A stretch of 64,000 nt of DNA from NCBI GenBank assembly GCA_013239625.1, contig MU053911.1, positions 1,005,590 through 1,069,589 on the forward strand, in the 5' to 3' direction. This document shows positions 1 through 64,000 of the stretch, piece after piece (the stretch's first letter is position 1; each line of letters begins with the position of its first letter). Under the pieces are notes generated by a model. That model was not told the origin of the DNA and searched no databases. It saw only the letters and a program-made list of their open reading frames with translations. A program made the translations under genes and the position numbers. The DNA is from Lama guanicoe (Eukaryota).

Positions 1-191
1 CCCTTGAGAGAAAGATGTCTGACTCCTAAGACATCCTCAAATGACAGTGGCTTCTCCCTAAGTGATGGGGAATTAGGAGGAACTGAGCCACTGCTCCGGT
101 GCCCCAGCAACAGGCAGCCCTTCCCGGCGGAAGGACCAGAAAAGGGAGCAGAGGAGGCAGAGCGTGTGCTCCATGGGGCTTGCACACTCAC

Positions 192-255
192 CCACGACGG
201 TCACGTTGCAGCTTAAGGTGATGGCGAGGAAGCCCAGCAGGTCCGGCCGGTCCAT
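192..255 (-). CDS. GJD4: Gap junction delta-4 (connexin 40.1/Cx39) coding exon 1; the rest of the gene lies beyond the left edge
   Basis: ATG at 255 gives MDRPDLLGFLAITLSCNVTVV+G, followed by a GTGAGT donor at 191-186. This closely resembles the recalled human GJD4 N-terminus (MEGVDLLGFLIITLNCNVTMVG). It is a 64-nt phase-1 exon, downstream of CCNY on the same strand. Confidence 0.9.
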
Positions 256-1734
256 GCTGCCAGCAGGCCCAGACTCCAGGCGGCCAGAGCCGGTGTTCTC
301 CAGGGAGGTGGGAGATCTTTGCAGGAACGAATGTATCTTAGCTACAGAGGACTTCCAGGTGAGAGCCGGCAACGTGAAAAGGCAGGGTCCAGCCCCGAAG
401 CGGGAGGTCAGCTCTTCCGTCTTCAAGTGGCGACGGCCCCGAGCTGTCTGAGGCTGAGCGTTCTTGACAACTGCAGTGACCAGAGGCCAGCCCGAGCCGC
501 CTCTCGCTGTGGCTATTCTTACCCTCTTGGGACATTCCAGGCCCCTGGCGGAGCACACATGTCCCCACCAGGAGAGCTGACCCTTCAGGCTATCATAGGA
601 GCAGCTACATTTAACCCAACGGGGAAAAGTCCTGCCAACCAGACTTGTCCACTTCCCTATTTAAAAAGAAAACATCCCCAGAACCGCTTCACTTGTGAAA
701 GAAATGCTAAAATGGCCATGTTTTGTCTCTTTTATGACGCATAACCCATCGTAACGGGAGCCCAGAAGAATCTGCGGTCGACCCTGAATTCCTGTACCAC
801 TGACGCCAGCGTGTCCCAAGGTCACACAGTCATTCTGCAGGTCTTTCTGTTCTGGGCTAGTGACAAGAGCCCTCCACTCAGAGACAAAAGGACCGGGTGC
901 AAACTGAGGGCAGCCACCTGGTCACCAGGGAGTCACTGAAGCTTCCTGAGAGCCTCGCCCTGCAGCAGGGCTGTGGGAGACAGACAGCGTGTAAAGAGCA
1001 CCTGGCACACAGTGGGTGTGCAAAACGCGAATCATTGGCTTTTCCACCCCTAACTGGCCCCCAGACACCTTCAGAGATTACGTCCTCCTGTTGCACCTTG
1101 CGGCCCCCTCGAGCTTCAGGCTGCTGCCACCACATCAGCTTAACAAATGTCAGCTAATTTGTCATAAAACACCACGGTGTGGGTCTGCCTACATCAGTCA
1201 CAGCTGCCTCGCGCTCTTCTCGGGGCCACCACCTTGCCATCTGGGAAGGGCCCGTCCTGCAAGGCTGGGGGCATCTATCCTCAGGGTGGAATTTGTGAAC
1301 TTTTAAAAGGAGTGATTTCAATTTCCCATGAAAGCCAGTCTTGATATCTTTTCTCCATTTCTGATCTATTCTTGACTCTAGTAATAACCCTAGAAAGATT
1401 CCCAGAGGAGGAACAACAAAGCCGCCTTCATCTTCATTCACACGACACATTTCCATCCCCGGAAAACATTCTGACCCCCTTGAAAGGAACGGTAGATTGG
1501 CTATATTTTAGTCAAATGCTTTGACATGAACAATGAAATCTGGAGAAACCGTAGTTTTGTTAAAATGTTGAAAGGGTCATTTCCAGGGTTCAAGTATCAA
1601 AGAAAGGAAAATATCCTCACTTCCTAACAGACCGTTCATGATATTGGCTGAAGACCTGAAATACTGGGAAAACCATGACTGAAGTTTGCTGGATGATGTA
1701 ACAGCCTAGCCTGAATGGGGATTCAAGTGGCATT

Positions 1735-1795
1735 TTGTGACCTTGAGCAAATAGCTAGAGCTTTGCATGCCTCAGTTTTCTCATCAGTGAAGTTA
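1735..1795 (+). mobile_element. MIR core fragment
   Basis: tgtgaccttgagcaa...gcctcagttttctcatc. Confidence 0.6.
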
Positions 1796-3615
1796 AAAAA
1801 AAAAAAAGGCTGTGCTCTGGGACAAGCAAAGTGAGACACAGACATGAAAACAACGGCTTAAAACATAAGGAATTCCACATGTGAGTGGCTGGCGTGTCTG
1901 GGGGTGGGAATGCAGCTCCCCTGGGTTCCCGCCCTTGGCCTCCCTCGGGGATGGAGCTGGGGAGGCAGGACCTGAAAATTGCAGGACAGTCACCAAATTC
2001 CTCTCCAAGTTCATGGTTTGCCCTTATTATTCTGGAAAAGTTAGTGGGAAATTGGAAAATAAAAGCAGAAGTGAGGGCTCTCATCAGCTTCGTGGGGTGG
2101 GGGTCACTGGCGGGGGTCACTGGACAGACCCAGAGGGCATATCTCTGGCCTCGTCTGAGAGTTCATGAGACTCCAGTCAGCTCAGTGCGTCCAGCCTCGA
2201 GGAGAAAGGTCAAGATGAAAAGGGCACGCTGGACACAAAATAGGTGTAAAGATTTCTTTTTAAAAACTCCAGAAACAGTGAGATGGTCTTGGTCTCTCTT
2301 GTGTTCACTGAACCAGCCTTGGCAGGAGGGCGCTGGCTGCGGGGAAAAGGACTTCGATTTTCCCTGCTCTGTTCTTTCTCTGGGTGAGTGGCACCACGAT
2401 CCATCTCACACCAGCCAAAACCCCAGGAATCAACTTGCTAGAGACACTTCTTACTTATTTCTGCATATTTCTTTATTGCTTCATGCTCTGCCGTGGCCCA
2501 TTGCCTCTGGGACCAGCTCCAGCAGCGCCCCCGACCCCCGCCATCCTGGCCCCCATCTGGGGGGCTCACCCTCCGCCCCTCTGTGTATCTCTGCCTATTC
2601 TCCACCACGAAACACTAGAAGGGGAATGAAGGAATCCCATCTATTTTAAAACTCACAACTGTTCAGCGCTAACCCTCCAAACATTCAAAGCGCTTTGACT
2701 GGGACCAAGTGATTAGCCCATTTTGTTGAAGGAAGGGTATTTTCGGAAGCCCCCGGTGGCGGTGTCTGGACCAGCAGGCGACAGTGAATTCATCTGGGAG
2801 CCCACGTCCTCCCTGCCCACCAGCGAGGCGAGAACAGGGGTCCCCTCAGCTGTGTCTGCAGGGCAAGTTTTCTCCTAAGGAGGAAGTTAAGGAAGAAGGG
2901 AACATGCATCCCATCAGGCAGGGCGGTTGGCACAGCCCGGACCCCGCAGGAGGCAGCCAGGCGGTGATGGAGACAGAGACAGCCCACAGAGCAGAAAGGC
3001 TGCGGGTGAGGGGAGGGGCGGAGCGTGAGGAGAGGGACAGGTGACAGCACAGGGGTGGATCAGGTGGCAAATGACCACTGGAACTGAAGGGTGAGGTCTG
3101 GGCAGGGGCAGGGGCCCCACAGGGACAAAACACCGCCTTCCCTGGAGCTAGCACACCAGGGCCGGTTGCACGTGTCCTCCTGTGATGGCATGAGGTCACC
3201 CCACTGGTGATGGAGGGGCTGGAACTGAACCCAGGGCCTGACATCAAAGCTCTTCACCCAGCAGCCCTCCGCATCTGGGAGATGAATTCTGGGAGGGTGC
3301 GGGGCTACTAAAAAGTCTGGTTTTCCAAAGAAGGTGCTGGAGCCCTTCGGGAAAAGAGTGAGGGTTTCATCCACAGTGACATACTGATGTCTCCTCCGTG
3401 CCGGACACTGGGCCAGGACAAAGGACATAGGGGAGTAAGACACAGCCTGTCCTTCAAGGAGAGGGTGGCAGACAAGTCCATTCCCACCCACAAAAAACAC
3501 TGGCCAGCCTTCTAGACCCTGAGAGACCTAAGGCCCGGTCAGGTAGCAGTGATGGAAGATGAGGGCTGTGAGAGAGATGCCAAGGGGGTGTGCAGGACAG
3601 AAGGAAGATCTGCAG

Positions 3616-3825
3616 TGTCTGCATGTGTTTGTGTATGTGAGTGTGTGTGCACTATGTGCATTTGTGTGCATGTGTGTGCGTGTTTGCATGCATGCACGTG
3701 AGAGTGTGTGCATGTGCGTGCAAGTGTTGCATGTGTGCAGGTATGTGCATGTGTGTGCGCACATGAGTGTGGACATGATTGTGTGCACGTGTGTGTGTGC
3801 ATGTGAGAACGTGTGTGCATGCACC
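3616..3825. repeat. Degenerate (TG)n/(TGCA)n microsatellite
   Basis: About 200 bp of alternating purine-pyrimidine sequence. Confidence 0.9.
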
Positions 3826-4974
3826 CGAGAGTGAGGCACGTTACAGACGCGGAGCGTCATGATGTCTCGTCACTGCCTCAGACCAGTGGTGCAGGTGCGA
3901 GGCTGGGATTCTGTCCCAGTTAACCGGTCCCGAGGCCCTGGTCTGCGCACCTGACACGGAGATGGGAGCACCTGGGGGCCGGGGACGCTCCCACACTCAG
4001 CTGAGACTGGAAGGAACGTATCTCCGGGCCTCTGTGCTCCTTCCTGGAGCCAGCGAGCTCGGAGGTTCGTTGGCCAGCTACTTTCATCTTTCTTGGAAAG
4101 AAGGGGCATCAGTAAGTTAGGGGTGATCATTTATTAAAAGGTGATGAAGAGCCCCGCCCCGTGTTCGCCGAGTTTGGATTTAAGGAAGGGCTCTTTCCAG
4201 TCTAATCCATCCTAATCCCATGCTGCCCCCAGGCAGTGTCCTTGGGGAACATGACTGAATTTTAAAAGATTAAGTTGCATGTATTAGGTGGATACTGAAG
4301 AATGATATTTTTCCCGAGGAGTGGCCCCTGTCTCATCTTAAGTGGGGCTTTACCGGCTTAACTAAACGAAATGAGTGTGAATCATCCGGAGAACGAATCC
4401 TTTTTTCCTTTGTTGTAAGCGTTCTCCTTGGGTGAGGGCACTGCTCCGTGGGCGTGAGAACGGGGGAAAGCACTGGCCTCTAGAGGCCGTCACAGCCTTG
4501 CTGGGCGCCCAGACCTCAGCTCGGCCTCACGTCGTGTTAGCAGCGACCCTCCTCCAGGGTCTGGCTCCACGGGCTCCAGTGGAACCTGGGGGGGGGGTCA
4601 CATCGCCACTTGGGCACAGCGGGGATGACTGAGCAGTTACGCGGCATTTTAAGGCCGAGCGTTCGTACCCCGAGACGGAAGACAGCCAACAAGAGCTTAA
4701 CGATGCTTTGATTCAAAAGTTGAAAGGCAGACGTTTAAGGAAAACGCATAAGACGTATCTTTTAATCCTTCCATCTGCGTGTGGGTTCTGTATTTCAGGC
4801 CCATTGTGTTAGCTCTTTGAGGTCAAAGCCAACTTTGTTCAGCTGTTTCCCTGTCCCCTCCTCCACCCCGCACAACGCCCCAGGATATGTCACTTACTCA
4901 ATACATGTGTGGTGACGAAGAGGCCCTTGCAGATGCCTGTGTAGTATTTTCCTGTTTAAATTGTGAACAGCAGC

Positions 4975-5088
4975 TACACACTGCGGTGAGAACTGTGAAA
5001 CAGAACATACACGCGTGCGGCTGAATCACGGCGCTGCGCTCCTGAAATTAACACGTCGGAAATGGACTGTATTTCAATCAGAGATGTG
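4975..5088 (+). mobile_element. Short L1 3' end
   Basis: ctgaatcac...gctg...gaaattaacac...gactgtatttcaat. Confidence 0.6.
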
Positions 5089-5767
5089 AAGAGCAGCAGC
5101 TACAGACGTCACTCTTCCCTGGCTGACTGGTGTCACGCGATGTGAGGGCTTGTCGTCAGATGCACACGCTTTAAGATTTGTGCGTCTTCTGGATGAACCG
5201 ACCCTTTATCGTTACGACATGTTCCCCTTCGTCTCCCATAATATCCTTGTCCTGAAGTCTGTTTCCCTGAAGTCAGTGCAGCCTCCTCGGATCTGTTCTC
5301 CCTTAAATTCCTGAGTGTATTTAGAATAACTGGTCTTCAAGGCCTGTCTGCTAGTTCCCTCAGCTGGAGCTACTATTCCTGGGCCTCTCGAAACTGACTT
5401 TTCTCACCACTGTGAGTCAAATCTCCCTGTTCCCCGCAAGTCTAGTTATTTTATTGACTGCTGGACACTGTGTGTTACCTTGGAGAATGTATGGATTTTA
5501 TCTTCCTTCAGAAGGTTGTGAGTTTTGACTGGACAGGCAGCTGATCCTCCTGAGGCTTCTTTGACACTTTGCCAGAGCGGATCGGGTCTGGCCCTGCCGC
5601 TGTGGCTCTGCATTTCCAGAGCCTTTCCCGAATCCCTGGGTGTGTAACCAGCTGTCTTCACTCTGGCTACCAGGAGCTTCAGTGTCGCACTGCCCTCTGA
5701 GACCTGGGAATTGTGCAGCTTGAAAAGCTCCCCTGAAGTTGTGCATTTCCTGACTGTGGAGTTTCTC

Positions 5768-5988
5768 TTTTTTTTAAAAAAAAATTATTTTAAATTGAAG
5801 TTCAGTTGATTTATGGCGCGGTGTCAGTTTCTGGTGTACAGCGTGGTGGTTCAGTCACACACGTTCACGCATGTACTTTTCATCACAGGTTACTAGCGGC
5901 CCCTGAGCGCAGCTCCCTGGGCCGGACAGCAGGGCCTTGCTGTCTGCCCGTTCCGCACACAGTAGTGTGTACCCGCCAGCCCCAAACC
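5768..5988 (-). mobile_element. Cetartiodactyl-type L1 3' end, strongly GC-shifted
   Basis: Poly(T), then ttaaattgaagt...tttctggtgtacagc...ttcagt...tccctg...ccttg...cccaaac, collinear with the recalled L1 3' consensus. Confidence 0.8.
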
Positions 5989-8900
5989 ACGTGGGGTTTT
6001 TCCCTCTACATGTCCAGCGTGGTATTCAGCCAAAGACTCCGGGAAACTTCTGTGCCAGTTTCTGGGTTCTGCGTAGCTTCCTCTCCTGTGGTGTCTTGCC
6101 ACGCCCTCCAACTGAGTCAGTCTCCCCAGACACTAATGTCTTCCCAACTCAGCAAGGCCTCCACACTCTGCTGGGTTCCCCAGGGAGCAGCATTTGTCTG
6201 TCTTATTTTGGGCGCAGTGGGGGGAAGCGCCTATTCAGCAAAAAGCCTCAGCAATGAGCCGAGCAGGCTGAGCATTACAGGGCGTCTCCCAGGACGGTTT
6301 GCTACCATTTTTCAGGGACAACCAGAGTCTAAAACTAGTCATTTCCTGTGTCTCCTTCCTTCTTGTTAAACTGGAACACTGAGGCAGACCAGGGGCTGAA
6401 GGCGCGGAAGGATGCCCCGAAGGACAGCTGCTTCAAAGCGGCCGCTGGAAGCAGGTCACGTGAGCGGCGAGCATGGGCTCCTGACCCCGGCTGCGGGGAC
6501 ACTGTCTCCCTCTGCTGCTGAGGAAGGAACAGCCTTCCCGAAAGAATGACTTCAGGCAAGAACCTCCTTTCTCTGTCAGGAGGAGTGCTTCCTGCGTGGT
6601 CCACCCCCTACCCTGGTCCGTGAAGGTGGCCCAGAAGGAGGAGTCCCTCCCGTGGGAGCCCAGGGCTGGAGACAGAGTCAGAAATCCTCCAGCAGAGAGG
6701 TCTGCGCCCCGGAGACATTGCCTCGATTCCTCAGCGGGTTCCCACCTTGACCACCTGTGTCACAGGGTCCCACTGAAGGCAGCTTCCCTCCTTGATGCAG
6801 GTGAGTCCTCTGTGCAAGGACTTGGTGATGCAGACACAGGGAGAAGCTGCCACCCCCACCCCGACCCCCGCTCCCTGACTTTGACATTCTACTCCCCTCT
6901 GTCCTCAGTCATCGTCCTTTCCCGGTGCAGCTGCCCATTTGCACCTGGCGACTTCCTCAAGCCTCCTATGCTAACTCGACTTGGGGCATGTGCCTCACGT
7001 TGGCAACATTACACAGCCCTTTTCCGCAGGACACGGTGGGATGCTGGAGTGGTCACTTCAATGCCAGTCGCTTGGGCCTCCAGGGCCTGGTGAGGCTCCC
7101 ACAGTAGCGGGCAGAAAAACCAGAGAGGTGTGACGACAAAGCCGCCTTGAATTCCCAGGGAGGTGACTAGCACAAGTGACTCAGCACCCACAAAGCTGGT
7201 GCGTCTAAATCCAGCCCTTGTCTGTGCCCCTGAACATCCGGCCTTGGGCTGGGGTGGGGGTGGGCCCCCACAAACCAGCTGCCATCCTGGCGATCTGGTG
7301 CTCCAGGAATTACGGGACACCTTCCCACTGACGGGTGACCCTCGTGGCCATAAAATTTCCCAAGGAGCACCGAGTCATCAAGCCAGTCCACCCAGAGCTG
7401 GTCCCGCTGGTCCTGGCAGCAGCCCAATATCCATCCCCATAACAAGGACAGGCTTCATATTCTGCCCGGGGCACGAGGGACATGTGAGTCCACGCTCCTG
7501 TCATGTCAGAACCACCATCCAGACCAGAGCAGTGCAGCTGTCCCAGGGTGGGGGCCCGGGTTTTGGTCCTGACCGATCCCACAGTGCACCGTGCCTGGAG
7601 GGTCACAGGTGCCCGGCGTGTCAACTAACTTAGTGGACAGACAACCTCCAGTCCAGACTGCGGGCCAGGCCGCGAAGACCCACCTGGGCATCACGGGGGA
7701 AGCCTGCCTCGTGAACGTCTGACCAGTGAAGGCACACAGCCCTCGCTAGCTCCATCAGCCCGCAGGCATGGAGGCGGGACTGTGCCCCCCACGCCGGGTT
7801 TATCCCGCGCACCAGGGGTGTGCGGGGCACCGCAGAGCCGCTACCACCCCTCCACCCATCCACTCAGCTCTTCCCTGGTCCCCGCTGGTCCTGAAATCCA
7901 CTGCAAGGCCCTTCCCTCCCCACCTGCTCTGGCCCAAGGGGCTCTCCCCAGACCTCTTCCATGGAGACCCCACTCACAGGTGCCCTCCACCGCCAGCCTC
8001 ACACGACCGACCCGAGGCCGGAGCGTGCTGACACACTTACCTACTGCCCACCTGCCAGCAGAGCACCCGGCGCAGGGCTGTGCCCGGGTCCTGGCTTAGT
8101 CCCCGGGTCCTGGCTTAGTCCCCATCTTGCAGACGGCTTCCGGCACAGTCCCTGCTCCGTGGGATAGCCTGTGCGCTAAAGCCTCGTGCACGACTGCTCG
8201 TTGTGGAACCAACACACGGTTCCTAGATAATGCTCCAGGGTAGAAATTTTGTTTTCAGTTGTGTTTACACTCACGAGGCTATGCTCTTTGCAGGATGCTG
8301 CCGGGAACCAGGGCCAGGAGCTGACAACACGGGGGCCTGATTTACCCGCTGCTGCTCCCTCTGTGGAGTGGGCCCTAGCTCTCTTGGTCCCCCTAAACAC
8401 CAGTCCTCACACAGACCCAAGTGCTGGTGACCTGCACGTGACAGGAGAGGAGGAGGGAAGCCCTCGCCCAGGGCGGGCCCCCAAGCTCCCTGTTGGCAGG
8501 TCTAAGGAAGACAAGCATCACTCGGGGGTTAGGGGGGCCCTTCTCATGACAGAACCATCCGGGGAGGACTCCTACACCCAACTTCACTAGTTCAAGACCT
8601 CCAGGGTCTGTCACTGAGGACAAGAACCACAAGGTCCAGCAAAGCCCAGCTAGAGGCCAAGCCGAGACTCAGGTGCATCCGGAGAGACCCAGGAAGGACG
8701 CAGGTGAACAGGGATGCCCACGCCCTCCTCCTGGACAGCTGTGCCTGCCGATGGCCACTCTGCGTGGGAGGGGACTCTGAAGACACAACCCATCTCCCCC
8801 GGGGAAGCTCACAGTTTAGCTCAAACTTGTCTTTCGGTGGGTCCAGCCTCCCTACTTCCAAGCAGAGCAGCATCCAACAATCGTGATGCAAGAATGGCCG

Positions 8901-10087
8901 AGCAGTGTTCAGAAACAGGGACAGGCGGTGGAAACACAAGCAAGCACATCTCGGCCAGCCAAGCCCACTGCATGATCAGAGAGGTCAAGTGGTTTGTCCA
9001 AGGTCATAAAGCAAGTTAATTTGGGGCTGAGACATAACCCGAGGTCCTATGACGATACAGGTCAGTACCAATGTTAACATAACATTACACCTGAATTACA
9101 TCTAATATTTTTGTCCAAAACGGCAGTTCTTTTGGAATGCCATTCCTTTCTCCTGCTTTCCACTTAAACACAGTTCTTGAAAGGAGTGAGGCTCTCTCCA
9201 CAGGCGGAGGCCCTAGAGGACACAGAAAGCTCACGGGCCCATCCAGTAAGACACCATGTCTGGGCTGCTTCTTACAGGAACGGTTTCCAGAACATTCCTC
9301 CCAGACCCACGATGGCCAGTGTGGGAGCCGGGACCACCTGGGCGCCGACCCACTGCCCAAACTCGGCGTGACACAGAAACACGGGCGCCTCCTGTGGCCC
9401 CTTCCAGACAGAGAGAGCCTTCTCTAACGGAAAGTGACAGCTGCCCTCGAGCAGCTCCAGACATGCAAATGGCAAGAAAACCTGCCAGAAGGAGGTGCAT
9501 CCAGAAGTGGCTGACCCGGTCCAGTCTCAGTCTGGCAACTGCTGGGCCCAAGCATGTCTCCCTAATGCGGACGAGGGCTGCCAGGCACCCGGGGACCACG
9601 TGTCTTCCAGGCGTGGCCTTCGGGGCTGTGAGCACGGCGTTCCTTGCAGCCCATGGAGCTTGAAGAGGAATCCCGAATCAGTTCTCCAGCATCCTTTCCC
9701 CATCACTTGATGGTCTGCTACTTCCTCCTCCCTCCCACAAGGGCGGGGCTACAGGCTGGCCTCCAAGTCTCTAAGATGCACCAACCTGAGTCTTAAAAAG
9801 CCGACTCCAGCGAAGTCAAGGGACTGTGGATGAAACAGGTCATCACAACACAGTGACCAGCTCTGGCTGGCCTCTAAGAGGCCTCAGGCCCCTGTGGACC
9901 ACTCGGGACTCCAGAATCCATGACACTTTCCCACCACCCTCGAAAAGAATGGGTTCACTCAGCATCCTGTTCAATTTTATCTCAATGTAATTTTTAAAAA
10001 ACGCAGCAGGAAAACAGGCACTATTTGTTGTACGTATTTATTTATTTATTTATTTAACACGTGTGAGTACCTGCAATGGAATTGTAT

Positions 10088-10093
10088 TTTATT
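10088..10093 (-). terminator. Distal polyadenylation signal AATAAA
   Basis: tttatt on the + strand at the end of the AT-rich UTR block; further hexamers in the (TTTA)n tract at ~10036-10055. Confidence 0.65.
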
Positions 10094-11962
10094 GTTTAAA
10101 AAAGGCAAAGCTGTAAAATATGGCCCCAGGTGAGGTTACCAAAAGCAGCCAGAAAGGATGAAAATCACTCACTCCCCAGATTCTGCTCTGCGGCTCAGCT
10201 GGGGAGCAAAACCCCCAGAACGGAGGGACACCCTAAGATGGAGATGGCTCTGCCGGAGACCAGGAGGAGCCAGACAGCAGCCCCACCCGGCGCACGAAGG
10301 CACGGGGCGCATCTGGGGCCCTGGCAGGGCCCACACCTTGCCCTCCAATTTGGTTCCAAATCCCCGACTTCTCCCCCTTCTCCCAGTTAGAAAATTAACG
10401 AATGAAACAAACCACAAAGGAGGAGTTCATCGGGATGTGTACTTACTCTCCCGATGACTTTATCTGCACTTGCAGTCAAATCTAAAATCAAAGTCAATAA
10501 ATTGTGTGGTTTTCTTTGTCCTTCATTAATGATGAAAACTGTTCATTCAAAAACTACACTAAGACAATGTATTCCTAAAGAGCAATCCAGCTTTAATCGC
10601 AGGGCATGAATCATCTTACAGACAAATTATATCACGGTGATTTATCACTGGTACCGTACTGGGTTATTGTTGGGTTTTTTGGGGGTTTGTTTTTTTTTGG
10701 GGGGGGGGTTGTTTTTCAGCAAACTTAGAACAAACCAGAGAACAAAATGTTAAGTTTTCATCATCATGTAGAAAAATAAGAAAAACAAACCTAAAGTGTC
10801 TACCTTTGTGTTGAGTGATTCACACTGCAAAAGTAAAACTGAAAACTACACTTACAGCAGAGTTTTAAAATACTCAGTGCAAGAAACACAGTCAGTCAAC
10901 ACAGATCACTGCTCACTGACGAATTCGGAAAGTTCTCCTATACAGAGGTAGAGTCCAGCACGCAAGGCTAAAACAATACTCAGCAGTCTACACAAGGCTG
11001 AGTCAGGTTTTCTGGGGTCCACTTTAAATTTTAAGTCATCAGACTGTGTGTACATCTGTACAATAAATAGACTATACAATTTTTTAAAGTAGTTTAATAA
11101 ACTCCACAAAATAATAGCAGATGCATTGAAATATTTACATAATTCAATTTTCAAATCTCTCTCATTCAAATAAAAGGGATAAAAATAAGATTTCTGCTTA
11201 AAGGCAGCAGAACCTCTTTCCAAATGGGTCGGTGAAGTAAGCTACTTTACATGGGAGGAACTAACTCATGTCTGAGAGGTATTCATATTCAGCTAAGAAA
11301 ATATGTCCCTTTTTAAGCTCTATAGATTAGGGAATATAAAATGATACTTTCTACATTTTTGATCTCCATTTAAGTTCTAAATCCAACTCCCACTTGAAGA
11401 GAGAAGCTGATTTTGGAACCCACACAGAGAATGTCAACACAATTACAATGGAAACGCGATCAACTCTCTATATTCTGCTTGTTTGCCTTTCAGAGTTTAA
11501 GCCAGGAGGAACCTGACGGTATTTCTGGCCCAAACGGTTGACACGTGATACAACGTGGGACTCTGACCAGTACGTGGCTTGGTGTTTCCGGGTTTCAACC
11601 TTCCAAGTTCTCCACCAACACTGCACGTCTGTGGGGAGCAGGGTACGCGCTCGGGCACACACCAGGGAGTAGGACGCCAAGTTCTCCAGCTCCACAGGAG
11701 GGAGGGGACACCGGTCATCTGCGCGATTCACCCGCGAGACTCCGCGAAGGGAAACCTAAGGAACCTGTCACTGTGACCAGAGGAAACATGCAAAACGCCG
11801 AGCGTGTGAGACCCAGACTCCGAGACTTGACAGGAAACTCCACCACCAACCCTTTAAAGTCACTGGGTAGAAAAGCCTCACCTAAAAGGAAACCGGGGGC
11901 AGGCATAATGGAAGAATTCCGTGACTGCGCTAAGCACCCACGATGCAAATGCAAGTTGAGTT

Positions 11963-11968
11963 TTTATT
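11963..11968 (-). terminator. Candidate proximal polyadenylation signal AATAAA
   Basis: tttatt on the + strand; a second candidate lies at 12325-12330. Confidence 0.45.
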
Positions 11969-12844
11969 CAATCGTTCTGTGAAAAATACCTCGGGAAACA
12001 CGGGCATCTTTCCCTTCAATGACCTTTCCCTGGATACCCGCCCCCACCCCGTTTTTTTTAATTTCAGATTTTTAAAAAATGTTATACAAATAGACTAACT
12101 CTGATTTAAAGTAAACATATAAAAATCGGGGGACTATTGCTTGCACGGCGGGCGTGGGGGCGCAGGGGCGGGCTGGGCAGGGCGGCGGGGACCGCTCCAG
12201 GGGGCGGAGCGGAGGGGGTCCGGTTCCACAGCGAAGGTGCGCAGGCCGCGCGAGCGCTCCCAGGGCGGAAGAAAGCTCAGCAGACAGCGCGCGGGGCGGG
12301 CGCGCAGAGAACAAGCCGGCGCTATTTATTCGTGTCTGTGCCTGGTTGGTACAAACCATGCTCTCTGCTCTGTGGGCCCGAAACGCAGACAGGATAACAC
12401 GAACAAAGATCCCCCCACACCTCGAGAAGCAGCAAGAAGGAATGCAAGACATCTCAGGACGTACTGGTCCGGGTGGTGACCGGCGCTCGCCTTTAATGCG
12501 CATCCAACCTGGTCCTCTCCGCGGGCCTTCCCGCCTCCGCCTACCGTGGACCTCGCCCTCGAACTCGGGGCTGAAAAGCGGCCAAGCCCCTCTCCCTGCC
12601 TCCGCGCGACGCCCCAGTCCCTCCTCCAGGGTCAGAGTCTCTGCTCCACGAGGAGGTGCCGGTGCCGGCCCCGGCCACTGGGAACCCCGGGGCGCGCGGA
12701 GGCGGTCATCAAGGCAGCCTGGCGGCACAAGGACCTCACAAAGGAGCCAAAAGGAGAAACCACACCAGCCACCCCAGGTCTGTCTCTGCTCCAACTAGAG
12801 GAGAAGCTGCGGGATGGCACGGCCTCCAGCGCGGACGCCCACGG

Positions 12845-12961
12845 TTAGGAGATGATGGCCGGGGACCACCGGGGCAGAGTCAGATTGTCAGCACTCGCTG
12901 ACCGCTTCCTCGTGGGCCTCCGTAGGTCCTTGTACTTGTCCTCGCACAGGCGAGAGATGGC
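12845..12961 (-). CDS. CCNY: CCNY exon 10 coding part ([38 protein letters not shown])
   Basis: Acceptor ctgcAG; TAA at 12847-12845; retains the Ser326 RSASAD motif. Confidence 0.97.
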
Positions 12962-14369
12962 CTGCAGGGTGACAGAGAGGCCGTCAGGTCAGCCTGGAGC
13001 CCGCGTCCCTCAGCACTGCGAACCCACGGGAGTCCCGCCTGCTCGCCGGCTTCGGACACATCCAGACTCCTGACACCTCCTGGGGACTCCTCATCCTCCA
13101 TCATGGGTGTGTCCGCTAACCCTCTGGTCAGGAAAAGGATGACATCCCACACCTTATAAACTATCTCAAAGGGGCTTCCACTGCTGAGAGAGAGACGAAT
13201 GACATCCTTCCCCCTGACCGGCTGCTGCCTCAGGGTCAGGCGAGGTCTCCACTCAGAGCGCCTGTGGGAGACACTGGTCTACCCTGTGCTCGTAAGCGGC
13301 CGACCTGGCATAGAGATGCTCTTCCTCAGGGAACCACAGGCTGGCTTTCCTGCGGGCCAAGGGGCTGCCAGGGCCCCTCCTGAGCTGGGAGGAGTGACGG
13401 GGCCACCAGCACACCAGGAATGCAACAGAGTGGGCTGGATGGGGACCCACGCTCCTCACCAGCCTAACCACTTCACATGTGTCCTTGCCAAGGCTTGACA
13501 TCACCTGCCTCGGGGCAAGACCTTCGAAGGAAGGGTTTCCTACATCTGCCCTTGAACAGAAGAGCGGCCTCGCCGTAACCGCCACTGGCCACATGGCTGA
13601 GTTCTGGAAACCTCACTGCATTGCGACTTAAACCCAGTGCTGGGCAACCAGTCTTCTCCAACTTCTGCTAAGTTTCTTTCTTGGGACTAATGTACTATCA
13701 GCTTTTTAAAGTTTCATTGATTTTAAATGTTTGCCTCCTTAAGAACCCTCTTCCCCACCTCCTGACTGTTTTGCTGGCAGCTGTGGCCCTGGGAGACCTC
13801 CACTCTGGCCATCCTGATGCTCCCGGGTCTCCCCGAGCCTGGGACAGGACTGGGCCGCTTACCGCGCCTGGCAAAGGTGAGACTTGTGAGGTGAGACCAC
13901 GGCGGTGTGCAGGGCCTCAGCGCCCCTCACCTGCGGAGGGCTCCCCCCTGCCATCTTTCCCGTCAGAAGTGCAAGGCAGGAGAGGCCCGCAGCCTGATGA
14001 CCATAGCCCTGAGCCCAGGAGGGGACAGCGGGGCGGCCCCAGCTCTAAGCGGGCCGTGAAGAGAGCATTTTGAAAAAATGAAAAATGAAAGCATAATCAA
14101 ACCTTTCTGGAATCCCAATTGTTTGGGCCATCTGGTATCTTTTTTCTCATAAAAGTGCAGGCCAGGAAATTTTCTTTGTGGGCTCATGTTTTTAAAAACA
14201 GGTGTTCAAAAAAGGTTTTTTTGATTTAAAAAAAGACTCAACGTGCAGTAAGTAGAAGCCCACTGTTAGGAAGGTCACTGACAACCAGCGGCTGTGCGGA
14301 CTGCACGCGGGCACCATGCCCCATTCCTCCGCGAGTGCGCAGCCTGCCCTGGGCACCCATGCCCCTCAC

Positions 14370-14532
14370 CTCGAGCTTGTGGGCCCTCTCTCGGCTCAGG
14401 GGCTCCAAGGGGAAGCTCAGGTTGTTGGCTTCGGCCAGAGAACGAAGGTCAAAGTAATACTTGGCATAAACGCTGGAGGGGACGTTGATGTTGAACTGGA
14501 GCAACTCGAGGAACTGCCGCTCCAGCTCATTC
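14370..14532 (-). CDS. CCNY: CCNY exon 9 ([54 protein letters not shown])
   Basis: Acceptor ccgcAG, donor GTGAGG, 163 nt; the peptide is visible inside ORF 14238..15233. Confidence 0.97.
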
Positions 14533-16229
14533 CTGCGGGAGAGATGGACAGCGCGGCTCAGCTCTCGGTCCCCCACCCCCGACTGCGGAGACAGAGCCCA
14601 CCAGGGAGAAGAGCCAGCTGTGACCGCTGGGTGGGTGCAGGGTCTGACTGCACATCTCCGTGAGGCCCATTGGCTCAAATGGGAGGGGGGCGGGGCAGAC
14701 GGCACAGAGAACCAAGTGGAGTCCAGGGAGGGCCCATGGGCTCTGCCCTTCCCAGGAAAAGGGGGCGCTGCTGACCTGCCTCCTCCACAGAGCATGCCTG
14801 CAAGGCATGTCAGCAGGCCAGGTGGGCCCGAGAAAGCGCATCTCAAACAAGCTCCCTTGAAAGGCCCGGTGGCCCGCTGAGAACCCTCAACACAGAGCCC
14901 GGTCCACAAAGGAGCCAACCCACTCACACCTGGATGGAGGCGGCAGTGGTGGTGGCCAGGACAGAGCAGCCTACCTCTCAGGGCTGACTGACAGCCAGGG
15001 TGGGGGGTGGGGGCAGGGGGAAGCATCCTCGGTGATGGTTGTCTGTATGCCTTGGTCCTGCCAGCGGGGTGGGGGACCAGGAAGGCCTCCCAGAGGGGCA
15101 GCGGGGCCAGGGAGGAGGGTTGGGGCATGCTGGTCATCTCTCCGTCGTCACTGGAGCCCCGGTCCGAGTGCATCTGCTCCTTGAGGGACCTTGCAGAGCC
15201 ATCGGAGCCCCGGAGGGCACTGCCAGGCCGCACTGCGGCGACACCAGCAGGAGCAGGAGGCAGGGCGGCGGGGATGCGAGCGCGATGTGCATTCCCAGAC
15301 CGGAGCCCCAGGCAGGAGCGACCTGAGAAGCCTCAGCGCATTGTCCTTCCGGCCGGTGCCCTTGCAGTGCAGCGGGAAGACCAAGAGGCCGCACTCAGGT
15401 CCTTAACGCAGGAGCGGATTCCCTTCCTTGCAGCTTCGAGAGAGGAGTTATGCTGAATTTCCCACTCTCAGTGACTGTTATCTGTGTCCCCTTTACGTGA
15501 GATTCAATAAGAGGTCATCCTCCGAAACACGGGAACCAGGTGAGATCTTAGTAAAATGCGGTTAGGCAGAGGCGCTGGCCTGGGACACACTGCCGCCCAG
15601 GGGCCAAGAGGCGCCACCGCGGCCCGCACTCCGGTGTGGGGAAGAAAGCCTCTCTTCTCAGTACAAACGGGAGATAGCCAGTCCGCTATTCCTGCCCCGA
15701 ACGGCACCGGCACCGACACCACCGCCCGCTGCTGAGGGCGCATCTAGGATTACAATCAGAAGGAATCTGTTTACAAGATGGCGGCTCCCCAGTGCTCCTC
15801 AGGGAAAAGCAGCCTTTCTGAATAGTGGAGTGTTTTCTTGAATGTTTCTGTGTAAGTTTGGATGGAAATAAAGATTTTAGAGCTGCTGCATTTTCAAACT
15901 GAAGCCAGACTTAGGAAATAAAAATAATTCCCCAAATTTGAATTTCCAAACTGCAGCAGTCCATATGACAGCTTGCTACGCGATACAAATCAGAAAACGA
16001 ACAGTGACGCGAATGGGCTTGACGGATCTGCTGCCCTCAAGAGGATACTTAAAAACAGTTCTAATGTGAAACTTTGTAATAAATAAGTTCAGGTCAATAA
16101 ACAAAAAATATTTCAGAAATACTTGTCACATTAGATCAACATTGTAAAGAAACCCAATGGAACCCAACTGAATGGCTAACTGCCACTTAGCAACCTGCAA
16201 ATGGGGCCCCAAATGCACCTAAAGGGAGT

Positions 16230-16790
16230 TGTTTTCATCATCTAATAGCCTGTAGGCTTTTCTGGAAAAACATGCTCACTTTAAAGACCAGCCACCATGC
16301 AGCAACCCCACCTCTGGGCACAGACCCAGGAGAGCGGAGGGCAGGGCCCCGGGGAGGTATCTGCACGCCCGCGCTCCTCCTGCTCACGGCAGTGCTGTTC
16401 ACAGCAGCCAGGAGAGCAGGCAGCCCACGTCCGACGACAAGCGGTCTACACACAGAATGGAGTCTTCCCAGCATCAAAAAGGAAGGAAACTCTGACTCAG
16501 GCTACCCTGAAAGAAGCCAGCCACGCAAAGACAAATGCCTCGTGGCTCAACTGAGATGAGGCCCGAGTGGACTCACTGGAGCAGTGAGGTTCTGAGAGAC
16601 GGGAGGCAGAGTGGAGGCCGCCGGGGGCTGGGAGGTGGGGTTGCATGGGGACAGGGTCAGTTTTATAAGAGTCAGAGTCCGGAGGAAGAGCTGGTGACGG
16701 CTACATGACAGCAGGAATGTGCAGAACACCCCGAGCTGTGCCCTGAAGATAGTTTCAGTGGTAAATTCCATACTGAGCATGTCTGTCATG
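16230..16790 (+). mobile_element. Old L1 3' end, GC-shifted
   Basis: Recognisable L1M 3' succession (gcagtgctgttcacagcagcca ... aaggaaggaaactctgac ... ggggacagggtcagttt ... ggtgacggctaca). Confidence 0.65.
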
Positions 16791-17897
16791 GAAAAACCAA
16801 ACAAGGCACCAAGCGAGAGAGAGTCTTCTCGCCAGGGCAGCCCCAACCTGGGCCCGTCTGACGGGCGTCAGTGAAACACGGTGCCCCGACTGCCCTCGTG
16901 ACACGTGCCTCAAAATGTTTGTTTTGAGCGCCAACATCAGCGAGCCCAGCCTTCCCAGCCAGAGCTGCCCTATCCAGAGGTGCATGCAGGGCCCCACCAA
17001 GGTCCTCGGTGTCAGAGACCCTTCAGCTGGAGAGGAGCCTGGGCTCGGAGACACGGGGAAGGCCACCTCAGGACAGCCACACACAGGCGAGGCCAGGAAG
17101 AAGGGGACATGGGTCAGCAGGGCACCGGAAGCAGCACCAAAAAGCACATCTCCCGTCTCTGCATCTGCAACTCGTAACTGTCTCGCCCTGGGGAGCGAGA
17201 AGGGGAGGCCCAGGCCAGCGTGGAGGAGCAGAGGCTGGCTGGGATAAACGACGGCCCCCCACGCCCCCTCCCCCCAGCAGGGGCCCCAGAGCCAGCCTCA
17301 GCCATTTAGCTGAGTGACAGCCAATTCCACTGACTCCTGGGGACTCACAGGGTATCACTGAAAAAGACTGACTTAAGCACTAACTTTTTTTAAAATTCCA
17401 GAAGTGAATCTGCGGCTCGGTGCAGACGGTACAAAATACAGCCTGCGTCCCCACAAGCCTGGCTCCGCAGCCGGCCCTGAACCGCACCGAGTGTGGCACA
17501 AGCCAACCCACCCCTTCGAGTTCCTGCGGAAACCACTCAGTCTGGCCGCTCCAGGGCTAGGAGGCCCCCACACACTCGCCTGCTCTGCCGGAGCAGGGTC
17601 TTGCACGAGGCCTCGGAACACAGAGGACTGCCCAGTGGTGACAGTGAGCGCACGTCTTAGGGGTGCCGGGAGGACCAGCTGAGACATGCAGAAACTGGAC
17701 AAGGCTCGACTCCTGACAAACAGCTTACAACCACTTCTTCGAGGCTTTCAATAAAATAAGGGCTTCTCCAGTGATCCCGAGTCCACGTGAAGACCCAGCT
17801 GGGCCGACGTCTCGATGTGTTAAGGACAGCAGCACAGAAGGCGTCTCCCCGCCAGCCGCGTTTCTCTCTCTCCTTCTGTTCCAAGGCTTGGTGGTGA

Positions 17898-17966
17898 TGA
17901 CGGCTGCATGACAGCGGGAATGGGCAGAACACCCCGAGCTGGGCCCTGAAGGTAGTTTCAGTGGTA
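17898..17966 (+). repeat. 69-bp dispersed copy of 16695-16763
   Basis: 64/69 identical, same orientation, 1.2 kb apart. Confidence 0.9.
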
Positions 17967-18393
17967 TCTGTCGTCTGCCTGTGCCCCGCGGCGCCCTCCG
18001 CAGAGAGCAGGGACAGAAAGGAGAAGCGGTCTGAGGCCCAGGTCCGGCGTCCGCAGGCCTTTCCTCTCTGACCCCACGGGGGGGACGTCCTGGGCTCTCT
18101 TGCTGACCCTGAGCACCACCGCCACCCACATCCCCGGTCAGCGGGAGGGGCAGCTGGGCCACGTCCCCGCACACACACCTCAGCACAGGTGACAGATGCC
18201 AAGGGGCAGAAACAAGGCAGGATTTCTCGCCCCATGCACCTGCTCACAGCCTGGATGACCAGCTCAGAGACCATTTTCACCTTGAGATGCAATCAAGAAT
18301 TTGACTTTTCCTGCTATCAGGAAGGAATTACAGATGCAGGGAGGGCTTTAAGCGTCCGCAGCAGGAAGGGAATCTGTGCAAGACACCCAAGAA

Positions 18394-18598
18394 CACAGAC
18401 CAGTGCCCAAGGGCGGCCCAGAAATGGGCGCCCAGAGCAGCGGCAGCCAGCGGACAGGGGCCAGGCTGGGAGGAGCCAGCGGGCCACCACAGACCCTGTG
18501 CCCAAGGGCGACCCAGAAATGGGCGCCCAGAGCAGCGGCAGCCAGCGGACAGGGGCCATGCCGGGAGGAGCCGGCGGCCACCACGGGCCCTGTGCCCC
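18394..18598. repeat. Tandem duplication, ~94-bp unit x ~2.2
   Basis: cacagac...gtgcccaagggcg...cccagaaatgggcgcccagagcagcggcagccagcggacaggggcca occurs at 18394 and again at 18488. Confidence 0.9.
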
Positions 18599-19084
18599 GA
18601 GGATCCGGGTCTGGGGACACAGATGTGGATGGGCACACGGTGGAACCTCCTCCAGCCAAAAGCTTCCCTGAGGAAGCCAAACGAACAGTATGAGAAAAAT
18701 AGCAAAAACTGAGTCAGAAATGCCGACGAAGTGTAAGGAACTGTACAGGGTTCACCCTGAACGTTCTCCAGAACCTATGGAAGGCTTGGACCCGATCTCC
18801 CACGTCCCCAGCTCTGAGACCCCAACAACGGACGACACAGGGGCAAGGCGACACAAGGCTCTTTTTAAGCAACGGAACTTGTAAAACAGGACAAAAGCAG
18901 TGAAAGTCTCCTCCCCGAAATGGAGTAAGAACAGGTAACATTTTAGCCACCTACTGCCCGGAGCAGGCACTGGGCCTGAGGTGGGTCTGCAGTGGGGACA
19001 GGGCTGGCCGGGGGAACAGGACCTGGGGGGACAGGGCCTAGGGACATGGAAGCGGAGGGGGAGGAGCAGGGTCTGAGCACTCAC

Positions 19085-19251
19085 ATGTCCTCCACCGTGA
19101 TGTCCTTGAGGATCTGGCAGTAGTCCACGTTCCACACTGCCTGGTCATCCCACACCTTTGAGGCCAGCAGGATGGCCCCCAGGACAATCCGCTTCCAGTT
19201 GGCTGGACAGATGTCGATTTCTGCATAGGTCAGAAGCCTCTCGAGGTAAAC
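19085..19251 (-). CDS. CCNY: CCNY exon 8 ([56 protein letters not shown]), cyclin box
   Basis: Acceptor ttgcAG, donor GTGAGT, 167 nt. Confidence 0.97.
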
Positions 19252-19559
19252 CTGCAAGACAGGAAGCCCCCGGGTGACGAGCCAGCGCCTCCCACACCAG
19301 GCAGCGCATGCGCTCCACCTCCTACACAGGTCCCCACGGCCCGATCACTCGCTTAAAAAGTCAAGGGCTCAAGGAGTTGAGGACAGGCGGGCATGAAGGC
19401 GCCGCCAACGCTGGACATGTAGGCGCGGCTGGGCCGATGCCAGCAGCTACAGGCCAGCTCCTCGCTCCACCCACCGCGACACTGGCACAAACCCAGCGAG
19501 CAACCAGAGATCCGACAAGGAGAGCAAACAACGTGAAAGAAGAAACTTTTTTTTTTTAA

Positions 19560-20335
19560 TCTCTACTCTTTTTCATTAAACTTTTTATTTGGATGTGATG
19601 GTAGATTTACACAGTGTTGATAAACCTGGTTTTTATTATGATGGTCAAGTACACACAACGCAAAACGCAGCACTTAACTGTTTCGGGTGTGCGGTTCTGC
19701 GCTGTTAAGAACAGTCACAGTGTTGTGAAACCCTCACCATCCAACTCTTTTTCCAGAACTTTCTTCATCTCCCCAAACTGGAACTCTGTGCCTATGCAAC
19801 CCCCAACCCGTTCCCCCTCCTGCCTCCCTGAATGTGACGACCCAGGTACCTGATGGAGGTGGACTCACACAGTACCTGTCCCTTTGTGACTGGCTCCTTT
19901 CACTGAGAACAGTGTCCCCAAGGGTCACCCATGCTGCAGCCAGTGTCAACGATTCCTTCCTTTTTAAGGCTGAATAATGGTACAGACCACGTTCTGTTTG
20001 CCCAGCATCCATCAATGGACATGTGACTTGTTTCCACTTCTGGCTACTGTGAATAATGCTGCTGTGAACACTGGTGCACAGACGTCCGTTCAAGCCTCTA
20101 CATCTGATTCTTTCTGGTGTGTCCCCAGTAGTGGGACTGTCGGACTGTGTGATAATCTGCTCAGTATTCCGTAGAACCACCACACTCTCCTTCACAGCAG
20201 CTGAACCATTTATGTTCCCACCAGCAATGCACAAGGGTTAGTTTTTCCACATCCTTGCCAATATTTGCCAGTACCTGTTATTTTCTGTTTTTTTTTTAAA
20301 TTATAGTCATCCTAATGCGTGTGAAGTGGTATTTT
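19560..20335 (-). mobile_element. Old L1 (L1M-type) 3' region
   Basis: Motifs ttcctttttaaggctgaataat, ggctactgtgaataatgctgct and ttcccaccagcaatgcacaagggtt. Confidence 0.85.
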
Positions 20336-20639
20336 TAAATGAAAGAATTCCAGCTGAAGTTGTAAAATGAAATCACATAATATAGGATTTAAAACTCGCC
20401 AAACGCAGACGGCAGACATCAGAAATACCCACAGAGCTCATCAACTAAGCTGGGTCACAAGTTAAGAATGCCTTTCAAAGCTTCCCTTAGTAAAAGCCTC
20501 CTTATTGATGTGTTTCACACCTCTCTGAATCATGAATTGATTATTTCCAGTTTTACGTCAAATGCATTTGCAAAGGCATCGACTGCATCAGAAAGAAAGA
20601 ATTTAGTTAAATCAATCATCTATACTTTTCGAACTAGTC

Positions 20640-23120
20640 ATAGTTTATCATGTCTGTAAAAGATTAAATACTAGGAAATAACCCAAAAAAGCATGTACAG
20701 AAAAAAAATGCTTAAATGGGCAAAACTAAGAAAATCTGAATAGAGCACGAACCTTAGTTCATAATAACGCATCAGTTATTAATAAATACATCACATTAAT
20801 ATAAGATGTTAGTAATATTACACGTTTATTATATCCACATACTATCACAATGTTACAGAGCTTAACACTACACTAGGTGTTAAGTGTGCAGGAATTCTCT
20901 GTACTGTCGTCACCATCTTCCTACAAATCTAAAATTAAAAGTTGATTTTTAAAAATACATCATGAAAATGAACACACATCCCCAAACTTGTGCAGCGCAG
21001 CTGGAGCTCAGCTCACAGAAACGGGTTGCTGTCAACTCCTGTGTTAGGAAAGGCAGGCCTCAAATCAGTAACCTGACCTTCCGTCTTCAGTAACCAGAAG
21101 AGAAGGAAGACAGGAAACTAAAGGGACAGCCAGCAGGAGGAAGGAATGAACCAAAATGAGAGAGGAGACAAACGGGTGGAGCCAAGAAAACAGAAAAACC
21201 AACAGAACTGCAAGCCGGTTCTTTGGGAAGACCAGCAAAATCAACAAGCCGTTAGCTAAACCGGCCAAGATGAAAAGGAAAAGGACTCCAGTAAGAAAAA
21301 TCAGAAATGAAAAGAGACATCACAGTAGCCTTTCAGAAATAAAGAGAATTGCAGCAAACGGGACAACTCAGGTAAAACAGACAAATCCCCACAAAGACAC
21401 CAGCTGACCCAAGAAACAGACAGTCCGAATAGGCCGAGAGCAGGCAGAGGCTGAACTGGTAACGCAAACCCTTCAACAAAGAAAAGCCCTGCGTGGAGGG
21501 CAGCACAGGGAATCAGTCACATTTAACAACACTTCTAAATGAAGCATAACCTATAAAAATACTGAACCACTAATATACTGTAAATCACCTAGACTTGAAT
21601 TGTTTAAAAGATACTATTTAAAAAAAACCCTGGCCAAGGCAGCTTCAACGGTGAATTCTATTATTTAAATAATACCAATCCTTCCCAGACTCTGCGGAGA
21701 AACAGAAGTGGAAGGAACACTTTTCAGTTCATTATATGAGGCCAGTTATGCTGATTCCAGCACCAAAGGTATCACAAGGAAACGAGAGACCAATATCCCT
21801 TACAAATACAGATGCAAAACTCAACAGAACGCTAGCAATCCAAGCCCAGCAACACAGAAAAGAACTACGCAGCAGGACCGAGAGTGCAAGGTGGGCTTAA
21901 CACATCAACACAATAAAGAACAAAACCACACAACCAACCTCATGGTACAGAGACAGCTCTGACACAATCCAATACTCTCTAAAGATCAAGAACACTCCAC
22001 ATATTAGGAACAGAAAACAACTTCCTCGTCTGGCAAAGCGCATCTATGAAAAACTCAACAGCTAACATCTTCTTTAACGGAGAAAGACTGAAAGGTTTCC
22101 AGCAAGATCACGAACCAGACCCGGGCACACACTCTCACTTCTGGTCAGCACGGTGCTGACCTGGGTGACCGGCTGCAGGAGGAAGAGCCGTCCAGCTCGG
22201 GAAGGAGGAAGCAGAGCCATCTCCACTTGCAGACATAGAAAATTATAAGGAACCTTGTAAAAACTATTAGAACTAACATGAGGTAAACAACATGGAAGGA
22301 CAGATTGACTGCACCGCGTTCCCACACAGCAGCAGTGAACAACCCGACAATGGAATTCAGAAAGTCAATCCACTTACAAAAGCGTGAAACAGAAGTAAAC
22401 ACCTAGGAATACATTTAACAAAAGAAGACTTGTAAGATTTGTACACTGAAAACTACATAAAGGGATTGATAAAAGAAACTGAAGAAAATCTGAGTAAACA
22501 ATTTCTTTATGTAGTTTTCAGTGTACAAGTGGACTGACTTTCTTAATTTCATTGTCGTATGGGATGTGACGGGGAGAAACTGTGGGCTCCTGACGTTGCC
22601 AGCAGCGACACAGAAGAAGGGTGAACAGAGTCACTGCGTGCCCCCGCAGCCCCACCCCTGGTGTGCACCGAGACACGAGGACACGCCCACCCGAAGGCTA
22701 GCGCAAATGCTCACAGCGGCGTTATCACAGCAGCTGGGAGGTGGAAGTAACCCAGTGCCCATTAACTGAGCGGTGGACGAATAAAAGGCAGTGTACCCAC
22801 TCAACAGAGCATCGGCTGGCAATAAAAAAGAAGGAAATCCCACACAGGCTCCAACCTGGGCGAACTCTGGAAACGTGACTGTGGAAGCCAGTCACCAGAG
22901 ACTAAGCATCACATAATCCACCCACACAAATGTCCTCAACAGGTGCGCCTGGGCTGGGGGCAAGGAATGGGGGGCGGCCACCAGTGGGGAAGGGGTCTCT
23001 TCTGGGGGGCTAGGCGGAGGAGGCTGCCGCACCATATACTAAACCCCCTGCAGCGCTCACTTCATGAGGGTGGGCCTTACGGTGTGTGGGCTGCATCTCA
23101 GCAAAGGGATGAGAAAACGA
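20640..23120 (+). mobile_element. Degraded old L1 ORF2/3' fragments
   Basis: A-rich, with motifs such as accagcaaaatcaacaagccgttagctaaac, ttcattatatgaggccag and gatttgtacactgaaaactac. Boundaries approximate. Confidence 0.75.
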
Positions 23121-24213
23121 GCAATTCCTAACATGTGTCCTCATCAGGTCAGTCCGCACTCTGCCACCCCCATTTCTTCTCACTCCTTTCCTTCTGGCCG
23201 GACCCTCTCCATCCATCACTGACTTCCTCCCCAGCCCAATGCCATGCTCTCCGAACAGAGCCCACCTTGTGGCCGCCGACGGCCCTGAGCAAGGACTGGA
23301 CTCTCACTCCCGCAGCCGTGCCGGGAACGTTACAAAGTGCCCTTCAGGCTTCGCTTATCATAAATCAGCAGGTGCAATTCAGTGCCCTCGCCTGCTTTTT
23401 AAATTTCCTCCTATGTCAGTATCGATAGGAGAGAAGGTTTTGAGTATATCCTCAAAGGCTAAAGAAATATAGTAAGTGATATAAAGTTATTGTTCCTCTT
23501 TCAAAACAGAGTTAATTAAGCTCTGAAATATTTCTTTGGGTTAACTGGGCTCCGGGTGTCTGCAAATCCTGGAAGCTGTTGCCACAGGCAGGCTGTAGTC
23601 CATCTCCTTGCAGGCAGAGAGGCTCTCTGTCCCCTGGGCAGTGATCCATGATGCCAAGGTAAAGTCCAGGAGATGGGCAGAGAGAAAGGCATCTCTGTCA
23701 GCTCCAGGCCAAACCTTCCCGGACGTGGCCTTCTGCCCACAGGCCCCAGGCTGGCCCAGCAAAGGCCCACAGCAGGCGCCAGAGAAACAGCCCTATTTCC
23801 CAAATGAGATCTGACCAATGGTCCATCCCTAAGGCCTTGAGAATGCAAGTTAGGGTGGAGACTTTTTATCTCCGGTCTCAGCGCGGGTCATGTCCCACTG
23901 TCTCTGAATTTCTAACAGACATATGTTTACAGGAAAACCACAGACAAGAAGGCAGCAGTCACATCACTCCTCCCGGTGTCAGGGCTCATCGCTCCTGATC
24001 CCAGTCACCAAACCCCCGCAGGGAGTCAGCCCAGAACCCGGGATGTCGGCGAGGGGCCCGGTCCTTCAGAGCCCCTTCGTGCCCACTCCACTTTCCTGCC
24101 TGTGTCTCCGCAGCTTCCCCGCCTCTGAGTGTGGTCTGATTTGAGGAGACCCAGGAAAGGGACAGCCAGCAGTGGCGCCAGCGTTCACGGCCGCCCGCCC
24201 CGCGAGCACTCAC

Positions 24214-24333
24214 CAGGGTAACTATGGCGCACTCCGCGGTCAGCTGGGCAGCGCTGAACAGTGTCCGAACAAACCGGTAAATCTGCTTCTGCTCGGGGTT
24301 GTGTTTGTCGTAATCTGGTGGCACTTCGGATTT
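24214..24333 (-). CDS. CCNY: CCNY exon 7 ([40 protein letters not shown]), cyclin box
   Basis: Acceptor ccccAG, donor GTGAGT, 120 nt. Confidence 0.97.
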
Positions 24334-24419
24334 CTGGGGAAGGAGATATTCTCAGGTGACCCAACAAGAGCAACAGAGACATGACTGGCTGGCACCCTGA
24401 CACCCGAGGGGCAGATTAC

Positions 24420-24477
24420 CGAAAGAGGGTGAAGGTTTTCATCGAAAATATCCAAGAGCATCCGTCCATCTGGGTCC
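24420..24477 (-). CDS. CCNY: CCNY exon 6 (DPDGRMLLDIFDENLHPLS)
   Basis: Acceptor caccAG, donor GTAATC, 58 nt; followed by an 86-nt intron. Confidence 0.96.
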
Positions 24478-25614
24478 CTGGTGGGGAAACAACAGGAAAT
24501 GGAGTCTACTTTCTGCAAGAACGAATGCCAGTCAAAATGAAACAGAAACATGTTTTCATTCAACTGGTATTTCAAGAAACAGACAGTGCTGAACGTTGAG
24601 AGATGGTATTGATTACTCATGAATTATAATTTGTTTTTCTAGGGGACAATATTTAATCATTTTTGAATAGCCCATGAAATAAAGGTTATGAACCACACTT
24701 AGTTTCATTAACGTAAGGGAAAATTTAGATTCTCATTTCTTGACTTTTCAAAGGAACCAAACCTAAACTTCTTTAACGTCTTGTTTTTGAGCAAAGGCTG
24801 GCGGATCTGTGAAAGCATCACTACATGGTGGTCGGAAGGACAAAAGTCTGAGGGTAAGAATGACCACTCAGTGCATCCTAGAGATGCGTCTGAAATCTTC
24901 ACAACATGCAACTCAATCGCTTCACTAACGAGCAGTTTCATGATTGTGTCCTGAGAACAAGGCGTGACACGTGGAGAAATGTGCCTGGTTGCTCCCACAC
25001 GGGTACACGCCCGGACCCGTGCAGAGCAGAGCGGCGGCTTTCACCGCAGCGCCACGGGGAGGTGGGGCTCTGGGGGCGTCACCCCCAGGGACAGCTCTGC
25101 TTCTATCTGTTTCATATCATTTGAGTTTTGCCAGAAGCTTTTCTTTAAAAACCAAATTTGGAAATCACTGCTTTGGTAACAGCATGCAATTTCCACGGTC
25201 TGTGTTTCCAATGTCAATTAGGCTGCAAGTATCAAAAGGCTACAGATCTGTCTCTGATACACACACCCCCACTCATACGCACGCACATGCACACGTGCAC
25301 ACACACATACGCAATGCCATTCAGCAAACTCTCGGGAAACTTTCACCAGGAGTAATTTTAACAATAAAAATGTAGGGTCAAAAATATAAAGAGAGTTCAG
25401 AATTTAAGTTAAAATGGCTCTTCTGAGAAGTGGGTTTTGCTCTCAATTCCATTAAAAGCTGTGCCACCTAGTCTCAAGACACCTTCAGGCGACAGTCTGT
25501 AAATTAACCAGGCTGATTTCATATGACGGCTTTTCAGCCGGACTTCTCCACTTTCGGCTCCATTTATTCCCACGAGCCCGGCAGGGCACACGATCACACG
25601 TCTCAGTAGTATAT

Positions 25615-25812
25615 TGCTGGGCTCAACTCCTAATTCCCTAATTTACTAGCTGTGTATCTCAGGCAAATTATTTAAATCCCCCTGTGCCTCGGTTTCTTTA
25701 TCTGTAAAGTGGAGATAGTATCGGTAGCACCTGGTGGAGCTGCTGTAAAAACTACATGAGATAAGGCGCGCAGAGAGCGGCCCAGGGTGGCCAGAGTGAG
25801 CACTTAATAAAG
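25615..25812 (+). mobile_element. MIR SINE
   Basis: Core ttactagctgtgt..caggcaaattatttaa..ctgtgcctcggtttctttatctgtaaagtggagata and tail gcacttaataaa. Confidence 0.8.
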
Positions 25813-27203
25813 CTGGGCCTTAGCAGCATTGGCTGTGGCTATAAATTAACGTTGACGTCCGTGCATAATCTCAGGGCTGAGGAATCAGCAAGGCTAATGT
25901 GAAACTCGTTTGAGAACATACCTAAGTGGCACTGATGGCCTTACATTGCTGGTTAGGACTAACAGGCTTAAACACTGTGAAATACTATCACAGAAATAAG
26001 CAGCAAGACAAATTTGCACTTTCACCGATAAGTCACTCTGGTCAAGGTTCCAAGTTCCAACATCCTACATTCTGTAAGTTCTTAAATCTGAAATACTCAG
26101 GCACCATATGGACCATGAATCCCAGTTACACTGTAGGGAAAGGTCATTACAGAGAATGCCTTTCCAGGTGTCTGCTTCCAGTATCTGTGCTTTCCCACAC
26201 GTCCATTACAAGCTCTGTTGTTTACCGTCAACTTCACAGCCTGGCACCACTCTCGTAAAACAGACTCAGGGGTGCCCGAGACCCCCGCCAGCCAGGAGGC
26301 GGCCTTGCTGGCTCCCGGAGCTGGTTCCCACCAGTTGTCCTTGTGACTGTGTAGATGGAACACGCGTAAATGCCACGTTACTCAACAAGACAGGACCACG
26401 TGAGTGTCTCTGTTTTCACAAAACGAAGGGTGCTTCGGAAAGAGCCAGTAACCGGAAACCACTAACGATAAGTCAGCTGCGTGTCAGGAGCGCTCCAAAC
26501 CTGAACGAGTCCACACTCGGACTGTTCTGCAAATGTCACAGGCTTCCTAAGTGCTAATCACACACACAGAAACCGACCCACCGTGGAAAGGAAGAGTCCC
26601 CGGGGTGGCTGATAAGAGGCCGTGCTCCAGCACTGCTGTCACCAGTGCCCACCGCGCAGAGCAGGACCTGGACGCCACGCACTGAGCGTACTTTAACGTC
26701 TTACATTGAAGGAAAACTAAATGAGCGTCCTAGGATTCCCTATTTTAACTGGCTGTTTAAATTAGCTGAACCGTCTCCAGGCTATCAGGAGAGGATTCCT
26801 ACTACATTGAAATAGTTTATGACTAAACTGACAACAAAACTTTTTCTACTGAATTGAAACTATAAATTAAACATTCTTCTCACGTTAAAGTTACACACCG
26901 AAAAGTGTTAAAGTATCTTATAAAAGAGTATTTAAGCAAATCACACAGAAAATAAAGTAACGAGGAGACTGAACATGGTCAAGAAACTCTTCTGTTCTGG
27001 GGGCTCTATCTGGCTTCCTCGCTCAGAAGCAGCCCTGCACTCACCTGGGAAGTGTCAGTAAATCATGCTAACTTTAGAAATTCTATGAAAATGCACTAAG
27101 AATATAAAACTGAAAGGCTGAAGGAAGGAGAACGTAATAGCAAAACTGTAACAGTAGACAACGTGTGATGTTCTCAGCACAAAATCAATCAAAATCCACG
27201 TAC

Positions 27204-27239
27204 CTGTTTTTGATGTGGTAATATATTGCGAGAGCTACA
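27204..27239 (-). CDS. CCNY: CCNY exon 5 (CVALAIYYHIKNR), 36-nt microexon
   Basis: Acceptor cttacAG, donor GTACGT. Confidence 0.95.
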
Positions 27240-28789
27240 CTGTAAGATAAAATGCAGGAGTTCAGTGTTTCATAAGCATAGTCAAGGTGTTACATTATTT
27301 TGCATCAATTTGATCATAAATATTTACAATTTTAAAGTAAAAAGATCCATCTGAACAGCCCCATTTAATTCAGAAATGCTGATGAAGAAAATGCTCTCCT
27401 CAATCAGGCACTCATTCCAAGCAATTATTAAATCTTTTCCAGAAACACCAAAACTTCAAGTGATATTCGGGAACAAATTTCTCTTTTATCTGAAATTTTA
27501 AGCTTTCCTCCCTTTAAATGCAGGCGCTACGTGAAAGCTCAGTGGTGACATCAAACACCTTTGAAGTCTCCAACGCTGCACCTGACATTCTAGAAAGTCA
27601 GTGGCTTCTTTACAACTGTCAGACAAATGTGGGTGTTACCCGCAGTGGTTTGCCATTTTTCCTCTTAAATCAATAACCTCTGGGCAATCTGCCTAACTTG
27701 CTCGTTCATCTGCTGAAACGGTCCTGAACTCTTATTTGTGATACTTTACATTTTAATATCTTAAAACTAAATTTCACATTTTAAAAGATCTGAATTTAAT
27801 GAAAACATTCCCATCCCCTGAATTTTCTTCAAGTAATGTTCTCTGAGTATGAAATGTGTTGTATTCAGACTGCAGAAATTTTGGAAAATAAAGAAGTATG
27901 CAGAAAAACAATTCCTCTGCCCAGATATGATTACTGTCGGCCTGAGACACACAAATGCCTGTTTCATCTGTAAATCACACATGCAAGCGGGCAGGTGTGG
28001 GTCCCACTTTTCTTTGCATTAACATTTTTCTTACCATTAAAATGTTACTGAAAAACATGGTTGACTATATTCCATCATATTGTTCAACTTTATTAGCCAG
28101 TCCCCTACTACTGAACATTTTAGTTGTTTTCACTGTTTCACAGCTGTGATCAACATCATAATGAAAGTCGTAACAGATAAAGGCACAGCACCCCAAGTCC
28201 TTCACAGCCGAGCCCAAACCCCACAGCCAGCACATCGGGGCCCCTGTGGCCTCAGTCAAGGGTTCTTGCCACAGTGCTGGCAGGAACATTCCAGGAAAAA
28301 CCGGTGCTCCTTCCCTCCCACCGCCCATCTTACAAGTAGGGACCTAAAGCCCAAAAGGGAAAGGATTTTATCCAAAGACGCCACACACCCCCTTCCTCCC
28401 TTATGCTCCATCTTTCAGTGAGCCCCCAAGGTGGAGGGTCTGGCTCCTCTCCCACTCAGGCGGGTGCACTTTCCAGTGCTGGCCACTGTCTACTGCGGCC
28501 CCAAATCCAGGAGGGCCCCGAGCACCGTGAAGTGCACAGCACTGCACAGCTGTGAAGGGGAAGGCAGCAAAAACGCACAGAAATCAAAGCTGTGCTTTAA
28601 CCCGTATTTAAAGTCGTTAAAAATTCTGGTCTACTTACATAAATGGTAATATGCACAAATATTTTGAACACCCCACATTTTACTTCCCCAAATCCCCTTT
28701 TAAAAAGATTTCCTAAGTAGCCAATGGCCTCCCCTGCCCGGTCTGACCCCCCAGACCCCACGACCCGGCGGGGAGTGGGAGGTGCGCAC

Positions 28790-28890
28790 CACTTGACTGT
28801 GCACTTGAGGTCCGGCCGGCTGACTGTGCTGTCGTCCAGAAAGATGGTGGAGCAGGAGCTGCACTTCCTCGCCGTCTGTCCTGGAGGGTG
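28790..28890 (-). CDS. CCNY: CCNY exon 4 ([33 protein letters not shown])
   Basis: Acceptor ctgcAG; 101 nt; donor TG|GTGCGC (weak); frame joins exon 5. Confidence 0.93.
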
Positions 28891-30379
28891 CTGCAGACGG
28901 GACAAGGGATATTAAACAGGGCTCAAAGTCTTCCCAGACATCACCCCTCACCTAGAGACTGGCCTGGAGAAGAAAAGGGTCTTAGCAAGAAATGCCAGCA
29001 CTACCAGCGAGACCGGTACAAACCCCCTTTCTTCCCACAGCAAATCTCCCACTCCTCTACACGCAAAGTCACCTCCACCACCCGCGTCCCACACCTGCAT
29101 CACAGGGCGAGCTGCGGAGCCCAGAAAAATCACTGTGAGAAACAGGAAACACACTGCTCACTACACTGGTGACATCGGGACCAACACGAAAGAGAGCCCA
29201 CTGCACCTGTCTTTCTCTGTTCTTGGGGTACAGCTGATCTGAGGACCACGGAAAATGCAGCCAATGTCAAATGAGAACGTCCCAACCTTGAATTTCAGGG
29301 AGTGAAGGTATAAATAAAGACGTATTCCCTCCTTAAGGGCATCTCAAGGTGACAGTTATCTGCTGCCTCTGAAAATGCAGCCGACAGGTGGCCTTCCTGC
29401 AGGCGCCAGGCGGTCTGAGACCTGGTCCTTCCCAGCTGCAGGCATTCTGGGTGCTCTGCAGAACTTCAGGACTAACAACTACTTCTGAAATGCACTGTTA
29501 AGGAAAACAGAATTTAAACTACACGCTGATGACATCTAATTGAATAGTAAATAGATTTCCGGCAATTCCGTGGGGAATATGATTAGTACATATCAATCTG
29601 GGTGACTCTTGCTCAAAGCGTTAGAAAAAAAATCAAACCATCCAAGTAAGTTTTCACTCGCCTGGTGCCATGCTGACAGTCTAAGTGTCACTTTCAGCAA
29701 CCAAAGAAATAATTACTTAATGATCCTGCCTGCCTGACCTCCCACCCACAGCGAAGCCCTCAGCATCCGTGGTTCCCAAACATGAAGAACTCCTTACGCC
29801 CCTCAGAGACCAGACGCCCTGCTCAATACTTTCACATTTACTTCTTATTTAATAAGGCTTCCTCTGTAATAAAATTATGGAAAATTACGGAAATATGCAA
29901 CAGCCCAAGAAATGGAAGACAGTGCTATAAACAGAAGCTCCCCTGGTGGTGACAGCCACACTGGGGGCACACAGCCCCTTACACCCCAGCCAGGGGCCCC
30001 GCACCGCTGAAGCTCTGTGGCCCCACACACACGCCACTTCTACGGGAGGAGCATGCGGGTCAGGACCAAATGACCAGTCAGGGTGCTCAGGAGGCGGCCT
30101 GATCTTGGGCCCTTCCTCCTAAGCTCACAGTGCTCTCCACCTGTGCCCTGCTCAGAGCATGTCTCCCAAAGAGGCAAAAGCAATGTTTAGAATTTTTCCC
30201 ACTTCAGGCCCTGGACCACACTCACTTCATCCCTCGATGTCTATGGCTTAATACTTATGAAAAAACTGTATCCACACTCAAACTGCCAGAAAGACTTCCA
30301 TCAGTTTTGCTACTGAACTTGAAAAGTAAACAGAATTGACCCAACTCCAAGAGCAGTAACAACAGCAACATGTCCACAG

Positions 30380-30541
30380 GGAGCTACAGCCAGCGCGCAG
30401 CACCGCCTGAGCAGGCAGGCCAGGAGCCACAGCCAGGAGCCACAGCCAGCGCGCAGCCCCGCCTGAGCGGGCAGGCCAGGAGCCACAGCCAGCGTGCAGC
30501 CCCGCCTGAGCGGGCAAGCCAGGAGCTACGGCCAGGAGCCG
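30380..30541. repeat. GC-rich minisatellite, ~43-bp unit x3 with 13-bp sub-repeats
   Basis: Repeated ggagccacagccagcgcgcagccccgcctgagcgggcaggcca. Confidence 0.9.
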
Positions 30542-32138
30542 CTCTACGAGATCAGAGAGCCAGGGCCTCCAGACTCTTTCATGGTCCCCCACCTGTCAGG
30601 TGATGGACCCAGGGCATGACTAGCTTCGTCTGGCTCCAAGTCCAGCTCACAGTGTGACTTCTGCATAACTGATCAGTAATGCTCCCAGTTACTCCATTTC
30701 CTCACAAAGTTCTCAGAAGCATCACCTGCCTTAATATTAGAACAAATACTGCGACTGTGTCATTGGGGTCAGGGAGGCTGGCCATTTAACCCCTGACTCA
30801 TTCTGTTTAAATATCTTTTTTCTTTAACTTAGAATGATTGGATTTACTTCAGGTGTGCTGTCATCAAGGGGCAGGAGGGTGTCACAGAAAAATTAGGCTA
30901 AAGTAAAAGGCTCGAGTTTTCCCTGAGTTCCAGGAGAGTGATTCCAGGCTCCCAGCCCCTTACAATGCCACCCACAGTTTATAATAAGTCTTCCACATTT
31001 TAATTAAAAGATTCATTAAAATAGCTAGTTTAAAGAAAGAGCATAGCCAAAACGTCAGCAAATTTTTCAATAAACTACACACTTCAAATAAAGCCCTTTA
31101 CGTAAGTCTTTCTAAACTACCCAAGTGTCTCTTTTGTAATGTATTAACTTTTCCTGTGACTGTTGATCTAATTACGTCTAAAACATGGATCCTGATTAGA
31201 GTATTAATCTTCATAACTTTCCCTGATTTAACTTCCTGTCAAAGCTCCCCAAGGGGTTTACCCTCAAAGGGTTTCAAGCTTTAAAACCTGCAATAATTCC
31301 TTCAGAAGCAGCCTCCTTTTACTTAACTTTCCAGCCTCTCTTGGCTACTCTGAGCCAGTGAGAGACCCCTCCTTCCCAGGCAGGCAGGGTCCCTCTCCCC
31401 TGCTCCTTCCCTGGGGAACATTTAAGGCCTCTGCCCCTTTCACTGGCCACTGTGGTGCTGGCTGGGGGGGATTTCCCTCCACCTGCAGTGATCAGCATCT
31501 GTCCCTCTCCTGAAGGGCTCTGCTTCTCCAGGTGAGACTGCGGCGTACGTGTGTGGTAACCCGCACCTCACGGAGACAGTGTTCTCTCCTGGAGATGGAC
31601 ATAAGTTTAGGGGCAAGGAGGCCGTGGCTGTACCTCACCTGGTGGCTGGGCGCCACAGTCCTGGGGCACAAGTCGGGGTGCCGTGGGGGCCCCCGGCCGC
31701 TGCACCCACTGCTCAGGGAAAAAGGAAGCATCTTCCTGCCTGGCCAGCAGGGCAGGGACACACTGCTCAGAGCGGCCACATGGCTAGAGCTGGATTTTAC
31801 AGATCCTTTTAGAATTAAAGTGTGGTCAAGTTTACCCGTCCTCTGAGCACATGCAGACTACCGGCCCTACACACACGAGGGGAGGTGGCGGGAGGAGGGG
31901 AGGCAACCAGCCTGCAGGAGGCAGCTGTGCTTATCCCAGCGGAACTGACCTAGGGGAGAAAGGCCCCTGGGCGAGCGGGTGGGAGGACCGGTCAGAAACA
32001 CAGCAACCCGGGTTCCTGGGCCTGGGAGCTCCTCCGCGTGCGGACGAGACTTGGGTTCCATCCCCACCCCCGACCCGGGCGTGAGTGCTCTCAGCGCTGG
32101 GCAGTCTCCGCGAGGAGCACGGGGACAGCCCCACTTAC

Positions 32139-32173
32139 GTGGTTGATGAAGAGACTCTTCCGTTTTTCTCTCA
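32139..32173 (-). CDS. CCNY: CCNY exon 3 (VREKRKSLFINH), 35-nt microexon
   Basis: Acceptor tttcacAG, donor GTAAGT; peptide matches cyclin Y. Confidence 0.95.
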
Positions 32174-35100
32174 CTGTGAAAACAAAAGATGCAACAGAGA
32201 TGTTACCAGCCTGCATGGCTGCCCCTCACAGGTGGCCGAGGACGGGCCTCAGTGTCAGGTCCCCTCCTCCAGCCACCACCGGACCCACATGCTCCATGAC
32301 CGGTCGGAAGTGTGGTCTACACAACGCAGCTCTGGCCTGGGCCGGCAGAGCACACCGCCCACCCGCGGGGGGATCGGCCTGCCAGCCAAGTACACACGAA
32401 TCAGCACATCCCATAAAACATGCCCGCACCCATCCCTTTCAGATGATCAACAAGTAACAGGACTATTTACCTCTAACCCAGCAAAGGACCCACCAAGGTC
32501 CACGCTGCTTGGGTGAAGCACGGTGACACCACCCACCACAGCAGTAAATTCAGGACAGCGTCGGCGGTGGCCTCACTGCTCTCCAGGGGGTGCTGGGGTG
32601 ACACCTGGCTTCCAGAGGCCACCCAGGGCATCCTGCCCCTCGGGGAGGCGGAGCAAACCCACAATGAAGACCTAACTAACCCTCTAGGAAAGGTCGTTCT
32701 CACCCTGCCGGCTGCGCGGCACGGCCTGCACCCAGCGTCTCAGAACAGGGGCCCTCAGCCTCAAAGACACAGTGGGGAACAGAGAACCCGGAGGAGCTTC
32801 TCCAACACTGAAGTCAGCACACTCTGCATTTTCGCCTGGAGACTGGCGAACTACTCAGCACGCGCACCGAGCAGGCTGCTGTGCAGGGCACAGAGGACAG
32901 GTGTCCCTCGAGGAGATGACGTCCTGGGCCCCGGGAACCCTGAACAACAGTGTAGAACCCGGCCCACCACCTGCGGGGCTGCTCCCAGCAGTCCAGGCCC
33001 CAAAGGTAGATTTTCACTCGCTTCCTCCAGCTGCTGTGACTGGGGAGCCGGGAACTGTGTCCTCAGTGCATTCTGTTCTTTGCTTCCCTGGGAGGCACTT
33101 CTCTCTTCCTCAGAAGTCCGACCCTCTCTGCAGTGACCGCCGGCCACCAGAGGGCCCACCCGCAGGCCACATGTGCACCACGCAGAGTGAGGCTGGACCA
33201 GCGCGCGGAGCACGGGGCACAGAGCATGCAGTGCAGAGGCAGGTGGCGCCTCTGACCTTGTGCAAACATGCACCCACATGTGGACCACAACAAAAGGGAA
33301 ACGCAGGTCTAGCAGGGAGCCCTGGGCTGTAACGGCTTGGCATGTATGCTGCGCATGCACAGGTGGGTGTGACCTGTATACGAGTGTCTTCCTTAAATTC
33401 ACTCATGACTGAACTACTGGGCCACCATCCACCACAGCAGCCGACCTGACAGGTTTCCAGCAAATTCCGTACATGACACTTAGGCCTTCCCAGGGCATCC
33501 CAGCAGCAGGTCTGTGCAGAGGTTTTGTGTCTCCCAGTTCTGGGAACCAGCCCTGAGGTCACCTCAACACCTTTATCTAGCAGATAAAGATAACCACGTC
33601 TCAGGAAATATCTGAGCATCTTACGTGGGCTCTATGGAAAAGATTAAGAACTATTCAAGAAGAGCAGAGCGGGTTGAAATACAGAACCTTCAACGGTTGT
33701 GGCTGAAGGGTCTTACAGGAAAGCCGTAAAATAAATAAACAAACGACGCCACAGCGGAAGAGCAAGACCGCCGTGAGAGCGGGCGCCTTCCCGCCCACCC
33801 CCCAGGGGGACAGGCCTCCGGGGGCAGTCAGGCCACTGTCCTGAAGTCCCACTGGTTCCAACTGGAAGAGTGAAAGCCAGCAGTTCACCAAGACACCACA
33901 GAACCCCTAAGGACAAGCTGTCGGGCTGTGTAACGGTAACTCCCGCCCCCGCTGTTTCTGTGAACACCCACATGCCCTGCTTCCCCTGGAGCAGCAGGGC
34001 CGCGGAACCTGTCCTGAAGCAGGCCCCCATCCAGTGTCACCCTGTGTTAATTCAACTCTCCCAGTCGGGCCTGCACAGTGGCTGAGGCTCCACACTTATC
34101 GCCGTGGCTGGGGGAGTAGCTCCTACAACCGGGGGAGAAACTCTTCTGCAGATCAAGTGGACGCCAGCTCCTCAGTGCCCACAAATGGAAGGAAAACAAG
34201 ACTGAATTGAAGGTCTGAGGAATGATTCTGGATAGTCAATCCCTTGGCTTTGTGGACATGCAAGTCAGATGGAGCACAAAGAATTCAGTGATGTCACTGA
34301 CGAAACTCCTTCCACTCCCATCGATTTATGTCCATGAACAAAGTTCCCCAGCACATGTCCACGGAGCCAAGAGGACGTGACGGACAGCGCCTTGCTCCAT
34401 ATACACGTGACACTCATCCACGGGAACACCTCAGAATGACAAATTTCCCCCCAAATTATTTCACATTTCATTTTAACAGTTATTTATTTAATGTTTAAAA
34501 TTTTAACGTTTGTATTGTTTTGATCAACTGAGGGCTGAAGATGAGACTGCAACCCAGAACAAAAATGTATGTATGATTTTTAGAGACTTCCTTCCAATTA
34601 CGAGAAATAAAACTTAAATTACATTTAGATCCATATTTTCATGGGAGTGAAGTAGGGCAGTGTGACCGGCGAGTTTCAGGAAGCGCACCGTGGCGCACCA
34701 GGAGGGAAGGCTGTGAGGCACTGGCATGGGGACACGAGTTCCAGGCCAGAGAAGTGGCACGAAATTCCCGACTGCTCAGGGAGAGAGAGCTCCTGCATTC
34801 TTAATGCCTGCTGGGGCTTATCCAGTCACCACAGCACGAAGATTTTATCTGAAACATTTCTTAAAAGAGGGATGGTTTTGTTTTCAAATACCAATGTTTA
34901 AAATACAAGAGAAATTAAATCCTTTGATAGGATGAAAAATTTTTACAGTCACCAGAAAAACGTTTTAAGGGAGCTGAGAGTTTTTCAAAGTTATCTTCCA
35001 TGAGCGTGAAACGCAGTGGTGCACGAGCTTTGGGCTCCTACAGATCCTTCAATGTCTCCCTGCACAGCAGCCCCTGCGGAACCTGACAGGCCACAGGGGG

Positions 35101-35859
35101 ACACAGAGTGCTGCCCAGGGTGCTGGGAGGGGGCATCCCAGACGCGGCGACCGTAAGCGCTGGGAGCTGCGGCAAGGAGACGGCAGGAAGAGGCCCCCGA
35201 TCCTGGTGGGGCAGGGGCCGGCCGCCTCCAAGCGCCAGAGTAAAGGAGAGCAAGGAGGGTGGTCCTCCGGAGGGGCTGCGTGTCACGATGCGGGAGCTGC
35301 GCACCGCCAGGGGCCAAACTGGGACCCAAATAGGGGCCGGCCAGGCCGCAAGATGCTCCCCAGTGTCGGTGTTGCTGAAAGATTGGCCAAGAAATCCAGA
35401 GCTCATGTTTTAACTTCTGAATTTTTAGTGTTTCCACTGTGGCTTCAAGCCATTCCAGAGAAAAGTCGCTCTTACTCCTTTTGTTATTTTAAGGAGCTCC
35501 TGAGAAACACACACACAGGTTTTTGCTTCTAACTTCTTTTTAAAAGCAAAGAACTTTTCTAAAAAGCAAACTAATTAAAATAAAAAAGATACAGTCTGGC
35601 TGCTTTGCCTAAGACTGGAGTAGCCACTCTCGCCTTTGAAAACGAGGAGCTAAGATGGCAGCAGCCTTGGTCAGAGCTCGGAAAGCAGCGGGAAGGGGGT
35701 TCCGCTGCCTCACGGTGGCAGGCAGCTCCGAGGCAGGGCCGGGCGTGGGCGGCAGGCGGGGCGGAGGATGAGGGTGTGCAGGGCGGCGCGGCTGGGGCAC
35801 AGCTGTCCTCGCCTGTTCTCACCTGCAGACGGTCCATCACCCGCAAGGAGAGCCCACCG

Positions 35860-35975
35860 GAAATACGAAAACGAGTATGCGTCTGTATGCGCATGGCCTG
35901 GGACACTGCGCTGGACACCAGGAGCTGACACATTGTAACTGATGGTACTCCAGTGAAAAAGAAAAGGAAAAAAAA
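35860..35975 (+). mobile_element. Short L1 3' end
   Basis: ctgggacac...gctggacaccag...tgacacattgtaactga followed by an A-rich tail. Confidence 0.7.
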
Positions 35976-36775
35976 CGAAGAGCCCCCGGATTCAGAAGCT
36001 ACTGTGCTTCTGAGCTCACATCACAACACTCCCCCCACGTAAAAACCCCAAGAGTCAGCAGCTCTGCTAAGAGAGCTCACTGCCTTTCACGTCTGATTAT
36101 TTCTTAGTCTCTTCAGAGTCATCTCCGAATTAGGGCTCAGTGACCTGCATGGGTCAGGGCAAGAGGCACAGAGGACCCGTCTCTGACTCTGCGTCCTCCC
36201 ACTGGGCCATTGGGTAACAGACTCCTTGTGCGACTCTTCTCTACGGGAATCCCACTGAGAAGACTGTCCCCCGTGTGGTGTAGCCAAGGGCCAGGAACAG
36301 GAAGGTAAGCCAGGGATGGAAAGGGGGAACCCCTAGGAGAAATTCCACAGGCACCTGGGACCAGAATACACTGGCAAGCAGGAGTCTGGCAGAAGGCAAA
36401 CCTCTGTCCTCATACACAGCGTCAGTCCAGCCCAGAGGACCTGACAGAGGGAAGGCGCCTGTATTTCAGGTTATATTTTCCTTTATTTTACATGCTATCT
36501 AATACTTCTGATCTTCGGAGAATGTAGGCAAATACCAGTTCTCAAAGGAAAATTCCTGACTCTCAGGGTACAAACTGCCGAAAACTAATCCAGCTGAGGC
36601 AAAGTGAGGACAGTTGCTACAAACAGGGAGTTCTAAAGACATAGCTTCCTACAAAGTACAGAAACCTCAAGGGAACCACCAACAAACAGCATCCTTAGGA
36701 GCCACCAGCGGGATTTTGTTTTCATCCTGAGACTCACATCCAGTGGAAAATCAAGACGGGACAGTTACCAATCTG

Positions 36776-36889
36776 AGGAAGGGAGGGAGGGAGGAATGAA
36801 AGAAAGGAAAGAAAGAAAGGAAAGAAAGGAAAGAAAGAAAGAAAGAAAGGAAGGAAGGAAGAAAGAAGGGAAGAAAGGAGAAAGAAAGA
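36776..36889. repeat. (GAAA)n/(GGAA)n polypurine microsatellite just inside intron 2
   Basis: Near-pure purine tract ending ~12 nt from the exon 2 donor. Confidence 0.9.
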
Positions 36890-36901
36890 TTAGTAACTTA
36901 C

Positions 36902-36976
36902 CATCCGTCTGAGATTTACTGAGGAATATTGTGCTGGCCCGAGGGTGGTCTGAAGGGTTGAATTCCATGTTCAAAT
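36902..36976 (-). CDS. CCNY: CCNY exon 2 ([25 protein letters not shown]); contains internal Met55
   Basis: Acceptor ttctttaaAG, donor GTAAGT, 75 nt, phase 1/1. Confidence 0.97.
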
Positions 36977-39900
36977 CTTTAAAGAAAGAAAAAGGAAACG
37001 TATGAATACCCATCTGATAACTAAAGGGAGTCAAGATTGTCAATGTTTCCAATCTTAAATTGCTAATACACTCAAGGACTCTGGAAAAAAAACCAACAGT
37101 AGGAGCTGTGGTAATGGCTTCTTCTAGGTTCAACTGAGAACTGCGAACACTTGCTATTTAGAATGTTGAGAGAGTCCTACCTGAAAGTCAGACACTTGGC
37201 TGGACATCTACTAGCCCAAAACTCCACTTTGTTTTTAAACGTCTGCTCCACACCCAGGACACCACTGAAAGGCAGGACAAAGCTGTCACACTCAGTAAGA
37301 GAGTCCCGTGCCAGCACAGACTCGCCTGCGTTTCCGGCTGAGTGAGTGCTAGCTCCCTGCTAAAGGTGATCAAGCAGGGTGTCTCCGCCGAATCGGCACC
37401 CAGCGCTCTGCTTAACTAAGGCTGTTCTTTTCTGAAAAGGCAAAACCTAATCCTTCAGAGCGGAGGCTGGAAACTCTACTGAGACCGGAGAAAGGGAGCG
37501 ATTCTGCTTGCTCAGAACAGACGCGAAGAGGGAGCCTGGGCAGGACGCTCCTGCCAGGGCACCGGTGCCAGGACAGCTGATCACCGCCCTCCAGATGGGG
37601 AAGAAAATTCCAACAAACGTTGAGGGCAGGAGAAAGCTGAGAGGCCCTCTGCCCTGGAAAGAGAGGCAGAGCACCACTTCATCAGAGCGACAACCTGCAG
37701 GTGAGCGGTCACCAGAACCCACGACCGGAGCGCGCTGGCTGAGGCCCACACGCCGATGCCCCCAAGCCCACTCCCTCCACGGCAGTGAAGGACGCACACA
37801 GAAACCTCCCCAGGGGGACACAAAACACCGCCCACTCCCCTTAGGAAGGAAGGCTGCTTCCAATTTATTTTAAACAAAATCCACACATATATCACATCTT
37901 ACTGTGTCTACCCCAACCAAAAAAGAGGGAGGGATCAAAAGACAAAAACAGGTGGGAAAATTTTAGATAGAATCCTACTCACTGCATTTATGATTTCCCC
38001 TTTTTAAGAGTTAAAAAATAAAACGCAGGGTCCCATATGAAGATGAAACACGGATGTGTCTTATGACCCAATACACTGACTTCAGCAAGCGCAGCATCGT
38101 TTAGGGAAACTGACAGCAGAAGGGGCTCAGCTGCCCCAGAGTAAGGACAGGCAGGGGCAAGTGCAACAGAGACCGTGGGCAAAACGACCACGAGCCCCCG
38201 GGTGTCCAGGACGAGAAGGGGAGTAACTGCAGATGAGGCACGGCAGTCACCGCCCATGCTCCCCGAGGGGCCACCTCCAGAGCAGGTGCCAGAAGCTCTG
38301 ACAACGGAAATCGTGGCTCCTGAGGTCAGAAACCATCTGCAAGCACTTAAAGAAACTGAATAAGCCAAATAAAAACCTAAACAAGATTATAAAAGGAGAT
38401 CATATTGGAGATGGAAAACAGAACCACAATGTGGGGCAAATACACTGGCACCTACGTGAAAGAACACCTGGGGGCAGGGTGGCACAGAGCCTGGGCCCCA
38501 AGCGCAGCGCCCAGGAATGTCAGGGGACAGTAAAGTAGCTCCCATGTGCAGCGGGCAGGCGGTCTAACACACAGATGACACAGAAGGGCCGACCCCCATC
38601 ACAGCCCCTTCTCCCCAGCGGAGCCTGAACCCTGCTGCCTGGTCCCTGTGTGTCCTCCCAGAGCACGTCTGTGAGCCTGGAGTTGGTCATCACGACTGCA
38701 AACAAGACCATCGCCTACGGTATTCTCCTAGCTTTCAGCCCCGACGTGCAACTTAAGTTTTCAGAAGAAAAAGTCACATCTAGCATTTTCCTCCTACCTC
38801 AGTCTGTAAGTACAAACTACCTTTCAAATAGTCCGATTCTGGGGAACAGGAGGAAAGGGACTGACCTTGTGGCCTCGGAGGGTGGACGGTGGGCAGCCAG
38901 GACAAGGTCTGCATTCAGAGTAGCCGCCCTGGAAGGTGCGATTGGCTTGCCTCAGAGCCGGCCATCGCTGACCTGCAGCTGGCTTCAGACAACCCGAGTC
39001 AAAACCATCACAAAAGCTAAAATGTGTAAACCCTCCACTTTGTTTCCAGGGCACCACAGCAGCTCGGGCCCAACTCTCTCTGCTCTGTGGGCACACTCAG
39101 CCCTGCGCTGAAGACACAGAGATGCAGGTGACTAGGACGCACAGGTCCTCCCTCCAGAACCACCCAGAGTGGCAGTCCATGCACGCCCCGAGCACAGGTG
39201 AGGGTCGTCACACACAAGCACCCTTACTCGTCTGCAAAAGCCGAGACACGGAGACGTGGTGGAAGCAGGCCCCGGCAGGTTCCTCTGGCTGGGAAAAACC
39301 ACACTCCCTCCACTTTCTCCTACTGCAATCTGCCAGGCCTGGTGAAATTCGACTTGAGGCAGTTATTTTCCTCAACTTCCAAGGAATCCACGATCAACAA
39401 CAGACCCAGCTTCTTATCTTTATGTTCCCACCAGCATCATGACTATGCTGAGAATGGGAACGGTCACTTGTCCGAGTGATACAATGAGCTGCCCTTGAAG
39501 GAAACAGGACCAGCAATCAGCTCCGACGGCAGCGATGCTCCCACCCGGGGATGGGAGCGGCTTCTCGTCCATTTCAGAGGTCACAGACACGGCCTCTGTG
39601 GCTGCCGTAGCCAACGGATGGGGAGGGTTCTCAGCCGCACTGGACCCCTCTGAAACCCTCGGGTAAAACGGTCACCCACATTGTCCTTCTGAGAAGGCAG
39701 AGGGGGCAAAGCGTTGTGTGGGTCACTGCCAGCCTCCTCCTCCAGGCACCTGGGGACCTGCCTCTAATCTGGCAGAGGAAATCCAGAAAGCACACAGGGT
39801 CGGACACCAACACATGGCACGGGGCACATGGCAGCCGAGGCAAGCTGGTGAGGCCAAGAGAGGTGGTCAGACCTGCATCCTCCAGGTAGCTGGGCAGGTG

Positions 39901-40342
39901 TTCTCCCTCCACGGACCAAAACCTTGTTTCTGCTTCTAAGACCCCCATCCACGTTGAGGTCACCCGGTTTCTCAAGGAGCAGACGTGAGTGAAAGCTGGG
40001 TCCTACCCTGGCTACTTCTGCTCCAGGGTGGGCCCCACTATCCACTCAGGGTCAACAGCCTTCAGTAAACCTGCACTTCCCCGGCCTCCAGACCTCTCCC
40101 CGGACACGGACACGACCTGGGGCAGCGCCTGTGCTGGTGAGGCTAAAACCTGCTGCCCGGTCACCGGCCCAGTCCCCGCCAGCCCACCCCACCAACGGCT
40201 GTGTGCCCCCCGGCAGGACATATGCATCCCAGATGCCACTAGAAAGATAACACGGGACTCCTACCCCCACAGAGAAAGTAAAGCAGTCCAAACAGACCCC
40301 GTGTTCCACTGAATTCACTACCTGCCATGTAATGACACAGTA

Positions 40343-40592
40343 CAGTGGTTTTCAAACTGCAAGTCAGACCCTTCGGTGGGTTATGAAATCAACTTAGAGG
40401 ACTAAGAATCAACTTTAAAAAAAATGAAATAAACAACAAAATAGCTCAGAACGTAATAAACAAGAGAGAGAGCGTGTAAGGATAAGTGCTATTCCATGGG
40501 CGTCTGTGAACATAAAACACATACCTGGATTCAGGTGCAAAATGCATTTTCTCACTCACCAAAGGTCACGTAAAAACTCTGGAAAGCCACAA
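40343..40592. mobile_element. hAT/Charlie-like DNA transposon relic
   Basis: Begins CAGTGGTTTTCAAACT and ends ...ggaaagccac, a degenerate terminal inverted repeat. Confidence 0.5.
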
Positions 40593-43429
40593 GTGCACTG
40601 GTAAACCACCAACATGGTCACTACTAGCAAGAATGTCAAGAGCCTTAAATAGACCAGATTTTCTCTTCCCTAACCAAAATCTTTTAAAAAGCCTAGTCAC
40701 TTGAGAGGAAAAAAGTAATTAAAAAGAATTAAAATAAGTTACCAAACGCTGCTCAATTTAGATACCCAATAGGAAGCTTTTGCTGAAATATCAGCACCAT
40801 GTACCTTCTCATACAGTAATTTTGCAGACTGCAATCTAAAACTTTAAGTCATTCATTTCAGCCTTGGGATTCTACCCTACTGAGACGACCTCACATGCAG
40901 ACTAGGCTTTAATCCCAAAGATGGTCATTACTGCATTACTGAAAGAGGAAAGAGAAAACCATCAATAATCTACGTGTCAGTGACAAGGGACTGAGTAACC
41001 AGGTGGCAAGTGTACTAAACAGAAAACATGTTCATTAAAAAGCTTAACGCATTTGTAACCGGCGAAATACTTCTATTTACACACTAAGTGAAAACGAACA
41101 TCCAAAATTTTGCACCCAGAGTCACCACAATTATACGTTATCCAGGTTTGGGCTTTATTGTTTTGCTGGCGGTGGGTTTATTTTAAATAAATTCAGCTTT
41201 GTAAAGTACTAGAAGAATCTATACATAAACGTTCACCATTACGTCTTCTGTATAAAACAACCATGAGTGTTTTCTCCCTCTTCTTTTTGACTTTTGTCTG
41301 TGTTCCTGTGGCATGTTTATACTGCACACTCAAAATGCAGAGAATGACAGAGCTCCCCTTTTCAAGTATACCAACGCCACAGAGTTTTAAACCTTACCAT
41401 TAAATTTCCAACCTCAAAGAACAGAGAGATTTATCCTAAAATGGTGGAAACTTCAGTGGTCACTAAGATGGGAAGGAAAAAGAGTTGTTAGGAACTTCAT
41501 ACCATGAAGCGGGAAGACAAACTAAAAACTAAACAAGTGAAGGTTAAATCTATTACCACTTGAAGAGGAATACTGCTTCTCTCCAGACAAGCAAGGTGAC
41601 GCTTGGCTTAAGGAGACCAACCCCAAGGTTACTGCTGATCTGATATGAACCACAAAGCTATTTTGGTATCTGAGCAGGAGGTGAAGTCTGCACGTCACTT
41701 CTCATTCCAGCACATTTAACCGAAAGGTATACACAGGGATAAACAGGCTCAGCGACAGACCGAGCCGGGAATCACAGACACGGCTCAGTCCCTCCGGGCC
41801 TCCGAGGCCGACTGTGGTGCAGACTGCGCGCTGGGGACACTTTCAGCGCCCGCCAACGGCTGCACCTCCATTCGCAGAACCACTGCATCCCATCTCTTCT
41901 CCGACACTCAGCAAGATCAGTTCCACCCCATTCCTTCACCAGCCCCCTACACAAACTAATCCAGCAGGAACACAAATTATCAAGCTAATGAACAAGACCC
42001 AGTATCAGCCTCATCTTGACACATACTTCTCTTCGCTCTGTTACAGAATCAGAAAGGGATGGTGGTGTCTTACTGAGCACAGCACTGCGGACACCGGTGA
42101 AGCAGAACCAGGAGGGAGAAGGAGTGGCAGGGGCCCCATGCCCGGCCCCTGGAGCGGACACGGGTGTGCGTGGTGAGGCTCGCCTGGCTGGGGGCGTGGG
42201 GGCGGGACACCAACTGCTCCCCCCCGAGGCCAGCTCGGGGTGAGGCAGGAGCTGCCCCGTGCTGGGGATGCACGCCCCTGGGCGAGAGGTCCAGCCCGAG
42301 GCTGACCGGGCACTGCGAGGCACGGACCTCCGGAGGCTCCACACACCACAGATGTCCTTTCTCACAGCAGACCGCCTCTACCGAGTGCCAGACAGCGCGG
42401 GCCCCCACCGCTTGAATGTCACCCTGCGTAGGAGCAGCAGCCTCGCTTTGCAAGCACGGTCATGACACGAGGCCCAGCAGCTGCGAGTCCAGCGCTGCTC
42501 TAACAACTGCAGGCAGATTAACTTACTCGGACAAGCCGCCCAGTGCCATTACCCTCAGTTTATTGGGGAGGACACAGACCTGGAGAAGCCAGAGCCCCAA
42601 GTCACTCAGTGAGGATGGAGTCCGTGCTCTGCTTGGGCGTCCAGCTCCGGTTTGTGCCACATGCACGTGTCCCCCCTACACGCCCTGCTCATCACTTCTC
42701 GTGTCTCCTGCTGCGTTCTCAGTGGTACCGTGGCCATGCGAGCTCTACGAAGGCAGAGCCCCTGGACCCAAGGATGTCTAACATGGGGCAGAACCTGCCG
42801 GATGCACGGAGCCACCTGCTGCTCCTCCAAATCCCTCATGACAACGAACCCAAGGCTCACCACCTCCCCCGTGCAAAGTGCCCCTGTCACTGGCTGGAGG
42901 CTAGTGGGGCCAGGAAGCACATGCGTGGGGCACGGGACAGGGTGCTCCTTGGGCAGCACACTCGTGCCTGTGCCCAAGGAAGTCCAGGGATCAGCCGACA
43001 CACTTGGGCTAAAGGTGCATCCTTTGTTCCTGTTATCTCCTCATCAAACCACCTGTGGCTACAGCCACGTTCCCTGGAGAAATTACAGATCCAGCACAAA
43101 CAGCCAACCTTGGCTAAAACAACTGAGAAAACCAGAGCACAGGACTCACGAAGCCTGCACTCGCCCCAGGGCATCAGATGCCAACTATCTCTGGCATTTC
43201 ACAACAGAAACACTACTCTTGGGTTATTACTTATAAATTTCCCAAGCGACTGAAACAACACTGCTACCAAATAACCCTTGAAATCTTACACATTTAAATT
43301 TGACATTATTTTCAGTTTTATCGTGTTTTTCTTAAGAAATGGGATGTGCAGTGTTACAAATAACTGAGATGATTATGATAGTGGTGACTGACCAGAAGTG
43401 AAGTCTCCTATCCTCTGCTTTTAAATAAT

Positions 43430-43854
43430 AGATCCTGGAGAAGGTGTGGAGAAAAGGGAACCCTCCTACCCTGCCAGTGGGAATGCAATTTTGTGCAGCC
43501 ACTGTGGAAAACAGAATGGAGATTCCTCAAAAAACTAAAGAAAACCTACCCTCTGATCCAGCAACCCCTCTCCTAGGCATGTATCTGAGGGAACGCTAAT
43601 GGAAAAGACACCTGCACCCCAGTGTTCACAGCAGCCCTATTTACAACAGCCAAGACATGGAAACAGCTTAAATGTCCATCAACAGATGACTGGATAAAGA
43701 TGTGGTATATTTATACAATGGAATACTGCTCAGCCATAAAAAAGAATAAAATAATGCCATCTGCAGCAACATGGATGAACCTGGAGATTATCTTCTAAGT
43801 GAAGTGAGCCAGACAGAGGAAGAAAAATACCATATGATGTCACTCATATATGGT

Positions 43855-43891
<37 letters not shown>

Positions 43892-44080
43892 AAGAAAAAG
43901 AAAAAACAGGACACTATGAACCATCTACAAAACAGAATCAGACTCACAGACACAGTAAACAATCTTACAGTTACTGGGGAAAAGGGGGTGGGAAGGGATA
44001 AATTTGGCAGTTTGAGATTTGCAAATGTTAACCATTATATATAAAATAGACAAATAACAAATTTCCTCTGTACAGCATAC
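43430..44080 (+). mobile_element. L1 fragment (ORF2 C-terminus plus 3'UTR), relatively young, with an expanded internal A tract at ~43860-43889
   Basis: Classic L1 motifs ggagaaggtgtggagaaaagggaaccctcctac, aaatgtccatcaacagatgactggataaag and gcagcaacatggatg. Confidence 0.9.
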
Positions 44081-47000
44081 TTCCTGCACACAATGTGCTC
44101 TGGAGGGCAGTACTATCTAAATGGACTAAACTGTTCTGTATCTGGGGGGAAAGTCCACATTTTCTTCCACTAGACACGTCTGTCCAGTGTCCAAATAGGG
44201 ACTTATCTGACGTGTAAATATTCTGAAGAGAAGACTTTCGAACCTCACTGAACTATCTCTCTTCTCAGACAATTAATAAATAACACAGCATTACACTGTG
44301 GAATCAAATATTTACTATTACTTGAAAAAGGTCCAAATAGCTATCATTTCCCTCTACCTTTTCTGCAGATCAGCTACCAATCAACACAGGCCAATGTCTA
44401 AAGAATTAGTTTGAATTTCAGATGTTTACAATATAGTCCAAGTCCCAAATTTTCAGTGTTTAAGCCTCCCATGAGGCAAATAACCACAGCATATTTTAGG
44501 AGGTCAAGGGGGTGTTCTGGTTATCTTCTAACAGGGCTTCCCCAAACCATTTCTTATGAGAGCAAAGGGCACTAAGTAGATAACACATAACATTAAGTAA
44601 TGGGTTCATAAAACAGGAAATATTTAGAAGTAAAAGTGCCCACTGTCTGCAACTTATTCTCAGATGGCTCACGGAAAAAAAAAATGTATGTAAGAAGGAA
44701 AAAGAGTAATAAAGCAGATGTGGCAAAATGTTAACTACCAGCGAAGCTGGTTCTTCTCTTCCAACTTTCCTACAGGGCCGGAGCTGTTCACAACGGAACA
44801 GTGAAGAACACACGCCACTGGCTCACTGCCCAGGGGAACCCGGCTCAGGGTGGGAGCCTCCCGGGCACAGGCCTCTTCTCACCCCTGGCCCCCAAGCCTG
44901 CCTCCTGCAGACCTGCGGGGCAGGGGGCCCTCCCCGCCACGCACCTTCACCCTCCCTAGAGTGCGGCCTCTGTCTCCTCCCCAAATCTGCCACCACGGCA
45001 GCTCTGATCAGACCCTGGCTTTGCTGGAGAGGCGTGGCTACTGCTCCTGCTTCTTGGCTCCATGCAAGCATCTTCCTCTGACCCTCACACCTTCCTATTT
45101 CACACAAGACGCACGTCCTGCCCCGACTCCTGTCAGTTCCCAGCACGCTGCCTTGAGCAGGACCCTGAGGACCCCGTCAAGTGAGGTCCACCCCAGGTGA
45201 GGGGGGCAGGGGCAGCGCTGCCCCTGGGATCGGACTCCAACCCACCTGCTCTCCTTAGCCACACTCACCTCCCCTGCAATTTCAACTTCTTGGTTCCATT
45301 CCTGCCAAATGCTAACTTTTACGGCTGCTTCAGTGCTGACCTCCAGACCGAGGCCGCCAGCCGCTCAGGGCAGCTCCATCCAGTGCTCCACAGACACGAA
45401 CTCTCCTACCACCAAAACACACTTAACCCCACGCTGGGTCCAGTGGTCCTGCAGGTCACTGTGCTGTCCAAAGCACCAATTCTAGAAACTCCCTGCAGTT
45501 CCCTATCCTCAAGCGTCCAGTCCACAGTCACTGCCCTTTCAACTGCACGCAGAGGTCCCTGTCTCATGAGTCAGGGTGCCCACCACCCGAACCTGAGTCC
45601 CCACCATGTCACCTGGACCACAGCGGTGCACTCCTAACTCAGCTCTGCACTGCCAGCCTCCTCCACCCAAATCCCGCCTCCACATTGCTTTATGAGGATT
45701 ATCCCTGAAAAGTACAAATCTAACTTGCAAGAACTGTAAACAGCATATACTCAGTGATGGAGGAAATTACACAATACTAGGTCATGACCCCGCCCCACAG
45801 TTTCCTGAGGGTCTTGGCATCAGTCCTCATGGGGGCCGACACCCCCTAAACTCCATCACTTGTGCCCTATGTTCCAAGTGTGACGGCATCTTCTACCCCC
45901 ACTCCCCCATCAGGTTGCTTCACATCCTGTTCTCTGAATGGTTTCCCTTGGCTAAAAAAGTCCTCGTCCTCCAGGCAGAGCCCTATTTACAGTCAGCTAA
46001 AACTAGGTTCAAACATCAGGTCCCACAGAGAGACCCTAACTCCCACCCAAGCTCCTCCCCACAAGCAGCTCCTGTGTGACTCTGGCCTTCGAGTCATAAA
46101 GCCACTTCTCTCCCCACACTACAGGCTGATCATCTGTGAGTTAATTTTATGTCCCTTTAACAACTCACACTGCTTAACATCAAGGCCACCGACCATGAAC
46201 TCTGCATTTATTCTCCTACATCTACGTCTGTGTCTCCCACTTGCACAAGCTGACATCCCCCAGGTGGTCAGCAGACGTTCTCCAGCGGGGCCTCGAGAGG
46301 AAGTGTGTCAGGCTTTGGGGACCCACGGTCCCCATGACAGCGACTTGACTCTGCATCCCGGAGCAGAAGCGGCCGGAGCCAAGTCAGTGATGGTGCGGCT
46401 TTGTTCCGATGCAGTTTTGCCTGTAAAACAGGCAACCAGCAGCAGTGCATCCTGCTGCAGGCTGATTTCCACCTCAGGACAGCTCTCCCGGGCCTGGAAA
46501 GCCTGCCTGAGCTCTGTTCAGCTGACACCGTCTGAGCCAGTGCCTTTGCTCAGAGAGCTCAGGCAGTCTTGCTAAACTGGTCCCCTCTGCCGCCCAGAAT
46601 TCCTAACGACCTCTGGACACAAGAGCCCTCTCACCCACTGACCACCGGAAACCCCTGCAGGACGACAGGCCCCGACGGCAAGGTCTGCAAAGGCCCCGCC
46701 CCAGGACTTGCCCTCCGCGTCCGGGGCAATACTGATGTCCTGTCTGCCGGCCACGGAGCTGACGGGCCCGAGAGTGCTGGTCTCGCAGGCTCACTGACCC
46801 TTCCAGCCCGTGGGTTAAGCCGCATACACTTTCACATTGCTCGATGCAGACTTTAAAACTATTGTTCAAAATTTACTTTCTTTATAATTGTTCCACCACT
46901 TAAAATTTTTTCTACTGAAAACCGTAAGTGGAAACTTTCCCTTTCATATATTCTTTTACAAGGTTGGGCATCCTCCTTAGTGCTTTAAGCCCTAAAGCCA

Positions 47001-49619
47001 AGTTTGTTTTCCAGAGAAACACATTTTCTCTCTCTTTAACTTTACAGTGAGTCACTAACTGAAACTGACTTTAATAAAAGCAGAATCTACACTTTAAAAT
47101 GAGATACAACAGATAAAAACTCTTACCAAGTTTATGCTAATAACCCGCTGCTTTTCCGTTTAAAGCCTGATTCCTGAGCTAAAGGCAGACTCACAGAGCT
47201 CTGGAATTAAGAACGCAGGAAGTGCGCACAATGCAGACACACGGGAGAGAAGCTCAGTGGGACCGCCCGAGGCCACACACACGCAGCAGCTGGGAAAGCT
47301 CTCACTCCTCTGGCCACTGTCCCTTCCCAAGTGACATTCATTTCAAACAAGACCGTTCCTGCTTCTCTGCTAACAATAGTCTAAAAAGCCAGCTTGTCCC
47401 CCAGTCACAATGGCCCCATTCTGCAGCAGGGCAGAGCGGGCGTGTTGCGAAGGGGCCCCACTCCGTCCTGCCGCAGAGCCCGCCCGAGCCACGACCTTCC
47501 CTGCAGGCGCGGACAGGCCTGTGACACAAGCCCATCTTTCAAAGGATCGGATGTCACAGGGCAGGGCCTTTCTCAGGCTGTTATAACTGTGGCACTTGGA
47601 AATCAGAGTTCAGTCCCTATATTAAATTTCTACTGCTAGAATTCATGTCCCTTCAGGATGAGGGATGTCTGCAAAATTGACATTTTCAGAGATTTCACAT
47701 TTCAAGCAATTAAGTCAGCCTAACTTTAAAATACCCCTTTCTTTAATTAAAAAAAAAAAGGAGGGGGGAGAAAATGCCCTTCTCGTTGTGAACGTTTCCA
47801 CCTTTCACTGCCTGTTACAGGCCTGGTCTTATCTTGCATTTCTAGCAAATGGGGTCTCGTCAGGGAGGTGCTGCTGCCAACACAGCATGAACTCTGGACC
47901 AGCAATCACGACCCCTTGCTGGAGAACAAGCACGGCTGATTCCTCAACAGCCCACAGCGAGACAGCACAAGTGCACCCGCCAGAGACACAAACCAAAATG
48001 AGGTGCAAACAGGGATACAGCAACGCTACGTGAAGACCCAGACACACTTCTGCTGTGTTAACCTGTAAGTCAGACGCTCCCTCCAGCAGCACGGTTAACA
48101 CGTGTCACTGACAAGCAAACACGTGTTGCAGAACGTCCAGGGGAAGTGCAGAGTGCGCTGGCTGGGATGGCCCCACCCTCAATCACATGCCCTTTGACCT
48201 TGCAATTCACGTCCAGCTGCATCACTTCTACTCTTAGGGTCTGTTTTGCCATGAGCTGGAAATCCCTTTTCTTAAGGAGATGCTCCAAGGTTCGAATGTT
48301 CAAAACCTGGATGCCGCGGGGCGGGGTCTAGGACACGGGCACAAGCTGTGCTCGGAACCCTCCAGCCTGTCCTGGGACACGCGGGCGAGGAGCTCCAGGG
48401 GAAGGCATGGGGAGGAAGGGTGGGCACAGGGTGGCAGCCCAGCCCCACAGGCTTCCAAGAGGCCGTCCTCCTGGAGCCCGGCCAGGCCAGGCCAGCCCGC
48501 GTACGTCTGGTCCGCGGTGGCTTCTGCGGCACCTGTCAGAGCCGAGCAGCTGAGACACAGACCACGCGGCCCTGTCTGCAAGTCTACTGACCACGGTCCA
48601 GAGCCAAGGCAAGTGGCCAAGGCTGGACGTCCGTGTGTGGGAATCATCTGGATAAGGACGTGGAGGTGTCACCCCTTCAGGGCTTCGCTGAGACTCGTCT
48701 AACTGGTCTCCAACTCTGACTCGCTTCTCCCTGGGCATCTTCCCCCTGCCCTCTCGTCTTAAACCCGGTCAGTGGCTGCTCACTGCTCCTGGGGTAAATA
48801 CCAAAGGATCACCATCCCTACACACCTGGCTTCACACGGCTCTGCCCACCTCTCCGGGTTCCCCCTCCACCACCCCTACCCCAGGCTCCGGTTCCGGCCC
48901 CACTGGCCTCCGGCAGCTCTGGCACACAGCCTCCCTCCACTCACTGGTGCCCCCAGGCCCCTCTAGGCGGTGCGGTTCACTGCCACAGCTCAGAGTGCAC
49001 CTGACACGCACGTCAGCTCTGCTCTGACGCACCTCCCCGTCCCAGCTGGAACCATCATACAAGCAGCGACAGCATGTTTTTTCAACTTTTTAACCCAATG
49101 CCTGGCATCCAGCAAGCCCATAATAAATGGCTACTAAATGAATAACAGGCTAACATATAATCAGAGAGAATGTGCTGACGTGTGTACAGAAACAATGAGC
49201 CAATCGACAAAGGTGGTCCAGCCTACGCTCACAAGCTGTGACAGAGACCCTCCTCACCTTCAAGAGGAACTGACGGGTGTCCTACCAAAAGAAGGGACGT
49301 CAGATCCCAGCCGAGGGGCCCCTGCCAGGACACAGCGCGGGGCTGAGTCCCTGCACACAGGCAGTCGTCAGCACGTGGTACGCCGTCTTCCTTAAATCTC
49401 AATGAAGGGTGTAACCTGAGCCGAGATTTCAGCCCGTCTTACCAAGGCCCGACAGCCTCCTGCCAACACACTGCCTTGCTCCTGGCAAATCCTAGACGCT
49501 GGTCTCAATAACCTTGTAACCTGTGTTATTACTACATACATGCTTCCAAGGGTCACAGGCAGTCTCCCCTGGGTACACTTCAAGAGCGCGTCTGTATACC
49601 AATAAACATTAGCACATTC

Positions 49620-49800
49620 AGTAACGTTTACGGAGCACTTACTACGAGCCAGGCGTCACACCAGGGGCTCTACATGCATTACTTCAGTTACTTCTCACCA
49701 CCAGGCTCTTTCAGGAACATTCTATCATGGTACCCACTTTAGAGTGGGGAAACTGAGGGCTGGAAGGCTGTGTCACTTGCCCACAGCTACCCACGGGTGT
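49620..49800 (-). mobile_element. MIR SINE
   Basis: gagcacttactacgagccaggc ... ggggaaactgagg ... tcacttgcccacag. Confidence 0.7.
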
Positions 49801-51895
49801 GGGAGCAGCTACAGATCCACGTCTCGGCCACGCAGCCTCCATCACCCTTCCCCAACTTCACCGGACCTCTGCAGCCGACCTGCAGGGGCTCAGCCAGGGC
49901 TTAAAAACAAAAACTTTGTTTTAGTTTTTTTCAAGAGGAGAAAGTACAGTCATTAGCTTCATCAGCCTTTCCACGCCAGGGCAGGCTCTGGCCACACACG
50001 GCGCCAGAGCAGTGGGTGGATCCGGAGAGCTGTCTCCACCGCAGAGTGAACCTGCAGGCTGGACGTAACCACACATGCATCAGAGAGGGGGGTGAAAACT
50101 ACGAAGAGTAATGCAGTCTTTTCTGGAAGTAGCTTCTCCGACTGCACCCTTGCTGGCCTGGGAGGATGCACGCGCCCAAGCACAAGTATTTTACGTCTGT
50201 ATCTGCACTACGGAAACACATTGCTGTGCATGGAAGCAGTGACACCGGCCCTCAGCTCACACAGCTGACCCTCGTCCACTCACTCCTCGTACACCTTCAC
50301 TCCGTCTGCTTTCAAGAAGGCAGCTTCACTCAGGTACTGTGCACACAATTAAACGCACACCCATTCTGAGTGTACACTTCAATGAGTTCTGACAAGTGTA
50401 CCCACCATGTGACCACCGCAATCAAGGTAGTCTGCCCACCCCCCGCCCCACCCACAGGCAGGCCCCATCTGCTGTCACTCCAACCGGGACCCGTCTCCTG
50501 TAGACTGTCACACAAACGGGCACAGAGCGTCCTGCTCCTGCCTGCCCTTCTCACCACGCACCGCTCTGTAAACGCTGCATTGAAAGGTGTGTCGGCTGCT
50601 CTATCTGGTGGAGGAGAGCTTTGTTCCATGATCCACCGGGCAGGCGGCGAGGCGGGTTCAAACCACCCTTACAGGTGCGTGCGTGTGACAACAGCTAAGC
50701 CCGAGCCCAGGGCCCACCTGGAGCGGGTTGCCGGCCATGGTACCAAGGCAGGCTGAAGGAACCAGGCCCAGGAAATACTGGCTCTCAGTGAAACCACGCA
50801 GACTCCCCTGAGCCCTGGCTGCTGCAAACAGGCCCCGAGTGGCAGCAGGTCCTCAGGTCTCCCTGGAATCGTGTTAAGCTTCACTTCCACCTCATTTTAT
50901 GTTTCAGCCTCAGTTTTCCTTTTCCTTTCCTTCCCTTTTCAATGTATGGATCTTACCATGCGTGTTGGCGGGAAATAGACGTGACAGCGGGACCGTGACC
51001 GTCCCTCGGACGGCCCCTGCACCCACGAGTGCATTCTGGGCAGCGGTGCTCACCCAGCTGCAGGCGAGAACCATGGAGGAGCTTGGGAAATGCTGATGCC
51101 CGGGCCCCCCCCCGTGCCGGGACGCAGGCTGCAGGGCCGGGCGGGGAACCCACTGTGCAGTGCCTGGGCAGTGTGCCGGCCCCTCCCCGCTGCCACAACA
51201 GACCCCACCGCGGCCCCAGTCCCTCATCCAAGATCTTAATGCCTCAGTCACTGCAGGTACCAGCTGTGTCCCAGGACAAACTCCAAGCTGTGTCAGGTGG
51301 CTTGAGCAGCAGGTTTTCAATGATGCTTAGTGAATTCGAGACAGGGTCCAGAGCGTTTAATTCCCCTCATCAAGCCCTAAGATGTTACTGGAACCCCACT
51401 TCTGCTCTGCATAAGGAGCAGACACACTTTCCAAGAGGGCCCCAATGTGTCTTAGAAATGTTTTCTAACAGCTGTGGTTCCATCGTCCGGGCCAAGACAG
51501 GAAGCCCCAGGGACATGATGGCTTCTCCTCGTCTCAGCTCAACCCAGTAATTACACAGCGGCCGCACAGCCCGCGGTACCCCCGGCGGGTGAACCGGACT
51601 CCCTCCTCAGAGCAAACCGCAGCCCCCTCCACCAGCGCAGCGCGGCAGTCCACGATGCTGCGCCGAGGTGCAGGCACTCCGGAAAGATTCCGGGCCTCAA
51701 GTTAACGTTTCATTTTTGAGACAAAGAGTTCCAGGAAGATGGATATCAGCTTTAAGGTCAGTGCAACCACTGGCTCAGCAAGAGAAAATTTCCAGGTAAC
51801 ACTTTACTATAACACATTGTTAAAGAAATTTGAAGAGCACTGTACTGCACAAAATCCTGCCTTCCTAGAGTATTTTAAACAGTGTTTGCCCATTC

Positions 51896-52025
51896 TTTTT
51901 TTTTTTTTGAGGGGGACGTAATTAGATTTATTCATTTATTTATTTTTTAAAGGAAGTGCTGAGGGTTGAACCCAGAACTCCGTGTGTGCTAGGCGTGTGC
52001 CCTATCGCTGAGCTACACCCTGCCC
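51896..52025 (-). mobile_element. tRNA-derived SINE, camelid Vic-1-like
   Basis: Minus strand reads GGGCAGGGTGTAGCTCAG (A box) ... GGTTCAACCC (B box) ... AAATAAATAAAT ... CTAATTAC..CCCC + poly(A). It is flanked by a probable TSD, CCCATTC (51889-51895 / 52026-52032). Confidence 0.85.
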
Positions 52026-54884
52026 CCCATTCAGCCTGTTCTGGATGCCTGTCCAAAGTCACCGTGATCAACCCCCAGAGACCGCGTATTAACAGAGAAG
52101 CAGCCACTGAGGTACGCTGGGATATTTGCACCAACACACAGTGAAGCTTGACTCGTGGTGGTTTATAAGGCGTTGGTTTATTTCTCTGTATTTTTGCTGT
52201 CTCCTTCATTATCAGACCAATAGCCAGCTGCCAGCTGGGAAAGCAAGTGACTCAGCACATCTGTGGAGAAGGTTTCAGAGCTAAGGCCTCAGGACCTTTT
52301 CAGAACCAGAGGAAAACGCGTCCCTGCCGGTCCACTCAGATGCACTATGGGACAAGGCTCTGCTGATGCTCTCGGGTGCTGAGTGGTCTGAGGCCACCAC
52401 TCGGACACCCTTCTGAGATGCTGAGAACGCCAGGAGAGAGGACGAGGGAGCGAGCGCTCTGGGAGCCAGAGCTTGGCGGACTCACAGGGGGTCATTCCCC
52501 ACAATTCCAACACCGTCACTCACACCCAAGAGCTTGCAGGGCTCCAGGCGCATTAACTCGCCCGACCCGCACAGCTGCCCCGGAGGAGCCGTGGCTGCTT
52601 CCCACACCAGGTGGGTCAGGACCAAGACTGGTGCGGCACGGGACGGGCAGCAGGACGGCCGCCCTGCCCCGGGGCGGGGGGGCTCGGAGCCAGCGGGGCT
52701 GCCCTCCTCCACCGGGGCCACCGTCCTCCACCACCACTCGCTACTCGTGACTGCTGTTAGTTGCCCGGAAAAGCGACCACTCACTGGAGTTCAGAAAAAG
52801 CCGATCTGAGAATCTTCAAAGGATCACGTCTCTGATGGAGTTCTGGTATTTTTAATCATTTACCTGATGGGGCTACAGCCGGTAACCCAGGAATGAAGGC
52901 AGGCCAAAGCTCTTCTCGGACACAAGCTTCCCTGCATGGCGCTCAAAGGACTCAGGCAAGACACCAAGCTGAGAACTCTGTGGCCACCAACACCCTCGGG
53001 GAAACTCCTTAATAGAACGGCAGCTTGCAGCGCACCCAAGTACCTGCTGCCTGTCACCAACACCCTCAGTACACTTGCCCCTCCCCCAGAAAGCCTCTCT
53101 CGGTAGAAAATGACTAAATAAATGAAAGAAGACGATCTGTGGAAGGCTGAACTGAATGGAGGGCAAACACCACGCCTGCGGCAGGCCAGTCTTACTTTGG
53201 GGGTCCGAGGGAGGCGGGGAGCTCGGCACTTTACCAAGCAGACCCAAAACAGAGGTTCACAAATCGAGTGCTTCTTCATCCCGTTCATTAACGCAGTCAC
53301 TGCAGATGATTTAGCACCACCTAACGAAACCTGAAGTCAGCTTCAAAGACTGCAATTAGGTGAAAGCAAATACTATTTTATTGTGCTTTTAGAGAAAATT
53401 GTTATAAGGGCCTTTACTCTAGCCAGACATTAAATGAGTCAACATTTTTTAACAGATAAAGTAAAGGGAAAGAAACATGTTCAGAAGGTAAAACTGGATG
53501 TTAAAAGGTATTTTGTTTGGAATAGAAAAATTCTCTATCCCTTTAACTCTTAAGTTAAAAAAAAAAAGCTTTGCTTTGTCCCAAACAATGAAAAGTGAGA
53601 AGTCTCTTTCTGGGCCCCATCCATTATAAACCAGAACTGACTAACGGCAAACATAAACTAGCATTACTCCCAAGTTAATAACAGTTCTCAACTGTTTCAT
53701 TATGAACATAATAACTGACATTTTCTGAACGGCTATTAGGTGCTAAGCACCTGGCTTCTTATGCTGAATCTTCTCAAATGCCTGAGTCAGAGGAGGAAAC
53801 AGATCAGAGAGGTGAGGAAGCCTATTCGAAGCCAGGACCCCAGATCTGATCCAAACCCAGGCTCTTTGCTAAATGCCACGTCTGCCAGGTTGAGGCGTGG
53901 CTGTGCTCATGTGAGTGGGCTAACCCATCTGGGGACCAGGGGGCAGGGGAGAGGATTCCAGAGCAGAGGAACCAAGATCCAGCTAGCTACGTGACGCAGA
54001 GGTTACGGAAGGCCTCGGAGCCAGCTCTCAGTCCAGCCCGGGTCCTCAGCAGCCAGACCAGCGGGGACAGGGCCCACCCACCCCATGCCTCTGTGGTCCC
54101 ACGTGCACAAGGGCACGTGAAGGCAGCACCTTTGACTGAGGAGGGGCTGCATCTCCCAGGACAGGCACAGTGTCCAGCTTAGAGCAGGGGGATGACTCAG
54201 ACCCCAGGCACTGGCCATCGTGTGGACCAGGACGGAGGGCAGCCAGGCAGGGAGCAGACAGAAGGCAGGCGTCCTGCATGAGGACGAGTTACTGCACCCA
54301 CAGCAGTGGGACAGGGCGCCGAACAGCAGGAGTGCAGTTTGGGAAAGCAGACCAAAGGGGCAAGGAGAGGAGTCCCGGACAAGAGCCCCGGCGCTCCCGG
54401 TGGGCAAGCAAGCTCTGGCTGCCACGCTGGAGGGGAGAGCACAGGAAGGGCTCCCGGGTCAGACCGGAGGCACCAGCCCCACAGTAAAGCAGGGGACATG
54501 AGCTGGGGCTGAGTTGGGGGGTCAGCACATGACACCCACGCAAGATTAACGGTGCCTCTGTTCTGCCCCGCAGCATGGGGACAGGGATTTCCAGAGATGA
54601 GAACGTCGCTGAACGCCGGTGAGACCAGGAATGCCGAGGAAGGAAGGAGTTTCCTCTCCCCACACGCGGCCCGAGAAAGAAAAGCCGAGAAGAGCACGGG
54701 AGCGGGCCTCCAGGAGGGGACTGTCAGGCGCCCATGGGGCTGCACCCCCAACCTCGGCCAGGCCCTCCGGACTCTGGCCCGCACCCAGGACGCAGCCCCA
54801 GCATGGAGCAGGCACCAGGGCAACACGGCCCGGCTCATTTTAGATGACAGGCCCATCCACCCAGCGGGTTGCTCACGGAGAATC

Positions 54885-54992
54885 AGACGGGAAAGAGTAA
54901 GAAACGAGCATATGGATGTGCATGCCTGCCTGGGGCATGACGCGGGACACCAGACGCTGACACAGTGTGACTAAGCTTCAATTTAAAAAAAA
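54885..54992 (+). mobile_element. Short L1 3' end
   Basis: gacaccagacgctgacacagtgtgac...cttcaatttaaaaaaaa. Confidence 0.65.
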
Positions 54993-56363
54993 TTACATGG
55001 AAATGCTCACGTGTACACTTGGCCACGGCGAGCTCGGGTCTGGGGTGTGACTTGAATTAGGACGCAGTGACACACCGCTCCCCTCAACCAAGGAAGACCT
55101 GGAAATGCGAATTCAGACGCATTTTCATCTAGATGCCAAGTCCGTGGTTAAGAATCTCTCCACTCACACTCGGCCAAGTCTGACAGCAAAGCTGCAGCGT
55201 GAGGGCTGGTGTTTTTTTTTTTTAAGTTTACTTAGCATTCAGTTTCTATTTTTAGGTGAGACTTTGTTTTTATTTTCAAATGAGATTCTGCATTAAGATG
55301 GTGATTTTCCTGGTGATCCATTATCAGGGACCCCACACTCCACTCTCCAGAATCCCCATCACAGGTGTGGGTTTCACCCCATTTACATCACACTCCAGAC
55401 ACTGTCATCTTTTCTTAAACCTCAAATTGAAGACGCGCCAGAAGAGTGGGTGTAAAGTCACCAGAAGCTGCCTGTGTGGGTCAGGGCATAAAGCACCCTC
55501 ACGGCAGCTTCACACTTTCCCGAGAAGCCAGTGGCCCCCGTGAGAAAGGCCCAGAACACCCGGGAGAACCCAGACCCTCGAGCTGCCCCTCCCCACCAGG
55601 GCCCCGGAGCCAGCCTCACTGCACACAAGGCAGACAGAACCAGAGCCTTCTTCCCACAGGCGGACACGCACCGCGCGGGCACTGCTGTGCACACTCCCAC
55701 CCACGAACAAGGGACTCAGGATGCAGCTTCTCTACAGAGCAAAGAGGGTCACGTGAAAATGTCTGGGATATATATACAAGACAGTGCTCCCACGAGCTTC
55801 TCTGTACAAGAGAGCCTGGGAAACACCAGCAAGACAGGCCAGCGCCCCAGTTAAGAGCGAGGGGAAACCAAGGACAGAGGTCTTCCTGGAGAGAAAAACA
55901 GAACTGAGCAAGGAAGAATTCACTCATCTGCAGGACCAAATAATGACAGCCTATTCCTTTTTTCTTTTAATTAGGAAGTTTGTTAGGAATCGGGAACCAG
56001 CCAACCTACTTCCTAACTTCAGCAGGGGGAAGCCAGTTGAAACAATGCTGTCAGAAGGCATTAGAACCTACAGCGTTACATATATAACATATATAACAAA
56101 AATATATTCATGTTTATACACGCGAATGACTAAGAACGACACTGAAGTGGGAGCTGTGTCTATCAGGCCTAATTTTGGACGGTCTCCAAATCAGTACTTG
56201 GATCACTCGACCCCGATTTAATGCCTCAAACACATGGCAAAGCAGGGCACGGTCCCACGTGACCCAGCTCTCCCTTCCGCCCCAGCGCCGTGCCCACGCA
56301 CCCGAGGCGCCCACCCACGTTGGTCACTCCCACAGGGTCCCAGGGCCTCCTCCCCCCCTCTCC

Positions 56364-56981
56364 TGTGGGAGCCCATGACTGGGTTAACAAATTGCAACAG
56401 ACCCCAGCTGCCTGTCACCTTTAAGAAGAACGAATGTGCTTAGTAACCGCTTTGCTAGCAAGCACCTGTGCGTCCACACTCCTGTCTCCTTGCCGTGAAA
56501 GTGGAGACAACGCCTTGCTTGCACATTTGAGGCTTTAGATAGCACTCTGCTCCCTGCACAGCAATGACCCAGGCCCTCGGCTATAGACGACCCAGGCCCT
56601 CAGCTATAGACGCGGGGCGTGCCTGCTGTTAGATGGTCTGTTATCCCCCAGACGAGGGACTGGCTGGTCCCGCGGTCGTCTTTGTAATTAAAATATCTGA
56701 AGAGTATACCTTGCTCCCGTCTCCCCATGACTTCCCTGAAGGTAAACGAAGCCTCTGGACTCCCTGTGGACTCTACAGTCTCGATCCCACCCTGTCTTTC
56801 CCTAAGTTCCCGCATCCATCACACAGCTGCTGGTGACTGTTCCTTTGTTGTACACAATAAACGTGGGAGCATTTGAGAGGCTCATGGAGTTGGTCCCCGA
56901 CTCCCTCTCGCTCTCTTGACTTTCTACGGTCTTGAGTAATTCACTCCATCTCAGTGGGACTTCCACCGGTCAGAACCCACG
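56364..56981 (+). mobile_element. ERV solo LTR (ERV2/beta-like) with 6-bp TSD
   Basis: Termini TGTGGG...CCCACG (canonical CCCACA); perfect flanking duplication CTCTCC at 56358-56363 and 56982-56987; AATAAA near 56856; 618 bp. Confidence 0.8.
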
Positions 56982-57482
56982 CTCTCCCGTCTCGGGTCCA
57001 CCCTGGCCGGCTCTGCCGGTGGCCTGAAATCTCTGAAACACTTCTTCGTGCCATTTCTTTGCTTGATTTTTTAAGACCTACAGAATAAAGTCCAAATTCC
57101 TCAGCATCACATCCTATTAGAGGTAACCCACAAGTAGCCTCAACCTACTACTTACTAAATTTTCTTCAAGAACTCCCAGTAACATATTGCATTGATGCAG
57201 TTTCACTTGTTTTTTTGTGCTAGGCTTCATGTGGCTGTTCCCTCCGTCCTGGCCGCCCACCCTCCACATCGAGGAGGCCAACGTTCGTGGGTTTCTGCAG
57301 GTGTGACACTTAACTAGGTACACAGCTTCCTTCCGAGGTCCTGCCCTTTTCAGGGGTGACTGAGGACATTCATCTCCCAGTGTCACCAAGGACCAGCATG
57401 AAGGCCTGGGTCTCTTCCAGTCATTCACTGTCCAGAGGGCGGGAGTCCTTTCGACTGACAGAAAGCGAGTCAGGGAGGAGTC

Positions 57483-57891
57483 TGTCGGTGTCATGATACC
57501 ATGTACACATACACACCGTATGCGGAGAGATGGCTACTCTGATGGCGACTCTGAAGCTTTATTAAGTTGCACAGTCTTACACAGCAAAGAAGAACGACAA
57601 GGGAAATGGTTAACAGGCAGCGTCTGGCTCAAGGTCAGAAGACCCTTCATGTTTTGGTAAATCATGTTCGTGTTGGCACCAGCGAGCCTTACAGCTTATC
57701 AGGACAGAATGTATGAGAAACGGCTACTTTACAACATTCTTCGTGGACTCAGGCGGCTGTGCCTGTCTTAGGTTGCCCTCTTTGGGGATCTTACCCATCC
57801 TTGGCTAGCCAGCCTTCTCACCTCTGAGTCTGCAGCTTTCTAGAACTTTTTTTTACCATTCCAGCCCAAGGCTTGTTCCCTGGTTCCCACA
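57483..57891 (-). mobile_element. Second probable solo LTR, in sense orientation to CCNY
   Basis: Minus strand begins TGTGGGAACC and ends CCGACA, with AATAAA (57563-57558) ~75 nt before the end. No clean TSD. Confidence 0.55.
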
Positions 57892-58329
57892 GTCGGGAGC
57901 CTACAGAGTCATGAGAGGAGCCACAGGCTTGGGAAAGGTCCGGGCCACATCATTACCGTGGTATGTCCAGACTCACTGAGAAGATGGCAGCGAGGGCCAC
58001 GCAGAGCAAGAGCAGGCGTCCCTGTCCTCTGCGGGGCTTGTTTATTATGTGATACTCTGCACCAGTGACCTGACTGTGAGCTTCCTCTCCAGACAGCAGG
58101 TGTGTCTGACGGATGGGTTGGAAGGAGGCCCACAGCCCTGCTCACCTGGCCTCGGTGCCCTGAGGGTCACTCCAGCCATGACTCCTCTGCAAGCAGAGTA
58201 AACCCATTCACAGAAGTGGCTGTGGGGCCCCACTCCAGCCTGGAGGAGCCCAGGGAGGAAGCGTCGGCCAGCACAGAGGGAACAGCTCTGAAGCCTAGCA
58301 CAAATCCACAGTCTGAGACCCTCTCCTGC

Positions 58330-58470
58330 AAAGGTTCCCACCTCTGGGTGCTCACTCCCCAGTATAATCCCCTTCCCTGCCTGTGGGTGGGACCTGCTTC
58401 TAATCAACAGAATACAGGTGAGGAAAAGGCTACCAGGTCTGCGATAAGGCTGTGACTTTGATCTGGCTCT
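58330..58470 (+). mobile_element. MaLR (MLT1-like) LTR fragment
   Basis: cccacctctgggt...taatccccttccc...gtgggtgggacctg...cttctaatcaacagaata. Confidence 0.5.
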
Positions 58471-60744
58471 GAGGAAGTTTCTCCATTAGGAGACATCTGC
58501 ATTCCTACTGAGCAAATGGAAGGACTGGCTACCCAGGAACAATGTCAAATACATTAAAAATTAATAACAAAAAATACCACTCCGTGGTAATATTCCTTCT
58601 TGGGTTTCATAAGCTGCACTTCTTGCCACGAATGTTATAAGTATCTACTCATGTGCTACTTCCAACTAGTTGCCAATCAAAGAAAAAAAAATACAAAATG
58701 ATGCTACTGACTCCGTGTCCACCACTTTCCTGGAAGAAACATGTGCTTCCTTCGACGTGATCACCAGGGAAAAAGGAAACTGCACCTGCAGAGGGCCCTG
58801 GGGAAACAACACGGTCACAGACAGGCACCCTCTACCTCCTTGCCATGCACATCCCACTGTGCATGGACTTGGGAGCACAGAGCAGAGCCCCCACCTCGCT
58901 CACCCTGGCTGGTCCACCTCATCTGTTGTGTCATCTGTCCAGAGGGTCAGCCAAACGCTGCTGGAAACGAGCCCATCACTGACCACTGGTGCACGGACCC
59001 CAGAGCACTTACTCTGTGCCAGGCCCAGGCCTCCAGCCCTGATCCCCACCTTGTAAGTGGCGGTGGGTGGGGTGACAGGACATAACCACCCCACGCCACA
59101 CCCAGTGAGACGCAGAGCTGGATGCAAACCCGAGTTGCCCAACTCAGGCTGGTCCTCTAATACTTACACAAACTTCCTAATTATGTTTCATTACATCTAA
59201 AGTCACTCCTGGATGTAAGGATCCTTTCAGTTACACAACTAGCAGGGGAAGTAAAAGCATGACTTCCAATTCCGCAGGGCAGTTACATGGCTCACGACGC
59301 ACCTGAGAGCATCTGAGACTTGGTGGAGGAAGGCAGGGAACGAAGGCAGACCCTGCAAAGGCAGAGCCGGTGAGCAGACCCACAATGGAGGGTCCCGCTG
59401 GGGGACCTGGGCACCAGAAGGCCCCAGGGCTAAGGCCAGGGATGGTGAGTCGCCCACAGTTGTGAAGAGAAGCAGCTAACACCAGGCAGACCTCACAAGA
59501 TTAACTCAGCAGAACCACCAGAGCTGGCCCGCGCACCAGCTAATCAGACTCCTTGTACCAACAGCAGAGAGGAGGCCACCTGAGCCCTGCCCACTCCTCC
59601 TGGAGGACCCAGCCCTCCCCTCCTCCACGACGCCTCTCTGAATTATTTCCAATCTTCCCCTTCATACGAGCTGTGTCCTCTGAGCCTTCAAAGCACTGAA
59701 GAATCTGCCACTGGGGAAAAACAAATTAAAACAGGCCTTTTCACTTTTAAATCTCACAAATGAGCAGTCTCACCTCATGGCTGCAACTTGGCTTCTGCTG
59801 CCATTGATGTCTTTACGGACACACCAAAACTGCCACCATCAGCTCATCCAACGGAACAGAACTCACTCGGCCTTCATTCCCCCTTGAACTTCATCCTTTC
59901 CCGGGCCCCTCCAGCTGCCTCTCCCAGTTCCTGTCCTGACTGGCACCCTTCTCCACTTGACCCCCAAACCGAGGCACGTCCTCACATCTTGCCCCAGGTC
60001 CTGCAGCCAAATGCCCTGTCCTGACCCTGCTCAGCCCGAGTCCCACATTGAAAACTGTGGAAAGGATGGAAAAAAACAGTCCCAACGGGTGCAGATTCAG
60101 TCGGAAAGGGCAGGTCAAAGTGAGGCTTGGGGAGCCTCCCAGGCCAGGGAGCACAGCGAAGGTACCCAAGGAGGGAGGGGCTTGTTCAAGGTCGCGTCTG
60201 CAGGCTGGCCTGGCAAGATGGCGAAGGAGGGGTCCTGAAAACAGAGAAGGAGGCCAAGCAGACTACTGTGTCCAGCCTCGGGAAAGAAGGCCAGGAGCCA
60301 ATGTGGCAAGAGCGGGAACAGAAAGGAGGGGGTCCCCTGCAACTGGTCAGCGGGCCATAACCAGGCACCGCGCTGCTTCTGTGGCCCCTCCTGGGCTGGC
60401 AGGGCTGTTAGCAACTTCACCCATATGCGGTCCCTGCTCTGAAGGGCCACACAGGCTGGGTGGGGATGGCAGGAAAAGAAATCCAGTCTTTCTTTAAAAA
60501 CCTCACAGCAAGGCAAGTGAAGCAAACTCCTGCGGGGCCATCAACAGTGAGCAGGGTTTGAGAGCTTCCATCCCAAGGGAAGACAAGCAGCGACAAGGAA
60601 GGCGAGCAGCATTTTAGCTCACCTGTGGACGACCGGGCGGCCACACAGCCAGCGACCATGAGCGGACGGGCCCTCATCTATCACGCAACGTCCCGAGCTC
60701 GCCAAGTGAAAGTGCTCGCGATGTGCGGATGCCAGCCACCGCAA

Positions 60745-60918
60745 GTAATTAACAGGCAAAACACAGCTTCCTCTGCATGGCGCGGAGGACCACACTCGAC
60801 ATCTGGTAGTAACCTATCACGAAAAAGAATGTGAGGACAAGTACACGTACGACCAAGACATGGAGCTGTACCCCAGAAACTGACACATTGTAACCAACTA
60901 TACGTCAGTTAAAAAAAA
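60745..60918 (+). mobile_element. Short L1 3' end
   Basis: gtagtaacctat...gctgtaccccagaaactgacacattgtaac...ttaaaaaaaa. Confidence 0.75.
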
Positions 60919-62477
60919 GTGTTCAATTTAGGTTTCATCACCAGCCAGCTTCCAGTCACAGAGCAAATCCCTATCAGTGTCTGAAGAACACGGCAGGGTA
61001 GTGGGGGTGACAGACACAACTAACCTCTTCTCTGAGCAAACACCCTCACCCGGGAAATCCAGGGGCTGCTGCGAGGCTCACAGGAGCTACGGCTTTAGCA
61101 CAAGCCACCTGAGCAATTTACTGAAAACACATTCTGCAGAGCCGCCCTGCAGATACTGATTTAGAAATCCGTATTTTCAAACAGCCATCCAGGGAATTCT
61201 GACTCAGAACAGGTCACACTTTCAAACATTTTCAAAAGTGGTTGGCAAAGTCTAGAGTTACACAAGAAAGAATTCAAACATACTTTATTAAGACATTTGG
61301 TCACCTCTAATCTAATAAAATACTGATTCCTCTGAGGTCCAGTTTCTGACACACACACGCGATAGTGTGCAGACACAGGAAAACACTCGACTGCACACGA
61401 GCAGGCTCAACCCCAGAAGTGTGCTGCAACTGCTCATTCTCGCATGTGTTCAGCTCACCTGAGTTGATTCAGTACACTAATGAGAATCCTATAAAAATAC
61501 CAGGTAAGATAAATTTAACAGGGGAAAGCCCAATGGAGCAGTTTTCTCAAAAGGGCATATATATTAAGGCACAAAACAAAGAATGCTGTCCACCACCCAG
61601 GTCTACCTACTGTGTGAAAGGAATTCAGGGCAAAGACCGGAATGAGGTGCTCTGAGATAGTTACACGTTTTTATGAGAGGTTTGCTTTCTTTGCTTTCTT
61701 TGCTGGATGCCGGGGCAGGTTGGTCACCTGGATGGAAACGTGGGTGGCCAGCCTCCACCCTCCCGGGACTGAACGGATAGGTGGGAGGTATCCAGACCAC
61801 TCTCCCCGTCCTGAAAGGCTCCTCCTCTGCCACCACCAAAATCTCACTCAGGCTCCAAGGTCCAGCCCCGGCCTGCCCTCCCTCGGGGCCAAGGGGCCTG
61901 TACCGTGCCCCGAGCTCGGCCGGGACAGGTGCTCTGTCAGCGTGAGCCCACCTGCCTCTCCCACCTGCTGACAGTCCTAACGCAGACGTCCTGCTTTGTG
62001 GCCTTGTTTCCCATGTGACTTCTCTGCTCTCTGATAAGGAAGCACACTAGTCCCTCCACACACAGCCCTACAAATCGCACGTTCCAAACCGCCCAGAGGA
62101 AAAGCTGCTCACCGCCCATCCTGAAGTGTGGGGAGTCCACCTCTGCGCAAGAGGACCTGCCGTGCCCTAGGCCCCTGTTCTGGTAGAGCTCAGCTCCCAC
62201 CACAATTTTAAAACTATCGCTTGTAAAATGCAGGCAAACAAGTACAATGAGAAAAGGCTCCACGTCACATGAGCAAACTAAAACAAGCCACCACCGCACC
62301 CGTCAGAACGGCCCGCCAGAGCGCCAGGACCACCTTTTATCTGTATTATTTCAACCCATTATTTAAAACTCAAAGCCTCTATCCAAAATTAGGACACAAC
62401 ATAAAGGAGAAATTATTTCCAAATATTTTTGCCTGTCAACACTGTATAGGACTGGGTAATGATTTCCTATGACAAAG

Positions 62478-62580
62478 TCGTTCATTCATTCACTCATTCA
62501 TTCATTCCTTTAAAATACAACACTTATTCAGTCTTTATTCTTTCAGGTGTTTGGGGCCATAGCAGTGATCAAGACATACT
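62478..62580 (-). mobile_element. L2 3' end
   Basis: (TTCA)n tail followed by aacacttatt...ggggccatagcagtgatcaagaca. Confidence 0.55.
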
Positions 62581-63535
62581 GGCCTTAATATCCTTCTACA
62601 TGCTGTAGTTCAAAGACAGCTAAAGAGTAGGCTAAAATAATGGAAGCTTGAAATACCACCACTAGAAATGTCATACTGAACCCTAATTTACTAAAAGTCT
62701 GCCATAAACCAGACAGAATTCTTTCACACATGGTACTCTTTTATAAAGCTTCTATGCTAAAGAGATGAAATCACTATTTAAAAGAAATTAAAAGAGGCCA
62801 AACAATGAAAAAATTCTTCCCTTCGGTTAGAGTTTAAACTTGGCTTTGCACACTGGATGGAATGCACCAGCCTGAAAGTGACAGGAAGGAATTACGACAG
62901 GGTTCTGCCAATTCATTCACACAAGAAATGTTTTTCAGATGAGTTCAACCACAGCAACTGTGAGGTTAGGTGGCTTAAAAAAAAAATAAATTTCAACACG
63001 TCACAAACATGTATTTTCACCTTCAAGTTTTTTAAGTTGAAAATTGCATAAACGGCATGATGTACAAACTACCCATCTGTAGATATTAAGCCACGCACCT
63101 TACAGCGAAAATACTACTAGTGAAGTTACTGCAAGACCAGGAAAATAGACAACCATCACCAGGTGCAATGATCAGTCCTCTAACTTCCTTTGCAAACACC
63201 AGTCCAAACCAAAGTCACTCAGATCAGTCCGGAATTCGCAGGACTGCGGCTCGCCCCCGGCCCAAAGCTGCCTGCAAAGCACTGACAGTAACACTGTAAA
63301 GAGAACGTAAAGCGTTCAGGTGGAGCCGTGGGACTGCAACCCCTCACCCCAACCCTGCGGCGTCGCTGGGGTCGCGGGGCCAGGGGAGGGCTCATTTTGC
63401 GAGGGTCCGGGGAGCCCAGCTCGCCGGCTGGACTCAGACTCCAGCATGTGACCTGCGTCCCCGCGGCCCGGCCGCCCCGCGCCCCGGGGCCCGGCCCGCT
63501 CACCCCCGCCCTGGGCACCCGCGCGGCCGACTCAC

Positions 63536-63689
63536 CGTCGATGTTCTCCCGGTCGCTGATGTGCTGCAGGTTGCAGCCCGTGTCCTCGCGGCTCAGCTCG
63601 GCGTCCGGCCGGCAGGACTCCAGCCGCGAGTGGGCATTCCGGCGGAGCTTGGGGCTGGACGACACGCAGCACGAGGCGGTGTTCCCCAT
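63536..63689 (-). CDS. CCNY: CCNY coding exon 1 (MGNTASCC...ENID); carries N-myristoylation Gly2 and Cys7/Cys8
   Basis: Kozak context GCCCGCCATGG; 154 nt; donor G|GTGAGT at 63535. Confidence 0.97.
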
Positions 63690-63715
63690 GGCGGGCCCGG
63701 CCGGCGCGGCCCCGG

Positions 63716-63748
63716 TCAGCAGCGGCGGCGGCGGCGCGGCCTCGCCAT
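63716..63748 (-). promoter_or_regulatory. uORF2 ([10 protein letters not shown])
   Basis: ATG GCG AGG CCG CGC CGC CGC CGC CGC TGC TGA, ending 26 nt before the main ATG. Confidence 0.6.
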
Positions 63749-63835
63749 GGGCGGCCGGCTCCCCTCGCCGGCCCGGCGGCCTGTCCGCGGCGGAGGAGCG
63801 CCCGTGCCCGCGCGACTGCGGCCGCCCGGCCCGGC

Positions 63836-63853
63836 TCACCCCGCCGCCGCCAT
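63836..63853 (-). promoter_or_regulatory. uORF1 (MAAAG*)
   Basis: GCCCGCC ATG GCG GCG GCG GGG TGA in a strong Kozak context; relevant only if the TSS lies upstream of 63853. Confidence 0.55.
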
Positions 63854-64000
63854 GGCGGGCGCCGCACAGCCGCCTCCGCTTCCCGGTCGGCCCGGCTCCG
63901 AGCCGGCGGCCGCAAACGGTTCCGGTTCAGGGGGCGCGGCCGCTCGGGACGCGGGGAGGCGGAGCGGACGCGGGCGGTGGGGACGCGGCGGCGGGAGGCG

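Follow-up and report, generated by a model that had tools for sequence, protein, structure and literature searches.

What has enriched the dead repeats around the camelid cyclin Y gene (CCNY) in G and C, and has the same process reached the coding sequence? The window, i.e., the whole stretch of 64,000 nucleotides from Lama guanicoe analyzed here, has GC content 0.526 and CpG observed/expected ratio 0.49, the latter high for mammalian bulk DNA. CCNY occupies most of it, with GT–AG at every intron, GC3 of 0.77, and 333 of 341 residues (97.7%) identical to pig; no Pfam match is seen for a 21-residue frame at 193–255.

12845..63689, minus strand: CCNY (cyclin Y), ten coding exons, open 341-aa frame
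CCNY exons, first five (minus strand): 63689–63536, 36976–36902, 32173–32139, 28890–28790, 27239–27204
CCNY exons, last five (minus strand): 24477–24420, 24333–24214, 19251–19085, 14532–14370, 12961–12845

An earlier note on this DNA claimed locus-wide rewriting of L1 3' ends from A/T (W) to G/C (S), and suggested intense, sustained GC-biased gene conversion (gBGC) as its cause. Five GC-shifted L1 3' ends are recognized, listed here with their per-site changes and their matches to a profile built from external copies only:

4975..5088, plus strand: W→S 18/46, S→W 2/14; weaker match at 4988–5077 (E 1e-3)
5768..5988, minus strand: clearest case, W→S 55/122, S→W 3/43; match at 5791–5987 (E 2e-18)
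35860..35975, plus strand: W→S 20/50, S→W 3/15; weaker match at 35862–35955 (E 4e-5)
54885..54992, plus strand: W→S 20/47, S→W 4/14; homology via the other window copies alone
60700..60918, plus strand: W→S 44/121, S→W 9/45; match at 60769–60911 (E 7e-11)

The same profile also matches 43984–44077 (E 3e-10); with the window reversed, it does no better than E 4.2. Segment 54904–54983 is not significant with the external-only profile (E 1.8) and reaches E 1.7e-9 when the profile takes in the remaining window copies, the segment itself being left out. The window copies are collinear with L1 3' ends that run upstream into L1 and finish in an A-rich tail (loci L001–L010). The 5' limit of the last copy lies about 45 bases beyond the 60745 given earlier; the string quoted earlier for 5897–5960 is present with an offset of about one base, and the two strings compared within the window start at 44059 and 60764.

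The five window copies have GC 0.47–0.53 and 5–11 CpG each, vs. GC 0.27–0.37 and 0–2 CpG in each of seven external copies. The external copies come from a metagenome scan for an exact L1 motif, which yielded ten loci (a viral-contig scan for the motif gave 0 matches); L004 was excluded as a chance match, L003 and L008 because they nearly duplicate L002, while L005 was entered as two rows, on either side of an insertion. All eight control rows are from other mammals, not camelid, in DNA of GC 0.35–0.44, and the exact-motif choice favors less diverged copies. The per-site substitution counts use a plurality reference and omit the 21 columns of the search motif.

W→S changes are seen at 157 of 386 sites in the window copies vs. 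67 of 615 in controls (Fisher p 2e-27), a ~3.7-fold excess per site, with ~40% of A/T bases replaced. S→W is not significantly lower (21/131 vs. 46/213, p 0.26), W→W is not raised (23/386 vs. 28/615, p 0.38), and S→S is 3/131 vs. 5/213. Relative to W→W, W→S is up ~3.5-fold and S→W is down to ~0.7 of the control ratio. The apparent equilibrium GC, u/(u+v), is 0.72 (0.64–0.80) in the window copies and 0.34 (0.27–0.42) in controls. The AT-rich L1 ends gain G/C net in raw counts even in controls (67 gained vs. 46 lost), hence, the effect is visible in per-site rates only. The direction of change claimed earlier and its spread over ~56 kb are thus borne out; the proposed per-copy comparison of W→S with S→W yields the W→S excess, although against other mammals and not against camelid copies elsewhere. 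For the copies at 4975 and 5768 alone, which are built like the external ones, W→S is 73/168 (p 2e-19) and S→W is 5/57 (p 0.035).

The excess is strand-symmetric (A>G 79/238, 0.33; T>C 46/148, 0.31) and includes W→S transversions (32/386 vs. 19/615, p 5e-4). It is seen both at CpG-forming sites (47/125 vs. 5/109) and where CpG cannot form (110/261 vs. 62/506). We consider gBGC, the cause proposed earlier, the best explanation of the GC rise in the camelid CCNY region, and a probable one, given W→S raised per site on both strands, transversions and non-CpG sites included. Strand-specific change in L1 RNA before insertion, through A-to-I RNA editing or otherwise, would make A>G the commonest change by count (79), as it is, and five of the six changes in CCNY exon 4 described below read as A→G in coding orientation; yet the equal per-site rates of A>G and T>C and the raised transversions leave this reading next to no probability, and strand symmetry led to its rejection. 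The non-CpG W→S counts likewise led us to reject CpG retention as the sole cause.

The window copies might instead represent a GC-rich camelid L1 subfamily, with the bases inherited rather than rewritten. In line with this, 49 W-site changes recur in half or more of the other window copies, and a shorter 3' structure, absent from controls, unites the copies at 35860, 54885, and 60745. Nevertheless, the W→S excess remains when shared changes are removed (45/193 vs. 67/615, p 4e-5), although the u/v interval is then 0.9–4.7 and includes 1; among the columns covered by all five copies, only 2 of 54 have G/C in all five; and, at 80% likeness, read depth in four whole-genome runs is up only ~twofold for the 54885 copy, compared with more than twentyfold for a SINE in the window, a weak comparison as it uses filtered records. 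With, in addition, an AT-rich young copy in the window itself, the GC-rich subfamily consensus, named earlier as the case that would refute rewriting, is very unlikely.

This young copy and other repeats provide further comparisons:

43430..44077, plus strand: less diverged, AT-rich, unshifted L1 3' fragment, internal control; W→S 6/43 and 14/115, S→W 7/22 and 14/72
16336..16565, plus strand: older L1 fragment, GC 0.60; W→S 44/114, S→W 8/67
19836..20256, minus strand: older L1 fragment; W→S 59/167, S→W 21/94 over 19836–20175
22611..22935, plus strand: older L1 fragment, GC 0.56; W→S 64/156, S→W 22/94
21669..21941, plus strand: L1 ORF2 remnant; matches proteins including P0252, which matches solved LINE-1 ORF2
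51895..52030, minus strand: high-copy SINE, on which many contigs of each run pile

The fragment at 43430..44077 is presumably younger than the shifted copies, and that at 19836..20256 matches it at E 2e-23. For the older fragments, whose control is noisy (16336..16565 and 22611..22935 have coordinates recognized by eye and a weaker reference), apparent equilibrium GC is 0.61–0.76 vs. 0.29, 0.34, 0.52, and 0.63 in external rows. Comparisons with four external ORF2-like fragments at codon positions 1–2, which are not independent, all show the ORF2 remnant to be GC-richer (28:8, 32:22, 28:14, and 16:8). The homologue search, Pfam, and solved structures gave no match for the remnant itself; an exhaustive search with it gave five weak matches, one of which, P0253, shows no alignment to the window or to the L1 loci.

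These repeats bear on the scope of gBGC, which may be real and yet reflect the general background of small or GC-rich camelid chromosomes, or of the whole genome, rather than this locus; here the mechanism overlaps with the best reading and only the scope differs. The non-camelid origin of all eight control rows and the low GC of their surroundings favor such a background, while the AT-rich camelid L1 source (43430–44077) speaks against it, as does the SINE: at eight of 30 letters, four each way, the window copy, compared by hand, departs from the consensus of the other genomic copies, which themselves agree with it at ~0.9 there (a stretch chosen for mismatch). We regard a general background as rather unlikely, though with some weight. 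The even split in the SINE and the unshifted young L1 count, for their part, against gBGC.

Polymorphism helps to separate fixation bias from mutation bias. Among five haplotypes (the window and four of the 24 listed runs), there are 22 singletons with minor A/T and four with minor G/C, the minor allele being assumed to be derived. CpG transitions account for 12 of the 22, so CpGs at the locus still decay. The per-site u/v is 0.21 (0.05–0.62), or 0.30 (0.05–1.18) at non-CpG sites, vs. 2.54 (1.6–4.2) for L1 divergence, from different stretches and different times. The 40 variant places shown, of 105, are all ones where run X11 differs from the window. Of the listed runs, 18 of 24 carry 0.81–0.93 of words and none is at Camelus distance, hence, the variants are not properly polarized. 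The A/T bias of rare variants makes fixation bias a better fit than a mutation bias acting now; such discordance of divergence and polymorphism serves as evidence in the account of PMC2631073, which carries the same caveat about a mutation bias that has vanished.

A past local mutation bias, since ended and acting without fixation bias, could have taken the form of increased A/T→G/C mutation, or of CpG being spared by germline hypomethylation. The ~3.5-fold rise in W→S with S→W falling only to ~0.7 is what added W→S input would give, and the high CpG ratio and the unshifted young L1 also agree with it. On the other side stand the rare variants, now A/T-biased and rich in CpG transitions, and the W→S excess where CpG cannot form, which hypomethylation alone cannot lift; moreover, no mutator is known to increase all four of A>G, T>C, A>C, and T>G while leaving A<->T as it was. 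We hold a past mutation bias to be hardly probable.

From the log-odds shift in equilibrium GC we infer an average gBGC strength B of ~1.6 (range 1.2–2.05), with which "intense" gBGC is not established. Nor is "sustained" gBGC: the young L1 is unshifted, and the likelihood for present-day B is flat across about −3 to 11.75 (no power), so that polymorphism leaves present-day strength unconstrained. A constant B predicts a clear drop in S→W, unlike the counts seen in the L1 copies; as S→W loss fell much less than that, the average would probably have been reached via shifting episodes.

The coding sequence carries a corresponding cluster of replacements:

28790..28890, minus strand: CCNY exon 4, with I94T, Y98C, Q113R, N115D, Y118C, and I120V; contains the S100 14-3-3 site

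This cluster is newly described here; the literature search found no paper on gBGC at camelid CCNY or on the exon-4 replacements, although genome-scan tables may contain them. Six of the seven window-specific CCNY replacements fall inside 34 of the 341 codons (p 6e-6, post hoc), and all six residues are common to the window and alpaca CCNY, in keeping with a South American camelid origin; Old World camel CCNY was not found among the listed representatives or members. With ancestral codons inferred from the amino acids, and the count covering replacements, all six need a W→S change (a chance of 1 in 64 if direction were even). Y98C, Q113R, N115D, Y118C, and I120V would be A→G on the coding strand, and these five changes hit otherwise near-invariant amino acids; Gln113 and Asn115 are retained in 167 of 169 proteins, the exceptions being two alpaca entries. 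Thus, W→S bias is seen in both dead L1 copies and a functional CCNY exon.

The replacements would be adaptive if positive selection had acted on the segment of cyclin Y that docks 14-3-3, the GC-rich setting being coincidental. The clustering is strong and lies beside a functional phosphosite (S100; PMC4613515), nearby exons 5 and 6 have low GC3 (0.42 and 0.50), and the introns flanking exon 4 are unremarkable (GC 0.44–0.57). But all six changes are W→S, dead repeats at the locus are biased likewise, and such patterns are known from exon-specific gBGC episodes, as described in PMC2631073 and PMC12290510; we find adaptation improbable. GC3 of exon 4 (0.82) is not above that of exons 8–10 (0.79–0.82).

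Under gBGC, recombination in the CCNY region would have been frequent enough, during part of the history of camelids, to make gene conversion the main force in its evolution. Repair of A/T:G/C mismatches in the meiotic heteroduplex of heterozygotes would favor G/C, and G/C alleles would be preferentially fixed, whatever their effect; one such episode may have fixed the clustered exon-4 changes non-adaptively. The process itself is known, and what is seen here is its probable footprint at a new locus. The literature search found no camelid recombination map. Human CCNY lies on 10p. Alpaca CCNY proteins sit on a 35.8-Mb contig, and human 10p is matched by alpaca chr35 and partly chr16 (PMC6598621, its Table 3), which makes a small camelid chromosome plausible for the region.

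The closest parallels are the accelerated exons of Berglund, Pollard, and Webster (2009, PMC2631073), which, as reported there, share with CCNY clustered W→S replacements in one exon, a bias in the non-coding flanks, and a W→S bias that is stronger in divergence than in polymorphism. Those exons are human, whereas the CCNY case is camelid, with recombination inferred, and its non-coding bias extends over ~56 kb and is read from dead L1 copies rather than orthologous alignments. Exon-specific episodes of the Riffis type similarly affect one exon of a conserved gene, with non-synonymous AT→GC changes raised in one lineage; by their description they are defined by a synonymous AT→GC cluster, while for CCNY exon 4 the changes counted are replacements. 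In the extreme GC-rich regions of gerbils (Dai, Pracana, and Holland, 2020, PMC7574485), regional GC-biased change likewise reaches conserved proteins, but CCNY, as nearly identical to pig as it is, with GC 0.53 and one exon affected, is much milder; many aberrant proteins and extreme GC are not seen in the window, where one full gene is in view. Subtelomeric GC enrichment in mammals (PMC8336415) resembles CCNY in high regional GC and amino acids with GC-rich codons, laid to gBGC, and is linked there to faster protein evolution; no camelid is named in the relevant part of that paper. PRDM9-independent hotspots (Joseph et al., 2024, PMC11161765) share the use of equilibrium GC as a recombination footprint; as characterized there, they are kb-scale peaks at hypomethylated promoter-like islands, whereas the shifted L1 copies lie 3–58 kb from the CCNY CpG island and the CpG-transition variants suggest methylated DNA.

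A bolder extension, which we consider doubtful, would place the locus in a broad, still-active high-gBGC domain on a small camelid chromosome, a mild counterpart of the gerbil regions with equilibrium GC (~0.7) far above the present 0.53, that has forced five replacements into a cyclin Y segment conserved from fish to mammals; in that case, the camelid protein would be weaker at CDK16 activation or reliant on compensating changes. If so, it would be a testable instance of gBGC load in a kinase-activation switch.

Taken alone, the repeat signal, strong as it is, would be nothing unusual in a GC-rich mammalian region, and the process is textbook; the value lies in the pairing, at the same locus, of a neutral read-out from dead repeats with five replacements at near-invariant sites. 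There is a risk of mistaking camelid CCNY for a positively selected gene. The cyclin Y complex with 14-3-3 and CDK16 is solved and a simple binding assay exists, with which it could be tested at low cost whether replacements fixed by gBGC do harm, are neutral, or have been compensated. The cryo-EM paper does not mention Ile94, Gln113, Asn115, Tyr118, or Ile120 in its main text. A structure model of the alpaca protein (mean pLDDT 41.5) is too poor for use; positions 118 and 120 lie in a helix in it. Y98C is two residues before S100, the phosphoserine needed for 14-3-3 binding.

The L1 3′ ends that the earlier note had described as rewritten from A/T to G/C, and the internal control, are:

4975, L1 3′ end
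5768, L1 3′ end
35860, L1 3′ end
54885, L1 3′ end
60745, L1 3′ end
43430–44077, less diverged (young) L1, internal control

Substitutions were counted against a reference independent of the consensus given in that note. Searching public metagenome contigs with a motif derived from the window gave 10 loci. Two near-duplicates and a chance match were set aside; the other seven, all distinct, are 3′ ends of L1 elements lying in mammal-like DNA (GC 0.35–0.44), presumably pig- and whale-derived, judging by their SINE families. The seven loci yielded eight control rows, which together with the young copy form a plurality reference (columns needed 3 or more rows with 60% agreement or higher; controls were scored leave-one-out, and the 21 columns of the motif were dropped).

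The flagged copies show a strong excess of A/T to G/C changes (W→S; 157/386 vs 67/615 in controls, p 2e-27), which confirms and quantifies the claimed directionality. Neither the opposite S→W changes (21/131 vs 46/213, p 0.26) nor the A↔T changes (23/386 vs 28/615, p 0.38) differ significantly in rate between the two sets; the similarity for A↔T suggests similar ages and argues against misalignment. The apparent equilibrium GC, u/(u+v), where u and v are the per-site W→S and S→W rates, is 0.72 (0.64–0.80) vs 0.34 (0.27–0.42) for controls, and is nearly the same with a reference built from external rows only. The external-only profile significantly matches four of the five copies, the 54885 copy being significant only via the other window copies.

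Rates per site are equal for A→G (79/238) and T→C (46/148) in the flagged copies; hence, the bias is strand-symmetric. Transversions to G/C are also elevated (32/386 vs 19/615, p 5e-4), as are W→S changes both at sites unable to form CpG (110/261 vs 62/506) and at CpG-forming sites (47/125 vs 5/109). A stricter count, which removes each change that also occurs in half or more of the other copies in the window, retains 45/193 W→S (p 4e-5 above controls) and 8/66 S→W changes, the u/v interval then including 1. GC-biased gene conversion (gBGC) quite probably offers the best explanation of the W→S excess. Its average strength B would be near 1.6, as estimated from the log-odds shift in equilibrium GC. 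The W→S rise is larger, and the S→W fall smaller, than a constant B predicts, a departure that would fit an episodic process, or a non-camelid reference that contains errors.

Four related sequencing data sets carry 0.81–0.93 of the words sampled from an intron stretch. Their contigs, aligned to 44100–56200, each differ from the window at only 35–52 letters per 12.1 kb; 105 places differ between the window and the four runs. The variant counts use 40 of these, all with one run (X11) differing from the window. Among the five haplotypes (the window plus four runs), 38 of the 40 places are W/S: 26 singletons, with the minor allele A/T in 22 (12 of them CpG transitions) and G/C in 4, and 12 doubletons (8 and 4, respectively). 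With the minor allele taken as derived, the present u/v is 0.21 (0.05–0.62) vs 2.54 (1.6–4.2) for L1 divergence. Such discordance has two candidate causes, biased fixation or a bias in mutation that is now over, the same two options being stated in section 11 of PMC2631073.

The young L1 is unshifted (u/(u+v) 0.39); hence, the camelid source was an AT-rich element, and the bias is not visible over the lifetime of this copy. Three older L1 fragments show 0.61, 0.64, and 0.76, with noisy controls (0.29–0.63), and a remnant of ORF2 exceeds all four external fragments in GC, these four comparisons being not independent.

The window as a whole has GC 0.526 and CpG observed/expected 0.49, and contains the complete CCNY gene (minus strand, ten exons, GT–AG introns, an open frame of 341 codons), with exon 1 matching cyclin Y proteins and 333/341 residues identical to a pig cyclin Y entry. 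Compared with eight other artiodactyl entries, the window CCNY has seven private replacements: six fall within the 101-nt exon 4, and the seventh, D31E, is GC-neutral. Two alpaca RefSeq entries have the window residues at all six distinctive exon-4 positions; this match, like the small number of differences from the four data sets above, suggests that the window comes from a South American camelid. Among 169 distinct proteins aligned across the segment at at least 80% identity (from 250 fetched), Q113 and N115 are each kept in 167 and I120 in 166; Y98 (149) and Y118 (152) are otherwise mostly His or Phe, and position 94 is variable. With ancestral codons inferred, a single A→G is the shortest path to every one of the five changes at conserved sites; I94T requires T→C. 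This cluster goes beyond the earlier note. The neighboring phosphosite S100 is needed for 14-3-3 binding and CDK16 activation, according to PMC4613515, and engineered Y98R+S99A reduced phosphopeptide affinity for 14-3-3 (PMC13168255, whose main text does not name the changed residues other than Y98).

Exon 1 of CCNY has GC3 of 0.98. T5A and Y26C (63600–63689, minus strand), both towards G/C codons, are common to pig, ruminant, whale, and hippo entries, indicating an earlier W→S shift in this exon in the artiodactyl stem. The retrieved alpaca isoforms P0144 and P0146 lack the normal N-terminus encoded by exon 1 of the window, which other isoforms may have. At 192–255 (minus strand) lies a first exon, short and bearing a splice donor; we take it to be probably connexin GJD4, from sequence and gene order beside CCNY, and its 21 residues gave no Pfam match.

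Human CCNY is located on 10p, and the alpaca CCNY entries derive from a 35.8-Mb contig. Alpaca chr35, and in part chr16, correspond to human 10p according to Table 3 of PMC6598621. According to PMC9604959, artiodactyls carry an old endogenous retrovirus in the interval from CREM to CCNY, its env reading frame being reported absent from camelids; its position should be just beyond the window end (64000).

gBGC is already a known process, and the CCNY locus would probably be a further instance of it. The pattern matches published accounts of gBGC in accelerated human exons (PMC2631073), rodent exon episodes (PMC12290510), subtelomeric GC enrichment (PMC8336415), and, at lower intensity, the gerbil GC-rich regions (PMC7574485), of whose extreme it falls short; the kb-scale peaks at hypomethylated sites in PMC11161765 are unlike the broad spread seen here. 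A literature search, supplements left aside, found no paper on this locus.

Other repeats observed in the window are:

16692–16763 and 17895–17966, local 72-nt duplicate, 92% identical; at five of six differing sites, G in the second copy stands against A/T in the first
18394–18597 and 30380–30535, GC-rich tandem duplications in CCNY introns, with a 95-nt unit and 43–56-nt units
22439–22528, 30-nt inverted repeat with arms 30 nt apart, within an old L1
43860–43906, 47-nt A-rich run in the middle of the young L1, which ends abruptly at 44077 without its own 3′ terminus
~56300–57900 in CCNY intron 1, LTR-like sequence with retroelement-like sequence next to it, identified by eye
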